Shown here piece by piece: positions 1-64,000 of a stretch of DNA of 64,000 bases. The notes under the pieces were generated by a model, which was given only the letters and a program-made list of their open reading frames with translations, had not been told where the DNA came from and searched no databases. This DNA is from Pelagomonas calceolata (taxonomy: Eukaryota). The translations under genes were made by a program, and so were the position numbers. Each line of letters opens with the position of its first letter. The first letter of the stretch is position 1. The stretch spans positions 4,898,001 to 4,962,000 of the forward strand of contig CAKKNE010000005.1 in NCBI GenBank assembly GCA_918797485.1, given 5' to 3'.

Positions 1-660
1 GAGACGGTCCCGCCCGAGACACATAATACGACACTATCTCCAGATTCTCGAGCGCTCGAACGCGGCCGCAGTGTCCGGGGGTACCCCACGCATGTGCCCG
101 AGCCGTTTCCGTCTTTCGTGCATGCCGTCTAGCGATGGGGTGTAGGTCGCACCGCGGGGCGGTACGCCGAAAGTAATCTCAGCGACAGAATTGGTGCAGA
201 TAGCTGCCCCTGCGCGTTCCACTGGCTTCAGTACCTTCTCGGGCAGCCTCGGCTCAGCAAAAGTTTTTCGCGGGGAGCCTCGCGCGGCCCGCTAAGGTGC
301 GTCGAAGGGCCGAACTTCAGGCCAGCTTTTCTCGGCCGCTACAGGCGCACACTTGTCACGGCCAACGCGGCTGGGTAGCCCTGGCTATGGGCTTTCCAGC
401 GCACCAGCCCGTGACAAGTGTGCACCCGATGGGGCTGAGCACTGGACGTGTTTTGCCCCCAGTGGCGCCAGCTCTAGACTCAGTGGCGCTCCTCGAAGCC
501 TGGACGCTGCACCAAAAGCTGCCAGCCGCAGCAACTCTCGCGCCGGGACGCCTCCGAGCCCTATCTGACTGCTCGTGAGGAAAAGAACAGCCCACATTTC
601 GTGCGGGTACACGCAGCCCGAAGCTTTTGCGCGCATCCAAAGGGCTGCCCAGAGAGCAGG

Positions 661-1875
661 ATGCCCGCCGAAGAGGCGGCGACGAGCGACAAAAAGCCGA
701 AGCAGAATGGCTGGCGGGCGCTCCTTCGCGCGCGGCGGCGCCGCGAGAAGCGGGAGAAGCGGCAGGAGATGATGATCAACCACAAGCCGAGCCTCTTCCG
801 CTGGCCCACGCGGGCTCTTCCAGCGGTGGCCGGCTGCCGCACGGAGCCCCACAAGCCGTGTTGCGTCAGCTGCGACCAGAACGTCGGCTCGCATTTGGTC
901 CTCGACCTTGGTGCTCGGCTGCTGGCGACGAGATCCGCATTCCAAGCGATCGAGGTCTTCGACACGGAGGCTTTCGGCCACGTGATGACCATCGACGGCG
1001 ATCTGCAGCTTACGGAGCTCGACGAGTGCCACTACCACGAGATGATGGTCCACGTGCCGCTCGCCTCGAGAAAACCCGGCGCCGGCGCGCCGCGCGTGTT
1101 GATCATCGGCGGCGGCGACGGCGGCTGCGCGCGCGAGGCGCTGCGCTGGCCCGGCGCGACCGTCACGCTCGTCGACATCGACGCCGCCGTCCTCGACGCC
1201 GCGCGGCGCTTCTTCCCGGCGTGCGCCGCGGGCCTCGACGACCCGCGCACGGAAGTTCACGTTTCAGACGGCGCCGCGTTCGCGGCGGCGGCGGCTGCGC
1301 GCGGCGACACCTACGACCTCGTCATCTGCGACTCGACGGATTGTAGCGCAGCAGAACGAGCGTCCGGGACGCTCTACACGGACGCCTTTTTCGTCTCAGT
1401 CGCGGCGCTCGTAGCGCCGGGCGGCTTCTTCTGTAGAAATTATACAAGTCTGCTCCTGTGCACATGGAAATCAAAATTTCACGGCGCGTTCGCTGAATCG
1501 TCGCGTCGACCTCCACGCCATCGACGCGACGCCTGCTCGACGGCGTGTGCACCCGACGCACTGTTTGATTTCCACACAGGTCTCCTCTGGAATACTGATG
1601 AAGCCGCAGCGACGCTGCCCCGCTACGCCGCGCATTTCGCGCACGCTAGCCCTTTTGTATGGAATCAACCGACATACTCGTCGGGCTCCTACTCGGCCCT
1701 CCTCTGCGGCGCCGCCGCGCCGTGCGCGACGCGTGACCTCGCCGCCATCGCCGCGACCCTCGGCGAGACGGACTACTGGACGCCCGCGGTTCACCGCGCA
1801 GCATTCGCTCTCCCCGCATTCGTGGCGCGCCGCATGAGTCCCTCAGCGCCCCCCGCGCCGCCCAACGAGTCCTAG
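661..1875 (+). CDS. Spermidine synthase / polyamine aminopropyltransferase-like (exons 661-1447, 1580-1875)
   Basis: Motifs SAFQAIEVFDT..FG, IDGDLQ..E.DE..YHEMMVH, RVLIIGGGDGG..RE, LVDID, DGAAF, YDLVICDSTD. Removing the introner 1448-1579 gives continuous NYTSLLWN. Confidence 0.9.
   Translation: MPAEEAATSDKKPKQNGWRALLRARRRREKREKRQEMMINHKPSLFRWPTRALPAVAGCRTEPHKPCCVSCDQNVGSHLVLDLGARLLATRSAFQAIEVFDTEAFGHVMTIDGDLQLTELDECHYHEMMVHVPLASRKPGAGAPRVLIIGGGDGGCAREALRWPGATVTLVDIDAAVLDAARRFFPACAAGLDDPRTEVHVSDGAAFAAAAAARGDTYDLVICDSTDCSAAERASGTLYTDAFFVSVAALVAPGGFFCRNYTSLLLCTWKSKFHGAFAESSRRPPRHRRDACSTACAPDALFDFHTGLLWNTDEAAATLPRYAAHFAHASPFVWNQPTYSSGSYSALLCGAAAPCATRDLAAIAATLGETDYWTPAVHRAAFALPAFVARRMSPSAPPAPPNES
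1448..1579 (+). mobile_element. Introner intron, 132 nt, GT-AG
   Basis: TSD gtctgctc (1448-1455) / gtctcctc (1580-1587); 5' TIR ctgtgcacatggaaatcaa; 3' TIR ttgatttccacacag; internal hairpin gtcgcgtcga...tcgacgcgac. Confidence 0.9.
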
Positions 1876-1900
1876 TAGCACTATAACAAAATTAAAAAAC

Positions 1901-3541
1901 TCAGAGCGTCGGCGTCGCGAGAGCGAGTTCCTCCTGGGCGTCGGTTTGAACGAGGGCGCGCGCCGGCGTGTTGAGGCGGAAGACGGCCCCCGCGTCGCCA
2001 CGGGCGCGGCAGACGGCGTCCGCGGCCGTGGCGCCCCAGAAGTGCGCCTCCTCGACGAGCGGGAGCGACATGTCCGTGTGCGCGAAGACGAGCGCGCCCC
2101 CGAGAGCACTCCGCGGCGCCGCGGTCGCGCCGAAGACCCGCTCCAAGAACCCGGGCGCCGGCTTGGCCATGGCGCGCGGGAGCACGCGGACGTCGACCGC
2201 GCGGACGGCGGAGGGCGCGCCCGGGTGGGACCGCGCGACCTCGGCGACGGCCGCCGCCGCGAGGTCCTCGCGCGAGCGCGCCGCGAGCGCGGCGCGCTGC
2301 GCGTCGGGGTCCCCGTCGGCGAACGCGGCGTAGAGCGTCAGCACCGCCGGCCGCGGCCGCCGCAGCGCATCCAGGCAGTTCCCGCGGAAGCGTCGCTGGT
2401 GCGTGGAGACGACGAAGCCGAGCGAGGCCCGCGAGAGGTCGCCATCCGCCGCAGGCGCGCCGTCGGCCGCGGCGGCGTCGTACGCCACGTTGTCCCAGGC
2501 GGTGCCCGCGGGCGGGGCGGCGACGCGGAGGTTGGACACGACCCAGGGCGCGTACGCGAGCGGCGGCCCCGCGGCCTCGGGAGAGTCGAGCAGCGCCGCC
2601 GCCGCGTACCGCGGGAGCGCGCAGACCGCGTGCGCCGCGGTCACCTCGCGGAGGACGGGCGCGCCGCCGCCGCCGGCCGCGTAAGTGACGGCGACGCCCC
2701 CGGCGCGCGCGACGCAGCGGAGCGCGGGCGCGCGCGTCCGCACGTCGACGCCCGCTTTCGCGAGGCGGGCCGCGAGCGCCTCCGCGACGTGGCCCAGCCC
2801 GTCGGGCCACGTGTAGAGCGTTTCGCGGCCGCGCGCGCAGAAGTAGTGCAGCATGACCCACGCGCTGCAGTCCTGGGCCGCCGTGCCGTAGTCGTCCCGG
2901 AGGCAGTAGTCGACGAACCAGCGCAGCGCGGCCGTGCGGAAGCCGTGCGCCGCGAGCCAGTCCGCGGCCGACTCCTTGTCGAGCTCGCAGATCGTCGGGT
3001 CGCGCGAGCACGCGGCCACGGGCAGCACGAACGCGAAGCGGCCGTCGCGGCCCCGGCGCGTCGCGAAGGCCTCGATCTTGCCCCGGAACCGCCGCTGCTC
3101 GGCGCGGTCTGCACCCGTCCCGAACGGAGCGACGTCGAAGTTTGCGGGCATCGCGCGCTGCCACCGCTCCTCGGCGCGCAGGTAGAGCCGCTCGACGGGC
3201 GCGCGGCAGACGTCGCGCCGTGTCACGCCGAGCTCCTTGAGGAGCTGCGCGAACTCGTGCAGCTTGGACCGCCGCGACGGCACCGGCACGTAGCCGGCGC
3301 CGAGGGGGCAATCGCCGCCGGAGCGCGCGTTGCCGCCGATGGCGTCCGCGGCCTCGAGCAGCACGATCCGCTTCACGCCCCGCTTCGCCAGCCGGTGCGC
3401 CGCGCAGAGGCCCGCCAGGCCGCCGCCGAGCACTACGACGTCGAACGCCTCCGAGGACGCGGGCTCCGCGCCGCTCGTGTCCGACCGCAGCGCCGCGACC
3501 TCCGCCGCCGGGTCGACGCCGACGAAGTTGCCCGGTGGCAT
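1901..3541 (-). CDS. FAD/NAD(P)-dependent oxidoreductase (amine oxidase-like, bacterial-type)
   Basis: Rossmann motif DVVVLGGGLAGL..A..L, LLEA...IGGNARS, YCLRDDYG, WDNVAY, C-terminal FAHTDMS..VEEA..WG..AA; no intron seen. Confidence 0.85.
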   Translation of the reverse strand: MPPGNFVGVDPAAEVAALRSDTSGAEPASSEAFDVVVLGGGLAGLCAAHRLAKRGVKRIVLLEAADAIGGNARSGGDCPLGAGYVPVPSRRSKLHEFAQLLKELGVTRRDVCRAPVERLYLRAEERWQRAMPANFDVAPFGTGADRAEQRRFRGKIEAFATRRGRDGRFAFVLPVAACSRDPTICELDKESAADWLAAHGFRTAALRWFVDYCLRDDYGTAAQDCSAWVMLHYFCARGRETLYTWPDGLGHVAEALAARLAKAGVDVRTRAPALRCVARAGGVAVTYAAGGGGAPVLREVTAAHAVCALPRYAAAALLDSPEAAGPPLAYAPWVVSNLRVAAPPAGTAWDNVAYDAAAADGAPAADGDLSRASLGFVVSTHQRRFRGNCLDALRRPRPAVLTLYAAFADGDPDAQRAALAARSREDLAAAAVAEVARSHPGAPSAVRAVDVRVLPRAMAKPAPGFLERVFGATAAPRSALGGALVFAHTDMSLPLVEEAHFWGATAADAVCRARGDAGAVFRLNTPARALVQTDAQEELALATPTL

Positions 3542-3666
3542 CTTCGTGACCGCTATTTATCGGCTGCCAGGACAGCACTCAAGCGGATGCAAACGCTCGA
3601 CAATTCATGAGTACCCAGGCAATCCTGCGAAGGCATCTGCGACCTTGTTGGGTTAACTTTTTTGGC

Positions 3667-3687
3667 CTAGCGATGTAAGATACTAGC
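3667..3687. promoter_or_regulatory. CTAG-flanked intergenic motif, copy 1
   Basis: ctagcgatgtaagatactagc, about 126 bp upstream of the ATG at 3541. Confidence 0.6.
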
Positions 3688-3790
3688 AGGGAAGTGCGTT
3701 CGGGTCGACAGCTTGCTAGTATGAAAGACGCGGGCCGCGCCCATCAGTCGTAGTAGAACTCCTTATACAGTAATATACACACCCGGCGCG

Positions 3791-4501
3791 TCAGGGCTTG
3801 CAGTAGCACCAGCCGCTGCCCTCGCCCTCGCATTCTGCGTCGAGGCAGCACCACGGGATCGTCGACGGCTCAGACGCCGTATGGTCGCAGGCATTTCCGG
3901 AAGCGTCCGCCGAGCACGCGTTCTGAGTGGCGGCGCATCCGGGGAAGGTCGCGTCGGTCCACGAGGCCATGCACGTTCGGTCCACGGTGAGGCATTCGCC
4001 GGAGGCGGGCTGCTTCGTCGGAGCGCCCGCGTTGCATCTACACCAACCCTCGTTCTCGCCCTCACAATTGTTCGTGGTGCAGCACCAGTGAAAACTGTCG
4101 TCGCAATTCGTACAGTACTCCTGGTGGCTGCTGCAGCCGTTTATCGTGTTGTCGGTCCACAAGGGCAGGCATTGCGTGGCGCTCGCCGTACAGTAACCGG
4201 GGGCATCGTGGCGGCTCTGGCCGCTGTCGTCGTCGCTTTTGCCGCCGCTCTCCTCGCGGGGGAGGAGTACCGCGAGTAGGACGATGAGGACGATGATGGG
4301 TACCGCAATGCCGAAAGCGATTAGATAGTGTACTTGGCGCAAGCGGCCACTACCGTCCCCCCCGCGCCGGTTCGCCATGTACTGGCGTCTTGCCGCCGCA
4401 TTGCCACGAACCGGCACGGCGACCTGGCCGGGCTGGCCCGGGTAGATCTTTTGCGACTCGACGACCTGGGCCTGCACCACCGGTGGCATCACCTCTGCCA
4501 T
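3791..4501 (-). CDS. Type II membrane protein with two Cys-rich extracellular modules; intronless paralog of 7442-8891
   Basis: TM segment LIAFGIAVPIIVLIVLLAVLL followed by two C..W.D...GC...Q..C...CD...WCC....C.....GWC.C modules. Confidence 0.8.
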   Translation of the reverse strand: MAEVMPPVVQAQVVESQKIYPGQPGQVAVPVRGNAAARRQYMANRRGGDGSGRLRQVHYLIAFGIAVPIIVLIVLLAVLLPREESGGKSDDDSGQSRHDAPGYCTASATQCLPLWTDNTINGCSSHQEYCTNCDDSFHWCCTTNNCEGENEGWCRCNAGAPTKQPASGECLTVDRTCMASWTDATFPGCAATQNACSADASGNACDHTASEPSTIPWCCLDAECEGEGSGWCYCKP

Positions 4502-4662
4502 TTTATGGGTCTCCAGTAGTAATTTCCCCCCTAGTACGAGGAAGCGATGTGCTTGAGAATCTGGCAGCTACAATGCTTATGCGCATGCAGTCACACAGAA
4601 CTTCACTTGACACGGACACTGGCACTCCAGGGCGCTGGACTGAGGTTGCCGGTTTTGCTGGA

Positions 4663-4686
4663 GCTAGCGGCGTGTAAGGCACTAGC
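4663..4686. promoter_or_regulatory. CTAG-flanked intergenic motif, copy 2
   Basis: gctagcggcgtgtaaggcactagc, about 162 bp upstream of the ATG at 4501. Confidence 0.65.
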
Positions 4687-4688
4687 AA

Positions 4689-4724
4689 TAGCCTTAGCCT
4701 TAGCCTTAGCCTTAGCCTTAGTCT
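4689..4724. repeat. (TAGCCT)n hexamer microsatellite, about 6 copies
   Basis: tagcct x5 plus tagtct; a related tagcctgagcctgagcct lies at 4813-4830. Confidence 0.9.
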
Positions 4725-5009
4725 TCCCTGCGACTCAGCCCTTGCGTCCTAGTCCAGCCGGACGGGTGGGCCCGGGGGAGCGGGAGGGGTACGGGGGACC
4801 CTGCGACGTAACTAGCCTGAGCCTGAGCCTTGCACGTTAGGACTGCTAAAGGCGCCGTCGAGCCGCTCCGCACCGCTCCTTAAGCAAAGGCAGCGCCAAA
4901 ATCCAATTCTTGCGAGGCATAAGCACCGCACGCGGGCGCAAGTGCTGGCACAAACGGAATGTCAAATGCACCGAGAATGACGTTATACGCCATCCACGTC
5001 CCTACACCT

Positions 5010-7051
5010 CTACGCGCCCCAGCCCTGGACGGGCGCGCCGGGGACCGGTGCCGGCTCGCCCACGCCAGCGGCGGTCACGAGGGCGACGGGCGCCTGGTAG
5101 TGCGGCGGTGGCGGATACGCGCCGGGCCGTGGTGATGGCGCCTCGGCCGAGGTGGCGATGGCTCCCCACGCGCCGGGCGCGTGGACGTAGATGTTGTAGC
5201 CTGCGCGAGCGAGCCGTGAGTTTCGCGGCGACGGCGTCTCCCGCCACGCCATCGACGCGTGGAATTTCCGACACAGACGCGATACCGGGCCCGATCCCCG
5301 GCGGGAAGGTCGCCGCTATGAGCGCGCCTGTCGGGGCGCGGACGACGAAGGATGTGCCCGGTAACGCGCCCTGCGGCGCCGTGAATGTGAAGTCCTCTAA
5401 GGCGCGGAGAACGGCGGCGCCGGAGGGGTTCTGGGTCGTGGCGTTGACCTGTAAATCAAATAGTGAGTCGGGTCTGGCACCGCCACGCGATCGAGCAGGC
5501 GTCGCGTCGATGGCGTAGTAGAGGTCGACGCGACGATTCAGCAATGAAAGGTCGGCTTCGATCTTCTCGAGGACCTGCTCGCGCTCGACGGGCGCGACGA
5601 AGGCGCCGCGAAATTTGATTTGTGCACAGTTCACGACGTGCGCCGTCGCCTGCCAGAGCGCCTGGGAGAACTGCGGCACGAACTCGCCGCGGGCGGCGCT
5701 CGCGATCGCGTGGGCCGCGCGCAGCTCCGCCTCGACGAGCGGCGGCGGCGGGCCGGTCCACGACGAGACGGGCCGACAGACGACCGGCGCGGCCTCGACG
5801 GTTACCTGTGTGGAAATCAACCAGTGCGTCGAGTGCATGTGGAGGACGACGCGACGATTCAGCACGAACGCGCCGTGAAATTTTGACCACACAGACGGTC
5901 ACGGTCGGGTACGCGGGCGCGGTCGCGACGTAGTCCGCGGACTCGCCCTCGACGTAGGACGCGCGGCCGCTGTACTTTTGGCGGAGTGCGGCCAAACCAG
6001 AATTGGTGCGGGTGACGTCGTCGTCGTCGTCGTCGGACGATGACGAGGAGGCATTCTCCTCGACGACGCCGTCCATATCCACGGGCCCCACGACCAGCGG
6101 CTTCACCTCGAACGTACGAGGCGCCGCCGCCGCCCCCGTGGGCGGGAACGACGCGACGCCGGCCGGCGCCGGGGGCACGATCTCGAAGACGACGGCCAGC
6201 AGCGCCCCGAGGCGCACGAAGGACACCGTCGCGTCCCGCGGGAGCTGGCCGGCGGCGCCGCGGCCCAGCGCGGCGACGGCCGCGTCCTCGATATCGTCGT
6301 TGCGGTCCTCGACCGCGGCGGCGTCGTCGACCTCGAAGCAACAGCACACCATTTTCGTCGTCTTCCTGCCGTAGAACCCGCGGCACGCCGCCGCGACGTC
6401 GCGGATGAGCTGCCGCGCCGGGGGCCCGAGCTTCTGGCCCAGGCCGCAGTCGTTCAGGGTGTCCGCCGCCGCCTCGGGCTCCTTCGCGATCAGCGCGATG
6501 TCGACGACGGCGAAGTTCGGCCCGTCGGGCGGCAGCTCCGCGCGCCAGGCGTCGTCGTCCGCGGGCTCCGTCGTCGCCGCCGGCGCGTCGTAGAAGTCGG
6601 GCGCCACGTACCGGTGCGCCCGCCGCCACAGATGAAACTGCAGCGCGGTGCCGTTCTGGTCGTCGCCCGAGCAGTCGATGGCCCAGCGACGCTGCTCGGA
6701 GACCTCGTCGACCTCGGTGTGGTCCACAAAGTCTACGAGCCCACGAAAGAGCGCCGCGTAGGCCATCGGGCCCGCCATCAAGGGCCGCTGCGGCACGTAG
6801 CCGACGTGCGTGCGGTGGCGATGAGAGCGCCGGCCCATGAGCCCCACCGTCAGCGTGCCGCCCGCGGCCATGGTCACGGCCGCCCGGACCTGGAAGCGGT
6901 GGTAGGACCGGTGGCCGCGGTACGTAACGTGGGAGTGCGAGGGACCCCGGTGGTGGAAGAAGAAGCCGCCACGGTTGCGGCCTCGAGAGTAGCTGCTCCG
7001 GGACCCCCCAGAGCGGTGATGGTGGTGAGCTCCTTTGCCGCCCTTCCCCAT
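5010..7051 (-). CDS. Hypothetical protein with Arg/His/Gly-rich N-terminus and a C-terminal (V/A)PxG-repeat module; exons about 7051-5903, 5805-5635, 5448-5286, 5200-5010
   Basis: Three ORF-track segments join in frame after removing three introner-type introns. Confidence 0.7.
5201..5285 (-). mobile_element. Degenerate introner intron, 85 nt
   Basis: GT donor, TIR-like ctgtgtcggaaattcc, family core cacgccatcgacgcg, ends gcgcag. Splicing restores ...GIGP-GYNIYV. TSD not recognisable. Confidence 0.6.
5449..5634 (-). mobile_element. Introner intron, about 186-189 nt, with an internal insertion
   Basis: 5' TIR ctgtgcacaaatcaa; 3' end tttgatttacag; partial TSD gtgaac/gtcaac; family core present. 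Donor could be 5634 or 5637. Confidence 0.75.
5806..5902 (-). mobile_element. Introner intron, 97 nt, GT-AG
   Basis: Plus-strand TSD acggttac (5798-5805) / acggtcac (5895-5902); TIRs ctgtgtggaaatcaa / ttgaccacacag. Splicing fixes the frame change. Confidence 0.9.
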
Positions 7052-7060
7052 TGTGCGAAG

Positions 7061-7187
7061 CTACTCTTGTTGGGCAGAGGCGCCTCGGTCTGTTTTCTTT
7101 GGGCGCGCGAGGGCGCGAAGCTACCTCTTGTTGGCAGAGGCGCCTCGGCGCCTCGGTCTGTTTTTTGTGGGCGCGCGAGGGCGCGAC
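7061..7187. repeat. Imperfect tandem duplication of about 60 bp in a divergent intergenic region
   Basis: ctcttgttgg..cagaggcgcctcgg..tctgtttt..tgggcgcgcgagggcgcga occurs twice; a short acggccccgta repeat occurs three times at about 7364-7422. Confidence 0.75.
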
Positions 7188-7441
7188 CCTCTTCCTGGCA
7201 GCCTCAAATGCCCGTTTTGTGGTTAGCGAGGACGCCCTGCGGTTGCACGTGCACGCGGGCAGCGAAGCAAAGACAGGACTGAAAGTTGGGCAGCTCAAAA
7301 AGTTGATGATTATAGCTGCCCATCTGCTGTCCCGACGGCTGTAAACAGACGCGCGACGCTGAACGGCCCCGTATAGCCGCGCACGCTGCACGGCCCCGTA
7401 TCATAGCCGCGCACGGCCCCGTAAGACGCACACTCACTACC

Positions 7442-8891
7442 ATGGAAGGCCATTTTGCGGTGCAAGTACCGCCCTCGGCCGGGCCTGGCTCGCAGCTCAA
7501 CGTTCGCGCTCCGACGACGGGCGAGACGTTGACTGTAGTTGTGCCAGCAGGGGTTTACCCTGGTTCTAGCTTCATGGTGCCGCTTCCGCGGCAGCCCCGG
7601 CCCGTTCCCGCAGCGCCCGTTCAGGCTCAGGTGGTCCAGTCGCCGCAGCCGAAGGTTTACCAGGTCAATATTGAGTCGACGCGGCCCGCGCAGCCCGTCT
7701 ATGCCGAGCAAGTCCAGTCGCCGCGCCCCGTGCCTCCGTCGTCGCCCGCGGGCACGTTTCCGGTCATCGTGCCGGCGGGCCACTTCTCCGGCATGCGGCT
7801 CAGCGTGCGCGCCAGTGCATAAATCAATTGTCGCGGCGCGTTCCTCCATGCCCGACGGACGCGAGTCTCAACTACTGGTTGATTTGCGCACAGGTTCGCG
7901 CGCCGAACACCGGCCAGATGATGACGGTGGTCATTCCCGCGGGCGTAGGTCCCGGGGGTCAGTTCGCCGTGCCCCTGCCGATGCCTGTCGCGTCATATGG
8001 AGCTCGGAGCCGCCCCAAAGGGAACGCGGCGGCCCGGCGGCAGTACCAGCAAGCCCGACGCCGGGGCGATGGTCGGTTGCACAAGGTTCACTGGGGTGTC
8101 ATCGCGGGCATCGCAATAGTCATCATCCTCCTCATCCTCTTGCTCTCCCTCGGCGGGGACGGCGGCAACCAGGGCACCCCGGGGTACTGCACGGCGAGCA
8201 CCAGTGCGGAAATCAACCAGTGCGTCAGGCCGGTCTGGAGGTATTATTTACTATTCTGGCCGCCTCGACGTAGCACGAGAGTGCTCGGCGTCCTCGCACG
8301 AGGTGTCTTAGGCTTACTCACCCGAACGTTTGATTTCCGCACAGGAGAGCTCCACGCCCTGCCTCGCGTCCTGGACCGACCCCACAATCAACGGCTGCAG
8401 CACTCCCCAGGAGTACTGCACGAACTGCGACGACAGTTTTTACCTGTGCGGAAATCAAAAGTTCGGGTGAGTAAGCCTAAGCTGCCTCGTGCCAGGACGC
8501 CAAGCACTCTCGCGCTGCGTCGAGGCGGCCAGAATAGTAAATAATACATCCAGGCCGGCCTGACGCACTGGTTGATTTCCGCACAGGTTTTTACTGGTGC
8601 TGCACCACGAACAATTGTGAGGGCGAGGGCCAGGGTTGGTGTAAATGCAACGCGGGCGCTCCGCCGGAGCAGGCCGCCTCCGGCGAATGCCTCTCCGGGG
8701 GCCGAACGTGCATGGCCTCGTGGACCGACGCGACCTTGCCCGGATGCGCCGCCACTCAGAACGCGTGCTCGACGGACGCTTTCGGAAATGCCTGCGACCA
8801 TACGTCGTCATCGCCGTCGACGACGCCGTGGTGCTGCCTCGACGCAGAATGCGAGGTCGAGGGCAGCGGCTGGTGCTACTGCAAGCCATGA
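7442..8891 (+). CDS. Type II membrane protein: VPxG-repeat modules, TM, two Cys-rich modules (exons 7442-7804, 7894-8193, 8345-8435, 8587-8891)
   Basis: After removing three introners the C-terminus aligns residue by residue with 3791-4501 (…INGCSTPQEYCTNCDDSFYWCCTTNNCEGEGQGWCKC…GWCYCKP*). Confidence 0.85.
7805..7893 (+). mobile_element. Introner intron, 89 nt, GT-AG
   Basis: TSD gtgcgcgc / gttcgcgc; TIRs cagtgcataaatcaa / ttgatttgcgcacag. Confidence 0.9.
8194..8344 (+). mobile_element. Introner intron, 151 nt, GC-AG
   Basis: TSD gcgagcac / gagagctc; TIRs cagtgcggaaatcaa / ttgatttccgcacag; absent from the paralog. Confidence 0.9.
8436..8586 (+). mobile_element. Introner intron, 151 nt, GT-AG; inverted copy of the element at 8202-8344
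   Basis: Perfect TSD gtttttac / gtttttac; TIRs ctgtgcggaaatcaa / ttgatttccgcacag; absent from the paralog. Confidence 0.95.
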
Positions 8892-9014
8892 CTGCGCCGC
8901 CGGGGAGTGTATAGGAGTTCTACATTTCTTTGCAGTTCCCGCGTCTAGTTCACCGTTCACGAGTGGCGGACGCGGGACTTGAAATGATACACGCAACTTA
9001 TAGTCATACCCCAA

Positions 9015-10289
9015 TCACGCACCGCCGACCACGCTGCTCCCGCCGCGCAGCAGGATCTTCGAGACGCACTGGAGCGCGCGGCGCTGGACGTCCTCGTCCT
9101 CGTGGTCGATCAGCTTGAGCGCGGCGTCCTTCGCGCCGAGCTTTACGAGCGCACTCTTCGCCCCCGCGTGACGGTGCGCGATCTCGCCGAGGTCGTACGA
9201 CGCGACGGCCAGCGCCTCGACGTCGCCGGTCGCTTCCGAGAGGACTTCGACGAGGCGCCGGACGAGAGCGAAGTCGTCCTTCTCCGCGGCCTTGGCGTGC
9301 TCGACCCAGAAGGCCTCCGAGTGCACCGGGCCCCACCGCAGTTTCCCCGAGGCCACTTCGGCCGCGTAGCGCTCGAGCGTGGAAAGCTCCTTGGAGACGG
9401 ACTTGACCCGCGTGGCCAGCTCGCCCACGGCGGCCTTGACGTCGTCGTCGGCGAACGGGCGCGAGGCCATGGACGCGAGCGTCGTCCCGAGGCCCGCGCC
9501 GACCATGCGCGTCGCCGCCGCGTCGTCGCGCGCCGCATTCAGCAACGCCGTGACGGCGACTCTCACGACCTTCTCGCGCGGCGCGGCCGCGACCGCGCCG
9601 CAGAGCGCCTCGACGGCGTGGCTCCGCACGAAATCGTCCGGCGCGTCCTCCTCGAAGCTGAGGCACCAGAGGGAGAACGCGACCTCGTACTTGAGCTGCG
9701 CGCCGCCGCCGGCGTCGTTGAGGCGCGCCGCGAGCAGCGCGACGCCGCCTTGCGCGGCGAAGGCGGCGCGCGCGCGCGGCGCGCGGAGCGCCACGGCGAG
9801 CGCCGGCGCGGCCTCGCGGGCGGAGGTGCCGTCGGCCATCTGCGTCGCGAGCCACGCGACGAGCGGCCCGGCGTCGGCTTGCGCGTCCGCGGCCACGAGC
9901 GCCGCGGCCACGGCCGCGGCGACGCGCGTGCTGTAGGCGTCGCCGGCGCGAGCCGCCTTGCCCGCGGCGGCCACGAAGTTCGCGAGGCCGCCCGGCGCGA
10001 AGAGCTGCGCCTTGGCCGCCGCGGCGCCGTCGGCCACGAGCACGTCCTCGGCCTTGGTGACGCAGTAGCGGCGCGCGGCGCCGTCGTCGACGCCGCCGGC
10101 CACGGCGGCGAGCGCCGCGGCGTAGGCGCGCGCGGCGGCGGCGTCGCCCAGCACGGCCTCGAGCGACGAGGCCTCGGCGCCCTTGATCGCGGCCGCGTGC
10201 TGGTCGGCGACGGCGCCTTCGCGGATGAGGCGCTGCCAGTCGACGGCGCCGAACTGGAGGGCGTCGTCCCGCGTCGTCATGGACGCCAT
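9015..10289 (-). CDS. ATP6V1H: V-type proton ATPase subunit H
   Basis: QLKYEVAFSLWCLSF, REKVVRV, LSTLERYAAEVASGKLRWGPVHSEAFW.E, AVASYDLGE, LGAK..ALKLIDHEDEDV...AL.CVSKI. Confidence 0.95.
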   Translation of the reverse strand: MASMTTRDDALQFGAVDWQRLIREGAVADQHAAAIKGAEASSLEAVLGDAAAARAYAAALAAVAGGVDDGAARRYCVTKAEDVLVADGAAAAKAQLFAPGGLANFVAAAGKAARAGDAYSTRVAAAVAAALVAADAQADAGPLVAWLATQMADGTSAREAAPALAVALRAPRARAAFAAQGGVALLAARLNDAGGGAQLKYEVAFSLWCLSFEEDAPDDFVRSHAVEALCGAVAAAPREKVVRVAVTALLNAARDDAAATRMVGAGLGTTLASMASRPFADDDVKAAVGELATRVKSVSKELSTLERYAAEVASGKLRWGPVHSEAFWVEHAKAAEKDDFALVRRLVEVLSEATGDVEALAVASYDLGEIAHRHAGAKSALVKLGAKDAALKLIDHEDEDVQRRALQCVSKILLRGGSSVVGGA

Positions 10290-10473
10290 TTTATCACCGC
10301 CGAGGGCGTGTGGTCGCTTTTTGTGTTTTTGTGGCTGGCGCTTCGCGGGTGCGCCTCCGCGCTGATCGGGGTGTTATGCGCTACGCGTGCGGTGCACACT
10401 GAAGCTTTCAATCGATGGCGAGCCCCGTGAGCGGCGAAATAATGAGCAAAAATGGCTGGCCGCAAAACTCGGT

Positions 10474-10496
10474 GCTAGCGGCTGTAACACTCTAGC
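10474..10496. promoter_or_regulatory. CTAG-flanked intergenic motif, copy 3 (divergent promoter)
   Basis: gctagcggctgtaacactctagc, midway between starts at 10289 (-) and 10657 (+). Confidence 0.6.
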
Positions 10497-10656
10497 AAAA
10501 GCGGAGGGAAAAATCGCATCGTCTTCCCTAAAACGACCCGATCCGCTTTATCCATTGACGTTTTTGCGTGCAGGAAACAATAGTCGCTGTGTCTAACGCA
10601 GCAGTGGTCAAGTAGCACCGTTCGCATCGCTCTCAGCCCGAGAGCCAGGACACAGC

Positions 10657-12321
10657 ATGACCGACGTCGTCGCCGAGTCCGCGGAGCGCCAGTGGCCGCC
10701 GACGCCGCCCGCGTGGATCGACGACCGCGCGTCGCAGCGCTGCACGGGCCGCTCGTGCCACGTCGTCTTCGACGGCCTCGTGGAGCGGCGCCACCACTGC
10801 CGCTTCTGCGGCAACCTGTTCTGCCACCGCTGCTCGGCGCGCAAGGCCATGCTCCCGCCGCAGTGGGCGATCAAGGAGCCCCAGCGCACGTGCGACACGT
10901 GCTATAGCATCCTGGCGCCGGAGCAGGAGGGCTGGATCAAGGGCAACGCGAACGCGGAGCGGGAGAACTTCCTCGAGGACGACTCGACGACGAAGTACCT
11001 CAACAGCCCCCTCCGGTTCACGCTGGGCGGCGAAATCCGCAAGGCCTCGTACGCGATCCAGAACTTGACGGACCGCGACAACGTCAACTACTGGGGCCGC
11101 GACGCCGAGTACGCGACGGAGATGCTCGAGGCCGTCGAGGGCCTGCTCTTCATGACCGTGGGCAAGGTCGCGTTCATCGGCGGCGTGCGCGTCGGCACGG
11201 GGCTCGTGTTGGCGAAACTGCCGGACGGGACGTGGTCGGCGCCGTGCGCCGTGGGCAACTTTGGCGTCACGTTCGGCGCGTGCGTCGGCGCGGAGGTTAC
11301 GGACATGGTCACGGGCATCGACCGCGAGACGATGGAGAAGTTCGCGAACGAAACCGTCTCGAACGTCATGGTCGGCGGCGAAGCGTCCGTCGCTCTGGGG
11401 CTGCTCGGCCGGTCGGCGACCGGAGAGGCCTACCTCGCGGCCAGCGGCTCGCAGAACTCGGAGGCGTACATGAGCTACTCGCATAGTAGAGGCGGCTACG
11501 CGGGCGTCACGGTCGACGCGGCGTACGTCTCGGTGCGCAAGGACGTGAACGAAAAGTTCTACGGCTACAAGGTCGGCGCGCGCGACATCTTGGGCGGCAG
11601 AGTGGACCGCCCGCGGGCCGCCGAGCCGCTGTACGCAGCTTTGGACCGCTTCTACGCGACCGTTTTTCCCCAGCGTCAGGGCCACGGCGACGAGTTCTAC
11701 GGCGCCGACGGCGCGCCGCCGCGGACCTTCGCGGGAGGAACCGGCTACGTGGCGGACAACTCCGCGTACGGCCACCGCCGCGCGTCGGGCGCGGACGACC
11801 TCCGCTACGACGAGTACGGGCGGCCCATCCTCGCGTCCGCCGAGCCGCCGGCGCCGCCCCGGGCGCCGCCCGCGCAGCCGGTCGTCCGCGCACAGCCAGG
11901 GGCAACCGCCCCGCGCGTCGTCACCGCCGTCAAGGCCAAGCCGGCCGGGGCCAAGCCGGCCGGTCCCGTGCGCGCCGGCCGCGTCGTCGCCGCGCGGCGC
12001 TCGCCCTCGGCGGGGCCCGTGGTCGCCGCCGTGCCGCCTGCACGGTCGGCGCCGCCGCCGCCCGCGTACACGGCGCCGCCGACCGTGTCCGCCGTCCGCG
12101 CGGTCGCCGCGGCGCCGCCGCCGCCCGTCGCCGCGGCGCCGCCGCCCGCGGAGGACGCGGCGCCGCCGGCTGAGCCGCCCGCTGAACCGCCGGCAAAGGA
12201 GCCCGCGACGCCGGAGCCCGAGGTGGACCCGCTGACGGGCCTGCCCATCTCGTCGACGAAGAAGCGCGTCGTCGCGCCCAAGGCGGGGCTCTTCGACGAG
12301 GACGAGGAGAAGGAGGTGTGA
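10657..12321 (+). CDS. FYVE zinc finger + SYLF (Ysc84) domain protein with Pro/Ala-rich tail
   Basis: WIDD..C....C..F...RRHHCRFCG.LFC..C...R.CD.C; then GTGLVLAKLPDGTWSAPCA and SYSHSRG.YAGVTVD...VR.DVN.KFYG. Confidence 0.92.
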   Translation: MTDVVAESAERQWPPTPPAWIDDRASQRCTGRSCHVVFDGLVERRHHCRFCGNLFCHRCSARKAMLPPQWAIKEPQRTCDTCYSILAPEQEGWIKGNANAERENFLEDDSTTKYLNSPLRFTLGGEIRKASYAIQNLTDRDNVNYWGRDAEYATEMLEAVEGLLFMTVGKVAFIGGVRVGTGLVLAKLPDGTWSAPCAVGNFGVTFGACVGAEVTDMVTGIDRETMEKFANETVSNVMVGGEASVALGLLGRSATGEAYLAASGSQNSEAYMSYSHSRGGYAGVTVDAAYVSVRKDVNEKFYGYKVGARDILGGRVDRPRAAEPLYAALDRFYATVFPQRQGHGDEFYGADGAPPRTFAGGTGYVADNSAYGHRRASGADDLRYDEYGRPILASAEPPAPPRAPPAQPVVRAQPGATAPRVVTAVKAKPAGAKPAGPVRAGRVVAARRSPSAGPVVAAVPPARSAPPPPAYTAPPTVSAVRAVAAAPPPPVAAAPPPAEDAAPPAEPPAEPPAKEPATPEPEVDPLTGLPISSTKKRVVAPKAGLFDEDEEKEV

Positions 12322-12361
12322 GTCGGTAAGCACACCGTGTGTCATAAAAGTTATCGCATAG

Positions 12362-14524
12362 TTATGGGGGCAGCAACCCAGCGAGCGCGTCCCGCGCCTC
12401 GGCGGTCCGGGCCCGCGCCACGTCCAAATTCCTCAACACCGCTCGGTGGCGCTGGGCAGCCGTCGATTCGCGCGGCGGTGCGCGGCGGCCGGGGGGCATG
12501 ACCACGGGCGAGGGCGGAGGCCCGAGCAAGGAAGATGACGCGCCCTCCGCCGCCCGCCGCGCCGCGAGGCGCGTCGCGCCCGTCCACCACCCAAAGGCCG
12601 CGCGCACCCCGCGCCACTCCGCGGACCGCGCGCCGGCGACGAGCATGGAAGAGAGGAAATGGGCGCGCGTCGCGTAGTTGCCGCGCCGCCGGAAGGCACG
12701 CAGGCCAAGCTTCAGGGCGCTCCGCCGCGCGACGCGAGCGCCCGATCGCAGCAAGACCAGCGTGAAGCGGTGGTGATGGGCCCGCGCTTGCGCCGCGCGG
12801 TCCGACGCGGTATCGCGCGCGGCCGCCGAGGACAACAAGGCTCCCCGAAAGATTCGGAACATCCCGCGCCGCAGGCGCCGTTCGTACGACCCAGCGCCCG
12901 CGCGGCCGACGGCCCGCGCCAAGTTCTCGAGCACGCCCTGGCGCGCGCGCGCCGCGGCCATCACCGCGAGCGCCCGCCGCTTCCCGTCGGCCCGCCTGTG
13001 TGTACGTCGACCGGTGAGTACGCGTCGATGTCGCTATATACGCGCGGGCCAGCACCGCTCCGCGGTGGCCCGCATGAGCTTCGCCGCGCACAGGCGCACG
13101 GCCCGTCGTCGCCGCACGTTCGCAGCCAGCGCAGTCACGCCCCGCCGAACCCTCGCGTCGGCCGCGCGCCGGGCCGGCCCCTCCGTCGCTCGCAGGAGCG
13201 CCGCCGCCCCGCGGGCTTTGTTCGCGTCGCGCGCGGCTTCCGGCTCCGTCGCCTGGCACGCGGCCTCGGCCGTGTCGCGCCGGGAGCGCCAGTGGTACGG
13301 CGACGAAGCCTCTTGTTGCGTCTTCGACGGCGACTGCGGCGGTGTCTTGAGCGCCGTGACCTCGTGGCCCTTGAGCGGAAGGCCTTTGAGCGCCGCGATC
13401 TCGGCGTTGGCGCGCGCGAGCCGGCCCTTGAGCGCCTTGACCTCCTCCTCGGCCGCGTCGGCGCGCTTCCCCTCGGCGTCGCGCTCGTGCCGGATCAGCT
13501 GGCTCGCCCAGTCCAAGTCGCTCTCCGCGTCGAGCCGCTTCTCGAGCGTCGCGGACCGCGCCTCGGCGCGCCGCAGGCGCTTCTGCGCGAGGTCCATGTC
13601 GTTGCGCGCCGCGGTGGCCACGTCGGCCGCGGCCGAGAGCCGCGCCGTCGTGTCTGCGAGCGCGTCCTCGAGCGCCTGGACGCGGTCCCGCATGAGCGCC
13701 GCCTCCGCGCCGCCGCCGTCGCTCGTGGCGGCGTCGTCGCCGCCGTCGAAGGCGAGCGACCGCGCCGGCGAGGCGGCCTCGCGCGCCCTCGCCAGGTCGG
13801 CGCTGAGCCGCGTGTTTACCGCCAGCAAGGCCCGGACCTGGCGCAGCATGACCTCGCGCTCCACCAGCAGCCGGTCGCGCGCGCGCGGGTCGCCCTTGGC
13901 CGCCCACATCGGCGCCGCGTCGCCGCGCCGCACCCAGTCGTCGACGGCCCCCAGCGCGTCGCAGGCCGCCGCGAGCGCGTCGCTGCTGCCGTCGCCAAAG
14001 TGCTCCAGCGACTCGAGCGACGCGCGCAGGCCGTTGTCGCGCGCGTGGCCGTTGCTCGAGGACTCGGGCCGTTGCTCTTCGACACTACCGGTGATTCGCA
14101 CGGCCGCCACGCCGCCGGACCGCGCCGCGGCGACCTCGCAGCGCGCCGCCGCCGAAAACGCCGCCGACGCCTCGGCGGACGACGCCGCGGCCCCGAGCTC
14201 CGGCGCGGCCCCGAGCTCGCGGCCGAGCAGGCGGCGCACGGGCGTCGCGCTCGCCTCGGGCGGCGCCAGCCGCGCGAGACCTCGGGGCGGCGTCGTCGGC
14301 GAGTAGCTGGCCCAGGTCGGCGGCGTCGGCGGCGGCGCCTCCTTCGCGTATGGCGGCGGCGACGCCGCGGGCGGCAGCATGTTTACGCGCGTACCCACGG
14401 CGGGCGGCAGCGGCGGCGCCGCGGCGGCCACATTTGTTTGGCGGAGCTCGAGCTTTTGGGGCGTGAGGTCGGCAGTGCTCAGCTCGCACTGGCTCTTGGT
14501 GATGGACCTTGGCGGTGTGCTCAT
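12362..14524 (-). CDS. Hypothetical coiled-coil protein (exons 14524-13056, 12995-12362)
   Basis: The 496-aa and 200-aa ORFs join in frame (…RATAER-RADGKRRALAVM…) via a 60-nt GT-AG intron. Confidence 0.65.
12996..13055 (-). mobile_element. Highly decayed introner-derived intron, 60 nt
   Basis: The 3' end actcaccggtcgacgtacacacag resembles the end of the 39016 element (actcaccggttgatttatgcacag); contains catcgacgcg core. Confidence 0.55.
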
Positions 14525-14939
14525 GTCTTTTTGGTGGTGCGCGGTTGTGGTGCTGCCCTTCTACGAGCACTGACTTCAGCGAGCAGCCCTGGTGTGCGCT
14601 TTGGCAGCGCGGCCGCGCCAGTTCCAAGCCTGGCCCCCGCAAGCTGAGCGCGGGCCGGACCGCCGAGGCGCGGGACGCGCTCGCTGGGTTGCTGCCCCCA
14701 TTACTACTAGGAACTTACACATTTTCGGATTCATGCCGTCGGCGCGACGAGCCTGCGGGAGGGACGCGCGGTGACCGTCGCCCGCGGCATCCTAGACGGG
14801 CCACGCAAAAAACGGCAAGAGCCTCGGCTTGGAACGAAGTCGCTCATTCACGGTATTCTCAGTGAACTTTGAAGGCGTTCGGTTGTCTCGTCCTCGACTC
14901 CACTCGACGAAAGAAATGAGGACGCGGCGGCCGCGCGTC

Positions 14940-15383
14940 TCACCCGCCGCCGCCGGGCCGCCTATTGATGAGCTCGTGGCCCTCCTCGACGTCCGGCGCC
15001 GCGGCGCCGCCGTCGTCGCCGCGCCCCAGCCGCGCCTGCCGCGCGCGCTCGCGCCGCCGCCGCTCGACGGCTTGCAGGAAGCACGACCGCTTGCGCAGCT
15101 CGTCGGCGTCGCAGTCGAGCCGGAAGCACGGGCAGCAGCAGAAGCCGAACGTGAGCGCGGCGCCGGCGTAAGTGAGCTGCCGCGCCGTGAACGCGGACAG
15201 TAGCGTCGCGCACGCGCCCGCGTCGTCGGTCGCGGCGTCGCAGTTCAGGCCGGCGACGAGGCTGATCAGGGCGATTACGAGGAGTAATAGCAGCCCGATG
15301 TTCTTCCACGTGCGGACCGCCTGGCGGAGGACGACGCGCGGATCCGGCGGCGGCAGGGACTGCTGCTCGAAGGCGTTGTGCAT
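14940..15383 (-). CDS. Small hypothetical membrane protein, two TM segments, Cys-rich
   Basis: 147-aa ORF with hydrophobic IGLLLLLVIALISLVAGL and LTYAGAALTFGFCCCPC. Confidence 0.6.
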   Translation of the reverse strand: MHNAFEQQSLPPPDPRVVLRQAVRTWKNIGLLLLLVIALISLVAGLNCDAATDDAGACATLLSAFTARQLTYAGAALTFGFCCCPCFRLDCDADELRKRSCFLQAVERRRRERARQARLGRGDDGGAAAPDVEEGHELINRRPGGGG

Positions 15384-15612
15384 TTTTTTTACTACTCTCT
15401 GCGTGCGCAGCGCCTTTTGCCCACACTTATTATTGGATTGAGCGTACGCGCGCGTTTGGTTTGCAGCGATGCGATGTGCCGCCGTGCAACTTGCGCCGCC
15501 GCTCGACGAAATCTAGTATGTCTACGCCTATGAACGCCCCCTCCTAGCACTGCAGGCCAAGCAGAAAAAGCTCTCAGTTTATGGTGCAAGCGGTGCGCTC
15601 GACTAACCCTCG

Positions 15613-16551
15613 ATGCGCCGCAGTGTCATTATTGCTGCACTAGCCCTCGAAGCTGTCGCCTTGGCGCCGTCTCACAACCGCCGCGCGGTGCTGTCGCTGC
15701 CGCTCGCCGCGGCGCCTGTGGTGCCGCTCGCTGCGGTGTCCGCAGCCGCCGCACGGCCGCGCCGCGTGCTTGTCGCTGGCGCCTCGGGCCGTAGCGGTCG
15801 CGAGTGTGTGCGGGCGCTTGACGGGGACGAGCGCTACACAGCAGTACCGCTCGTGCGGTCCTTGGAACGGTGGCGGGTGTCAGCGGCAGCGGCGGGGCTC
15901 GAAGCCACGGGGCGGACCGTGGTCGAGGCAGACGTGACAGCACCCCCGACGCTAGATAGGGCGCTAAAGGGCATCGACGACGTGATCTGTGATGTGGGCT
16001 TCGTGCCGACCTTCGATGCCGAGGCGGACCGTCGCGCAGCACTTGACGTAGACCGCGACGGTGTAGTCGCACTTGTTGAGGCTGCTGAGCGTGCGAAGCT
16101 GCCTGGCCGCTTTGTTTTGGTTTCGTCGCTCCTGGCCGGCGAAGCCGCTGCGCGCGATCGCACGGCGAGCTATCGCATGCTGAACGGCTTGGGCGGCGTG
16201 TTGGATGCGAAGCGGGTCGCTGAAGCACGCCTGCGCGAGAGCCCGATCGACTGGACCATTCTCCGACCAGGGGTATTTGTGGACAGCCCTCAGGGCGGAT
16301 TAGTCGTCGGCGCTGAGGACCGCTTTCTGGCGACGACTGCGGATGCCCGGGGCCTCGACCGCGTTTCGTGCAAGAGCCCGTTTTTTGCGAGCAGCGGCGC
16401 CGCGTGCGGCATCACGCGTAGCCAGCTCGGTGCAGCGTGCGTCACCGCTTTGGGCGACACTGGCGCGTCTCGGCGGACCTTGGAGATCGTCGCACGACCC
16501 GAGGCGCCCCAGGAACGCCCTGAGTCGCTCACCTCGACTGAGGTTGTATGA
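15613..16551 (+). CDS. Atypical SDR / NAD(P)-binding Rossmann protein (TIC62-like), probably plastid-targeted
   Basis: VLVAGASGRSGR, RFVLVSSL, K..AE..LRES.IDWTILRPG; signal peptide ending AVA-LAP resembles the stramenopile bipartite signal. Confidence 0.85.
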   Translation: MRRSVIIAALALEAVALAPSHNRRAVLSLPLAAAPVVPLAAVSAAAARPRRVLVAGASGRSGRECVRALDGDERYTAVPLVRSLERWRVSAAAAGLEATGRTVVEADVTAPPTLDRALKGIDDVICDVGFVPTFDAEADRRAALDVDRDGVVALVEAAERAKLPGRFVLVSSLLAGEAAARDRTASYRMLNGLGGVLDAKRVAEARLRESPIDWTILRPGVFVDSPQGGLVVGAEDRFLATTADARGLDRVSCKSPFFASSGAACGITRSQLGAACVTALGDTGASRRTLEIVARPEAPQERPESLTSTEVV

Positions 16552-16604
16552 ATTCTTGTGGTTATAAATTCAAGATTAGTAGAACAGTCACAACGTTGTT
16601 ATCA

Positions 16605-17342
16605 TCATCGGCGCCGTCGCAGCGGCGCGCGCCGCGGGTCGCGACGGACGCCCCCGGCGAGCGCGTGGACGACGTCGGCCAGGCGCGATAGGTACGCGTC
16701 GACGGGCCGCGTCGCCTCGGACGGGAGGTGCACGAACGCGACGGGGACGAGCGGCACGGATCCGCGGCGCGCCGCGCGCAGGGTGCGGTAGTAGACCTCA
16801 TTGCAGAAGAAGTCCCCCGCAGACGTAGACCAGGTCTCGCGCGGCCGCAGCGCGAGGCGACCGAGATTCGCCGTCGTCGCCAGGGTGCAGGGCTCGCCGG
16901 CGAAGACTGGCCGCGTCGTGCAATTGCCGCTGTTCGGCGCGCCGCGCGGGCCCGCCAAAATGTTGTGCCCGGCGACCTCGACGCGGAGGTCTCGCGTCGC
17001 GTCCTCCAGGCCCAGGTGGACGACGGCGGCCACCGCGCCGCGCGAGACGAGGCCCGCGGCGTACGACACGCCGGCCTCGTCGACGGGCAGCACGACACTC
17101 GTGATGGAGCCCGTGCCGTTGAGGCGCGTCGCGGCGACGGCGCTCGGGTTCTCTTCGCCGTTGAAGTCGCGAAAGCCCGTGACGAGGATGACGTCCGGTC
17201 GCGGCGGTCCCTGGTCGACGACGACGTCGCCTGCTCTCGCCGCGACGCAGACCAGCGTGATCAGCAACGCGGCGCAGCCGGCGCAGTAGGCAAGAGCCGT
17301 GCGCTGCTCGGCGTCGCGGCTTTGCTGCTGCAGATGATCCAT
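16605..17342 (-). CDS. Pyroglutamyl-peptidase I (family C15) with N-terminal TM anchor
   Basis: ILVTGF.DF....NPS, VVHLGL, RVE..G.N, SAGDFFCNEVYY, FVHLP (Glu/Cys/His catalytic motifs). Confidence 0.92.
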   Translation of the reverse strand: MDHLQQQSRDAEQRTALAYCAGCAALLITLVCVAARAGDVVVDQGPPRPDVILVTGFRDFNGEENPSAVAATRLNGTGSITSVVLPVDEAGVSYAAGLVSRGAVAAVVHLGLEDATRDLRVEVAGHNILAGPRGAPNSGNCTTRPVFAGEPCTLATTANLGRLALRPRETWSTSAGDFFCNEVYYRTLRAARRGSVPLVPVAFVHLPSEATRPVDAYLSRLADVVHALAGGVRRDPRRAPLRRRR

Positions 17343-17550
17343 GCGCACGTCTCTGCGTTTGCTCTATGATCTATTTGATTTTAGAACACAAGGTCATGCT
17401 GTACGCGCGCGAGCAGTGTGCTCTGCGAGATAGAGGTACTATACTTATACATAGGGTAAGGTACCTTGTGGGGGCACTTGGGGGCTGCCCATTGCCAAAG
17501 GCCTGCCCGGTCCCGATGGTGCAGCCCGGTTCGTAAGATGCACGCATGAG

Positions 17551-19051
17551 ATGGCCCGGAGGATGACGCCATGCAAGTTGTTGTTGCTTGCGACCTGCTG
17601 CGTCGGCGCGCAGGACTGCAGCCAGATGACATTTAATCCCAATACGGTCGTGGACCCAGTTGCAAAATACGCCGGTCGAAGATGCAGAGGCTGGCCGCTG
17701 CTGGCGAAGCACTTCGGCGTCGAGGCGCGCGCGACGGCGGTCGTCGATCGCTGCGGCGTCGGCGACGAGAAGCAGCCGTGCGGCTTCGACGTCATCGACT
17801 GCGCGAAGCGACGGCGTCTCGGCGGCGTGCGAGTGCTCGTGACGCTCACCGGCTCGAACGTGATTGACGCGGCGACTGCCGAACGCGTCGACGACGATAC
17901 GCTCCGCGTGCGCTGGGTGCCACCAGAGGCGGGGACGTACGAAGTGTCGGCCATATTAAACTGGCTCTACCAGGTCGCCGCGCCACAAGTCGATGCGTAT
18001 CCGAGCCGCGGCCACCCCGTGTACCTGGGTCCAACGGAGAATCGCTGCCCCGGCGGCCGCTGCGGCCGCGCGCAGCCCTTTACGCTCGACGAGTGCGCGA
18101 AAGTGGCCACGGTGCCCTTCGCGCCGAAAACGTTTACGGTGGTCGAGGCGCCGTCGCCGAAGAAGCCGCTCGCGCCGTGCCGCGACCCGGGCCCCGGCCA
18201 CTGGCGCCGCTCCGCCGACGGCTGGGCGTTCGCGCGCGGCGACTGCGCCGTCCGACGCTTTCCCGGGCCCGCCGCGGAGGCGTGCCTCGCCCGGCGGCGC
18301 GTCAAGGTCGTGACGTTTCTCGGCGACTCGCTGGTCCGCGATGCGTGGGCGGCCTTCGGCCGCCGCCTGAACATCACGGTCAACGAGCGGAAGGTTCGGG
18401 CGAGACGTTTCGCAGGCGCGGCGTCGACGGTCGCGAGCGCAAAGGGTGTTCGCGTCCACTTCTCGCAGATCTGGGGCCTCGACGGTGCTCGTCCCGCGTC
18501 GAACAGTGTGTGATGGTCGCGCGACGCCCGCCATCGCAGGCCTCTGGCGCTGCGGCCTCCTGCCCCGCAACCTGGCCTGTTGCGGCTTCGAGCCGGCGGC
18601 GGCCGGCGAGCGCGGGCCCGACGCCGTCGAGCTGTTCGGCGCCGCGCTCCCGCCGGGCCCGGGCGAGGTCCTCGTGGTCGCCAACTTTGGCATCCTGCAC
18701 ATGCCGGCGTCCGCGGGCGACCCGAACAAATTCGAGGCGCGGACGAAGCACGCACTCCGTCGGCTCGATAAGATCAGCCGGGCGGCGGGCCTGAGCGTGA
18801 CGGTCCTGCTGGTCGCGCCGCCGACGCTGCGAGGCCTCCGTAGCCCGGGCCTGCATCCGGCACAACTCGAGGCCTTCGCGCCAGCGATGAGACGCCTCGC
18901 GACCGAGGGCCTCGGCGTCTCGGTGAGAGTCCTCGACCTGGCGCCGCTGTCGGCCGCGCGCGCTGATGCCTCGTTCGACGGGCTCCACTACGTCAGAGAA
19001 GTGCCAGCCGCGGCCGTCGACGCGGCGCTAGGGATGCTTTGTGAGTTGTAA
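17551..19051 (+). CDS. Secreted SGNH / PC-esterase-like protein with an Ig-like N-terminal domain (frameshift near 18480-18510)
   Basis: Signal peptide; TFLGDSLVR (GDS) in the first ORF; NFGILH and DGLHY (DxxH) in the second ORF. Confidence 0.7.
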
Positions 19052-19117
19052 TACTGGTAGTGAATTCAAGATGCGTGCCAAGTTTATTATTACGAAAAGT
19101 ATGAAAGACTCGGACTC

Positions 19118-19464
19118 GGGTTCAGGCCCGGAGGGCCCGAAGGGCCCGAAGGGCCCTTCCAGCCCTTGGGCTGGATGTTAGTGTTCTGCGTCAGGATTGA
19201 GGTTGTGAATAGTGTTTCGTGAGGTCATGGGTAGGCTTTGGTGGCCGGTGCTGGACGCAGGGTTCGGGTTCGGGCCCGAGGGCCCGAAGGGCCCGAAGGG
19301 CCCTTCCAGCCAGTTGGGCTGGACGGTAGTGTTCTGTGTCAGGATTGAGGTTGTGAATAGTGTTTCGTGAGGTTGTGGGTAGTCTTTGGTGGCTGGAGCG
19401 GGAAATAGGGTTAGGGTTCGGGCCGGCTCCCCGGGCAGGGCCCGAAGGGCCCTGGGGCTGGATG
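19118..19464. repeat. About 148-bp tandem satellite, about 2.3 copies
   Basis: Units start at about 19118, 19266 and 19414; they share ggcccgaagggccc and (first two units) tagtgttctg.gtcaggattgaggttgtgaatagtgtttcgtgagg. Confidence 0.85.
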
Positions 19465-22400
19465 TGCCACGTTCGTATCGTCGCACTCTATGTAATGATA
19501 GTCACCATGCTCCTTCGCCGAGGAGCATTCCGACGGATCCACCTCGCACCAGCGGTACCCCCAAACCGTCTCGCACTCTGAGCCTTCCGCCGGGCATCCC
19601 TCCTGAATAGTAGAACAGTCGGTGTTGCTCCACGTGTCAAGGCACGCGCACGGCTCCGGCCGCTTAGCCACCGTCGGAGACGTCGTCGGCGGCTGCGACG
19701 GCTTGGGCGTCGGCGCGGGCGTCGGCGCGGCCGTCGGCTCCGGCGTAGCTACGTTCGTCTCGTCGCACTCTATGTAATAGTAGTCACCATACGGAAGCGC
19801 CGTGGAGCACTCCGACGGATCCACCTCGCACCAGCGGTAGGGGCTGCCGTCGCAGGCGTCCGTCGGGCATCCCTCCTGAATGGTAGAACAGTCGGCGTTG
19901 CTCCACGTGTCAAGGCACACGCAATGCTCCGGCGGCGCCACGTTCGTATCGTCGCACTCTATGTAATAGTAGTCACCATACGGAAGCGCCGTGGAGCACT
20001 CCGACGGATCCACCTCGCACCAGCGGTAGGGGCTGCCGTCGCAGGCGTCCGTCGGGCATCCCTCCTGAATAGTAGTACAGTCGGCGTTGCTCCACGTTTG
20101 TCAAGGCACGCGCACGGCCGGCCGCGTAGCCACGTTCGTATCGTCGCACTCTATGTAATGATAGTCACCATGCTCCTTCGCCGAGGAGCATTCCGACGGA
20201 TCCACCTCGCACCAGCGGTACCCCCAAACCGTCTCGCACTCTGAGCCTTCCGCCGGGCATCCCTCCTGAATAGTAGAACAGTCGGTGTTGCTCCACGGTC
20301 AAGGCACGCGCACGGCTCCGGCCGCTTAGCCACCGTCGGCACGTCGTCGGCGGCTGCACGGCTTGGGCGTCGGCGCGGGCGTCTGGGCGCGGCCGTCGGC
20401 TCCGGCGTAGCTACGTTCGTCTCGTCGCACTCGCGTAATAGTAGTCACCATACGGAAGCGCCGTGGAGCACTCCGACGGATCCACCTCGCACCAGCGGTA
20501 GGGGGGCTGCCGTCGCAGGCGTCCGTCGGGCATCCCTCCTGAATAGTAGTACAGTCGGCGTTGCTCATTTTGTCAAGGCACGCGCACGGCCGGCCGCGTA
20601 GCCACGTTCGTATCGTCGCACTCTATGTAATGATAGTCACCATGCTCCTTCGCCGAGGCATTCCGACGGATCCACCTCGCACCAGCGGCGCCCCCAAACC
20701 GTCTCGCACTCTGAGCCTTCCGCCGGGCATCCCTCCTGAATAGTAGAACAGTCGGTGTTGCTCCACGTGTCAAGGCACGCGCACGGCCGGCCGCTTAGCC
20801 ACCGTCGGACACGCCGTCGGCGGCTGCGGCGGCGGCGTTGGGCGCCGGCGCGGGCGTCGGGCGCGGCCGTCGGCTCCGGCGTAGCTACGTTCGTCTCGTC
20901 GCACTCTATGTAATAGCAGTCACCATACGGAAGCGCCGTGGAGCACTCCGACGGATCCACCTCGCACCAGCGGTAGGGGCTGCCGTCGCAGGCGTCCGTC
21001 GGGCATCCCTCCTGAATGGTAGAACAGTCGGCGTTGCTCCACTGTCAAGGCACACGCAATGCTCGGCGGCGCCACGTTCGTATCGTCACTCTATGTAATA
21101 GTAGTCACCATACGGAAGCGCCGTGGAGCACCGACGGATCCACCTCGCACCAGCGGTAGGGGCTGCCGTCGCAGGCGTCGTCGGGCATCCCTCCTGAATA
21201 GTAGTACAGTCGGCGTTGCTCCACGTGTCAAGGCACGCGCACGGCTCCGGCCGTAGCCACGTTCGTATCGTCGCACTCTATGTAATGATAGTCACCATGC
21301 TCCTTCGCCGAGGAGCATTCCTGACGGATCCACCTCGCACCAGCGGGCCCCCAAACCGTCTCGCACTCTGAGCCTTCCGCCGGGCATCCCTCCTGAATAG
21401 TAGAACAGTCGGTGTTGCTCCACGTGTCAAGGCACGCGCACGGCTCCGGCCGCTTAGCCACCGTCGGAGACGTCGCCGGGCGGCTGCGGCGGCTTGGGCG
21501 CCGGGCGCGGGCGTCGGGCGCGGCCGTCGGCTCCGGCGTAGCTACGTTCGTCTCGTCGCACTCTATGTAATAGTAGTCACCATACGGAAGCGCCGTGGAG
21601 CACCCGACGGATCCACCTCGCACCAGCGGTAGGGGCTGCCGTCGCGGCGCCCGTCGGGCATCCCTCCTGAATGGTAGAACAGTCGGCGTTGCTCCACGTG
21701 TCAAGGCACACGCAATGCTCCGGCGGCGCCACGTTCGTATCGTCGCACTCGCGTAATAGTAGTCACCATACGGAAGCGCCGTGGAGCACCCGACGGATCC
21801 ACCTCGCACCAGCGGTAGGGGCTGCCGTCGCAGGCGCCCGTCGGGCATCCCTCCTGAATAGTAGTACAGTCGGCGTTGCTCCACGTGTCAAGGCACGCGC
21901 ACGGCCCGGCCGCGTAGCCACGTTCGTATCGTCGCACTCTATGTAATGATAGTCACCATGCTCCTTCGCCGAGGAGCATTCCGACGGATCCCTCGCACCA
22001 GCGGTACCCCCAAACCGTCTCGCACTCTGAGCCTTCCGCCGGGCATCCCTCCTGAATAGTAGAACAGTCGGTGTTGCTCCACGTGTCAAGGCACGCGCAC
22101 GGCTCCGGCCGCTTAGCCACCGTCGGGCACGCCGTCGGCGGCTGCGACGGCAGGCGTCGGGCGCGGGCGTCGGCGCGGCCGTCGGCTCCGGCGTAGCTAC
22201 GTTCGTCTCGTCGCACTCTATGTAATAGTAGTCACCATACGGAAGCGCCGTGGAGCACCCGACGGATCCACCTCGCACCAGCGGTAGGGGCTGCCGTCGC
22301 AGGCGCCCGTCGGGCATCCCTCCTGAATGGTAGAACAGTCGGCGTTGCTCCACTGTCAAGGCACACGCAATGCTCGGCGGCGCCACGTTCGTATCGTCGC

Positions 22401-25400
22401 ACTCGCGTGATAGTAGTCACCATACGGAAGCGCCGTGGAGCACCCGACGGATCCACCTCGCACCAGCGGTAGGGGCTGCCGTCGCAGGCGCCCGTCGGGC
22501 ATCCCTCCTGAATAGTAGTACAGTCGGCGTTGCTCCACGTGTCAAGGCACGCGCACGGCCCGGCCGCGTAGCCACGTTCGTATCGTCGCACTCTATGTAA
22601 TGATAGTCACCATGCTCCTTCGCCGAGGAGCATTCCGACGGATCCACCTCGCACCAGCGGTACCCCCAAACCGTCTCGCACTCTGAGCCTTCCGCCGGGC
22701 ATCCCTCCTGAATAGTAGAACAGTCGGTGTTGCTCCACGTGTCAAGGCACGCGCACGGCTCCGGCCGCTTAGCCACCGTCGGGCACGCTGTCGGCGGCTG
22801 CGACGGCTAGGCGTCGGCGCGGGCGCCGGCGCGGCCGTCGGCTCCGGCGTAGCCACGTTCGTCTCGTCGCACTCTATGTAATAGTAGTCACCATACGGAA
22901 GCGCCGTGGAGCACCGACGGATCCACCTCGCACCAGCGGTAGGGGCTGCCGTCGCAGGCGTCCGTCGGGCATCCCTCCTGAATGGTAGAACAGTCGGCGT
23001 TGCTCCACGTGTCAAGGCACACGCAATGCTCCGGCGGCGCCACGTTCGTATCGTCGCACTCTATGCGCCAGTAGTCACCATACGGAAGCGCCGTGGAGCA
23101 CCCGACGGATCCACCTCGCACCAGCGGTAGGGGCTGCCGTCGCAGGCGTCCGTCGGGCATCCCTCCTGAATAGTAGTACAGTCGGCGTTGCTCCACGTGT
23201 CAAGGCACGCGCACGGCCGGCCGCGTAGCCACGTTCGTATCGTCGCACTCTATGTAATGATAGTCACCATGCTCCTTCGCCGAGGCATTCCTGACGGATC
23301 CACCTCGCACCAGCGGTACCCCCAAACCGTCTCGCACTCTGAGCCTTCCGCCGGGCATCCCTCCTGAATAGTAGAACAGTCGGTGTTGCTCCACGTGTCA
23401 AGGCACGCGCACGGCTCCGGCCGCTTAGCCACCGTCGGAGACGTCGTCGGCGGCTGCGACGGCAGGCGTCGGGCGCGGGCGTCGGGCGCGGCCGTCGGCT
23501 CCGGCGTAGCTACGTTCGTCTCGTCGCACTCTATGTAATAGTAGTCACCATACGGAAGCGCCGTGGAGCACTCCGACGGATCCACCTCGCACCAGCGGTA
23601 GGGGCTGCCGTCGCAGGCGTCCGTCGGGCATCCCTCCTGAATGGTAGAACAGTCGGCGTTGCTCCACGTGTCAAGGCACACGCAATGCTCCGGCGGCGCC
23701 ACGTTCGTATCGTCGCACTCTATGTAATAGTAGTCACCATACGGAAGCGCCGTGGAGCACCCGACGGATCCACCTCGCACCAGCGGTAGGGGCTGCCGTC
23801 GCAGGCGTCGTCGGGCATCCCTCCTGAATAGTAGTACAGTCGGCGTTGCTCCACGTGTCAAGGCACGCGCACGCTCCGCCGCGTAGCCACGTTCGTATCG
23901 TCGCACTCTATGTAATGATAGTCACCATGCTCCTTCGCCGAGGAGCATTCCGACGGATCCACCTCGCACCAGCGGTACCCCCAAACCGTCTCGCACTCTG
24001 AGCCTTCCGCCGGGCATCCCTCCTGAATAGTAGAACAGTCGGTGTTGCTCCACTGTCAAGGCACGCGCACGGCTCCGCCGCTTAGCCACCGTCGGAGACG
24101 TCGTCGGCGGCTGCGACGGCGGCAGGCGTCGGCGCGGGCGTCGGCGCGGCCGTCGGCTCCGGCGTAGCTACGTTCGTCTCGTCGCACTCTATGTAATGAT
24201 AGTCACCATACGGAAGCGCCGAGGAGCACTCCGACGGATCCACCTCGCACCAGCGGTAGGGGCTGCCGTCGCAGGCGTCCGTCGGGCATCCCTCCTGAAT
24301 GGTAGAACAGTCGGCGTTGCTCCACGTGTCAAGGCACACGCAATGCTCCGGCGGCGCCACGTTCGTATCGTCGCACTCTATGTAATAGTAGTCACCATAC
24401 GGAAGCGCCGTGGAGCACTCCGACGGATCCACCTCGCACCAGCGGTAGGGGCTGCCGTCGCAGGCGTCCGTCGGGCATCCCTCCTGAATAGTAGTACAGT
24501 CGGCGTTGCTCCACGTGTCAAGGCACGCGCACGGCTCCGGCCGCGTAGCCACGTTCGTATCGTCGCACTCTATGTAATGATAGTCACCATGCTCCTTCGC
24601 CGAGGAGCATTCCGACGGATCCACCTCGCACCAGCGGTACCCCCAAACCGTCTCGCACTCTGAGCCTTCCGCCGGGCATCCCTCCTGAATAGTAGAACAG
24701 TCGGTGTTGCTCCACGTGTCAAGGCACGCGCACGGCTCCGGCCGCTTAGCCACCGTCGGAGACGTCGTCGGCGGCTGCGACGGCTTGGGCGTCGGCGCGG
24801 GCGTCGGCGCGGCCGTCGGCTCCGGCGTAGCTACGTTCGTCTCGTCGCACTCTATGTAATAGTAGTCACCATACGGAAGCGCCGTGGAGCACTCCGACGG
24901 ATCCACCTCGCACCAGCGGTAGGGGCTGCCGTCGCAGGCGTCCGTCGGGCATCCCTCCTGAATGGTAGAACAGTCGGCGTTGCTCCACGTGTCAAGGCAC
25001 ACGCAATGCTCCGGCGGCGCCACGTTCGTATCGTCGCACTCTATGTAATAGTAGTCACCATACGGAAGCGCCGTGGAGCACTCCGACGGATCCACCTCGC
25101 ACCAGCGGTAGGGGCTGCCGTCGCAGGCGTCCGTCGGGCATCCCTCCTGAATAGTAGTACAGTCGGCGTTGCTCCACGTGTCAAGGCACGCGCACGGCTC
25201 CGGCCGCGTAGCCACGTTCGTATCGTCGCACTCTATGTAATGATAGTCACCATGCTCCTTCGCCGAGGAGCATTCCGACGGATCCACCTCGCACCAGCGG
25301 TACCCCCAAACCGTCTCGCACTCTGAGCCTTCCGCCGGGCATCCCTCCTGAATAGTAGAACAGTCGGTGTTGCTCCACGAAGCCTTGCACACGCACGGCT

Positions 25401-26295
25401 CCGGCCGCGTAGCCACCGTCGGCTCGGCAGTCGGGAAAGGTGTTGGCAGCGGGCCGCAATCCCCGCCGTCGTTATCCTCGCATCTGAAGTCGCAACCGGA
25501 ATTGCCATCATCGCAGACACCGTCGCCGATCCAACTCGCTGGGCAGCAGACGCCGGAGCAGTCCGGGACTTGGCCGGAGTCGCAGGTCTGAAGACGCCGT
25601 TGTGATGCAGATCCGGCGTCGTGTCGCGCAGTGTAGGCCGGCCGCGTCGTCTGCGTCGCCAGCCTGCTCTTGACCATCTCGGCCGCGGCGTTGCGCGCCG
25701 TCGAACCAGAGAGCGCCTCGCCCTCGCCGGCGACGCCCTCGATGTCTTCAGTGTCGAAGGCCGCGGCCTCCGACGTAATAGTTTGGGGCGCGTCCTCGAC
25801 ATGCGAGAGCGTGCCCTTGATGGACGCGGCCGGGTCGCCATCCCCGTGCGCCGCCGCGTCGATGGCGTCTCCGCCCTTGTTGTGCGCGTCCGCGAGCTCG
25901 GCGAGCGCGGCGTCGGCGCCTTGAGTTTCGTGCTGCGAGACCGTGTCCTGGTCCCGCGGCGAGACCTCCGTCTCGAGCACGGGCCGCGCGTGGCCGCCCG
26001 TAGCGTAGGCCGTCTCGGCCTTTGACTTGATGTCTTTTGACGCGCCCTCGTGGGAGAGCGTGCCCTTGATGGACGCGAGGCCGAAGAGGCGGCGCAGCCC
26101 GAGGCCGAAGCCGCCCTCCTCCAAGTTCGTTGCCGAGATCTCATCGGAGGACGCGTCGGTGTTCGCGTAGTGGTTCTTGGCGTCTTCGGGGACGCTCAGG
26201 TCGCGGTCGCGCAGGTGGTCCTTGACGCGGCCGCGGAGGTGCGCTTCTGGGAGCGCGTTCGCAGAGACAACGAGGCAGAAGAGGACGACACGCAT
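19411..26295 (-). CDS. Giant secreted protein: signal peptide, pro-region with RRL motifs, LNR/Notch-like domain, about 27 tandem 8-Cys modules with PT-rich linkers (many indels in the central copies)
   Basis: MRVVLFCLVVSANA; CPASWIGDGVCDD...DGGDC; repeated CxCLDTWSN.DC.TIQEGCP...C....YRWCEVDPSECS....GDY.YIECD. Confidence 0.8.
19465..25420. repeat. Higher-order coding tandem array, unit about 663 bp (3 Cys modules + linker), about 9 units
   Basis: Anchor tagccaccgtcgg recurs at about 19663, 20325, 20794, 21453, 22112, 22768, 23424, 24081, 24745, 25409; one unit lacks a module. Confidence 0.95.
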
Positions 26296-29200
26296 TATTT
26301 TTTCTTTTTTGTTTTGTTTTTGGTATGCGTGCCTTCTTCCTGTGCCTGCGCGCGACGGCAACTTTCGATGGCCCGGCGCTGTCAACGGGTCACGAGCGCC
26401 GAGCGGCCGGGTACCTCAAAAAGGCTCTCGTTCGACCGATGCGACCTCTCGCGGCGACGGCGACCGAGAGTCTCGACGTCCGCGGCCGTCGCCTCGCAAG
26501 GCCGCTCGAGGAAAGGTAGAGGGCGCGTGCGCGTCTCAGAGCGGCGAAGGCCTCCTCAATAAAGATAATTGACGACGTCGATTTTGTACCCGGTGCTTCG
26601 ACGAGCAGCTGCAGCGACTCAAGAGTTGCTGCAGCGCCGCCCGTCTCGTGGTCGCTTGTGTGCTTCTTCTGTACCTGTGCGCGAAACCGTCGCGCCGATG
26701 CGGCGAAGGAGGCGCGAGGGTCGCTCCGCTCTCACGACAGTTCGACGCGCGACCGTTTCAGCTCTCGCGTCGACGGCCACGGGCGCACGGGCGCGGCTCG
26801 GCCGCTACAGCGTCGCGCGGCGCCGGCGACCGGCCGAGCTCGCTCTCACGGCGGTTTCGTAGACTCTCGCGCTGTCAGGCGTCGGAAAGGTGTGTCATGA
26901 AGACCTCGTGAAGCGCGCGCCTCGCGAGGCTGGGGCGACGCGCAATACGTGTCACTTTTTCCAAGTCGCCCAGCTCCGCGCTCGCGCGGGCGACGTCTTC
27001 AAGGTGAGCTCTCTCGAACGTTTTTATGCGAGTCCTGCGGTTTGTTCAAAGCTTGAATTTGAGGACGCCGGTCCCCACTGCTAGCTCACAAAGGTTGTCC
27101 TTGCCCTCTGTGCTAAACTTTGGCTCACGACTGTGCCGTACCCGAAATCGGCGCAAATGTCTTCCGGCGCCCAGGACAGGTAGGTAGAGGTCCCCGGCTT
27201 GCTGGGACCCAAGTTTGTCGCGGGCCGCGACTTCGCGCAGAAAGCCGCCGTCCCGGGGCATGGCTCGCAGATCCGACTATTTAAGTCACCTCGCGTTCAC
27301 GGCCTGCCGGTGATCATTTGCCAGAGCGGCTTCGCGAACATTTGGTGTGCTCATCGCGTTCGGCGGCCTCGTCGCGTAGATGCATATCAATAGAGGCGGA
27401 GGGCGTGGTGCGTGAGGCGCCGTCGCGACGATGGCATGGCCTTGGTCGTCTTCGAGCGCCCTTCTACCCCGCCAGTAGGCCTCGCCGTAACTGCGGTACC
27501 GCGCGATTATATAAAGAAAAGAGTTTTTTGTGATGTAGATCGGCGGCTCCTGAACTTTCTTTCGAGTGGTTCTGATGGCGCTTACTACTTCCCAGTTCAA
27601 GTCTTGCATGAATTATTTTTCATGATGTATCGAGAGCCGTTGGAAGACTTTCGGCGGTGGTATTTGTTTCTATATTGTCGATTGAAGCTGCGTGATGGAA
27701 GCTCGCGTCTCGGGCGGACAGAACGCGCCAGCGCTCGCCGTCATCGAGTAGGAGACGTCCTCCATCTCTCAAAAACGCAATAGAGGTGACTGCTCTTTGA
27801 ACCAGGCGCGGATCCAACCCTTGAAACCGCAACACCCGGATGAGCGATTTCGCTCGCCAGCGAGCGCGATTTCAGTGGCGGGGGTCAACGGCTGACGAGG
27901 TGTGACCCTCGAGAGCCCGCTTGGCCGCAGTCAGCTCGCGTCATTTTTTAGAGAGTGGTGGTGTCCTGCATCGTTTCTTGGCTTCACTTTGCGTACGGAG
28001 CAGCAATCAATCGCCGCAGCAGCGTAATGCATCGCTTGCCGTTTGGCGCTTGGCAAGGCGTCATGGTGCCCCATGTTATGTGGTGCGCTGGGCATCGGCC
28101 CCGGGCAACTGATGGGGCTGCCTCGCGGCCCTGTTCGATCGGTTGGGCTGCCTCGCGGCCCTATTCGATCAATGCCGCAGTTTGGACGGCCTTTGTGGCC
28201 GTGAACGGTGTTTGCATGCACTGCGGAACCTGTTTTTGAAGATTCAAGAAACGCGGCATGCTGTTTTTGAGTATCGTTCGGATCGCTAATGGTCCATAGA
28301 CATCAATGGGACTCTTCCTGGGGGGCGAAAAAATTTAATTTTTTAATTCGCGATATTGACGACGCCACCAGGGCGGGCGCGTCGATGGAATCCTGTCGAT
28401 TCGTGGTCCCGAGGTCTCCCCGGGGTCGCCTAGGATCTGTCCTGGGACGGCGCAATCGCGCGCCATGCATGGGCGCTTCGATCAGTGGGCGGATACAAAT
28501 AAAGACAGGTCCAGCAGTGCGCGGGACGCACGCCATGATCCCCCAAAGTTTTCGATCCAGGAAGCCTCTGGGAGCCCCAAGAATCGGCGCATGCGGTCTA
28601 GGGGACCACCCGACCCCAGACCTATCCCGGAGCGAGTCCGAGGGCCGATCTGCATCCACAAAAAGTAAATACTTTGGGCCCGATGGCGCCCCGTCACCGT
28701 CAAATACGCAATTACCCGAGGGCCACCAGTAGTCGCCGTAGCGGTCTCGTTGGACCCCATACTACCCCACCGATAGTCAATTACAAGTATATGACATCTA
28801 CATTATAAGAAGGGTACTTTTGGCTGCCCACGCTCGGGACGTGAACATCTTTATCTGGACCTCGCGTAAGTCCGTCGATCATGAAACAAATGATCGCGTC
28901 ATGGTCCATGGGGAAGGTACACGGGCTGATGGCCGCAGATCCAGGTGTGGTGCCCATCTAAGCCAGATGGTGGGCTCGCGAGACCGACAAGGCGCGAGTT
29001 GTAAACGGGACAGGTAATCCAATGTAGTAGACGATCAGGCCGGTTACCTGGCCCGTCCCACTACTAAAGCGCCTGAAACGCGAGTTTATTTCATAACTCA
29101 CGGGTCTGGGGCCAATTCAGTGCCCCGCGTACGCACCGTCGTCCGCGGAGAACGGGCAAGTCGGTCGATCGTGAATAGAACAACGGTGTTATGGTCCATC

Positions 29201-29576
29201 TGGATGGTGTCGTCGCTGATACTCGCGGGTCTAGGTATTAAGCCCATTTTTGCACAAACGCGTGGTCGCCAAGACGACGAATCGCGAGGCTCTAACGGAA
29301 TATCTAAAATAGCTCAGTGGTCGCCGAGGCGGGCTGGATGGAATCTACCACTAACAAACGGAAGGAAACGAACATAAACGCGAGAGTTGTCTAGTAGAAT
29401 TCTTCTCCCGCCCTCCGAGCGCGGGCCGTCGGCTCCGGTTCCGTCGATTTTGTGTGAAAACTGGGCTGGAGTTGATATGATGTACCATTTGGACGGTAGA
29501 AGGCACCGTCAATCGCTGGTGTATTTTGGCGAGCCGCAAGACCTAGTGATCTAGCGTATCAACATACTAGGATTCG

Positions 29577-29596
29577 TATATATATATATATATATC
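29577..29596. repeat. (TA)n microsatellite within an AT-rich tract
   Basis: tatatatatatatatatat followed by TA/TG/CA-rich sequence to about 29631. Confidence 0.9.
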
Positions 29597-29748
29597 TATG
29601 TGTATGTACATACATATAGTATACATGTATAGAGGCCTAGGCGGATGGATGGCTTTTGAAAACAGACCTCTCCGACTGACCCCCGACTCGTCGATGAGGT
29701 CTCTATCACGCCATCAACGCGTCTAGTGAAACTGCGGGAATTGGCATA

Positions 29749-30965
29749 TTACTCAGGTTCTTCGTCATAGATCGCTGGCCGCTGCGCCGGCGGCTCCTGC
29801 TCAGCCTCCACCTTTCTCTTCAGGAAATTCATCGTCGCCTCCTCCTTGTTCGACGTGATCTTGCCGCCGGGGTGGGCGAACGTCCGCTTCGGCGGCGGCG
29901 GTGGCGGCCGCGCCGCGTCGGCGGCGAACCGGCCCGCCCGCTTTGCGCGCCGCGCGAGCTCCTCCTCGGACAGCTCCAGGCCCGCGATGGCGGGGGGTTT
30001 CTCGGCGCGCTCGCGCTTCCGCCGCGCCTTCACGCGCAGCCCGTCGGCCGTCAGGTCCAGCTGGCTTGACTTGCGGACCGCCGCCGCGAGCACGCGCCGG
30101 TCGTCGTCCGCCGTCTTCGCCGCGTCGACCGTCGTCGGGGGCGCGCATATAGAAATAATTTTCGGCGATAACCCGACCGGCATCGGCACGAATACGCCGT
30201 GCAGTTTTGATTTCCACACAGAGCAGCGCCGCGATGCGCGGGAACGTGAAGAAGGCCTCCAGCGCGACCGCGCCGTCCTCGTCCGCCAGGCTCTTGAGAA
30301 ACGCGTCCTGGCCCCAATTCCTCGGCGAGAAGTAGTACTCTGCTGCTGCCGCACGCTGACCCCGCCGTCGGACGGAGGCGGCTTCGTCCGAGTCGGCTCG
30401 TTCTGCGCCGACAGCTTCGCGGCGCAGTCGACGCACGTCGGCCGGGGCTTCTTCCATTGCTTCTCGACGAACATGCTCTGCGACCGTGCCTGGCCGCAGT
30501 GCTTGCACGTCTTCTGCGTCCCTGGCTCATCCGCCGGCGCCGCGGCGGGCGTCGGCGCGGCCGCGGGACCACCCAATGCTGTCGGCAGGCCCATCGCCGC
30601 CATCAGGTCGCGCTCGCTCGGCGCGCCCGCGGCCTCGACTGGCTCGGGCCCGGCCGCGGCGGCCCGCCGGGCGCGAAGGGCCCGTGCGGCTTGGACCTGT
30701 GCAGAAACCGGCGGCGCGGGCTCCTCGTTCGAGGCCGGCTCGGGCGGCGGCGGCGGCGCGGCGGCCGCCGGCTCGGCTGCGGGCTCAGGCGCGGGCGACG
30801 GTGCCCCGAGGCCGAACTCCTCCTCGTCCAGCGCCGCCTGGAGGCGGTCGACGAGCACGGCCTTGAGGCCGTCGCGGCCAGGCCCCGCCTTCTCAGTTCG
30901 GCGCGCAGCTCGACGACCTTCAGTTTCTTTGGCTCCACCATTGCTTGTGTTGGGGCCGCGTCCAT
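29749..30965 (-). CDS. SAP + Cys4 zinc-binding + La-motif + THO1/MOS11-like nucleic-acid-binding protein (frameshifts, one introner)
   Basis: KLKVVELRAELRRRGL…GLKAVLVDRL (SAP); CKHC…CVDC; EYYFS..N...DAFL.....DG.V.L...TFPRI…S.L.L..DG..V (La); SEEELARRAKRAGRF. Confidence 0.75.
30146..30229 (-). mobile_element. Introner with intact 5' TIR and a damaged 3' end
   Basis: Minus strand: gcgctgct then ctgtgtggaaatcaaaa…cacggcgtattcgtg…; interrupts the La motif; no AG at the expected end. Confidence 0.7.
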
Positions 30966-31182
30966 GGGTGCTTGCGTTGCGTCTCTCGGGCCGCCCGCGG
31001 CAAGCTCTGCACACAGGCTGCACTGCTCCGATGCTTGTGCTACACGCCAGACGTCTTAACTAGTGCGGGTTCTTACCGGACCAAAGAGTGGTGCAGCTCC
31101 TGCGTCGAAAATCAGTCAAAGCGAATCTCGTGCGTGCCCGCCCGCCCGCCTGCGCAGCACAGCCCTCGGCTCCAGCCCATTT

Positions 31183-31205
31183 GCTAGTGTCTTACAGCCG
31201 CTAGC
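31183..31205. promoter_or_regulatory. CTAG-flanked intergenic motif, copy 4
   Basis: gctagtgtcttacagccgctagc, about 218 bp upstream of 30965 (-). Confidence 0.7.
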
Positions 31206-31490
31206 GCGTAATGTCGCACGTTTCGCGCGAGCGGCGACGCGGGGGCGGTGCTCTCTTCCAGACCCCGCCGACAAGCAAGACAAGACAGGTCGCCAGGCTC
31301 CGAGCCTAGGATGGCGCGCGCTAGCCTCCTCGCGGTCGCTTCCGCGGGCGCCTTCACGCTTCACGCACGACGAGTCGCCCGCCTGCTACGCGTCGCGGTA
31401 CCCGGACCTCCACGCAAGATTCTGCACGACCGACCGCTGCGATCGGCGACCGAAGAAACCGCGGCGAGAAGAATCCACAGAACAGCCATA

Positions 31491-32014
31491 TTACGCCACG
31501 CGATTCTTCACGTCGCCGAAGATGCGCCGGGCCCCGGGCCGCGGCGGAGGACGTTTGCCGCGCCGCCGCTCGCGCCGCTCGATCTCGGCTTGCAGCGCAC
31601 GCATGGACGCCTCGAGGGTCTCGACGTCGGGCTCGGGCATGCGAGCCATGTCGACCTCGCGGCGCGCGGGCACGTCCTCGACGCGGGGGCTCGCCGGCGA
31701 CCCGAGGTCCACGGCTTCAGCGTGCGGCGCGCGGCACGGCGAGCACGCCTCGGCGCCGGCGCCGGCCCAGACGCGCGGCGGCGCGCCAGCGTCGGCCGCG
31801 GCGCGTAGGCCCGCGCCGCGGCGTCGTCGCGCGGCAGCGGCGGCGGCAGGCGCGCCATGACCTGGTCGTAGGTCAGGACGTCGTCGCCCGCGCCCGCGAA
31901 CCACTCGCGCATCGACATGCGCTGGGCCTCCTCCTCCTCCGCGGCCCGGCCGTCGATCGCGAACTCGATCCGCTTCATCGGTTTCGGCTGCGGCTCCGCC
32001 AGCACCTCGAACAC
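31491..32014 (-). CDS. Hypothetical protein (frame uncertain)
   Basis: Two overlapping ORFs with coding-like composition (MFEVLAEPQPKPMKRIEF…; …DVETLEASMRALQAEIE…); probably one gene with an indel. Confidence 0.4.
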
Positions 32015-32498
32015 GACGCGGTGCTGCGTAGGCGCCCGGGTCGCATCCGTGCGGTCCCCGCGGCCCCGGGCTGCCCCGGCGGCGTCGCGGGGCGTGGCTC
32101 CCTCGCGGGCTCCCGGGACGCATCCGTGCTCGCGGCCCCGGGCTGCCCCTCCGGCACGGGGTCTCGGGGCTCCCTCGCGGGATCCATGCGGTCCTTCGCG
32201 GCCCGATTACAAGCGCTTAAGCTCGTACTGGCGCCAACCAAACCAAACCCGCCCGGTGCGCGCGCGCCCAGGGCTCAACAAACGAGGCGTCCTCCGACTG
32301 CTCCTCGGCGCCCCTCGACGCCTGGCTAGCGGGCAGCGTTTGAGAAAACCCTCCGGCGGTTATTTGGCTGCCAAGGCCGAGCTGCCAAAATCCGCTTCTC
32401 GACGACCGCAGCGCTCGCGCGGTGACGGCTTCTGGCGCTGGACCACACCGACGCGCCCGCGAGCCGTGCGAGGGGCAGCCCCACGCCGCCGTACAAGG

Positions 32499-35400
32499 AT
32501 GGCCCTGGCCCAGGACCTCGACCCCAACCGGCTCCTCCCGTCCCCACCCGGTGTTGGGGACGCGGCGCCGGCGGCGGTCTTCGCGACCATGGGCGTCTTC
32601 ACGGGATTCTCGCCGGAGGTGCCCGGCGCCAAGGATCCCATTCCCATCGTGCCGTGGGACGACGATGGAGACTCCGGGAGCGACGACGCCATGGACGATT
32701 TTGATGAGGACCCGCGCGAGCTCTTCGCCGAGGATGAGGAGGAGGCCGACGCGCAGCGGCACGGCTTCGACGCGTCGGAGCGGCACCAGCAGTACCTCCA
32801 GAAGGTGCAGCTCGAGAAGCAGCGCGCGCAGCAGGAGGAGCTCCTGCGGGAGAAGGAGGCTAGAAGGCGGAAGAAGAAGCAGGCGAAGTTATTAGCGGCG
32901 GCGGAAGCGCGCAAGGCCATGCGGGAGGTGCCGCCGCCGGCACCCGTGCAAGAAGAGGTAGAAGAGGCGGACCCGGAGGAGGAGCAGCTCGCGAAGGAGG
33001 CGCGGGTGCGCGAGACGCGGCGGCGCCAGAAGCAGCAGTACAAACGCTTGATGAAGACGCTGGCTCTTAAAAGACGGCAGGATTTGGCGTCCGCCGAGGA
33101 CGACAAGGCGAAGGAGGACGAGTTCAAGCGCAAAGTGCGCGAGAACGGCCTGCGGCGCGCGCGGCAGCGCCGCGAGGAGGCGCTGAAGCGGAAGGAGGAA
33201 CTGGGCGAGGTGGTGGCGGACGTCGTCCAGGGCTCGGCGGCGAAGGCCGCCTCTTTATTGAAGCAGGCCGAGCGGAACGTGCTCGAGAAGCAGAACGTGC
33301 TGACCGACGAGGACTTCCTGAACGCCGAGGAGGCCAAGGAGGCGCTCAAGCGGAAGCGCGCCGAGCAGGCGAGGCTCCGCCAGGAGCGGACGCGGCTCCA
33401 GCTCGAGAAGATCGCCGCGGACAAGCGCGCGAAGGTCGAGGCCGAGCAGAAAAAGGCCCAGAGATTACTACGACGCCAGGAATTAGTCAGGGAGCGCGTC
33501 CTGAACCGCGAGCGGCCCAAGGAACTCGTTGACAGGGGCGAGGACAAGGAGAACGAGCCCGTGCGCAAGGTCGCGGCCAAGGAAGAAGCGCCCGCGAAGC
33601 CCGTGCTGACCGAGGAGGAGAAAGAACGAAGACGACTAAGAAGAGAGCAGCAGGCCGAGGCCATAGCTAGACTCAACAAGGTGTCCGAGAAGGACCAGCC
33701 CACCGGTGCTGTGGGAAGGGACTTCAAGGACTACAAGCGCAAGTTAGGGTTATCGAAGGACACGAAGGTTTTTTGCATGACGGGCTGGTACCCTTGTGTG
33801 AAAGACGCGTTGCTCGAGCGCGGCTGGCACTTCAATGACGACCGCGAGTCGACGTTCTACGACCTGAAGTGGACGCTGCGGAGCAACGACATCGACAAAG
33901 GCATCAAGCCGAACCAGCTCACGAACCACTTCCTCAAAAACACGGCGATTACGACGAAGGCGGGCCTGACGCGTAGCTTGTGTGAGTTGCACTGGCACTG
34001 CGACGACCACAGCGACCACGTCTACCCGCGGGCCTACGACCTGTCGTCCCCGCATAGCTTCCGGGGCTTCCTCGACGACTTTCGCGGATTGGAAGCGGAG
34101 AAGTGCCTCAAGAACGTGATCAGGAGCCTGGCGGGGGCCTCGTCCAGCGACGAGTCGTCCTCGGAGGACTCGTCCGAGTCAGATTCGGAGGTGACGGACC
34201 CCGCCGCGTCCGCCGACGAAATGAACATGGAGTCGACCGACGACGTCGCGGAGGCGCCGGCGCCGGCGCCCGTCGCCGAGGCGCCCGCGCCGGCCGACGA
34301 CGCGTCGGACATTGATAGTCTGGAGATGGACGAACTCGACGGTGTCTTAGGAGACAAGGAGGCGCCCTTGTTGTTCAACGAGGAATTGCTGCGGATCGCG
34401 CTGCGGGTCTGCCGGAAGAAGCTGCGGGTGCTAGTTGATGACGACACGGAGCTGGACGGGGGTTCGGGCTACTCTGATAGGTTAGTCACGGACCTCGAGT
34501 GGGAAGCTTTGAGGCACGCCCAGGGTCGGGTGGATTGCTCCCTGGCCCTGCCGAAGGACATGCCCCCGACCTTGGATGATCTGTTGCATTTGAAAGACGT
34601 ACCCGACGAAGAAGAGACGCGGAGCTCGTTGGACCAGGCCGGGTCCATCCTCGCGCGCGCGCGGGAAGACAAGTTGGAGAGAATCCGGAAGGCCGAGCTC
34701 ACCGAGAGACGCAAGGAGGCGCGCCGCAACTTGATGCGCGCGCCCTCCCCGTTGAAAGATGATCTGAGGAAGGAGATCGAGGCGGTCCTGGCGCAGTTGA
34801 GTTCCCTCGACCCGCAGCACCAGCTTAATGGTGGCCCCGCCTCGACGCGAAATACCTGGATCGCCAAGCCCGCCGCGAAATCAAGGGGGAGAGGCATCGC
34901 GACCTTTGATGATTTGGATAGACTACTGGACCACTGCGACGCCGAAGACGGGCGGCTCGGGCGCGCTCTGGATCGTCCAGAGCGCATGGAGTCGCAGTTG
35001 TTAATTGCGGAGCGGAAGTTCGACCTGAGGCAGTGGGTCCTCGTGACGGACTGGAACCCCCTCACGATCTATTTCTATGACGAGTGCTACGCGCGGTTCA
35101 CGTCCCATAAGTTCACGGACGCGCGGGAATCCTTGGAAAATCCCTTCGTGCACCTGGTGAATAATAGTATACAAAAGGATGGGGAGAACTTCCATGATGA
35201 CATCGAAGCGGAGAACGGTGTGAGCATCGAGGACTGCATGTGGACGCAAGAGGACTTTGCCGGTTTTCTGGACTGGAAGATGGCGCGGACGGACGCGACG
35301 ACGGATAGGTTACGCATGTGTAAAGACTCTGATGACGTCTTCACTGATGTGGTGCAACCGGAGATGCGCAAAATTGCCGTCGAGGTGCTCCAGGCCGCGC

Positions 35401-36032
35401 GCGATTCGATAGAGCACCGGAAGAACTCCTGGGAGCTGTATGGCTACGACTTCATGGTCGACGCGGAGCTGCGGCCCTGGTTGATTGAAGTGAACTCGAG
35501 CCCGGCGTGCGACTACTCGGACGGCCGTGACGGCGGATGCGTGAAGAAGGCTTTGGTGGACATTCTGAAGGTTACGATCGACAAGCGCGAGTGGGAGCGG
35601 ACGCCCGTCGGCGACGAGCCGGACACGGGCGGCTGGCAGCTCGCGCACAAGGGGCCCTTCGTCGAGACGCCGATCGCGTCGCTGACGGGCGGCGACATCT
35701 ACGCCGAGGGCAAAAAGGTGGAGGCGCCGCGGGCGATCCGGGCGCGCGCCCGCGCCGCGGCGAAGGCCGCGGCCGCCGCGAAGCGGCTGCGCGAGGAGCG
35801 GAAGCGGCGCGAGGTCGCGGAACGCCACGCGGCGGCGCGGCCGCCCTCGCCGAAGCACGACGACATGGCCGAGCTCGACGGCTTCCTCGAGGACGGCGCG
35901 ACGGCGAAGCCGCCGGCCGTCGTCGCGCCGTCGCCGCCGCGCGCGGCGCCGGTCGTCGCGCCGCCGCCGGCGGCCTCGCCGAAGCAGGTCGTCGCCGTGC
36001 CGGTGAAGACGTTCGACCCGTTCGCGATGTGA
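32499..36032 (+). CDS. Tubulin-tyrosine-ligase-like protein, TTLL3/TTLL8 (glycylase)-like, with coiled-coil N-terminus
   Basis: NHF.KN..ITTKAGL, WIAKPAAKSRGRGI, KFDLRQWVLVTDWNPLTIYFY.ECY.RF, HLVNNSIQK, ELYGYDFMVD..LRPWLIEVNSSP. Confidence 0.92.
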   Translation: MALAQDLDPNRLLPSPPGVGDAAPAAVFATMGVFTGFSPEVPGAKDPIPIVPWDDDGDSGSDDAMDDFDEDPRELFAEDEEEADAQRHGFDASERHQQYLQKVQLEKQRAQQEELLREKEARRRKKKQAKLLAAAEARKAMREVPPPAPVQEEVEEADPEEEQLAKEARVRETRRRQKQQYKRLMKTLALKRRQDLASAEDDKAKEDEFKRKVRENGLRRARQRREEALKRKEELGEVVADVVQGSAAKAASLLKQAERNVLEKQNVLTDEDFLNAEEAKEALKRKRAEQARLRQERTRLQLEKIAADKRAKVEAEQKKAQRLLRRQELVRERVLNRERPKELVDRGEDKENEPVRKVAAKEEAPAKPVLTEEEKERRRLRREQQAEAIARLNKVSEKDQPTGAVGRDFKDYKRKLGLSKDTKVFCMTGWYPCVKDALLERGWHFNDDRESTFYDLKWTLRSNDIDKGIKPNQLTNHFLKNTAITTKAGLTRSLCELHWHCDDHSDHVYPRAYDLSSPHSFRGFLDDFRGLEAEKCLKNVIRSLAGASSSDESSSEDSSESDSEVTDPAASADEMNMESTDDVAEAPAPAPVAEAPAPADDASDIDSLEMDELDGVLGDKEAPLLFNEELLRIALRVCRKKLRVLVDDDTELDGGSGYSDRLVTDLEWEALRHAQGRVDCSLALPKDMPPTLDDLLHLKDVPDEEETRSSLDQAGSILARAREDKLERIRKAELTERRKEARRNLMRAPSPLKDDLRKEIEAVLAQLSSLDPQHQLNGGPASTRNTWIAKPAAKSRGRGIATFDDLDRLLDHCDAEDGRLGRALDRPERMESQLLIAERKFDLRQWVLVTDWNPLTIYFYDECYARFTSHKFTDARESLENPFVHLVNNSIQKDGENFHDDIEAENGVSIEDCMWTQEDFAGFLDWKMARTDATTDRLRMCKDSDDVFTDVVQPEMRKIAVEVLQAARDSIEHRKNSWELYGYDFMVDAELRPWLIEVNSSPACDYSDGRDGGCVKKALVDILKVTIDKREWERTPVGDEPDTGGWQLAHKGPFVETPIASLTGGDIYAEGKKVEAPRAIRARARAAAKAAAAAKRLREERKRREVAERHAAARPPSPKHDDMAELDGFLEDGATAKPPAVVAPSPPRAAPVVAPPPAASPKQVVAVPVKTFDPFAM

Positions 36033-36113
36033 TACCCTAACTTTTCGTTTCTCTAGCCGTGCCCCGGTCTACGCCACTCTGCCCCGACCGCAGATGCTCC
36101 GCGCCGGCGCGCA

Positions 36114-36135
36114 GCTAGCGCTTGTAAGACACTAG
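36114..36135. promoter_or_regulatory. CTAG-flanked intergenic motif, copy 5
   Basis: gctagcgcttgtaagacactag, about 219 bp upstream of 36354 (+). Confidence 0.7.
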
Positions 36136-36353
36136 AATTGCAGTGGTCTCCGGATCCGGTGCCGCGCGAGCGAAAGCGCTGCCCCGCAGCCCGCGCCGCA
36201 ACGCTCTTGGAGCTGTTTGATCGACGAACCGGTGCTCACCCAAGTCCGCCCGGCTCCTCGGTCGATTGGGGTGCCGACAGGCTCACGCCCGAACGAGCAG
36301 TCCCGGCGCCGCGTGCGGGATTGCCAGCCGCGCGACCGCGACTCGCGCGCGCA

Positions 36354-37718
36354 ATGGCGGCGCCGGCCCAAGCGCCGGCCGCCGCGCGCGCCGCGATCAC
36401 TGTCCATGCCTGCGACCAGCAGGGGAAGAAGCAAACGTTTAAGGTCAACTCGACGACCAAGATGCAAGCGCTCTTCGACGCCTACGCGAAGAGCGAGGAC
36501 GTAGACTCGCGCTGCTTCCTATTTAAAGGCTCGCGCGTCCACGCCGAGCAGACGGCCGCGGACCTGGGGCTGGTGGAGGGTGACCAGCTCGACGTCGAGC
36601 TCGTCACCGGCGAGGAAGCGGAAGCGGCGGGGGACGATCCGGACCTTCTTGGCAATTTCTATTTGGATCGGCTGCGAGGCGACGCGGCGACGCGGCCGAT
36701 CTGGGCTCTCTCGCGAGGTCTGGCGGGGGTTGTGGACGAGGCTTCGGGAAATTACGAAAATGAATGCTCCATGGCAAGACCGCTCGCCGCGCTGGCAGCG
36801 ACCTGCAAACGGGCGCGGGACCTCTGTACGCCGGGCCTGCGCGCGTGGACACGAAGCACGCGTTTGGCGGCGATGGACGTTGTAGCCATACCGCCAGAAG
36901 GCCACTCTCGCGGAACGGCCGACGAACGCGAAGCGGACCACGATGCTACGTTCGAAGCTCTTATGTTCCTGCGCGCGGCAATTATACACCGCGCCCCGTC
37001 CGTGCTCCACCTGCGCGAGGGATTAGCGACACATTGCCTCGCGCTCATACGCGACGCCAGTCGCTGCGCCGCCTGCCGCCTCGCGGCGTGCCACGCGCTC
37101 GCGGGCTTGTACGCCAGTCTCCAGGAAAAGGATACGGCGGAGAGCAAACGTCTGCGCCTGATGATCGCGGCGGGCGTCTGCGAAGGTCTGAACGCGGATG
37201 CAAAGGTGGCGCCCGAGCTGAACGCCGACGGCTTCGAGCTCTTCGACCGCGCCGACGGCCGCCGCGCGTGGCCGGAGCTGTGGGACGCGGCACTGCAGTG
37301 CGTCGACCTCGAGCCGTGTTATGTGCATGAAAACGTCAGAAACGACGACTGCGGCGCTCGGACCATCGCCATTGCACGGATCGCACGCCGGGTCGACGAT
37401 AGCGTAGACGCACCGATAGCCTGGGACACTGACGACGAAGACGACGTCGAGCTCGACCTGGGGCTGAGCGTGGCCGGCGGCCGGCGGCGGCAGGCGCGCG
37501 GCGAGTTGGCGGACGAGTTTGTGCGCCGAAGTGCCGGCCGCCTGAGGCGAGAGCTCCGGGAGTGCGTGGGAAGCGTGATCGCGCTGGCAGGCATCGCCCT
37601 CCGTACCGCGACATGCGACCTCGATGACCAAATGCAGCGCTGTCTCTGCGCCCTTCTCGCGGCCGCGCTGCGCACCGACGGGCAGGGACGACGACGAGGA
37701 CTGCGATTCCTCGCATAG
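36354..37718 (+). CDS. Protein with an N-terminal SUMO/ubiquitin-like domain and helical repeats (probably the 5' part of a longer gene)
   Basis: ITVHACDQQGKKQTFKVNSTTKMQALFDAYAK…FLFKGSRV...QTAADLGLVEGDQLDV; no terminal GG. Confidence 0.7.
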   Translation: MAAPAQAPAAARAAITVHACDQQGKKQTFKVNSTTKMQALFDAYAKSEDVDSRCFLFKGSRVHAEQTAADLGLVEGDQLDVELVTGEEAEAAGDDPDLLGNFYLDRLRGDAATRPIWALSRGLAGVVDEASGNYENECSMARPLAALAATCKRARDLCTPGLRAWTRSTRLAAMDVVAIPPEGHSRGTADEREADHDATFEALMFLRAAIIHRAPSVLHLREGLATHCLALIRDASRCAACRLAACHALAGLYASLQEKDTAESKRLRLMIAAGVCEGLNADAKVAPELNADGFELFDRADGRRAWPELWDAALQCVDLEPCYVHENVRNDDCGARTIAIARIARRVDDSVDAPIAWDTDDEDDVELDLGLSVAGGRRRQARGELADEFVRRSAGRLRRELRECVGSVIALAGIALRTATCDLDDQMQRCLCALLAAALRTDGQGRRRGLRFLA

Positions 37719-37792
37719 CGCGCATCGCCTACACCGCCGCCACCGTCGCGGCCCGGCTCCTTTCAAATGCACAAGCCTGGAATCTGCGTCCG

Positions 37793-40734
37793 GTGCGGGC
37801 GAGCGGGCTGCCTCGCGCCCTTGCCGCTAGATGTAGGCGGTCCAATTTGCCCCCTGTCGGCCCAGATGACATAGATGAACTCACCTCGCTAAGAGATGAG
37901 TTCAGGAACCTGAACGATGCCTCGGCATTGCCGGAGATGGTGCTGGCGTATGATCTTTTTTTCGGCGACGGGGACATGGCGATTGACAGTGTTATAGCAT
38001 CCGTCGCGATGGTGGCGCTCGTCAACTACGTCCCAAAGGCGCCGACCGACGGCTGTGCGCTAGTCTTGACAACCTCTTGTCCGGAGGCGCAGGATCTGAA
38101 GGATTTAATAAATTCAATGACTGCCAAGTTTCGCTCTCGGCGGTCGACGCGCGATCATGGCGTCGCCGCCGCCAGCGACGCGGACGGCGCCGACGACGAG
38201 GCCTACCACTCGGCGGTCGCTGTGCTCGTCGAACATGTTGTATCCGCTGGCAGCACGTGGGTGGACCTGACGGACCGTGGTACCATTGACGCGCTAGTCG
38301 ATGTGATCGTGCGCGAGAGCACGAGGCCCGCCATGCTTGGTGCGGTTCCGGGAACGTTTTCTCATTTGTTACGCGTGTCGACGGATACCCCGCGCACGGA
38401 CGCGGGGCTTCTGAGGAATCTTATACGTGTGGCCGTTGCCCTCTGCCGGCTCGCCGCCGACAGTGATGAGGCGAGCACAAATCTGATCACCGATTCTCTT
38501 TTGGCGCTTCTGACAGCCGCGCCGCCTTCGCGCGACGTGGTCTACGTCATGGCGCGGGCCCTCGCCCGCGGTGGCGCGTTCTTGAAGGGGGGTACCAGAG
38601 CCGGTGTCCTCGTCGCTTCGCTAATCAAGCACACGACGCACTCTCCACCAGGAAGGCTGGGCCTTGTGCCACTGCTCATTTGCGACGAAACCGTAGAGGT
38701 CCTGTTGCCGCTCTTGAGCTGTGCCGATTGGATCCAAATTCCGACGGACGTTGGTATTTTCGAAGTCTTTACTGCTTACCCGTCCCCCGGCTTCTATGAC
38801 AAACATGACGGCCGCCTGCAGGTGAGGGACGTGGCCGCCCTGCTGCTGTGCGTTAGGTCGCTGCGGTTGCCTGCGACTTTGGCAAAGTTCGCGATGACAA
38901 TTGCTGGGACTTTGGCGCGGGACTCGATAGCGCGGACGGCTACGACTACGATGACCACCGATGGGAACACGTCGGAAAACTCACGCTTGAACACTTTCGG
39001 GCGCTGCTCGACATTGTCAAGGACAGTGCATAAATCTCCGCCACTGCTGAATTATGACATCCACGCCATCGACGCGACGCCAGCTCGACCCGACTCACCG
39101 GTTGATTTATGCACAGGCCAAGGACGCGGGCCGGCCGTCCGCGCGGATCGTCTACGAGTTTCTGCGCTACCTATCGCAATCGATGATGCGAAAGGACTCG
39201 CCCGAATTTAGCAAGGCCTTGTTCGTGCCGGTGGCGATGGCGCTCAAGGAACACGGCCACCTCGCGAAGTGGGGTAAAAGGGCCACAAGACGGCCCGAAG
39301 CTGCTCAAGACGCTCATGAAGCTGGGCGGCGACTGCGTCGTGGTCGCGCTCGACGCCTTCGCGGAGGCGGCGATAGGAGTCCAGAAGCGCATCGCGAAGC
39401 GGCGCGCCGCGCGCGGAGGCGGCACTGGCGGAGGCGGCGCTGGTGATGGTGCGGCTGAGGACACGGCCGCGCGCCAGGCGGCGGCGGACCAGGCGGCGGC
39501 AGATCTCCTCGCGTCGCTTGAGGCCGAGGAGCACAGGCCGGGGACCACGAAGAAGTCCAGAAAAAAAGGCAAGAAAGCGTCGGTGCCCGCGCCCGCGCCC
39601 GCGCCCGCGCCGGCCTCCGCCGCGGAGGTGTCGTCTTCGTCTTCGTCTGAGGACGACGACGACGACGATTTGCTGCTCCTGGCGAAACAACAAGCTTCGC
39701 GGTCGGCGCCGGCGCCGCGCGCCCGCGCCCGAACGAAGGCGCCCCCTGCTGCGGCGCCGCGCGCCCGCGAAGTTAATCCCGCCATGGCCTTCGCGAGCGC
39801 GCTCCGCGGCTGGATCGTTTCCCGGGGCGGCCGCATCGTCGGTACGGATCTCGCGCAGTTCTACAAAAGCCCGGCGGCGCGTGGACTTTCAGTGCCGAAG
39901 GGCGGCGCCCTTAAGCTACTGCGGACGGTGGCCGCTCCTGCCGGCCTGCGTATCTCTCAGGACGGTCCGCGCATTGTTATCTCCAGCGTCGGGGCCGTAG
40001 CGATGCCTCCGCCGCCACCGCCGCAGCCGAAGCCTCCCGCCGCCCCCACCGCCCCCCGCCGGGCCCTTTCTGACCTCGCCGTCGATGATGATGATGAGGA
40101 CGACGCGACGCCGGCGCGGAGGACACGACACGAAAACGCGGATGTCCCGAGGCACGCCGTTGAGGATTTACTGAAGCTGGAATCAAACGCCGGGTCAATA
40201 ACGGAAGAAGCTTTGAGAAAACTGGGCCGCCTCGCCGGACGCACGGCCGGTAGCCGCGCCGTGCCGGCCGACGAGGAGAAGGCGCCCGACGCCGGCCCCG
40301 CGCCGTCGCTCCTGCCGCTACTTACCGCGCCGGCGGCGGACGCCGGCGCGTCGTATGCGCTCGACGCCCCGCTCGCCGCCCTCCTGGCGCGCCTCGACCT
40401 GAATCACATAGCCGGAGCGCTGGCAGCGGAGGAGATTGATATCGAGGCCCTTCCGCTTTTGTCGATCAGTGACCTCGTGGACATTGCGATCAAACCAGAA
40501 GATGCTGAGAAGCTTCTGGTGGCGGCCGTGGCGCCGCCGCCCGCAGCGCCGCCGCCGCCGCCGATCGCGACGCCGTCGACGCAAGAGTGCCCGCTGTGCA
40601 TGGACGGCGACCGCGAGATCGCGCTGGTCCCGTGCGGACACGTCCTCTGCGCCGGGTGCGCGGGCCGGCACGCGACGGAGAGCTGCCCGATGTGCCGGCA
40701 GGATGTGGCGTCGACGATGAGGGTGTATTTCTAA
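37793..40734 (+). CDS. Helical-repeat protein ending in SAM-like and RING (C3HC4) domains; putative E3 ligase (introner at 39016, frameshifts)
   Basis: LAALLARLDLNHIAGALAAEEIDIEALPLLSISDLVDIAI (SAM-like); CPLCMD…LVPCGHVLCAGC…CPMCR (RING). Confidence 0.7.
39016..39116 (+). mobile_element. Introner intron, 101 nt, GT-AG
   Basis: TSD gtcaagga / gccaagga; TIRs cagtgcataaatc / gatttatgcacag; core ccacgccatcgacgcgac. Confidence 0.9.
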
Positions 40735-40798
40735 GTTCTGTTATGTGCAATTGGACAGGCCTAGGCTAGTTACGTAACTATGAGGCTTCCCCGGACTT

Positions 40799-40821
40799 GC
40801 TAGTGTCTTACGGCCGCTAGC
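40799..40821. promoter_or_regulatory. CTAG-flanked intergenic motif, copy 6
   Basis: gctagtgtcttacggccgctagc, about 147 bp upstream of 40968 (+). Confidence 0.7.
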
Positions 40822-40967
40822 TGCCCCTTCCTCTGCGCTTTTTGCGCTTGGCTGCCTAGCCACCAGCCGCCGCGGGTCTACTTGTGCTTGCAAGGGCTAG
40901 ACTAGACCCGTTGCACTGCGTGCTGTAACGGTTATCCATCCTAATCTATTGAGTGTCACCGGAGACA

Positions 40968-42315
40968 ATGCCGCAGCCTCGACGCCATCGATGCGGCACG
41001 CTACTCCTTCTGCTGGCCGGCAGCAGCACAGCTGCAGCATCCGAAACTCTCCGCGGCACGCTGCTCGTAAGCCATCAGGCCTTCGTCGAGCGCCTCTACA
41101 TTTCCAGGAGGTACGAGCGCTGGTTCGGCGGCGTCGCCTACCTCGTGCTGCCGGGCACGGCGGGCCGGCGGCGCTCGCACGAAGCGACGGGCGCGACGGC
41201 GACCGTGCCCTCGCAGGACGCCTGCGACCGGTATGGGGTCGCCTGCTTCTTGGCCCGCCGCGGCGCCGGCCGGGACCCCTACGTCGCGGCCTACGCGCAG
41301 CTCTTCGGGCAGCTCGCGACGTTTTCGAGGCGCGACGAGCCGCCGCCGTGGCTGCGGCCCCACTGGCGCGGGACGGGGGGCGTCACCGGCGCGGTCGCGT
41401 GCGCACCTAGATTTCTGGCTGGACCCGCCGTCGTTCGCGCACCGCGTCGACGCCTGTGTGGAATCAAATTTACGGCGCGTTCGCGGCCACGTCATCGCCG
41501 AGAAACGACTTTGTGAAGTCCACCCGACACACTGGTTGATTTCCACACAGGTCGACGCGGGCGCGTTGGATCTCAAGCGGCCGTGGACGCTCGCGGCGGG
41601 TTTGAATCGCCCGCCCGACGACGCCGTCCGCGAGTTCCGGGTCTTCGGGCGGTACTGCCTGGGCGGCGAGGCGCTCGACGTCGATAGAGAATGGACGTGG
41701 GGCCACGACGCGAAGGACCAGGCGCGCCGCGCGTGGGCCGCGAGCGCGCCGACACGTGCGAAGGAGCCCGAGGCCTGCGCCGCCTGGGCCGACCTCTTCT
41801 ACCTGCCGTCTCCCATCTTCGCGGACTTTGCGCAACTCTGCGGGACGCAGTTTAAATTCCACCACGAGGTGAGCGTGCCGACGGCGCTGCGCTTCCTCGA
41901 AGTGGAAGGCCGGGCGCCCGCGCCGCAGTTCTTGGATTGCTGGGGCTGCTCGCAGGCCTGGGCCAAGGACCCCGCCGTCATCGACCAGCACGCGTGCGGC
42001 CACCGCCTCGACCTCGGCCAGCGCCACGTGCGCGACGCCTTCCGCCACCGGCTCGACCGGCGGCCCTTCGCGCGCGACGCCGTGCTCGAGAGCCAGATTT
42101 ATGAATTGGACGCGGAGCAGGGCGGCGCCTGGGACGGCAAATCGCTATACTGGGAGACGGAGCGCAATCTAGATAGGTGGACGAACGGCTGCTGCCGGCT
42201 GCCCTCCGCGAACCAGACGGCCTGCGGCTGCGTCGGGCGCGACCCGCCGCGGACGGACGCGGCCGCGGCCGTGCCCTGCCACGGGGCCTACGTCCCGTCG
42301 ACGGTCGTCGGGTGA
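40968..42315 (+). CDS. Secreted hypothetical protein, weakly glycosyltransferase/DUF288-like (frameshift near 41390, introner at 41446)
   Basis: Signal-like LLLLLAGSSTA; WADLFYLP…F…EVSVPT motif. Family assignment is tentative. Confidence 0.55.
41446..41550 (+). mobile_element. Introner intron, 105 nt, GT-AG
   Basis: Perfect TSD gtcgacgc / gtcgacgc; TIRs ctgtgtggaatcaa / ttgatttccacacag. Confidence 0.95.
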
Positions 42316-42421
42316 CGGCGTCCATGTATGTGTTGTTACTAAGAATCTTAAAACTAGCCGGCCGTGATATCCCGCTTGATGCCCGGATCAGACTCGTCTA
42401 AGGGAGTGTCGCGGACGACAC

Positions 42422-43384
42422 CTAAGTAGGGGCCTTGTACGCCGCGATGGCCCGGGCGTCGTGAGCGCGTCGAGCCTGGAAAAGTCGTCGCGTCGGCGCC
42501 GCCGCCAGGTCAAAAACGTCCGCGTTCTCGACCATGCGCTCCCGCCGCGTCGACTTGGGCATGTAGATGGCGCCCTTGGCGACGCACCAGGCGCCCAGTA
42601 CCTGGGCCGGCGTCGCGCCGTGCCTACTCGCGACGGCGTTGATCGTCGGGTCGTCGAATGCCTTGCCGTCGCGCAGCGCCCGGTACGCTTGGATTTTGAT
42701 GCCCTTCTTCGTGAGGTAGTCCAGCGTCTTCCTTCTATACAAAAAGGGGTTGAACTCGATCTGGTTCACGGCCGGGACGACCGACGCCTCCCTGAGGAGC
42801 TCTTCGATGTCCTCGACGGCGTAGTTGGAGACGCCGATGGACTTCACGAGGCCTTCCGCTTGGCATTTCTCGAGCTCGAGGTAGGCGGCGACGTGCTTCC
42901 CCGGCACGGGCCAGTGGACCAGGTACAAATCGAGATACTCCGTGTTTAAATCACGCAGCGACCGCTCGACTTGCGCTCGGACGGCGGCCGGCCCGTCATA
43001 TATCGCATCGGACCAGCACTTCGAGGCTAAGTATAAGTCCGACCGGGGAATTTTTGATGTTTTAATCGCCTCGCCGACCTGGACCTCGTTCCCGTAGAAC
43101 TGCGCGCAGTCCAGAAACCTATACCCGACGTCCAGCGCGTCCCCGACGATGTCCGTGGCAGTGGCGACCTCGCCGCCGCTCTCCTCGGCGCCGGCGACGG
43201 CCGCCGAGGCGGAGGCGGGGATGAAGCCGACCTTGTACGTCCCGAAGCCGATCTGCGGGTGGCTCGTGCCGTCGTTGAGCGCGACGGTCGGGGCGCTGCT
43301 GAGCGAACTCATGCGCGGCGACGACCGGGACAGGCCGCGGGCCGCCCCTATCATTGCCGTCGCGAGGCGCGAGGCGAGCCGCAT
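42422..43384 (-). CDS. Aldo/keto reductase
   Basis: PQIGFGTY, GYRFLDCAQFYGNE, LYLASK, SL.DL.TEYLDLYLVHWP, GLVKSIGVSNY, PAVNQIE, PKS...R..EN. The C-terminus is probably affected by an indel. Confidence 0.95.
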   Translation of the reverse strand: MRLASRLATAMIGAARGLSRSSPRMSSLSSAPTVALNDGTSHPQIGFGTYKVGFIPASASAAVAGAEESGGEVATATDIVGDALDVGYRFLDCAQFYGNEVQVGEAIKTSKIPRSDLYLASKCWSDAIYDGPAAVRAQVERSLRDLNTEYLDLYLVHWPVPGKHVAAYLELEKCQAEGLVKSIGVSNYAVEDIEELLREASVVPAVNQIEFNPFLYRRKTLDYLTKKGIKIQAYRALRDGKAFDDPTINAVASRHGATPAQVLGAWCVAKGAIYMPKSTRRERMVENADVFDLAAAPTRRLFQARRAHDARAIAAYKAPT

Positions 43385-43500
43385 TGTGTTTCACGGGAGC
43401 GACAGCGCCAGTTGTCAAACAGATGCGAGCGGTCGAAATATCGAACTGTGGAGCTCTTGCGCCGGCGTGCGGCTGAGCTGCGACCAGGCTCTCCCAGCTT

Positions 43501-43524
43501 GCTAGTGTCTTACTGGACGCTAGC
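43501..43524. promoter_or_regulatory. CTAG-flanked intergenic motif, copy 7
   Basis: gctagtgtcttactggacgctagc, about 117 bp upstream of 43384 (-). Confidence 0.7.
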
Positions 43525-43661
43525 TCGCCATATTCCCAGCGCGCTGATCTCGGTTGATCGGGCGCGCGCGAGTTCCTTGCTCATCAAAGAGGCCCCTCTG
43601 AGTGCGCGCATCCAGCGGAAAAACGGAAACCTGTGCTCCTGTCGCGGTTTAGGCGCCATTG

Positions 43662-44015
43662 AAGCCAATCTGAGCCATCGCCATCGGCTTGTTCCTGTGG
43701 GGCTTCGGAGTCTGGGTGTATTTTCTGGCCTCGTCCACGTCCTTCCACCACTCGTCGCTGAGCAGCCGCCTCGGCCTCGGCGGCGGCACGGGCATTCCCT
43801 TCGCTCCGAACTGGTGGGGCGTCGTGTTTCCGATGGTGACGCTGACGATGTCGACGTACCAGATCCATACGGACACGGAGTGGCGCTTCTTCAAGGTCGT
43901 CGGGCGCATCCTCGCCGCCGTCCTGACGCTGACGGCGTGCTACATCCACGCGCTGACGATCAAGCACGCGGTCACCCCCAAATTCTGGCACGGCTTCCAC
44001 CCGAAGCAGACCTAG
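43662..44015 (+). pseudogene. 5'-truncated fragment of a TDT/SLAC1-family transporter
   Basis: GLFLWGFGVWVY…IPFAPNWWGVVFP matches the family's C-terminal helices; in-frame TGA just upstream and no room for the N-terminal part. Confidence 0.6.
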
Positions 44016-44086
44016 TCGACGCGCCGTCGACACGTCGCCGTCGTCGCACAACTTATCGATTAACTAACGCTATTAAACACTTAAGA

Positions 44087-45568
44087 CTACCGGAGCCGCC
44101 AGGACCGCACCTGCTCGTAGGGCGGCACCCTGGACAGGTCCTCGCCGTGCGCCGCCATGGATGGAGGCGCCGCGCACATGTATTGCCCTATCCTCAAGAT
44201 ATCTTCCTCCGTGACGGCGTCGACGGCCGCCGTCATCTCCTGCAAAGTTTGGCGCCTCCCAAAAGTCGCGACCTGCCGCGCAATATCTTCGAATAACACC
44301 AGTCTAGACTCGAGCTGCGTCAACACGTTGACCTTGAGCATGTTCTTGGCCCGGTCCAATTCTGATCTCTCAACAGGCTGCTGGCCCAACCGCAACAGAT
44401 TGGACATGAGCACCTCGGTCAAGTGATGCGCACTTGCAGGAGCACACGCCCCCACAATACCTAATAACCCCTCCCGATCGTGGATGGACACGAAGGCCTC
44501 GCAGGCCTCGACCCAGTGGTACCGGTTGAGCACCTCTCTGTATAAGCGAGAGTACATTCCCTTGCCGGGTCCACCGGCGGAGAAGGAATCGCCACCCCCC
44601 AACAGAGTTTGGAGCACACAACAAGCGATCAAATCCTTCGAATGCCACCCTCCTTCGGGCGCGCGCATGGCGCAGGCAATCCTCACTTGAGGTGTGGCTT
44701 CAACAGCATAACCAGACGGCGTCGGGGCCCGCTCCTCGGCCAGGACGCACCCGCCCACGTAAGGCGACTGTGTGATCGCCAGTGGCGCTGTTGATGGAGG
44801 CAGGTGCGGCTCGAAGTGTTTTTCGGCCAATGCAATAAGTTCGTCGTGGCCGACACCCGCGCCCGCGACGACCAGCGATTGGGGCTGCGTGATCAAGGCG
44901 CGGAAGTCCGCGAGCGTTTTTGGGGACAAAGTGTGCAGCTGGGACGGCGGGCAGAGGAGCGGCGCGCCCAACGGCGATGAACCGTACGCGGCGGCGTGGA
45001 TGTTTTCCCGGACGCGCGCGTCCTGCGTCGCGTCCAGAAAAGCTAGCTCCATACCCTCGCGCACCTCGTCCATGGCGCCCGGCGCCTCGAGGTCCGGACC
45101 CAGCAGGCACGCCTCCGCAAGTAATTGCGTCGCGTCCTCGAGCTTATCTCGCAAAGCATCAATACAGTAGAGCGTCTGCTCGCGCTGCGCGTTCGCGTGC
45201 AGGTACGCCCCGCACGCCTCCGCGCGCTTCAGCACGTCGGCCGTCGACGAGTTCCTCGTCCCTCGCCACGCGCACACTTCCGCGAGCTGCGCGCCGCCCA
45301 CAGTCCCGAGGTGGGCCTTCTCGTCGGCCGCTCCACCACAAATCACGACGCCGATAGCTGACATATAGGTGTGCGTCTCCTGGGAGACGACCCGCAAGCC
45401 GCTCGGCAGCGTCGTCAATTGGGTCGTTGGTGCAATCTCCGGAAAGGGCGGCTGGTGCGCGTTCCAGCCGCCGCGGGGAAAGGGCGGGACCATGGCGTAG
45501 TCCGCGGGCATGCCGCTCTTGTGGCGCCGCCGCCGCGCCGCCGTCGCGCGGCGCAGGGCGGACCGCAT
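44087..45568 (-). CDS. PMPCA: Mitochondrial processing peptidase alpha subunit (M16B)
   Basis: Arg-rich presequence; TTLPSGLRVVS; glycine-rich loop LGGGDSFSAGGPGKGMYSRLY; EL.RAKN.LK…LESR.V.FEDI.RQ. Confidence 0.95.
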   Translation of the reverse strand: MRSALRRATAARRRRHKSGMPADYAMVPPFPRGGWNAHQPPFPEIAPTTQLTTLPSGLRVVSQETHTYMSAIGVVICGGAADEKAHLGTVGGAQLAEVCAWRGTRNSSTADVLKRAEACGAYLHANAQREQTLYCIDALRDKLEDATQLLAEACLLGPDLEAPGAMDEVREGMELAFLDATQDARVRENIHAAAYGSSPLGAPLLCPPSQLHTLSPKTLADFRALITQPQSLVVAGAGVGHDELIALAEKHFEPHLPPSTAPLAITQSPYVGGCVLAEERAPTPSGYAVEATPQVRIACAMRAPEGGWHSKDLIACCVLQTLLGGGDSFSAGGPGKGMYSRLYREVLNRYHWVEACEAFVSIHDREGLLGIVGACAPASAHHLTEVLMSNLLRLGQQPVERSELDRAKNMLKVNVLTQLESRLVLFEDIARQVATFGRRQTLQEMTAAVDAVTEEDILRIGQYMCAAPPSMAAHGEDLSRVPPYEQVRSWRLR

Positions 45569-45758
45569 GGTGCAACGTCGCGTCTCCGGGCGTCGAAATC
45601 GCTGGGCCAGAGGCAGGGAGAGGCCCGGGCCAGAGGCTGGGCGCCTGTCGAAATCGCTGGCGCGGCGCAGTTATACGTTGCAAGAGAACTCCTCGCCGTC
45701 AAATGAGGGCACGTATGCTGCGCAGCGGCTGCGCTTGGCCCCTGCAAAAGCGAAGGCA

Positions 45759-45783
45759 GCTAGCGGCATGTATAGACACTAGC
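45759..45783. promoter_or_regulatory. CTAG-flanked intergenic motif, copy 8 (divergent promoter)
   Basis: gctagcggcatgtatagacactagc, between MPP-alpha (-) and ORMDL (+). Confidence 0.7.
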
Positions 45784-46095
45784 AAGCCATTTTTGTCGGC
45801 TCTCTTTGGCGGCTCCAACAGCTCATCCAGCAGCGCGAGACGTTCTGGCCGTCTCATACTGCCGCCGCACGCATAACAAGCGTACAGAAACGCCCCGCTT
45901 CCGGCTAGGCCCCGAAAGGCCCCACCGCCGTGCGCAGCGCCGCGCGTTCCGCCAGCGCCGCAGCGTCAATCCGCCGCCCGCAAGCGGCCCAGGGCTTCGC
46001 CAAAGCCGCCCTTGCGCCGCCGACACGCCGACGCCGCCGCGGCGCGCCCGCCGCCCACGCTCGACGCTCGACGCCGCGGTGCCCGACAAAGAAAG

Positions 46096-46606
46096 ATGCC
46101 CGTCCCACGAAATTACTCGGACAACTACCTCTCCGGCATGGACCCGGACCCGAAGCGAAATGTGGCGGTGGAGTGCTTCCAGATCGATACCACAAGGTTC
46201 GCGGCGACCTACGTCATGCTCATTCTGATCGTCTACGGCGCGATCCACGGCTCGGGCTACACGTCCGAGCAGTCCCTGTCGGCGACGAACGTGGCACACG
46301 CGCTCGTGACCTTCGTCTTCTTCCACTGGGCCCGGCTCGCCGGACACGCACGCAGCGCAGGGCGATTACGATGATTTGACGGTCTGGGAGCAGCTCGACG
46401 GCGGCGCGTCGTGGTCCGCCACCAAAAAAGTCTTCCTCATCGTGCCGACGCTCGTCCTGCTGGCTTATTTAAATGCGGCGGACTTTTCGCGACAAGCCAC
46501 CGACCGACCATACCCGTCCCCATCTCGCGCGCTCCTCTGCATCCTGCCCAAACTGCCGGGCATGCATGGGGTGCGGATCCTGGGCATCAACCGGACCGTG
46601 GGCTAA
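46096..46606 (+). CDS. ORMDL: ORMDL/ORM1 sphingolipid biosynthesis regulator (indel near 46332)
   Basis: TNVAH..VTF..FHW, then in another frame GSP…QGDYDDLTVWEQLDGG…TKK.F…PKLPGMHGVRILGIN. Confidence 0.9.
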
Positions 46607-46989
46607 GTCGGTCGACGACGAGACCAAGAAGGGGTCGTGAGGTTGCTTCCTTTCTCCTCCTCCTACGCCAAAAACTAGTGGTTCGCTCCTTTGGGACGAC
46701 GGGATTGCACGATCGCGTGCAAGAGCGCGCAAACTTGGCTTCTAGTGTGTCTTCTTAGCGATCTGACAATAAATCGAGGGTACGTGGTGAGTGGGTGTTT
46801 GGTTCGGCAGTAGCACCTTTGCGAACGCCTCTCGGATCGATACGCGACCACCGTGCTGTGTTGCATCTGACGCGAGCATTTCTACGTGCAATTTGACGCC
46901 GTAGACACCTCTGAAGCAGCTTGCATCCATCTGCACTGCAGCAAATTTCACGTTGTAGACAAGAGGAGCTTCATCAGCAGCGCAGTAAA

Positions 46990-47409
46990 ATGATTCTCCT
47001 ATGGTGGGTGCTGCCCGTACCTTGCCAAGCGATCGCATTCCTGGCAGTGCTTATCGCCGCGAGCGCCCTGCAAACGCAGCCGATGCAGCTTCACGAGCGA
47101 CGGCGCGTCGTCGCATCAGTCGCGCGGGTCGAAGTATGCACGAAAAAGCACTGCAAGAAAAAAGGTAGCTTGAAAACGCTACGCATCTTCGAGGCGTTGG
47201 CGCCGGACGGCGTCGAGGTGCTCACCGCCGACATGTCGCACACGGAGCACGGCTGCTTCGACGAGTGCACGATGGGCCCGAACGTCCGCGTCGACGGCGC
47301 CGGCCCCAAAGCCGACGGCGGGCCGATCGTCAACGGCGTGCGGGGCGCCGCGGGCGCCGCGGAGGTCCTCGGCATCGACGTCCCCGAGGGCTGGGAGCTG
47401 CCTAACTGA
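46990..47409 (+). CDS. Thioredoxin-like [2Fe-2S] ferredoxin with N-terminal targeting peptide
   Basis: VCTKKHCKKKGS … GCFDECTMGPNV (Cx4C…Cx3C-GP). Confidence 0.8.
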   Translation: MILLWWVLPVPCQAIAFLAVLIAASALQTQPMQLHERRRVVASVARVEVCTKKHCKKKGSLKTLRIFEALAPDGVEVLTADMSHTEHGCFDECTMGPNVRVDGAGPKADGGPIVNGVRGAAGAAEVLGIDVPEGWELPN

Positions 47410-49627
47410 CACAACTGTTTACTCGAACCACCGGCCCTCGCCCGCGACGACGGCCTTCTTCAGCGACGCGAGGTAGGCCGGCTGCGCGCGCCTTTGCGCG
47501 CGCTCGACGTCCTGCTCCGGCGCCTTCTTCTTCCTCCGCTTCTTGTCGCGCTTGCGCTCGGCGGCGTCGAAGACCTGCTCGACGGCGCGGTCGTCCGCGG
47601 TCGCGCATCAACCCGTCGTCCACGACCTTCCTCGGAGCCTTCGGAACTTCTTCCGCGCCCTTCCGGGCCCGCTTCTTCTCCAGCCGGTTCGCGATGCGCT
47701 TCTCCCGCCGCCGCTCCTTGCGCGACGGCCCGTCCAACGGCGCCGTCGCCTTCGCCTTCGCGTCGTCCTCCCGTTTCTGGCGCAGGGCCACCTTCCGGTG
47801 GTCCTCGACGACAAAGGCCACGATCGGCCGCGGCACCTCACTCCCCATTTTTTTGCCGCGGGGCACGCAGTAACTCGCTAATTCCGGGTTGTTGTTCGCA
47901 AACCGCAAGACCCGCATGGCGCACGCATGACTTGAAAACTCGGCAAACGCATAACCCTTGGACTTGCCGGGTTTGGGCTTTTTACCGGGCACCGTCGGCA
48001 CCTTGTCCCGGGCCACGTGCACCGCGCCCACATCCTTCGGAGAGACGCCGGCCGCCTCGATCAACTCCTTCAGGAGGGCCGCGTCGACGTGCGGCGCGAG
48101 GTTTCTTATGGATAACCGCTGCGGGTTCACGTGGAATAATGGATTTCTCAATTTTGTGGCCGCCTCCTGGCGCGCCCGTTCTCTCTTCTTAAGATCGTTT
48201 TCCGGAACACCAATGGCCGCGGGGTCGCCCTTCTGGATGAGACCCTCTCTACTCAGAGCCACGTGGCGCCGGTCGCCTCCGACCAACGCGTGCTCGAGCT
48301 TGCGTTTTTTCGCGGGGCCGACTTCGTCTCTCAGCTTCGATGCTGTCGACTGATCAACCGCTAGAGCCACAATCAAGGGCCGCGCGTCGAGGGCCCACGC
48401 CTCCATCGTCGCGTTCGTCGCGCTGTCCGCCGAAGAATAGCGTACGAAGCACGAGCCTTTCCCCAGGCCCGTGGCCTTGTCCTTGACGACGTGGACGCTT
48501 TCTATACTACCACTCTTCGCGAAGAGCTCGGCCAGGGCTTTTCGGGTGGCGCCGTAGGGCACGTTCCTGACGAACAGCGTCCGGCCCTCGGCGACGTCGT
48601 CGGGCTTCTTGTCTTCCGAGGCCTCCTCGTCGTCCGATTCCTCGTCGTCGTCGCCCTCGGCGGCGTCAGACTCCTCGCCACCCGCGTCTTCGTTGTCCTC
48701 CTCGGCGGCGTCCGACGCCTCGGCAGCCTCGGACTCGTCGCCCGACGCCGAGGCGCCGTCTTCACGCCGGGCGGGCTCGGGCGCCGCCACGACATGGTCG
48801 GACTTCGGCGTCGCCTGGTCCACGGCCACGGGCCGCCCCTTCACCGCAAATTTACCAGAAGACGCGGCCTTCAAAGCGCGCCGCGCGTCGCTCTCGCAGA
48901 AGAACTCGACGAAGCCAAATCCCCGCGACTTTTCGCCGACGCGCGGCACGCGCGCCTCGCGCAGCGGGCCGTACGCCATGAACGCATCCAACAGGTCCTC
49001 TTCCAACGCCCTAAAATGCAAATTGCGCACGACTAACCTACCTTTCTGTTCATTTGATCTATCGACGTGCGCCTCGAGGCGGCACGCGAGCTTCGACCCC
49101 TTGAACGTAGCACCATCGAGCCGCTGGCACGCTTGCGACGCCTTTTGTAAAGATGAAAATGTGGCCACTGCTAAGGCGCCCGCCGGCCGCATTGCTGCTC
49201 CTTCGACACTCGTCACTTTCTCAAAACCTTCTAGCTTCCTCAACCGCTTATAAACAGCCTTGTCCGACGCGCCGACGGGGATGCCGAATACTCGCGCTGA
49301 CCGGCCCCTTACACTTCGCTGCGACTCGCGCTTCTCGTTGTTCGACGGGGCGATTGGCGCTGCTACGGCATTAGGATGCTTCTGGCCCTTGTCCCTTGCT
49401 AAAGCCACCTCGACCACAGCACCGTCGACGTCAATGCCGTTCTCGCGCCCCGCCCGCACGGCCTTCTGCGCGTCCGCGGCGGTCGCGAATTTTACGAAGC
49501 CGAAGCCTCTACCTCTAATCACGTCGACGCGCTTCACGGGGCCGAACTCGGCCAACGCCGCGGCGACCGACGCGTGCGTCGACGCCTCGTGGAGGTTGCG
49601 CAGGAGGACCGTGGCCTGTTGCGCCAT
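47402..49627 (-). CDS. RBM28: RNA-binding protein 28 / Nop4-like, four RRMs (3' end affected by indels)
   Basis: RGFGFVKF, LVVRNLHF…SRGFGFVEF, acidic linker, RTLFVRNVPY, KLRNPLFHVNPQRLSIRNL, SKGYAFAEF..H..A…NNNP…RPIV.F..ED. Confidence 0.92.
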   Translation of the reverse strand: MAQQATVLLRNLHEASTHASVAAALAEFGPVKRVDVIRGRGFGFVKFATAADAQKAVRAGRENGIDVDGAVVEVALARDKGQKHPNAVAAPIAPSNNEKRESQRSVRGRSARVFGIPVGASDKAVYKRLRKLEGFEKVTSVEGAAMRPAGALAVATFSSLQKASQACQRLDGATFKGSKLACRLEAHVDRSNEQKGRLVVRNLHFRALEEDLLDAFMAYGPLREARVPRVGEKSRGFGFVEFFCESDARRALKAASSGKFAVKGRPVAVDQATPKSDHVVAAPEPARREDGASASGDESEAAEASDAAEEDNEDAGGEESDAAEGDDDEESDDEEASEDKKPDDVAEGRTLFVRNVPYGATRKALAELFAKSGSIESVHVVKDKATGLGKGSCFVRYSSADSATNATMEAWALDARPLIVALAVDQSTASKLRDEVGPAKKRKLEHALVGGDRRHVALSREGLIQKGDPAAIGVPENDLKKRERARQEAATKLRNPLFHVNPQRLSIRNLAPHVDAALLKELIEAAGVSPKDVGAVHVARDKVPTVPGKKPKPGKSKGYAFAEFSSHACAMRVLRFANNNPELASYCVPRGKKMGSEVPRPIVAFVVEDHRKVALRQKREDDAKAKATAPLDGPSRKERRREKRIANRLEKKRARKGAEEVPKAPRKVVDDGLMRDRGRPRRRAGLRRRRAQARQEAEEEEGAGAGRRARAKARAAGLPRVAEEGRRRGRGPVVRVNSCVS

Positions 49628-50056
49628 CTCTGTCGCACTGCTGCGAGTGCTGCTGTTGGCACTGCTGCCTGCAGCGGTCCTTTTGCGTTTGCGCTGCGGT
49701 TTTCGCGGTCACAGGCTCTGATATGTATATCTGCAGTGCAAAGGTCACACGCGGTCCACCTATTATAAGTCACACGCAGTGCTTTTGGCTGCTGTGAGAG
49801 CCGGCATCGCCTGAGCCTCCAGGCCTCTAGGTCGGAGCCTTGGAGCTAAGCTTCGGAAGCCATATCCCAGGCACTCCTCCGTACGGCTCAGCGGACGGAT
49901 GCGCGAAGAAAGACCCGCACGCACGGCTTCGAGTTTTGGAGTTTGGGCAGCCAATTTGTAAAGCTATGCATGGTGCGGGACGCGAATAAATCATACTACA
50001 CGTTCCCAGCGACTAGTTCTTGAACGCTGCGGCCGCAGGAGGCTGCCCGGGCAACG

Positions 50057-51658
50057 ATGGCCACGCCGCCGAGCCAGGCCAAGACCAAGAGCAGCCAGGC
50101 CAAGACAAAAAAGCGCCGCCCCGCCGCCGACGACCCGCCCACGCCAGGTTCCAATGATCCGCTCCTCGCGGAGCTGCGCGAGACGACGACGCAGCGCCTC
50201 GCCGCCTTGCTCGCGTCCAATACAAACTTGCTGAGCGACCTCGGCCGGCTCAATACGAGTGGAGTGGACACGGGCACGGTCTTTGGCCGGGCGCTGAAGC
50301 GGGCCCGGGGGCTGGAGACGTTGGTGCCGCCGCCGCCGCCGCCGCCGGAGCACCGGCCGCGTCCAGTCAAGTGCGCGGCCTCGCTCCACACGTCCGTCAT
50401 CGTCGACGGCGCGGCCGTCGCCTTTGGGTTTGAGCCCTGCGGCGGCGACTGGCGGAGCCCGGGCCACGTGCCGTCCCAACTGCCCCGGATCGGCACGGCC
50501 CGGGACGTCGCCGTGGCGTGCGGCTGGGGGTTCACGGTCGTCGTCGACGCTTTTGGTGTGGCGCGCGCCGGCGGGCGGCTGCCCGGGTTGGCGCCGGGGT
50601 CTTCATTGAGACCGTTGCTCCCGAAGGTGCGCGTCCTCGCGGTCTCCGCGGGCGCCGCTCACGTCCTATTCTGTGTGGAAATCAAATTTACGGCGCTTTC
50701 GTCTTGAATCGCCGCGTCGACCTCCACGCCATCGACGCGACACCTGCTCGATGGCGTGGCGATGTCGGTACCTCACCGCTCGACGGAGCCAGCGAGCCCA
50801 CGTCATCGCCAAGTGCACCCGACACACTGATTGATTTCCACACAGGTCCTATTGGCGGACGACCAGGGCCGCTGCTGGTCCGGCGGCGACGCGGGGGACG
50901 GGCGGCTCGGCCGGGGCGGGGCGTCTGAGCTGGCTATCGTCGAGGGGGTCGATGACATCAAAGGCGTCGCGGCCGGAGCGTGCCACTCGCTCGCCTTCAC
51001 ATCGAAAGGAACGCTGTACGCCTGGGGCCTCGCGAGCGACGGCCGCCTCGGATTCACGACGGAGGACGCGAGCGCGCCGCCGACGCGCGTCGCCCTCGAG
51101 GGCGTCGTCGACGCGAGCGCGGGCAAGTACCACTCGCTCGTCGTCGCGTCGGAGGGGGTCGTCTTTGCGTTTGGCGACAACAGTTACGGTCAGCTCGGGC
51201 TCGGCCACGCGGACGACGCCTGGGAACCAGCCTGCGTCGCCTTGCCGTCGAGTGCCGTGTGCGTCGCCGCCGGCGCGTCGCACTCTTTGGTCTTGCTCGA
51301 GGATGGCGACGTCGTCGGCTTCGGCTCCGACGCGCAAGGCCAGCTCGGCGGCGCGCGCGTCGATGACGACGAGAGCGACAGCGACTCGTCGGACACGGAC
51401 AGCACGTCGTCGTCCTCGTCCTCGGCGGCGGACGACGAGGTCTGGACGCCCGCGCGCGTACCTGGGCTTTGCGGCAAGGGCGTCGTCGCGGTCGCGGCGG
51501 GCGGCGCCGCGAACAGCGACGCGGGCCACACCGTCGCCGTGACGGCGGCGGGCGCGGTGCTCTGTTTGGGTGCTGGGGGCTTAGGCCAGCTCGGCGCTGG
51601 CGTGGATTCTTCTTCGACTCCTCTGCCGGTGCCCGTGCGGAAGACTGCTTGGAGTTAG
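50057..51658 (+). CDS. RCC1-repeat protein (exons 50057-50662, 50846-51658)
   Basis: Repeated VAAG..HSL…G.LYAWG....GRLG and FGDNSYGQLGLG; the two ORFs join as AGAAH-VLLADD. Confidence 0.92.
50663..50845 (+). mobile_element. Introner intron, 183 nt, GT-AG (among the longest and most intact copies)
   Basis: Perfect TSD gtcctatt / gtcctatt; perfect 15-bp TIR ctgtgtggaaatcaa / ttgatttccacacag; carries an in-frame stop, so it must be spliced. Confidence 0.97.
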
Positions 51659-51682
51659 TATTCACAATGTTCTTCTTACACA

Positions 51683-54600
51683 CTAGTAATGCATCACGCC
51701 GCGGTCGTCCCGGTCCAACGAGTTGACGCCGATGAACTCCCTCTGGCACTGGCCGGCGGCCGCCGCGGGAAACACGAAGGGCAAGTCCTCCTTCGCTCGG
51801 TCCGCGTCGGCGGGCGGCACAGATACGCCGAGCTCGAAGCTCCGAACCTCGAGCGCGCCCTCGTCCGTCGGCAGCGCGTTCTCGTCGTTCGGAAACTTAT
51901 GGGACCGCCGCCGCCCCCAGGCCGCCGCCGAGAGGTTCGCCGACGAGAGCAGAAGGCGCTTGATGCCGCCCGTGGCGTCGTGAAGCACGTAGAGCATGAG
52001 GTGCGGCGTGTAGACGTATTTGTCGGCGCCCCGCTCGTTCGCGTGCGCGGCCACGCGCAGGCGTGTCAGGGCCTCGCCCGCGCACGCCGCCTTGATCTGC
52101 TCCAGGCCGCGGTCCTGCGTCGCATATTTCAATCCGACGTTCTCCGTCGACCGATCCTTCCGGAAGAGCTGCTTGTCGCCTCTCTCGGGCCAGAACACGT
52201 TTATGTCGCCGCCGCCGGGCGCCATGGCCGACTTGAGGCGCGAGAGCCGCGCCCGCCCCGTCGCGCCCCCCTCAAGCCACCCGCCGTAGCTGTGGCACAC
52301 GGCGGAACAGTTCAGGGGCCCGCCGCCGGCCTCGACGCACGCCTCGGCGAACGCCGCCCGCAACGCCTCGGCCGCGACCCCCGCGCCGCTCGGATGCAAA
52401 CCCGGCTCGTGGGCCACGAGGCGCACGCCCGCGGCGTCGGCCGGCGAAAAATCGGCGCGCTCGCAGGCCGCGAAGAGCTCCTCGCACCGCGCGAGCGCGT
52501 CGGCGCGCGTCGCGGCCGTCCTCGCGAAGTCAGCCTGAGCTGCCGCCGACCTCGCGTTCACGAGCGCCCGACAGTGCCGCAGCAGCGCGTCGCGGAACGG
52601 CGATGGCGCAGCACCGTCGACCTCCTTGAAATCGGCGAACCACAAGCCTACTAACTCGCGCTTCGGGTGCGCCGCGTACGCGACTGGCCGGCAATTGCCG
52701 CTCGAGATGACGAGGCGGACGACGCCGCCGCTCCGACCTTCCGCCGCAGGTTTGAAGCGCAGCAGCCAGAACTTGGAGTGGGCCTGGCCCATGCCGATCG
52801 TCGCGTCCGCCAGGAGCCCGAACTGTGAGCCCAGAATTGGCTTGGCCCGTTTCCTCGCAACCTTCGTCGCATGCCTCACGTCGACCTGGCGGCAGCTCTC
52901 GAACGGCCGGCCGCGGCGCCGCGTGTGATAGCCCGGCTCGGCCGTGGCCGCGAGCCAGCCCTTGGGCTCCGATCTCCACTCCTTTTCTGGCTTGTCGCCG
53001 GGCCCCGCGTGCCGATCCGCCCCCTCCCAGTGCACAGTGACGTAGGACGCGACGTCGTTTCGGCCGCTGTCGAAAGCGCCGTCGGCGCACGAACATTTCT
53101 GGAGCATGGCGTGCGCGAACGCGCCGTCGAGATGTTCGCCAGAGGCCACGATCGCATTCTCCAACGTGAACCCTCCGGGCGGCGCCAGCGCGTCGGCGAG
53201 AAAGCCGCCCTCTTTGCCGGGCTCGCCCTTGGCCGACGCTGCCTTCGTCGGGTGCGTGTAGTGGATGCGCCGCAGGTCCGGGAAGACGCGCGGCGGGGCC
53301 GTCGTCTTCGGCCCTGCGTCCTCCTCCTCGTCCCGGGCGCGCTGCGCCGGCAGCGACGCCACCCACGCGTAGAACTCGTCTTCGCGCAGGATGCGGATGT
53401 CGGGCGGCACCGACTTGACCTCGTGCGGCTTCTTTATACGCGGGTTATTTCGCATCGCCTCCTCTTTCTCCCGGCGTTTCTGCTCCTCGGAGTGCCGTTT
53501 TGCCGCGCGCTTGGAGTTGATCTCCGTCGCCTTACGGAACTTTCCCGAGGTTTCTGGCGCCTCGCCCCGGCCGTTGCGCTTCCCATCGACGCCTTTCTCA
53601 CCGAGGCCGACGACGAGCAACGTGGTCCCCGGTCTGGCGTCCGTCCCCTTGACATCGCTCTTGCACGTGCCGCCGAGCTGCTCGATGCACTCGATGAGCT
53701 CTCGGCGCGTGTCGCCCCGGTTGTCTTCGCGGCCGCCCAGGAGCTCGCAGACGCCCGTGACAACGACCTCCTCGCCCCGCAGGCAATTCCTGGCACCGAG
53801 GCCGCGCAGCCTCGCCCGCACGTCGCCGCGCTCGCGCGCGGCGTCGAGCACGCGCATGAGCCCCGCGAGCCGCAAGCGCGCCGGCGCCAACTCCTTCAGC
53901 GCGTCCATGAGCGAGAGTTCGCCGGACTTGGCCTGGGCGTAGCGCACGTCGACGAGCGGGTACGCCTGCCGGACCTTGTCGGTGATGCGCACGTCGTCGG
54001 CGCGCGGCGGCCGCGCGCCCACCGCCGCGAAGAACCGGAGCCCGATAGCCACCGTCTCGAGCTCCGCGGCCTGCTTGAGGGCCGCCGGCGCGTCGAGCTC
54101 CTCGGCGTCGGAGCTCCCGGAGAACGCCTCCCGGAGCTGCTGGCCGAAGTCTAGGCCCGCCTTTTCCCACGCCTCGCGCACGCCGCGCGGCGCCAGCGCT
54201 GCCCACGCTGCGATTTCCGAGTCGTGGGTAGGAGCCGCCGGCGCGGGCGCCACGCCGTCGTCGTCGCCCGGCGCCATGGGCTCGTCGTCGTCTATCGTGA
54301 CGACCGCTGGAGGCGGCGGCGGCGCGGGCGCAGGCGCGGCGGCGCGCTCGCGTTCGGCCTTCGCTGCCGCGGCGCGCTCGCGGCGCCGTTTCCGCGCGCG
54401 CTCGCGCTTGGCCTCCGCCGCCGCGTCGTCGGCCTCATCGTCCGGCGGCGGCATCGGCGCGTCGTCGGCCGGCTCGGGAGCCCGCGGCGCCGGCGCCGGC
54501 GCGGGTGGTGGCGCCGAGGCGACCGACGGAGGCAACAACACGCGCGCCGCGACGAGCGCGTGCACGAGGTCGCCCTTCTCCGCGCAGCCCGTCAGGTCGA

Positions 54601-55099
54601 CTTTGCGCTTGTCGGCCAGGGCCTTGAGGTCCTTGATGCTCAGGCCCTGGAGCTGCTCCGCCGTCGCCGGCACGCGCTCCTCGAAGTTCCGCGGGCGCTT
54701 GACCGTCGGCGGCGCGGGCGGCGCGCGCGGCCGCTTCGGCTTCTTCTCCGTCGTCGTCTTCGGCGGCGCCTTCTTCTTGCGCGGCGGCGGGCGCGGCGAC
54801 GAGGCGGCGGCGTCGTCGTCGTCCGCCTGGGAGTACGACTGGCCCTTGGCCTCGAGGTCGGCGAAGCGCGCGGTGGCCTTGCGCGCCCGCTTCGTCGACG
54901 TAAAGCCGGCGGGCGCGGCGTCGCGCCTCCCGGAACCGAGGGAGTCGCGTAGGTTCTTCGGGATGTCCATTTTCACGTCGACGTCCACCGTGCTCGGCGG
55001 CGTCTCGGCGTCCTCGTCCTCGTCCGCCTCCTCGAAGCGCAGCTCGTCGTCGTCCTCGTTATTCGTGTCGGTCTCCATCGATGCCGGAGCAGCACTCAT
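51683..55099 (-). CDS. TDP1-like (phospholipase D superfamily) protein with a BRCT-like domain
   Basis: HSKFWLLRF…VRLVISSGN; PHLMLY…LLSSANLSAAAWG…RSFELGV; LRGEEVVVTG…IEQLGG…TTLLVVG (BRCT-like). Confidence 0.8.
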   Translation of the reverse strand: MSAAPASMETDTNNEDDDELRFEEADEDEDAETPPSTVDVDVKMDIPKNLRDSLGSGRRDAAPAGFTSTKRARKATARFADLEAKGQSYSQADDDDAAASSPRPPPRKKKAPPKTTTEKKPKRPRAPPAPPTVKRPRNFEERVPATAEQLQGLSIKDLKALADKRKVDLTGCAEKGDLVHALVAARVLLPPSVASAPPPAPAPAPRAPEPADDAPMPPPDDEADDAAAEAKRERARKRRRERAAAAKAERERAAAPAPAPPPPPAVVTIDDDEPMAPGDDDGVAPAPAAPTHDSEIAAWAALAPRGVREAWEKAGLDFGQQLREAFSGSSDAEELDAPAALKQAAELETVAIGLRFFAAVGARPPRADDVRITDKVRQAYPLVDVRYAQAKSGELSLMDALKELAPARLRLAGLMRVLDAARERGDVRARLRGLGARNCLRGEEVVVTGVCELLGGREDNRGDTRRELIECIEQLGGTCKSDVKGTDARPGTTLLVVGLGEKGVDGKRNGRGEAPETSGKFRKATEINSKRAAKRHSEEQKRREKEEAMRNNPRIKKPHEVKSVPPDIRILREDEFYAWVASLPAQRARDEEEDAGPKTTAPPRVFPDLRRIHYTHPTKAASAKGEPGKEGGFLADALAPPGGFTLENAIVASGEHLDGAFAHAMLQKCSCADGAFDSGRNDVASYVTVHWEGADRHAGPGDKPEKEWRSEPKGWLAATAEPGYHTRRRGRPFESCRQVDVRHATKVARKRAKPILGSQFGLLADATIGMGQAHSKFWLLRFKPAAEGRSGGVVRLVISSGNCRPVAYAAHPKRELVGLWFADFKEVDGAAPSPFRDALLRHCRALVNARSAAAQADFARTAATRADALARCEELFAACERADFSPADAAGVRLVAHEPGLHPSGAGVAAEALRAAFAEACVEAGGGPLNCSAVCHSYGGWLEGGATGRARLSRLKSAMAPGGGDINVFWPERGDKQLFRKDRSTENVGLKYATQDRGLEQIKAACAGEALTRLRVAAHANERGADKYVYTPHLMLYVLHDATGGIKRLLLSSANLSAAAWGRRRSHKFPNDENALPTDEGALEVRSFELGVSVPPADADRAKEDLPFVFPAAAAGQCQREFIGVNSLDRDDRGVMHY

Positions 55100-55275
55100 G
55101 ATGAATTTGAGTGAGCTCTCCCACCTTAGTTGTGCTCTGTCTCAGTAGGCGCCACCAAGGCTCTTCGGAGGACTTCCAGCGCCGATAGCGCTGCGCGAGT
55201 GCTCCTTGCGTGCCGAATCTGCAAGACGCGTAAGCTCTACGCGCGATGCTGCGCTTTTGGTGCTGGGCACACAAT

Positions 55276-55298
55276 GCTAGTGTCTTACAGGCCGCTAG
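55276..55298. promoter_or_regulatory. CTAG-flanked intergenic motif, copy 9
   Basis: gctagtgtcttacaggccgctag, about 177 bp upstream of 55099 (-). Confidence 0.7.
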
Positions 55299-55598
55299 GG
55301 CGCGCTAGCAGAGGGTTGTGGGAAACTATGCAGGCATCATTACCACCTCCCGTCGCAGCTGGAGCTCCCCCGCGAGGCCCGATGCGCGCGACGCGGCTGC
55401 GCGCGCGCCGTCCGACGTGGCGCTGTGCGGCGTCGTGCGCGAGGCGGCGGTCGGGGCTCGCGCCGCGGGCGTCGTGGGGGCGATGGATGCTGCTTTGTCT
55501 TCGGCGGCGGCGTAATGTGGTTTGATGTGATCCCTGTTTAAGTGAGAGAGAGAGTACCTCGGGAGATCACTTGCATATTACACAGTCGGCCATGGCAC

Positions 55599-56678
55599 CT
55601 ACTTGCGGCGTTGGACGGAATCCACGAGCGTATCGTATAGCGGGTCCGACGGCTTCGTCGGCGAACCCGCCTTCTCGTACTTCTCGATGGCCTCGGCGGC
55701 GGCCGCCGCGGTGTCGAACACGAACCCGCCGCCCGGCGCCTTGAGCGTGACGTACGTTTTCTTCTTCGGCATAAGCCGGGCCCTGTAGCCATGGCCCCGA
55801 TGGGGATGGACGCCGGGCGCCCTGCCCTCCTGCGCGAGCGCGGCCTGCTGTTCCGCGCGCGTCGTCCCCGCGGGCCGGTTGGCCTCACACCGCGCCGCCA
55901 ACGCCATGGCCTCCTCCCGCGGTCTGAAGAAGTTCCTCACTCCTGCGGGAGCGAACTTAAATAAGTGACGCGTCACATTGTACTTTTTCGTCCCGTCGGC
56001 CATCGCCCGCATCACAAGGTTTGGCGGCGTCGGCTCGTTATCTTCCGTCTTAGCCTTCTTCGTTCGCCGAGCGTACTTGTCCGATCTTTTCTTGTCCTTT
56101 CTTTTCTGCTCCACGAAGACAGTGTCGTGCTTTTCAGTGGTTTGGGTGGTGACACTGTAGGGGCTCTCCTCAAACTTCCGATTACTTTCCTTCTTCTCCT
56201 TCTGCCACGCCGCGAACTCCTTGGCGTTCAGCTTCACCCACTTGCCGTTCTGGCGGACCCAGCCGCCGTTCAGCTTCCGGTGCTTTTTGTACTTCTCGTC
56301 CTGGTCGGCGAAGTCGTCCAGCGTCCGCTCCGCGTCGTCGAGCGCGTCGCAGGCCTGTTCTAGGGAGAGGCCGTCGTTGAGCGCGAGGTAGAGCGGCTGG
56401 CACGCGCGGAGCAGCTTGTAGACGCCCTCGCTGATGGCGACGGGGTCCGCGACGGACGGGTCCTGCAGGGCCGCCGTAAGCTCTTCTATCTTCGCGTCGA
56501 GGGCCCGCCGGATCTCGTCGAACTGCAAGAGCTCCTTGCGACCGGCGAGCCGCTCGCGCGCGGCCTGCAGGGCCTTCTGGAGTTTTTGGTAGATGCCCAG
56601 GTGACCGCGGCGGATGGCGCCGAGGCTCGCTTTAGATACGACCGCCTGGGCCTTCTTCCGTGCTTGATTACGACCCAT
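55599..56678 (-). CDS. Hypothetical basic protein with a possible C-terminal AP2-like DNA-binding domain
   Basis: 359-aa ORF; PGVHPHRGHGYRARL…FVFDTAAAAAEAIEKY resembles the AP2 pattern GV…(W/Y).A…F.T...AA.A. Confidence 0.55.
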   Translation of the reverse strand: MGRNQARKKAQAVVSKASLGAIRRGHLGIYQKLQKALQAARERLAGRKELLQFDEIRRALDAKIEELTAALQDPSVADPVAISEGVYKLLRACQPLYLALNDGLSLEQACDALDDAERTLDDFADQDEKYKKHRKLNGGWVRQNGKWVKLNAKEFAAWQKEKKESNRKFEESPYSVTTQTTEKHDTVFVEQKRKDKKRSDKYARRTKKAKTEDNEPTPPNLVMRAMADGTKKYNVTRHLFKFAPAGVRNFFRPREEAMALAARCEANRPAGTTRAEQQAALAQEGRAPGVHPHRGHGYRARLMPKKKTYVTLKAPGGGFVFDTAAAAAEAIEKYEKAGSPTKPSDPLYDTLVDSVQRRK

Positions 56679-56897
56679 CGCTGCGGCCGAGGCTGCACGC
56701 TCGACGCGTTTGGCACGTAGACGTGCGTTTTCGGCTGCGTTTTCTGTTGCAACCGTCGCAGGCGATGTAGCACGCAGCCTTGCCGGGTTGCAGCTATCGC
56801 TGCGCGACGCGTGTATGCGATGTGTTGGGTCATTTTGGAGGCCGCCTGGATATTAGGCAGCGTGGCAGACACACTAGGATTAGCGGCTCGGCCCGCC

Positions 56898-57050
56898 TCG
56901 GAACTGCACTTTGTACTAGCGTTTTGGCCAATCCGGCGTTCGCCCTCTTGTCCTGTATCCGGTTAAAGGCGCCCGCGCCTAGCACGACAAAAGTCTTGTC
57001 GCTGGAAATGAAGTCTGAACTCAAAACTCTAGTACAAAGTGCAGTTCCGA
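56898..57050. mobile_element. MITE-like element, 153 bp, with 29-bp terminal inverted repeats
   Basis: tcggaactgcactttgtactagcgttttg (56898-56926) vs caaaactctagtacaaagtgcagttccga (57022-57050), one mismatch; no TSD seen. Confidence 0.6.
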
Positions 57051-57249
57051 AGCGCAGCGCGCCGTTAACGGACAGTCTCGAAGAGCGGCCTCATATGTGT
57101 CCAATGTGGACTACAAGCGGGTGCTTGGCACGACGGGAGCCTCATCTCGATTTTTCGAACGCGACCCGCGGGACCAGCCTTGGTGTGGGCTTCCGAGGGC
57201 TGTGAACCCCGGTTTACCTATATGAGCCCACGCGAACCGCAAGACGATC

Positions 57250-57699
57250 ATGAAGAAGGTCAAGTCGCAGGACCTCTTGGTCCTGGACGCCAATGACATC
57301 TACCGCCTCTGCCAGGGCGGCGACATCGTCAACCCGACCGTGGCGAACAACCCCGCGTACGCCATCCCGCACAAGCTCCGGGTCCTCGTCGTGCTGGCGG
57401 CGTTCCAGCTCGTCGCCGGCCTCACGAACGGGTCGCTCGGCCCGCGCGTCGCCAAGCTGTGCGTCCGCGCCGCGCGCATCGCGCAGGCCGCGTCGGCGCA
57501 GGGCCAGGCGAACATCAAGCTCCGCGTCGCCGCGCGCATCGAGGACGCGAACACGTCGGACAGCGCCGCCTTCGACGTCGCGAAGGACGGCCAGAAGGCG
57601 ATCGACGCCCTCAACGGCGCGGCGGAGGCGGAGCGGCGCCGCATCCTCAAGAGCAAGCGCAAGCGCGGCGGCGCCTTCGCGTTCGCCGGCTCCTTCTGA
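57250..57699 (+). CDS. Hypothetical protein
   Basis: 149-aa ORF with strongly GC3-biased codons; no recognised motif. Confidence 0.55.
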   Translation: MKKVKSQDLLVLDANDIYRLCQGGDIVNPTVANNPAYAIPHKLRVLVVLAAFQLVAGLTNGSLGPRVAKLCVRAARIAQAASAQGQANIKLRVAARIEDANTSDSAAFDVAKDGQKAIDALNGAAEAERRRILKSKRKRGGAFAFAGSF

Positions 57700-57804
57700 G
57701 TGGTCGCTTCGCTCTCATCTGAACAGACATACCGCGCGCACCGCGGCGCCGCGCGCGACGACTAAGATACAACCCCTCTTATGAATCTCGTCTTCGTCGG
57801 ACTA

Positions 57805-58096
57805 TCACGACTTACCAGCCGCGATGCCGGTCGAGGCGATGGGCGGCGCGGCGACGCAGGAGGAGCGGCCCGCGGGGCGGCGCGCCCCTGTGCCACCGCG
57901 GCGCCGCGAAGCGCACGTACGCCGGCGCACGAAGCCGGTCCACGGCGAGGGGCGAAACGGTCGACGCGCGGCGGCGGTCCCGGCGCGTCGGCCGCGAGGC
58001 GCGTACCTCCAGAGCGGCGAGTCGCGCGGGCTCGGAGTCGCTCTGATGGCGACGGCGAGGGCGGCGGCGAGGACGAAGACGAGGCGCGCGGCCATC
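57805..58096 (-). CDS. Short hypothetical secreted protein
   Basis: Signal-like MAARLVFVLAAALAVAIRA; the downstream frame is uncertain. Confidence 0.4.
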
Positions 58097-58119
58097 GCCG
58101 ATCGTGGATCGAGGAGTAG

Positions 58120-58197
58120 CTGCGTAAGCGTCAACTTCCACGCCACATAGCAGACAAGGCGTCGCGTCGATGGCGTGGAGTCCAAGGCTATCGCCAC
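58120..58197 (-). mobile_element. Decayed introner-derived intron, 78 nt
   Basis: cag|gtggcg…ctccacgccatcgacgcgacgcc…cttacgcag; family core intact, TIRs eroded. Confidence 0.55.
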
Positions 58198-58585
58198 CTG
58201 GACGGCGCGCCGCAGAGCGCAGATGCGGCTCTCGCTATGCGACGCCGGACCTCGGATTTGGGTAGCCACTCTGCGTCATGGACCCCCGCGGCGCCGGCAT
58301 CGGCTCTGATCGCTTCGCCAGCGGCGTCGAAGCCCGGCTGGCATCGCTGCTGTGCAGCGCAGCAGCGCGGCGGCAAACACGGCCTCATTGCTTACAGATG
58401 CGCGACGACGAGGAAGCAGCAACACCTACTGCAGGCTGCAGAGGGCTGGCCGCAGCTCAGGCGCGCGTTTTCGTACGGCAAGCTGGCGCAAATTCATGCT
58501 GGGTATCAGAAGGCGTGCTGGCTGTCACGCGCGAGCTCTGAGTCAACGCCTGTGGGCTACTTGATCCCTTGCCAGATCGGCAGCA

Positions 58586-58608
58586 CTAGCGGCGGGTAAG
58601 ACACTAGC
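58586..58608. promoter_or_regulatory. CTAG-flanked intergenic motif, copy 10
   Basis: ctagcggcgggtaagacactagc, upstream of the minus-strand gene ending at 57805. Confidence 0.65.
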
Positions 58609-58756
58609 CGCGAAGCAAAAGCAAAATAAAATTGTGTACTCTAATTGTATGCTACGCTATCGACCAAAGCCGCCCAATCTCCCCAGCAACCTCCGCGAAC
58701 GCCTCCCGCTCCAACAACGAAGCGCGCCAAGCAAGCACCGACTGGTAGATCTGTTT

Positions 58757-58779
58757 GCTAGTGTCTTACAGCCTCTAGC
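58757..58779. promoter_or_regulatory. CTAG-flanked intergenic motif, copy 11
   Basis: gctagtgtcttacagcctctagc; same context as copy 9 (duplicated segment). Confidence 0.65.
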
Positions 58780-58795
58780 TGCGAGTTTTGCGAAA

Positions 58796-59170
58796 CTATG
58801 CAGGCATCATTACCACCTCCCGTCGCAACTGGAGCTCCCCCGCGAGACCCGATGCGCGCGACGCGGCCGCGGCAGCCAGCGACTCGGCCGTCGCCGCGTC
58901 TTCGCGCGCGAGCTCGGCGTTCAGCGACTCGCGCGGCTTGGAAAAGGAGTGCGACCGGGGCGACGCGCCACCGCCATCGTCGTCCGGCGCCGCGAAGCCG
59001 GGCGGCGCCTCGGAGGCCGAAGCGACGTCCGCGGGATCAGGATCACCTTCCACGGGAATCCAGTCGTAGCGCGCCGGGTCGGCGTAGCGCCGCGGCGGCG
59101 GCGCAGCTTGTCGGCGCTTGGCCGGGTCCACGCCCTCGAAGCCCCGCGCGGCGGAGGAGCCTGTTCCCAT
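58796..59170 (-). CDS. Small hypothetical protein with a possible N-myristoylation site
   Basis: Starts MGTGSSA; its 3' end is duplicated at 55322-55401. Confidence 0.5.
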   Translation of the reverse strand: MGTGSSAARGFEGVDPAKRRQAAPPPRRYADPARYDWIPVEGDPDPADVASASEAPPGFAAPDDDGGGASPRSHSFSKPRESLNAELAREDAATAESLAAAAASRASGLAGELQLRREVVMMPA

Positions 59171-59310
59171 CCCAAGGCTGCCCCTACCAATGTGCCAGGC
59201 GTTTTCGCGGTGCACGCATGCAGGGACGGCGTGTACGTGCGTGAGTTATGCGAAATCGCGTACTGTGACAGCCTTGTCCGAGCGGTTCGTTGGGATGAGA
59301 GATTAATCGG

Positions 59311-59334
59311 GCTAGCGGCATGTAAGACACTAGC
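59311..59334. promoter_or_regulatory. CTAG-flanked intergenic motif, copy 12 (divergent promoter)
   Basis: gctagcggcatgtaagacactagc, between starts at 59170 (-) and 59518 (+). Confidence 0.7.
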
Positions 59335-59517
59335 ACCAAAGCCCAAAAGCAGGCTGGCGCAAGCTGTCCGCGGCCGAGTCGCTCGTTAGCGGCGCAAAAA
59401 TACGCTAAACGCTGACATACTTGGTCACCCGTACTGCACCAACACGGTCAGCCCAGCGCTGCTGCGCATAATCGCGGTACAGCACACCCAGCTGCCACAG
59501 GGCGCAACAACGCACGG

Positions 59518-60978
59518 ATGGAGCGCAGCAGCAGGGGCAGAGCGCGCAGCGCGCCGAGGCTCTTCCACGACGAGGCCGCCGCCGAAAACCCCCAAACGGC
59601 GACGGTGAAGCCCTGGGCCGGCATCCTCCAGAACGGGATAGAGGTCGAATTCATGCGCATCGAGCGGCTCCAGGAGGCGCTCGAGGGGCTGGGCCTCGAC
59701 ACGGAAGGCAAGCGTTTTAATTTATTGCAGCGCCTGGCGGAGGCGCTCAAAGGGGGGTCTGGAGACGATGATGTGTGTGTCCACGAGCAGGTCGCCGCGA
59801 AGAAAGACGATGCCTGGATTTTAGCGAGTGTCGTGAGCTACGACGCCGATCAGGATGTGTACGAGGTGCGGGACGAGGCCGAGGCCCACGAACGTCGCGC
59901 CGCGGTTGTCCTGGAGGCGGCGGGCGCGGCCGGGAAGATGAAGGTCCGGGAATTGAGGAATGCGCTCGACGAACTAAATGAAGAGACGGACGGCGCCAAG
60001 CCCCAATTAATCGAGCGGCTCATTAATGCAAGGCGCCGCGCGGCGCCGCCCGTGCCAGCCATCCAACTGGAAGCGGATAGAGTACGACGCCTCGGCGTCG
60101 ACCAGGACGCGTTGAGGGAGGGCGAGCATGTATTAGCCGTCTACCCCGCGCGGGACGCGGAGGGCCGGGCGCCGGACGAGCCGGAGTTCAACGCGAAGAC
60201 GATCCACGGGATGGAGTGGACGACGACGTTCTACCGCGCGGCCGTCGCGCGGAAGCCGATCCAGGCGCGCGACGACGGCTGCGTGCGGTTGGTGTTCGAC
60301 GGCGAGGACGAGCAGATCCACCGCGTGTCGCGCCACTACGTTATTAGGGAGACGCCGCTTTCTTCTGTAGAACCGCTGCCCGCGCCGTCGGGGCCGCAGA
60401 TCTCGGGCTACATGCACTTCATGCAGCAGAAACGACCGGAAATTACAGAAGCGGTGCGCGCGGAGCGGCCGACGAACCTCTCGGCGCAGGTCACGAAGCG
60501 GCTCGGCGAGATGTGGCAGCGCCTCGGGAAGAGCGACCGGGAAAAATATAAAAGAGAGGCGCCCCTGAAGGACGACGTGCCCGGCTGGGGCGCGAAGAAG
60601 CCACGGAAGAAGAGGAAGAAGAAAGAAACGGTGCAGGTCGCGCGGCAGACGCCGCGGCCGGTGCCGCACCCCGGCTACGTCCCGCCGGCCCTGCCGGAGG
60701 GCGCGGTGCCGCTGCCGGCGGTCGTGCGGGAGATCGCGCCGCTCCTGGGCCCGCCGCGTTCTTATAATTTCGACGAGGCCGCGGCGCGGGCGGCCTTCGA
60801 GGACGCCGACCGGCGCTACTCGGCGCTCAAGGGCATCGAGAAGCGCCTCGAGGACGAGCTCGCGCGGCTGCGCGTCGAGGAGGCGGCGCTGCGGGCGGCC
60901 GCGGGCGAGGTCGACGAGGAGGGCTGGGCGCAGTTCGACCCGGCGCGCGACGGGGGCGAGAACCTGGAGGCTGTTTAA
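59518..60978 (+). CDS. SGF29-like tandem Tudor protein with two SAP motifs and an HMG box
   Basis: QVAAK…WILA.V…YEV.DE and GEHVLAVYP…TTTFYRA.V…LVFDGED; SAP-like LQEALEGLGLDTEGKRFNLLQRL and MKVRELRNALDELNEETDGAKPQLIERL; SGYMHF...R…VTKRLGEMW..L...DREKY. Confidence 0.85.
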   Translation: MERSSRGRARSAPRLFHDEAAAENPQTATVKPWAGILQNGIEVEFMRIERLQEALEGLGLDTEGKRFNLLQRLAEALKGGSGDDDVCVHEQVAAKKDDAWILASVVSYDADQDVYEVRDEAEAHERRAAVVLEAAGAAGKMKVRELRNALDELNEETDGAKPQLIERLINARRRAAPPVPAIQLEADRVRRLGVDQDALREGEHVLAVYPARDAEGRAPDEPEFNAKTIHGMEWTTTFYRAAVARKPIQARDDGCVRLVFDGEDEQIHRVSRHYVIRETPLSSVEPLPAPSGPQISGYMHFMQQKRPEITEAVRAERPTNLSAQVTKRLGEMWQRLGKSDREKYKREAPLKDDVPGWGAKKPRKKRKKKETVQVARQTPRPVPHPGYVPPALPEGAVPLPAVVREIAPLLGPPRSYNFDEAAARAAFEDADRRYSALKGIEKRLEDELARLRVEEAALRAAAGEVDEEGWAQFDPARDGGENLEAV

Positions 60979-61075
60979 GAGTTGTTGTTTTTCTCCTGTT
61001 ACGGTGCTAGACTATCTTCAGAGCCCCGGGAGGTGCGCCGATGGCGTAAAGCGTACATGAAACCTGTTTCGGTAC

Positions 61076-61096
61076 CTAGCGTAGTAGGACACTAGC
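61076..61096. promoter_or_regulatory. CTAG-flanked intergenic motif, copy 13
   Basis: ctagcgtagtaggacactagc, about 268 bp upstream of 61364 (+). Confidence 0.6.
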
Positions 61097-61363
61097 AAAT
61101 TGAGACAAGGTGGTGTGGGCGCGGCGGTTTACGCGTCAGTGGCGCAACCAGGTTGCCGCATCGCGCATCGCTCATAATTCATTGCGCACAGCCTCATTCG
61201 TGCAACCAATCAAGAGCAGACGAGGCCTGCGCATAGGTGCGCCAACTTTGGCAGCCTTTGCTATAGCCGGTGACGCGCGCGGCGTCACGCGAACACTCGA
61301 ACGAATTCACCCAAGGAGTCGCACCGCATCATCACGCCGCCGACGCGGCCAGCAGTGAGACCT

Positions 61364-62182
61364 ATGGGCAACGATAAGCGCGACGCCCCCGCGGCCTACC
61401 TCGTCGGCTCCGCACTCGCAGCGGTCGTCAACTTCCCGCTCTGGAAGGCGTCGGCCATGGCGCAGTCGGGCTTCAAAACTAAAAGTAGAGGGTATTTTGC
61501 GGCGTATGCGGAGGCCCTGAGGCCGCCCTATAGGGGCGTCGCTGCCGTCGTCGGCGGCATGACGTGGGCGCGGTTCGCGATCTTCTACGGGAGCGACGTC
61601 GGGAGAAGATGGTTCGAGGAATCACAGGTGTTCGAGAAGGGCTCCGTCGCCGCCATTGCCGTGCCTCCTTTGATAGTGAGCACGGGAGTGCAGGTCGTCA
61701 ACCAGCCGATCATCCGGGCCTCGATCATGCTACAGGACCCCGAGGCCGACTTTCGAGCTTCTCAGGGTACGACGGACGCCGTGCGACGGATTGCGCGGGA
61801 GCGAGGCGTCGGTGCTCTGTGGCATGGCACATCAGCAGGCATCCTCAAGACCGTGCCAAAATATTGCGTCGCTGTATTGGTCAAGGAGCAGTGTGAAAGA
61901 AGGCTTCCTAGTGTTGATACGAAACTCGGCAAACTCTTGAGGGACGCGACGAAGGCCGTATGTGCCGCGGTCGCCGGTGCCGTTCTCACCAATCCCTTGG
62001 ATGTCATTAGGAATGAAATGTTCAAGACGGACCAGTCCCTGGTCACGGTCGTGAAGCGGTTGCAGGGCGACTACGGCATGAAATGGGTGGCGCGCGGCGC
62101 GGACAAGAATCTCGTGGGGGTGGCCGTGCCGGTCGCGTGCACGATCTTCTTCACGGACCAGCTGCGACGGGTGGGGCTGTGA
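61364..62182 (+). CDS. Mitochondrial carrier family (SLC25) protein
   Basis: Three repeats: FPLWKA…PYRG; QPIIRA…ERGVGALWHG; NPLDVIRNEM…G.KWVARG. Confidence 0.85.
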   Translation: MGNDKRDAPAAYLVGSALAAVVNFPLWKASAMAQSGFKTKSRGYFAAYAEALRPPYRGVAAVVGGMTWARFAIFYGSDVGRRWFEESQVFEKGSVAAIAVPPLIVSTGVQVVNQPIIRASIMLQDPEADFRASQGTTDAVRRIARERGVGALWHGTSAGILKTVPKYCVAVLVKEQCERRLPSVDTKLGKLLRDATKAVCAAVAGAVLTNPLDVIRNEMFKTDQSLVTVVKRLQGDYGMKWVARGADKNLVGVAVPVACTIFFTDQLRRVGL

Positions 62183-62427
62183 CCTTTTGGCGCTTCCGTG
62201 CGGCTCTTGGTGGACGTTTGCTTTGCCTAGAGCCAGGCCGCCTAGCCGCGGAGCTCCCTGCGTGACCGCACGCCCTCATACGCCGTCGCCCCGAGTGTTA
62301 GCTCGGAGGCGACGACGGCGAGGGGGAGCAGGCCGGACGCCGGAATCCCAAGGCCGCGCCGGTGGCGCATCGGGGGCCGCCGCGGGATAGCGATGTTTAA
62401 CTGTTGTATTCTTAACACACACATACC

Positions 62428-63837
62428 CTACTTCGCCGCGTGGCGCGCAGGGAAGACGGCGTCGAAGTCGTCCTCGTCGGAGGACTGCTGCGACGCGGGC
62501 TCCTGGCGCTTTGGGGGCGCCACGACCAGCTCGTCGTCGTCGTCGCTGAGCTCCACGACCTCGCCCTGCGCCCTCTTCTGCGGCGCGGGCGGCCCGCGCT
62601 TCTGCGACGCGGGCGCCTTCTTCGCCGTCGCCGCGAGGCACGCCAGCGCGAGCTCGCCGTCGACGCCCGCCTCCCTCACAATGGCCTCCTGCAACCTAGC
62701 TGGAGGGTGCGGCAGCCAGCCGTACTCGCGCGCGTTGTTGAAGACGCCGGCCGTCTTGCCCTTGCAGTTCCGCAGGAAGCGCTTCTCAAACGCGACCGCA
62801 TCGCCGGCGATGACTTTCTCGCGGACCGCAACGATCCAGTCGGGCCACTTCGACAGGCGCCGCGACCACCACGCCGTCGCCCGCTTGATGTCGTCGGACG
62901 CGCTCACGTACTGCGACGAGTACAGGTCCGCGCGGCAGGCGACGGCGGCACACTCGGGCACGTCCCCCAGCGCGCAGAAGATCAATGGAACATAAATCTT
63001 CGACCACGACCGCACCTCGGCACCTAAAGCCCCGCGCAGGACCCAGGCGTCATCACCTAAGGCCGGCACGGGCACTCTGATGGGCTTCACGGTTGCGGCA
63101 CCCGGGCAATTTAGCATCTCTGCGACCGACCGCGTCTGGGGGCGCGTGCGCGGCGGCACGGTCAGCGGCTTCCTCTTCGACGTGTCCCACGAGTCCACGG
63201 CGGACCGCTGGCGCTCGGCGTCAGACCTCAGACCCGCGGCGGCGTGCGAGGCCGTCGAGCGGATGGCGTCCTTGGCCGCGGCCGCGGCGCTGCCCGGCGA
63301 AGGCAAGGACGCGAGCGACTCGAAGCGCGGCTTTTGTTGAGGCGGCGGCGCGTCGTCGGCGAAGGCGCCGGGTCTTACCGGAAAGGAAACCTTTTCGATG
63401 TCGCGCAGCGCCCCGGCGGCCTGGAGCTGCTTCGCTCGCTTCGAGGCGGCGACGGGCTTGCAGTCTGTGGGTGGGGGCGGCCGCTTCTTCTTCGCGTCGA
63501 CGTCGGACCGCGTCGGGATGCGAAAACCCGTTTTGGGCTTCTGGCTCCAGGGCGTGCCGTCGGCGCGAGGCCACGTTGATGTGTTGGCGCGGTCCTCGCG
63601 GTCCTCGCGGTCCCATCGCGACGGCTTCGATGGCTGCGCCGCGGCCCGCAACTGGTTGCCGCAGGCGACGCATTGATCAGCGTCGCCCGCGTTCAGCAAC
63701 GTGCACTTCGGGCAGGCGACCTGGAGGCCGTCGTCGACGTCGTCGGCGTCGTCGTCGTCGGAGCTGTTGGCGAGGTCGATCGGGCCGGCCTTTTCTTTTT
63801 CTTCGTCGCTGGCGAGGTCGATGACTTTGTGGGACAT
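62428..63837 (-). CDS. RanBP2-type zinc finger protein with SIM-like motifs
   Basis: ACPKCTLLNAGDADQCVACG; VIDLASD, PIDL, VVELSDDD. Confidence 0.7.
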   Translation of the reverse strand: MSHKVIDLASDEEKEKAGPIDLANSSDDDDADDVDDGLQVACPKCTLLNAGDADQCVACGNQLRAAAQPSKPSRWDREDREDRANTSTWPRADGTPWSQKPKTGFRIPTRSDVDAKKKRPPPPTDCKPVAASKRAKQLQAAGALRDIEKVSFPVRPGAFADDAPPPQQKPRFESLASLPSPGSAAAAAKDAIRSTASHAAAGLRSDAERQRSAVDSWDTSKRKPLTVPPRTRPQTRSVAEMLNCPGAATVKPIRVPVPALGDDAWVLRGALGAEVRSWSKIYVPLIFCALGDVPECAAVACRADLYSSQYVSASDDIKRATAWWSRRLSKWPDWIVAVREKVIAGDAVAFEKRFLRNCKGKTAGVFNNAREYGWLPHPPARLQEAIVREAGVDGELALACLAATAKKAPASQKRGPPAPQKRAQGEVVELSDDDDELVVAPPKRQEPASQQSSDEDDFDAVFPARHAAK

Positions 63838-64000
63838 CGTGGGCCAGCCGTGGCGCGCGTACGGCGCGCGGCGGCCGGCTGGGCAATGAGGCTGCGGGGG
63901 GCCCAACTGAGCCTCTGGAGACGCGGCGCGTCCCACCGCTGGACGGATTGTTGTCAGGCGTCTACTGTGGCCTCAGCGAGGGTCTGCAGACCAGAGAGAC

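What the first reader, a model, noticed from the sequence alone, without database searches (positions are those of the whole stretch)
1448..58197. Almost all introns here are copies of one intron-generating DNA transposon family (introners)
Seen: 13 insertions (at 1448, 5201, 5449, 5806, 7805, 8194, 8436, 12996, 30146, 39016, 41446, 50663, 58120). The intact ones share the TIR C(T/A)GTG(T/C)(G/A)(G/T)AAATCAA…TTGATTT..(A/G)CACAG and an 8-bp TSD. In each intact copy the upstream TSD starts with GT or GC (donor) and the element ends in CAG (acceptor). Splicing therefore removes the element plus exactly one TSD and restores the protein, e.g. RCC1 AGAAH-VLLADD. Known: this co-opted-splice-site mechanism has been described for introner elements of the pelagophyte Aureococcus anophagefferens. 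Inference: these are members or relatives of that system, in several subfamilies of 60-189 nt; whether these subfamilies are described I cannot tell.
Basis: partly seen in the sequence, partly recalled or inferred. Interest (0 to 1): 0.85.

Follow-up and report, generated by a model that had tools for sequence, protein, structure and literature searches.

The report
Intron-making transposons of Pelagomonas, still segregating
The short repeated inserts in these genes of the marine alga Pelagomonas calceolata are cut out of the messenger RNA as introns (all six tested), are likely copies of a small DNA transposon of an already known kind (introners), and likely differ in presence between wild strains.

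Summary
Real, and a known system. The window is Pelagomonas calceolata (99.8% protein identity), for which 956 putative introners are already published. Eight of the 13 sites are intact: a 15-bp terminal inverted repeat (TIR), an 8-bp target-site duplication (TSD) starting GT/GC, and a terminal CAG. RNA reads splice 6 of 6 tested sites at the predicted bases, removing the element plus one TSD-length flank; the DNA run shows none of these joints. Two more sites are supported by homologous proteins, three look intact but are untested, and two (12996, 58120) are unconfirmed relics. In 73 copies paired by TIR alone the duplication is exactly 8 bp and 70 offer a GT/GC donor. Corrections: most short copies are in-place deletions of one 203-nt master, not subfamilies, and only 3 of 8 TSDs are exact. 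What I did not find in print: wild alleles of one gene show about six presence/absence sites and both orientations at one site, and a second 203-nt family with the same TIR matches an Aureococcus protein read-through. No transposase was found.

The parts
1448..1579 (+). Introner intron (TSD copy 1448-1455 + element 1456-1579) in a spermidine synthase gene; in frame, no stop
   Evidence: 113 of 120 homologues align better to the spliced form; filled and empty wild alleles; no RNA joint visible (swamped by repeat reads)
5201..5285 (-). Eroded family-A intron, 85 nt, TSD not recognisable
   Evidence: RNA joint in X21, X22, X10; interior match to family A
5449..5637 (-). Family-A intron, 189 nt, with an extra internal stretch, shortened acceptor TIR, TSD 3/8
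   Evidence: RNA joint
5806..5902 (-). Family-A intron, 97 nt (element 5806-5894 + TSD copy)
   Evidence: RNA joint
7805..7893 (+). Introner intron, 89 nt; donor-side TIR starts CAGTG
   Evidence: RNA joint GT..AG; DNA contig continuous across it (record 11)
8194..8344 (+). 143-nt subfamily intron with GC donor, inverted relative to the 8444 copy
   Evidence: RNA joint, 151 nt skipped, GC..AG fits within the 2-base ambiguity; interior 91.7% identical to the 8444 copy
8436..8586 (+). 143-nt subfamily intron with perfect TIR and exact 8-bp TSD
   Evidence: RNA joint with 8 letters fitting both sides, i.e. one TSD removed
12996..13099 (-). Possible relic; predicted intron, boundaries uncertain
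   Evidence: only the terminal 5 bases match at each end, no TSD; X15 contig unbroken across it; unconfirmed
30146..30229 (-). Introner intron in a SAP/La-domain gene; acceptor garbled in this sequence
   Evidence: P. calceolata protein P0370 equals removal of element + one TSD; 18 of 61 hits read into the element, in several lengths
39016..39116 (+). Family-A intron, predicted, 101 nt; donor-side TIR starts CAGTG
   Evidence: (removal opens a frame that has 3 stops unspliced); not RNA-tested
41446..41550 (+). Family-A intron, predicted, 105 nt, exact TSD
   Evidence: not RNA-tested
50663..50845 (+). Family-A intron, predicted, 183 nt, exact TSD and perfect TIR, in an RCC1-repeat gene
   Evidence: (2 stops if unspliced); not RNA-tested
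58120..58197 (-). Possible relic: GT..AG stretch carrying the family-A inner hairpin, no TIR or TSD
   Evidence: unconfirmed

Best explanation
These inserts are spliceosomal introns (six shown by RNA) that likely arose from a non-autonomous, MITE-type DNA transposon, an introner of Pelagomonas calceolata, likely moved by a cut-and-paste transposase that has not been identified. Shown: both ends carry the same 15-bp TIR, so either orientation puts CAG at the 3' end; each copy is flanked by an 8-bp duplication; the spliceosome uses GT/GC at the start of the upstream duplicate and the terminal AG, which removes the element plus 8 bases and restores the reading frame. Inferred: the full-length element is 203 nt (a 211-nt intron); insertions in exons persist where the duplicated target offers GY on the sense strand; afterwards the copy decays in place through internal deletions, drift of the intronic TSD and loss of the unused AG at the donor-side end. 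Also inferred, at about 0.55: the mobiliser is hAT-like, from the 8-bp TSD, short TIR and a weak palindromic GY..RC target bias.
For: RNA joints at 6 of 6 tested sites, absent from DNA run X3. In 73 copies paired by TIR alone (69 metagenomic, 4 window), the flanks match only at 8 bp: 29 exact, mean identity 0.80 against 0.37 shuffled; other lengths from 2 to 13 are at background. 70 of 73 have GT/GC at the TSD start or AC/GC at its end, against about 32% expected from a GY frequency of 0.174. Among 54 copies with one possible orientation, the terminal AG is lost 9 times at the donor-side end and once at the acceptor end. A 44-member family contains 8 window copies; its full-length members are 199-205 nt (consensus 203), and window copies align to it with different internal deletions. 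The same insertion site shows several deletion lengths in wild alleles of two genes. Shorter copies have worse TSDs (Spearman 0.36, p=0.002). Empty sites in read-through alleles: 13 P. calceolata-like proteins lack the 1448 insert yet run into what looks like another unspliced element downstream, 3 of them diagnostic. The published intron-length peak of about 210 bp fits 203+8 (PMC9481584).
Against: No transposase with these ends was found: none among 121 metagenomic loci, which sample 2 of 64 parts of the collection; none in viral contigs; the stored part of the P. calceolata annotation lists one DDE transposase, Tc1-like. Seven of 13 sites have no RNA test, and 12996 was unbroken in one RNA-library contig. 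The length-versus-age trend is weak when binned (7/28 against 14/28 exact TSDs, p=0.097). The palindromic target bias is modest (10 of 43 against 10.6% expected, p=0.012). Wild-allele evidence is from protein translations of metagenome contigs, not from DNA I could read. The metagenome search required one perfect TIR, which biases the sample.
Confidence: 0.93

Rival explanations
1. The elements spread through RNA: a spliced intron is reverse-spliced into other transcripts and reverse-transcribed, as proposed for fungal introner-like elements.
For: The element folds strongly as RNA (z = -6.35). About 9 of the 10 clearest window copies face the same way relative to transcription (by eye). No transposase was found.
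Against: The first 8 intron bases differ from site to site and copy the local exon, so the mobile unit is not the intron. Both orientations serve as introns (23 against 18, 2 unclear). Perfect TIRs and an 8-bp TSD are DNA-transposon marks. Strong folding follows from the TIR and inner hairpins.
Confidence: 0.03
2. They are ordinary MITEs that landed inside older introns, or old conserved introns that resemble each other by chance or gene conversion.
For: 5201, 5449, 12996 and 58120 lack a clear TSD or TIR; for these alone an older intron that picked up element fragments is not excluded.
Against: RNA boundaries coincide with the TSD start and the last TIR base. Conspecific alleles lack the insert altogether. 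Host genes are unrelated.
Confidence: 0.03
3. The apparent population polymorphism (empty sites, opposite orientations at one site, family B in a Pelagomonas-like allele) is an artefact of metagenome mis-assembly at a high-copy repeat, or mixes sister species and transcripts; the introns are fixed relics of an old burst.
For: Only translations were seen. 15 uninterrupted proteins may come from transcripts. The 8 records that stop at codon 274 show only one residue of the putative element. Family B in a Pelagomonas-like allele rests on one record (P0322). Family-A copies are about 91% alike, so not brand new.
Against: The same variants recur in separate records (3 and 2 for the two reversed forms; 3 for the codon-286 site; 14 for the codon-90 site). 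P0344 has unspliced elements on both sides of an empty codon-263 site. The window's own DNA lacks the other sites. Empty-site proteins lie on contigs of 4.4 to 11.7 kb.
Confidence: 0.25

Closest known systems
Putative introner elements of Pelagomonas calceolata (Guerin et al. 2022, PMC9481584; main-text passages and Supplementary Note 3 read; Fig. S3 logo and Supplementary Data 3 not seen)
   Same: Same species; 956 putative IEs with GT and GC donors, AG acceptor, conserved TIR; intron length peak near 210 bp.
   Different: The text I read gives no TSD, no family sequences, no deletion series and no population polymorphism.
Introner elements of Aureococcus anophagefferens (Huff, Zilberman and Roy 2016, PMC5684705, not held, known here only through citing papers and recall; Roy et al. 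bioRxiv 10.1101/2020.10.14.339549 passages; Gozashti et al. 2022 PMC9860276 passages and Table 6 rows)
   Same: One splice site carried by the element and the other recruited from the TSD; works in either orientation (bioRxiv passage, which likens its 8-nt classes to Aureococcus); a family of about 200 nt with TSD and TIR (1744 copies, Table 6). Family B found here shares the TIR and the 203-nt length and matches the read-through tail of A. anophagefferens protein KAK7235517.1.
   Different: The window's main family A has an interior only about 41% identical, ungapped, to family B. Most window copies are eroded to 76-181 nt. The published consensus was not available for a direct comparison.
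Micromonas introners with wild presence/absence polymorphism (Simmons et al. 2015, PMC4540971, abstract only; review PMC11282704, passages)
   Same: MITE-like introners; presence/absence polymorphism and possible insertion hot-spots in wild populations.
   Different: 3-nt TSD, element carries the donor and takes the acceptor from the TSD (review); families there are lineage-specific, whereas here two genera share the TIR.
hAT-superfamily MITEs (review PMC3878927, passages)
   Same: 8-bp target duplication; NTNNNNAN target preference, compatible with GT......AC.
   Different: No hAT transposase with these ends was found; P elements also make 8-bp duplications.

Membership tests
Introner (TE-derived spliceosomal intron family) | Many similar introns at unrelated positions in unrelated genes | tested here: met
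   44-member family with 8 window copies; host genes unrelated
Introner (TE-derived spliceosomal intron family) | Removed from mRNA at canonical GY..AG boundaries | tested here: met
   6 of 6 sites in 4950-9000; the other 7 not RNA-tested
Introner (TE-derived spliceosomal intron family) | Recent gain: orthologous alleles lack the intron | tested here: met
   at site 1448 only, by unspliced translations of wild alleles; DNA not read
Aureococcus-type pelagophyte introner | 8-bp TSD whose 5' GY is the donor; element supplies the AG | tested here: met
Aureococcus-type pelagophyte introner | Makes introns in both orientations | tested here: met
   8202 against 8444, both RNA-confirmed; 23 against 18 in metagenomic copies
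Aureococcus-type pelagophyte introner | Sequence relationship to Aureococcus elements | tested here: met
   indirect: the tail of KAK7235517.1 matches family B (score 83 against 28 for the next frame); A and B share the TIR, the length and about 41% of the interior; the published consensus was not available
Aureococcus-type pelagophyte introner | Insertion into nucleosome linkers | not testable with these tools
   needs MNase data; feature cited in PMC9860276
MITE (non-autonomous DNA transposon) | Short, TIR, TSD, many copies, no coding capacity | tested here: met
   203 nt is too short for a transposase and 4 of the 6 family-A frames have stops
hAT superfamily | 8-bp TSD | tested here: met
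hAT superfamily | NTNNNNAN target preference | tested here: inconclusive
   GY..RC in 10 of 43, p=0.012; GT 23 against GC 10; confounded by selection for splicing
hAT superfamily | Autonomous element with the same TIR encoding a hAT transposase | tested here: inconclusive
   none found in a small sample; no whole genome held

The most novel reading that the evidence does not exclude
Wild P. calceolata is caught in a still-segregating intron invasion. One 1.1-kb gene carries about six presence/absence introner sites. One site holds the element in both orientations (repeat hits on the same 8 bases, or inversion in place between the TIRs). Each insertion erodes stepwise in place. Two families with strongly diverged interiors keep the same TIR and exactly 203 nt and are shared with Aureococcus, pointing to one length-constrained transposase system spanning both genera. 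Ocean metagenomes would then give allele frequencies for birth, shrinkage and loss of individual introns in a very abundant eukaryote.
Probability: 0.5. Interest if true: 0.6.

Novelty: already known. Interest (0 to 1): 0.32.

Why it matters
As a system it is known: pelagophyte introners are a textbook case of transposons making introns, and they are reported in this species. The added value is practical and population-genetic. In-frame copies are missed by annotation: the NCBI-sourced protein P0327 equals the unspliced read-through of the 1448 element, 44 extra residues. If the wild-allele pattern holds at DNA level, P. calceolata offers a direct test of whether new introns fix by drift or are selected against, and of how fast they lose their transposon marks.

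Tried and rejected
No whole genome is held, so there is no genome-wide count. The first read lay (1-14000 at 90% likeness) was swamped by reads from other copies and showed no usable intron joints. Virus vector: 53 viral-contig matches to the 15-mer, none with a partner TIR and TSD; 0 matches to a 21-mer. Prokaryote genomes: 1 match, at a contig end of a MAG, probably a contaminant. Autonomous element: the 7 unpaired anchors in GC-rich loci were eroded copies, chance matches or that contig end; their ORFs were not scanned. 'Donor maturation' (the intronic TSD copy drifting towards the splice consensus): G at +3 was 15 against 10 and G at +5 was 21 against 17 in 59 pairs; no statistical test, not convincing, dropped. 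CAGTG as an ancestral hAT-type end: not supported, since A, C and G all occur at that position and reads over 8203 show T. A nucleosome-linker hot-spot in the spermidine synthase gene: three sites lie within 70 nt but three others lie elsewhere; not claimed. Micro-introns at the window's frame breaks: more simply 1-base sequence errors, as at 30880 and 30350 where the reference protein is intact. Exact look-up of two window ORFs found nothing. The PDB search of the upstream RCC1 exon gave only weak RCC1-family hits, E 0.06 or worse. The representative-protein search never ran, which leaves 12996 and the RCC1 junction without homologue tests. Earlier scan findings: none by sequence or by the specific words; the 8 shown for 'introner' concern other genomes. 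Not found in print in searches: TSD analysis, family structure or polymorphism for Pelagomonas introners. Huff 2016, the PNAS 2022 SI appendix (Table 8, mobilising elements) and Guerin Fig. S3 and Data 3 were not seen and may cover some of this.
Full report
Host. The mitochondrial peptidase ORF at 44090-45523 is 99.8% identical over 478 residues to Pelagomonas calceolata CAH0370476.1, and 59-72% identical over two local segments to the Aureococcus orthologue. The window is P. calceolata, a pelagophyte. No whole genome was held.

Observation. Eight of the 13 listed sites are complete elements with a 15-bp TIR (CTGTGTGGAAATCAA or a close variant) at both ends and an 8-bp flanking duplication: exact at 8444, 41454 and 50671, 7/8 at 1456, 5806, 7813 and 39024, 6/8 at 8202. 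On the gene strand all eight have GT (7) or GC (1) at the start of the upstream duplicate and end in CAG. The window holds 14 TIR-like ends; 30 Markov resamples gave at most 2 ends and no pair. The other five sites are degenerate: 5449 and 30146 keep much of the TIR, 5201 and 58120 keep the inner hairpin, and 12996 keeps only its terminal five bases.

Splicing. Raw polyA reads from two runs of one sample (X21, X22), contigs of another study (X10, RNA by guess) and a DNA run (X3) were laid on 4950-9000 at 98% likeness. Six skips match the predictions: 5201-5285, 5449-5637 and 5806-5902 on the minus strand (2-7 reads per run, plus one X10 contig that skips all three), and 7805-7893, 8194-8344 and 8436-8586 on the plus strand (14-56 reads per run). 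X3 has none of the six joints and has contigs running through the 5201 and 7805 elements. At 8436 eight letters fit either side of the joint, which is removal of exactly one TSD. 15 of 22 joint rows were shown; the other rows shown lie within or between element copies. For 1448, 113 of 120 homologues align better to the spliced protein; the 6 that prefer the unspliced form are close alleles reading into the element, and 1 is a tie. For 30146, the P. calceolata protein P0370 equals removal of the element plus one TSD; the window's acceptor is garbled, next to two 1-base breaks in the same gene, so this is probably sequence error. At 39016 and 50663 removal deletes in-frame stops; these two and 41446 were not RNA-tested. 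Against: a contig of metatranscriptome run X15 crosses 12996 without a gap, though it may be DNA or pre-mRNA.

The family beyond the window. An exact 15-mer scan of metagenomes returned 121 loci from 2 of 64 parts of the collection (about 6000 stretches estimated; some are chance bacterial matches). Pairing ends by TIR alone gave 73 elements, 4 of them from the window. Their flanks match at 8 bp only (29 exact; identity 0.80 against 0.37 shuffled). 70 of 73 offer a GY donor on one strand, against about 32% by chance. The terminal AG is lost 9 times on the donor side and once on the acceptor side among 54 single-orientation copies. That asymmetry is what selection for splicing predicts. Both orientations are used (23 and 18, 2 unclear). 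There is a modest excess of targets that are GY..RC on both strands (10 of 43, p=0.012), compatible with the NTNNNNAN preference of hAT transposases (PMC3878927, passages), but not proof of it.

Family structure. Interiors of 56 metagenomic and 13 window elements cluster into family A (44 members, with window copies 1456, 5201, 5449, 5806, 39024, 41454, 50671, 58120), family B (12, none in the window), the pair 8202/8444, and 11 singletons, among them 7813, 12996 and 30146. The consensus of both A and B is 203 nt; they share the TIR and about 40 terminal bases at one end, and about 41% of the interior without gaps. Window A copies are different internal deletions of the master, and TSD quality falls with length (Spearman 0.36). 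The two 143-nt copies, 92% alike, inverted and 91 exon bases apart, look like a true subfamily and a local hop (inference).

Wild alleles. Unspliced translations from public assemblies act as a read-out of DNA. Of 109 spermidine synthase proteins examined, 68 cover the 1448 site from upstream, 1 starts within it and 40 do not cover it. 30 are filled (one is the window's own): 19 with the element in the window's orientation, in several lengths, 5 apparently reversed, 6 too short to tell. 38 are empty: 10 Aureococcus-like and 28 P. calceolata-like. Of those 28, 15 are uninterrupted (may be transcripts) and 13 stop at what looks like another element downstream: 10 at codon about 273 (thin evidence) and 3 at codon about 286 (clear match to reversed family A). 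Further sites absent from the window occur at codons about 90 (14 records), 170 (1) and 232 (1), and at codon about 96 of the peptidase gene (2). In the La gene 18 of 61 hits read into the element, in at least four lengths; 34 are uninterrupted, 1 differs by three residues and 8 do not cover the site. The annotated A. anophagefferens protein KAK7235517.1 runs into an element matching family B, and one allele 96% identical to the window's gene does too. All of this is inferred from peptides; I could not read those contigs.

Mechanism. Shown: TIR, 8-bp duplication, GY..AG splicing that removes element plus 8 bases. Inferred: cut-and-paste insertion of a 203-nt MITE by a trans-acting enzyme, survival of insertions that supply a donor, then decay in place. 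The enzyme was not found; hAT-like is my best guess at about 0.55.

What is known. Guerin et al. 2022 (PMC9481584) report 956 putative IEs in this species with GT/GC donors, AG acceptors and TIRs, and an intron peak near 210 bp. The TSD-donor mechanism in either orientation is attributed to Aureococcus in the bioRxiv passage read, and Gozashti et al. 2022 list a 200-nt TSD+TIR family there and small families in Pelagomonas MAGs with TSD and TIR undetermined. Wild presence/absence polymorphism and hot-spots are published for Micromonas (PMC4540971, abstract). Huff et al. 2016 was not held. I found no paper giving TSDs, family structure or polymorphism for Pelagomonas, but unseen supplements may.

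Verdict. The system is already known in this species and clade, so interest is 0.32. The population-level side findings are the part worth following.

Noticed in passing
window 1448-1579: The NCBI-sourced protein P0327 (404 aa) is identical to the unspliced read-through, so the public gene model keeps this in-frame element as 44 codons.
   Followed up: yes
window about 18500, 30350, 30880, 39275, 41405: Apparent 1-base frame breaks in otherwise coding sequence; for the two in the La gene the reference protein is intact, so probably assembly errors.
   Followed up: partly
window 38822-38856: A 35-nt GT..AG stretch whose removal would join two open frames; possible short intron unrelated to the family.
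   Followed up: no
window about 19400-25300: Long array of related repeats with a main period near 650 bp and smaller sub-units, mostly scored non-coding, next to a 777-aa minus-strand ORF with no Pfam match.
   Followed up: no
window 5286-5448 and 5638-5805: The exons between three neighbouring element introns are 163 and 168 nt, close to one nucleosome repeat (value recalled); other spacings (300, 91) do not fit.
   Followed up: no
window 661-1872: Outside pelagophytes the listed relatives of this spermidine synthase are about 35% identical, and most of those named by organism are bacterial.
   Followed up: no
window 4690-4720: Short tandem run of a 6-base unit in intergenic DNA; this stretch draws many reads and contigs from elsewhere in the genome.
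   Followed up: no
L064, L067, L084, L087, L094, L099, L124, L148, L164, L168 (family B hosts): Family B sits mostly in loci of 66-75% GC, higher than most family-A hosts (57-71%); host species not determined.
   Followed up: partly
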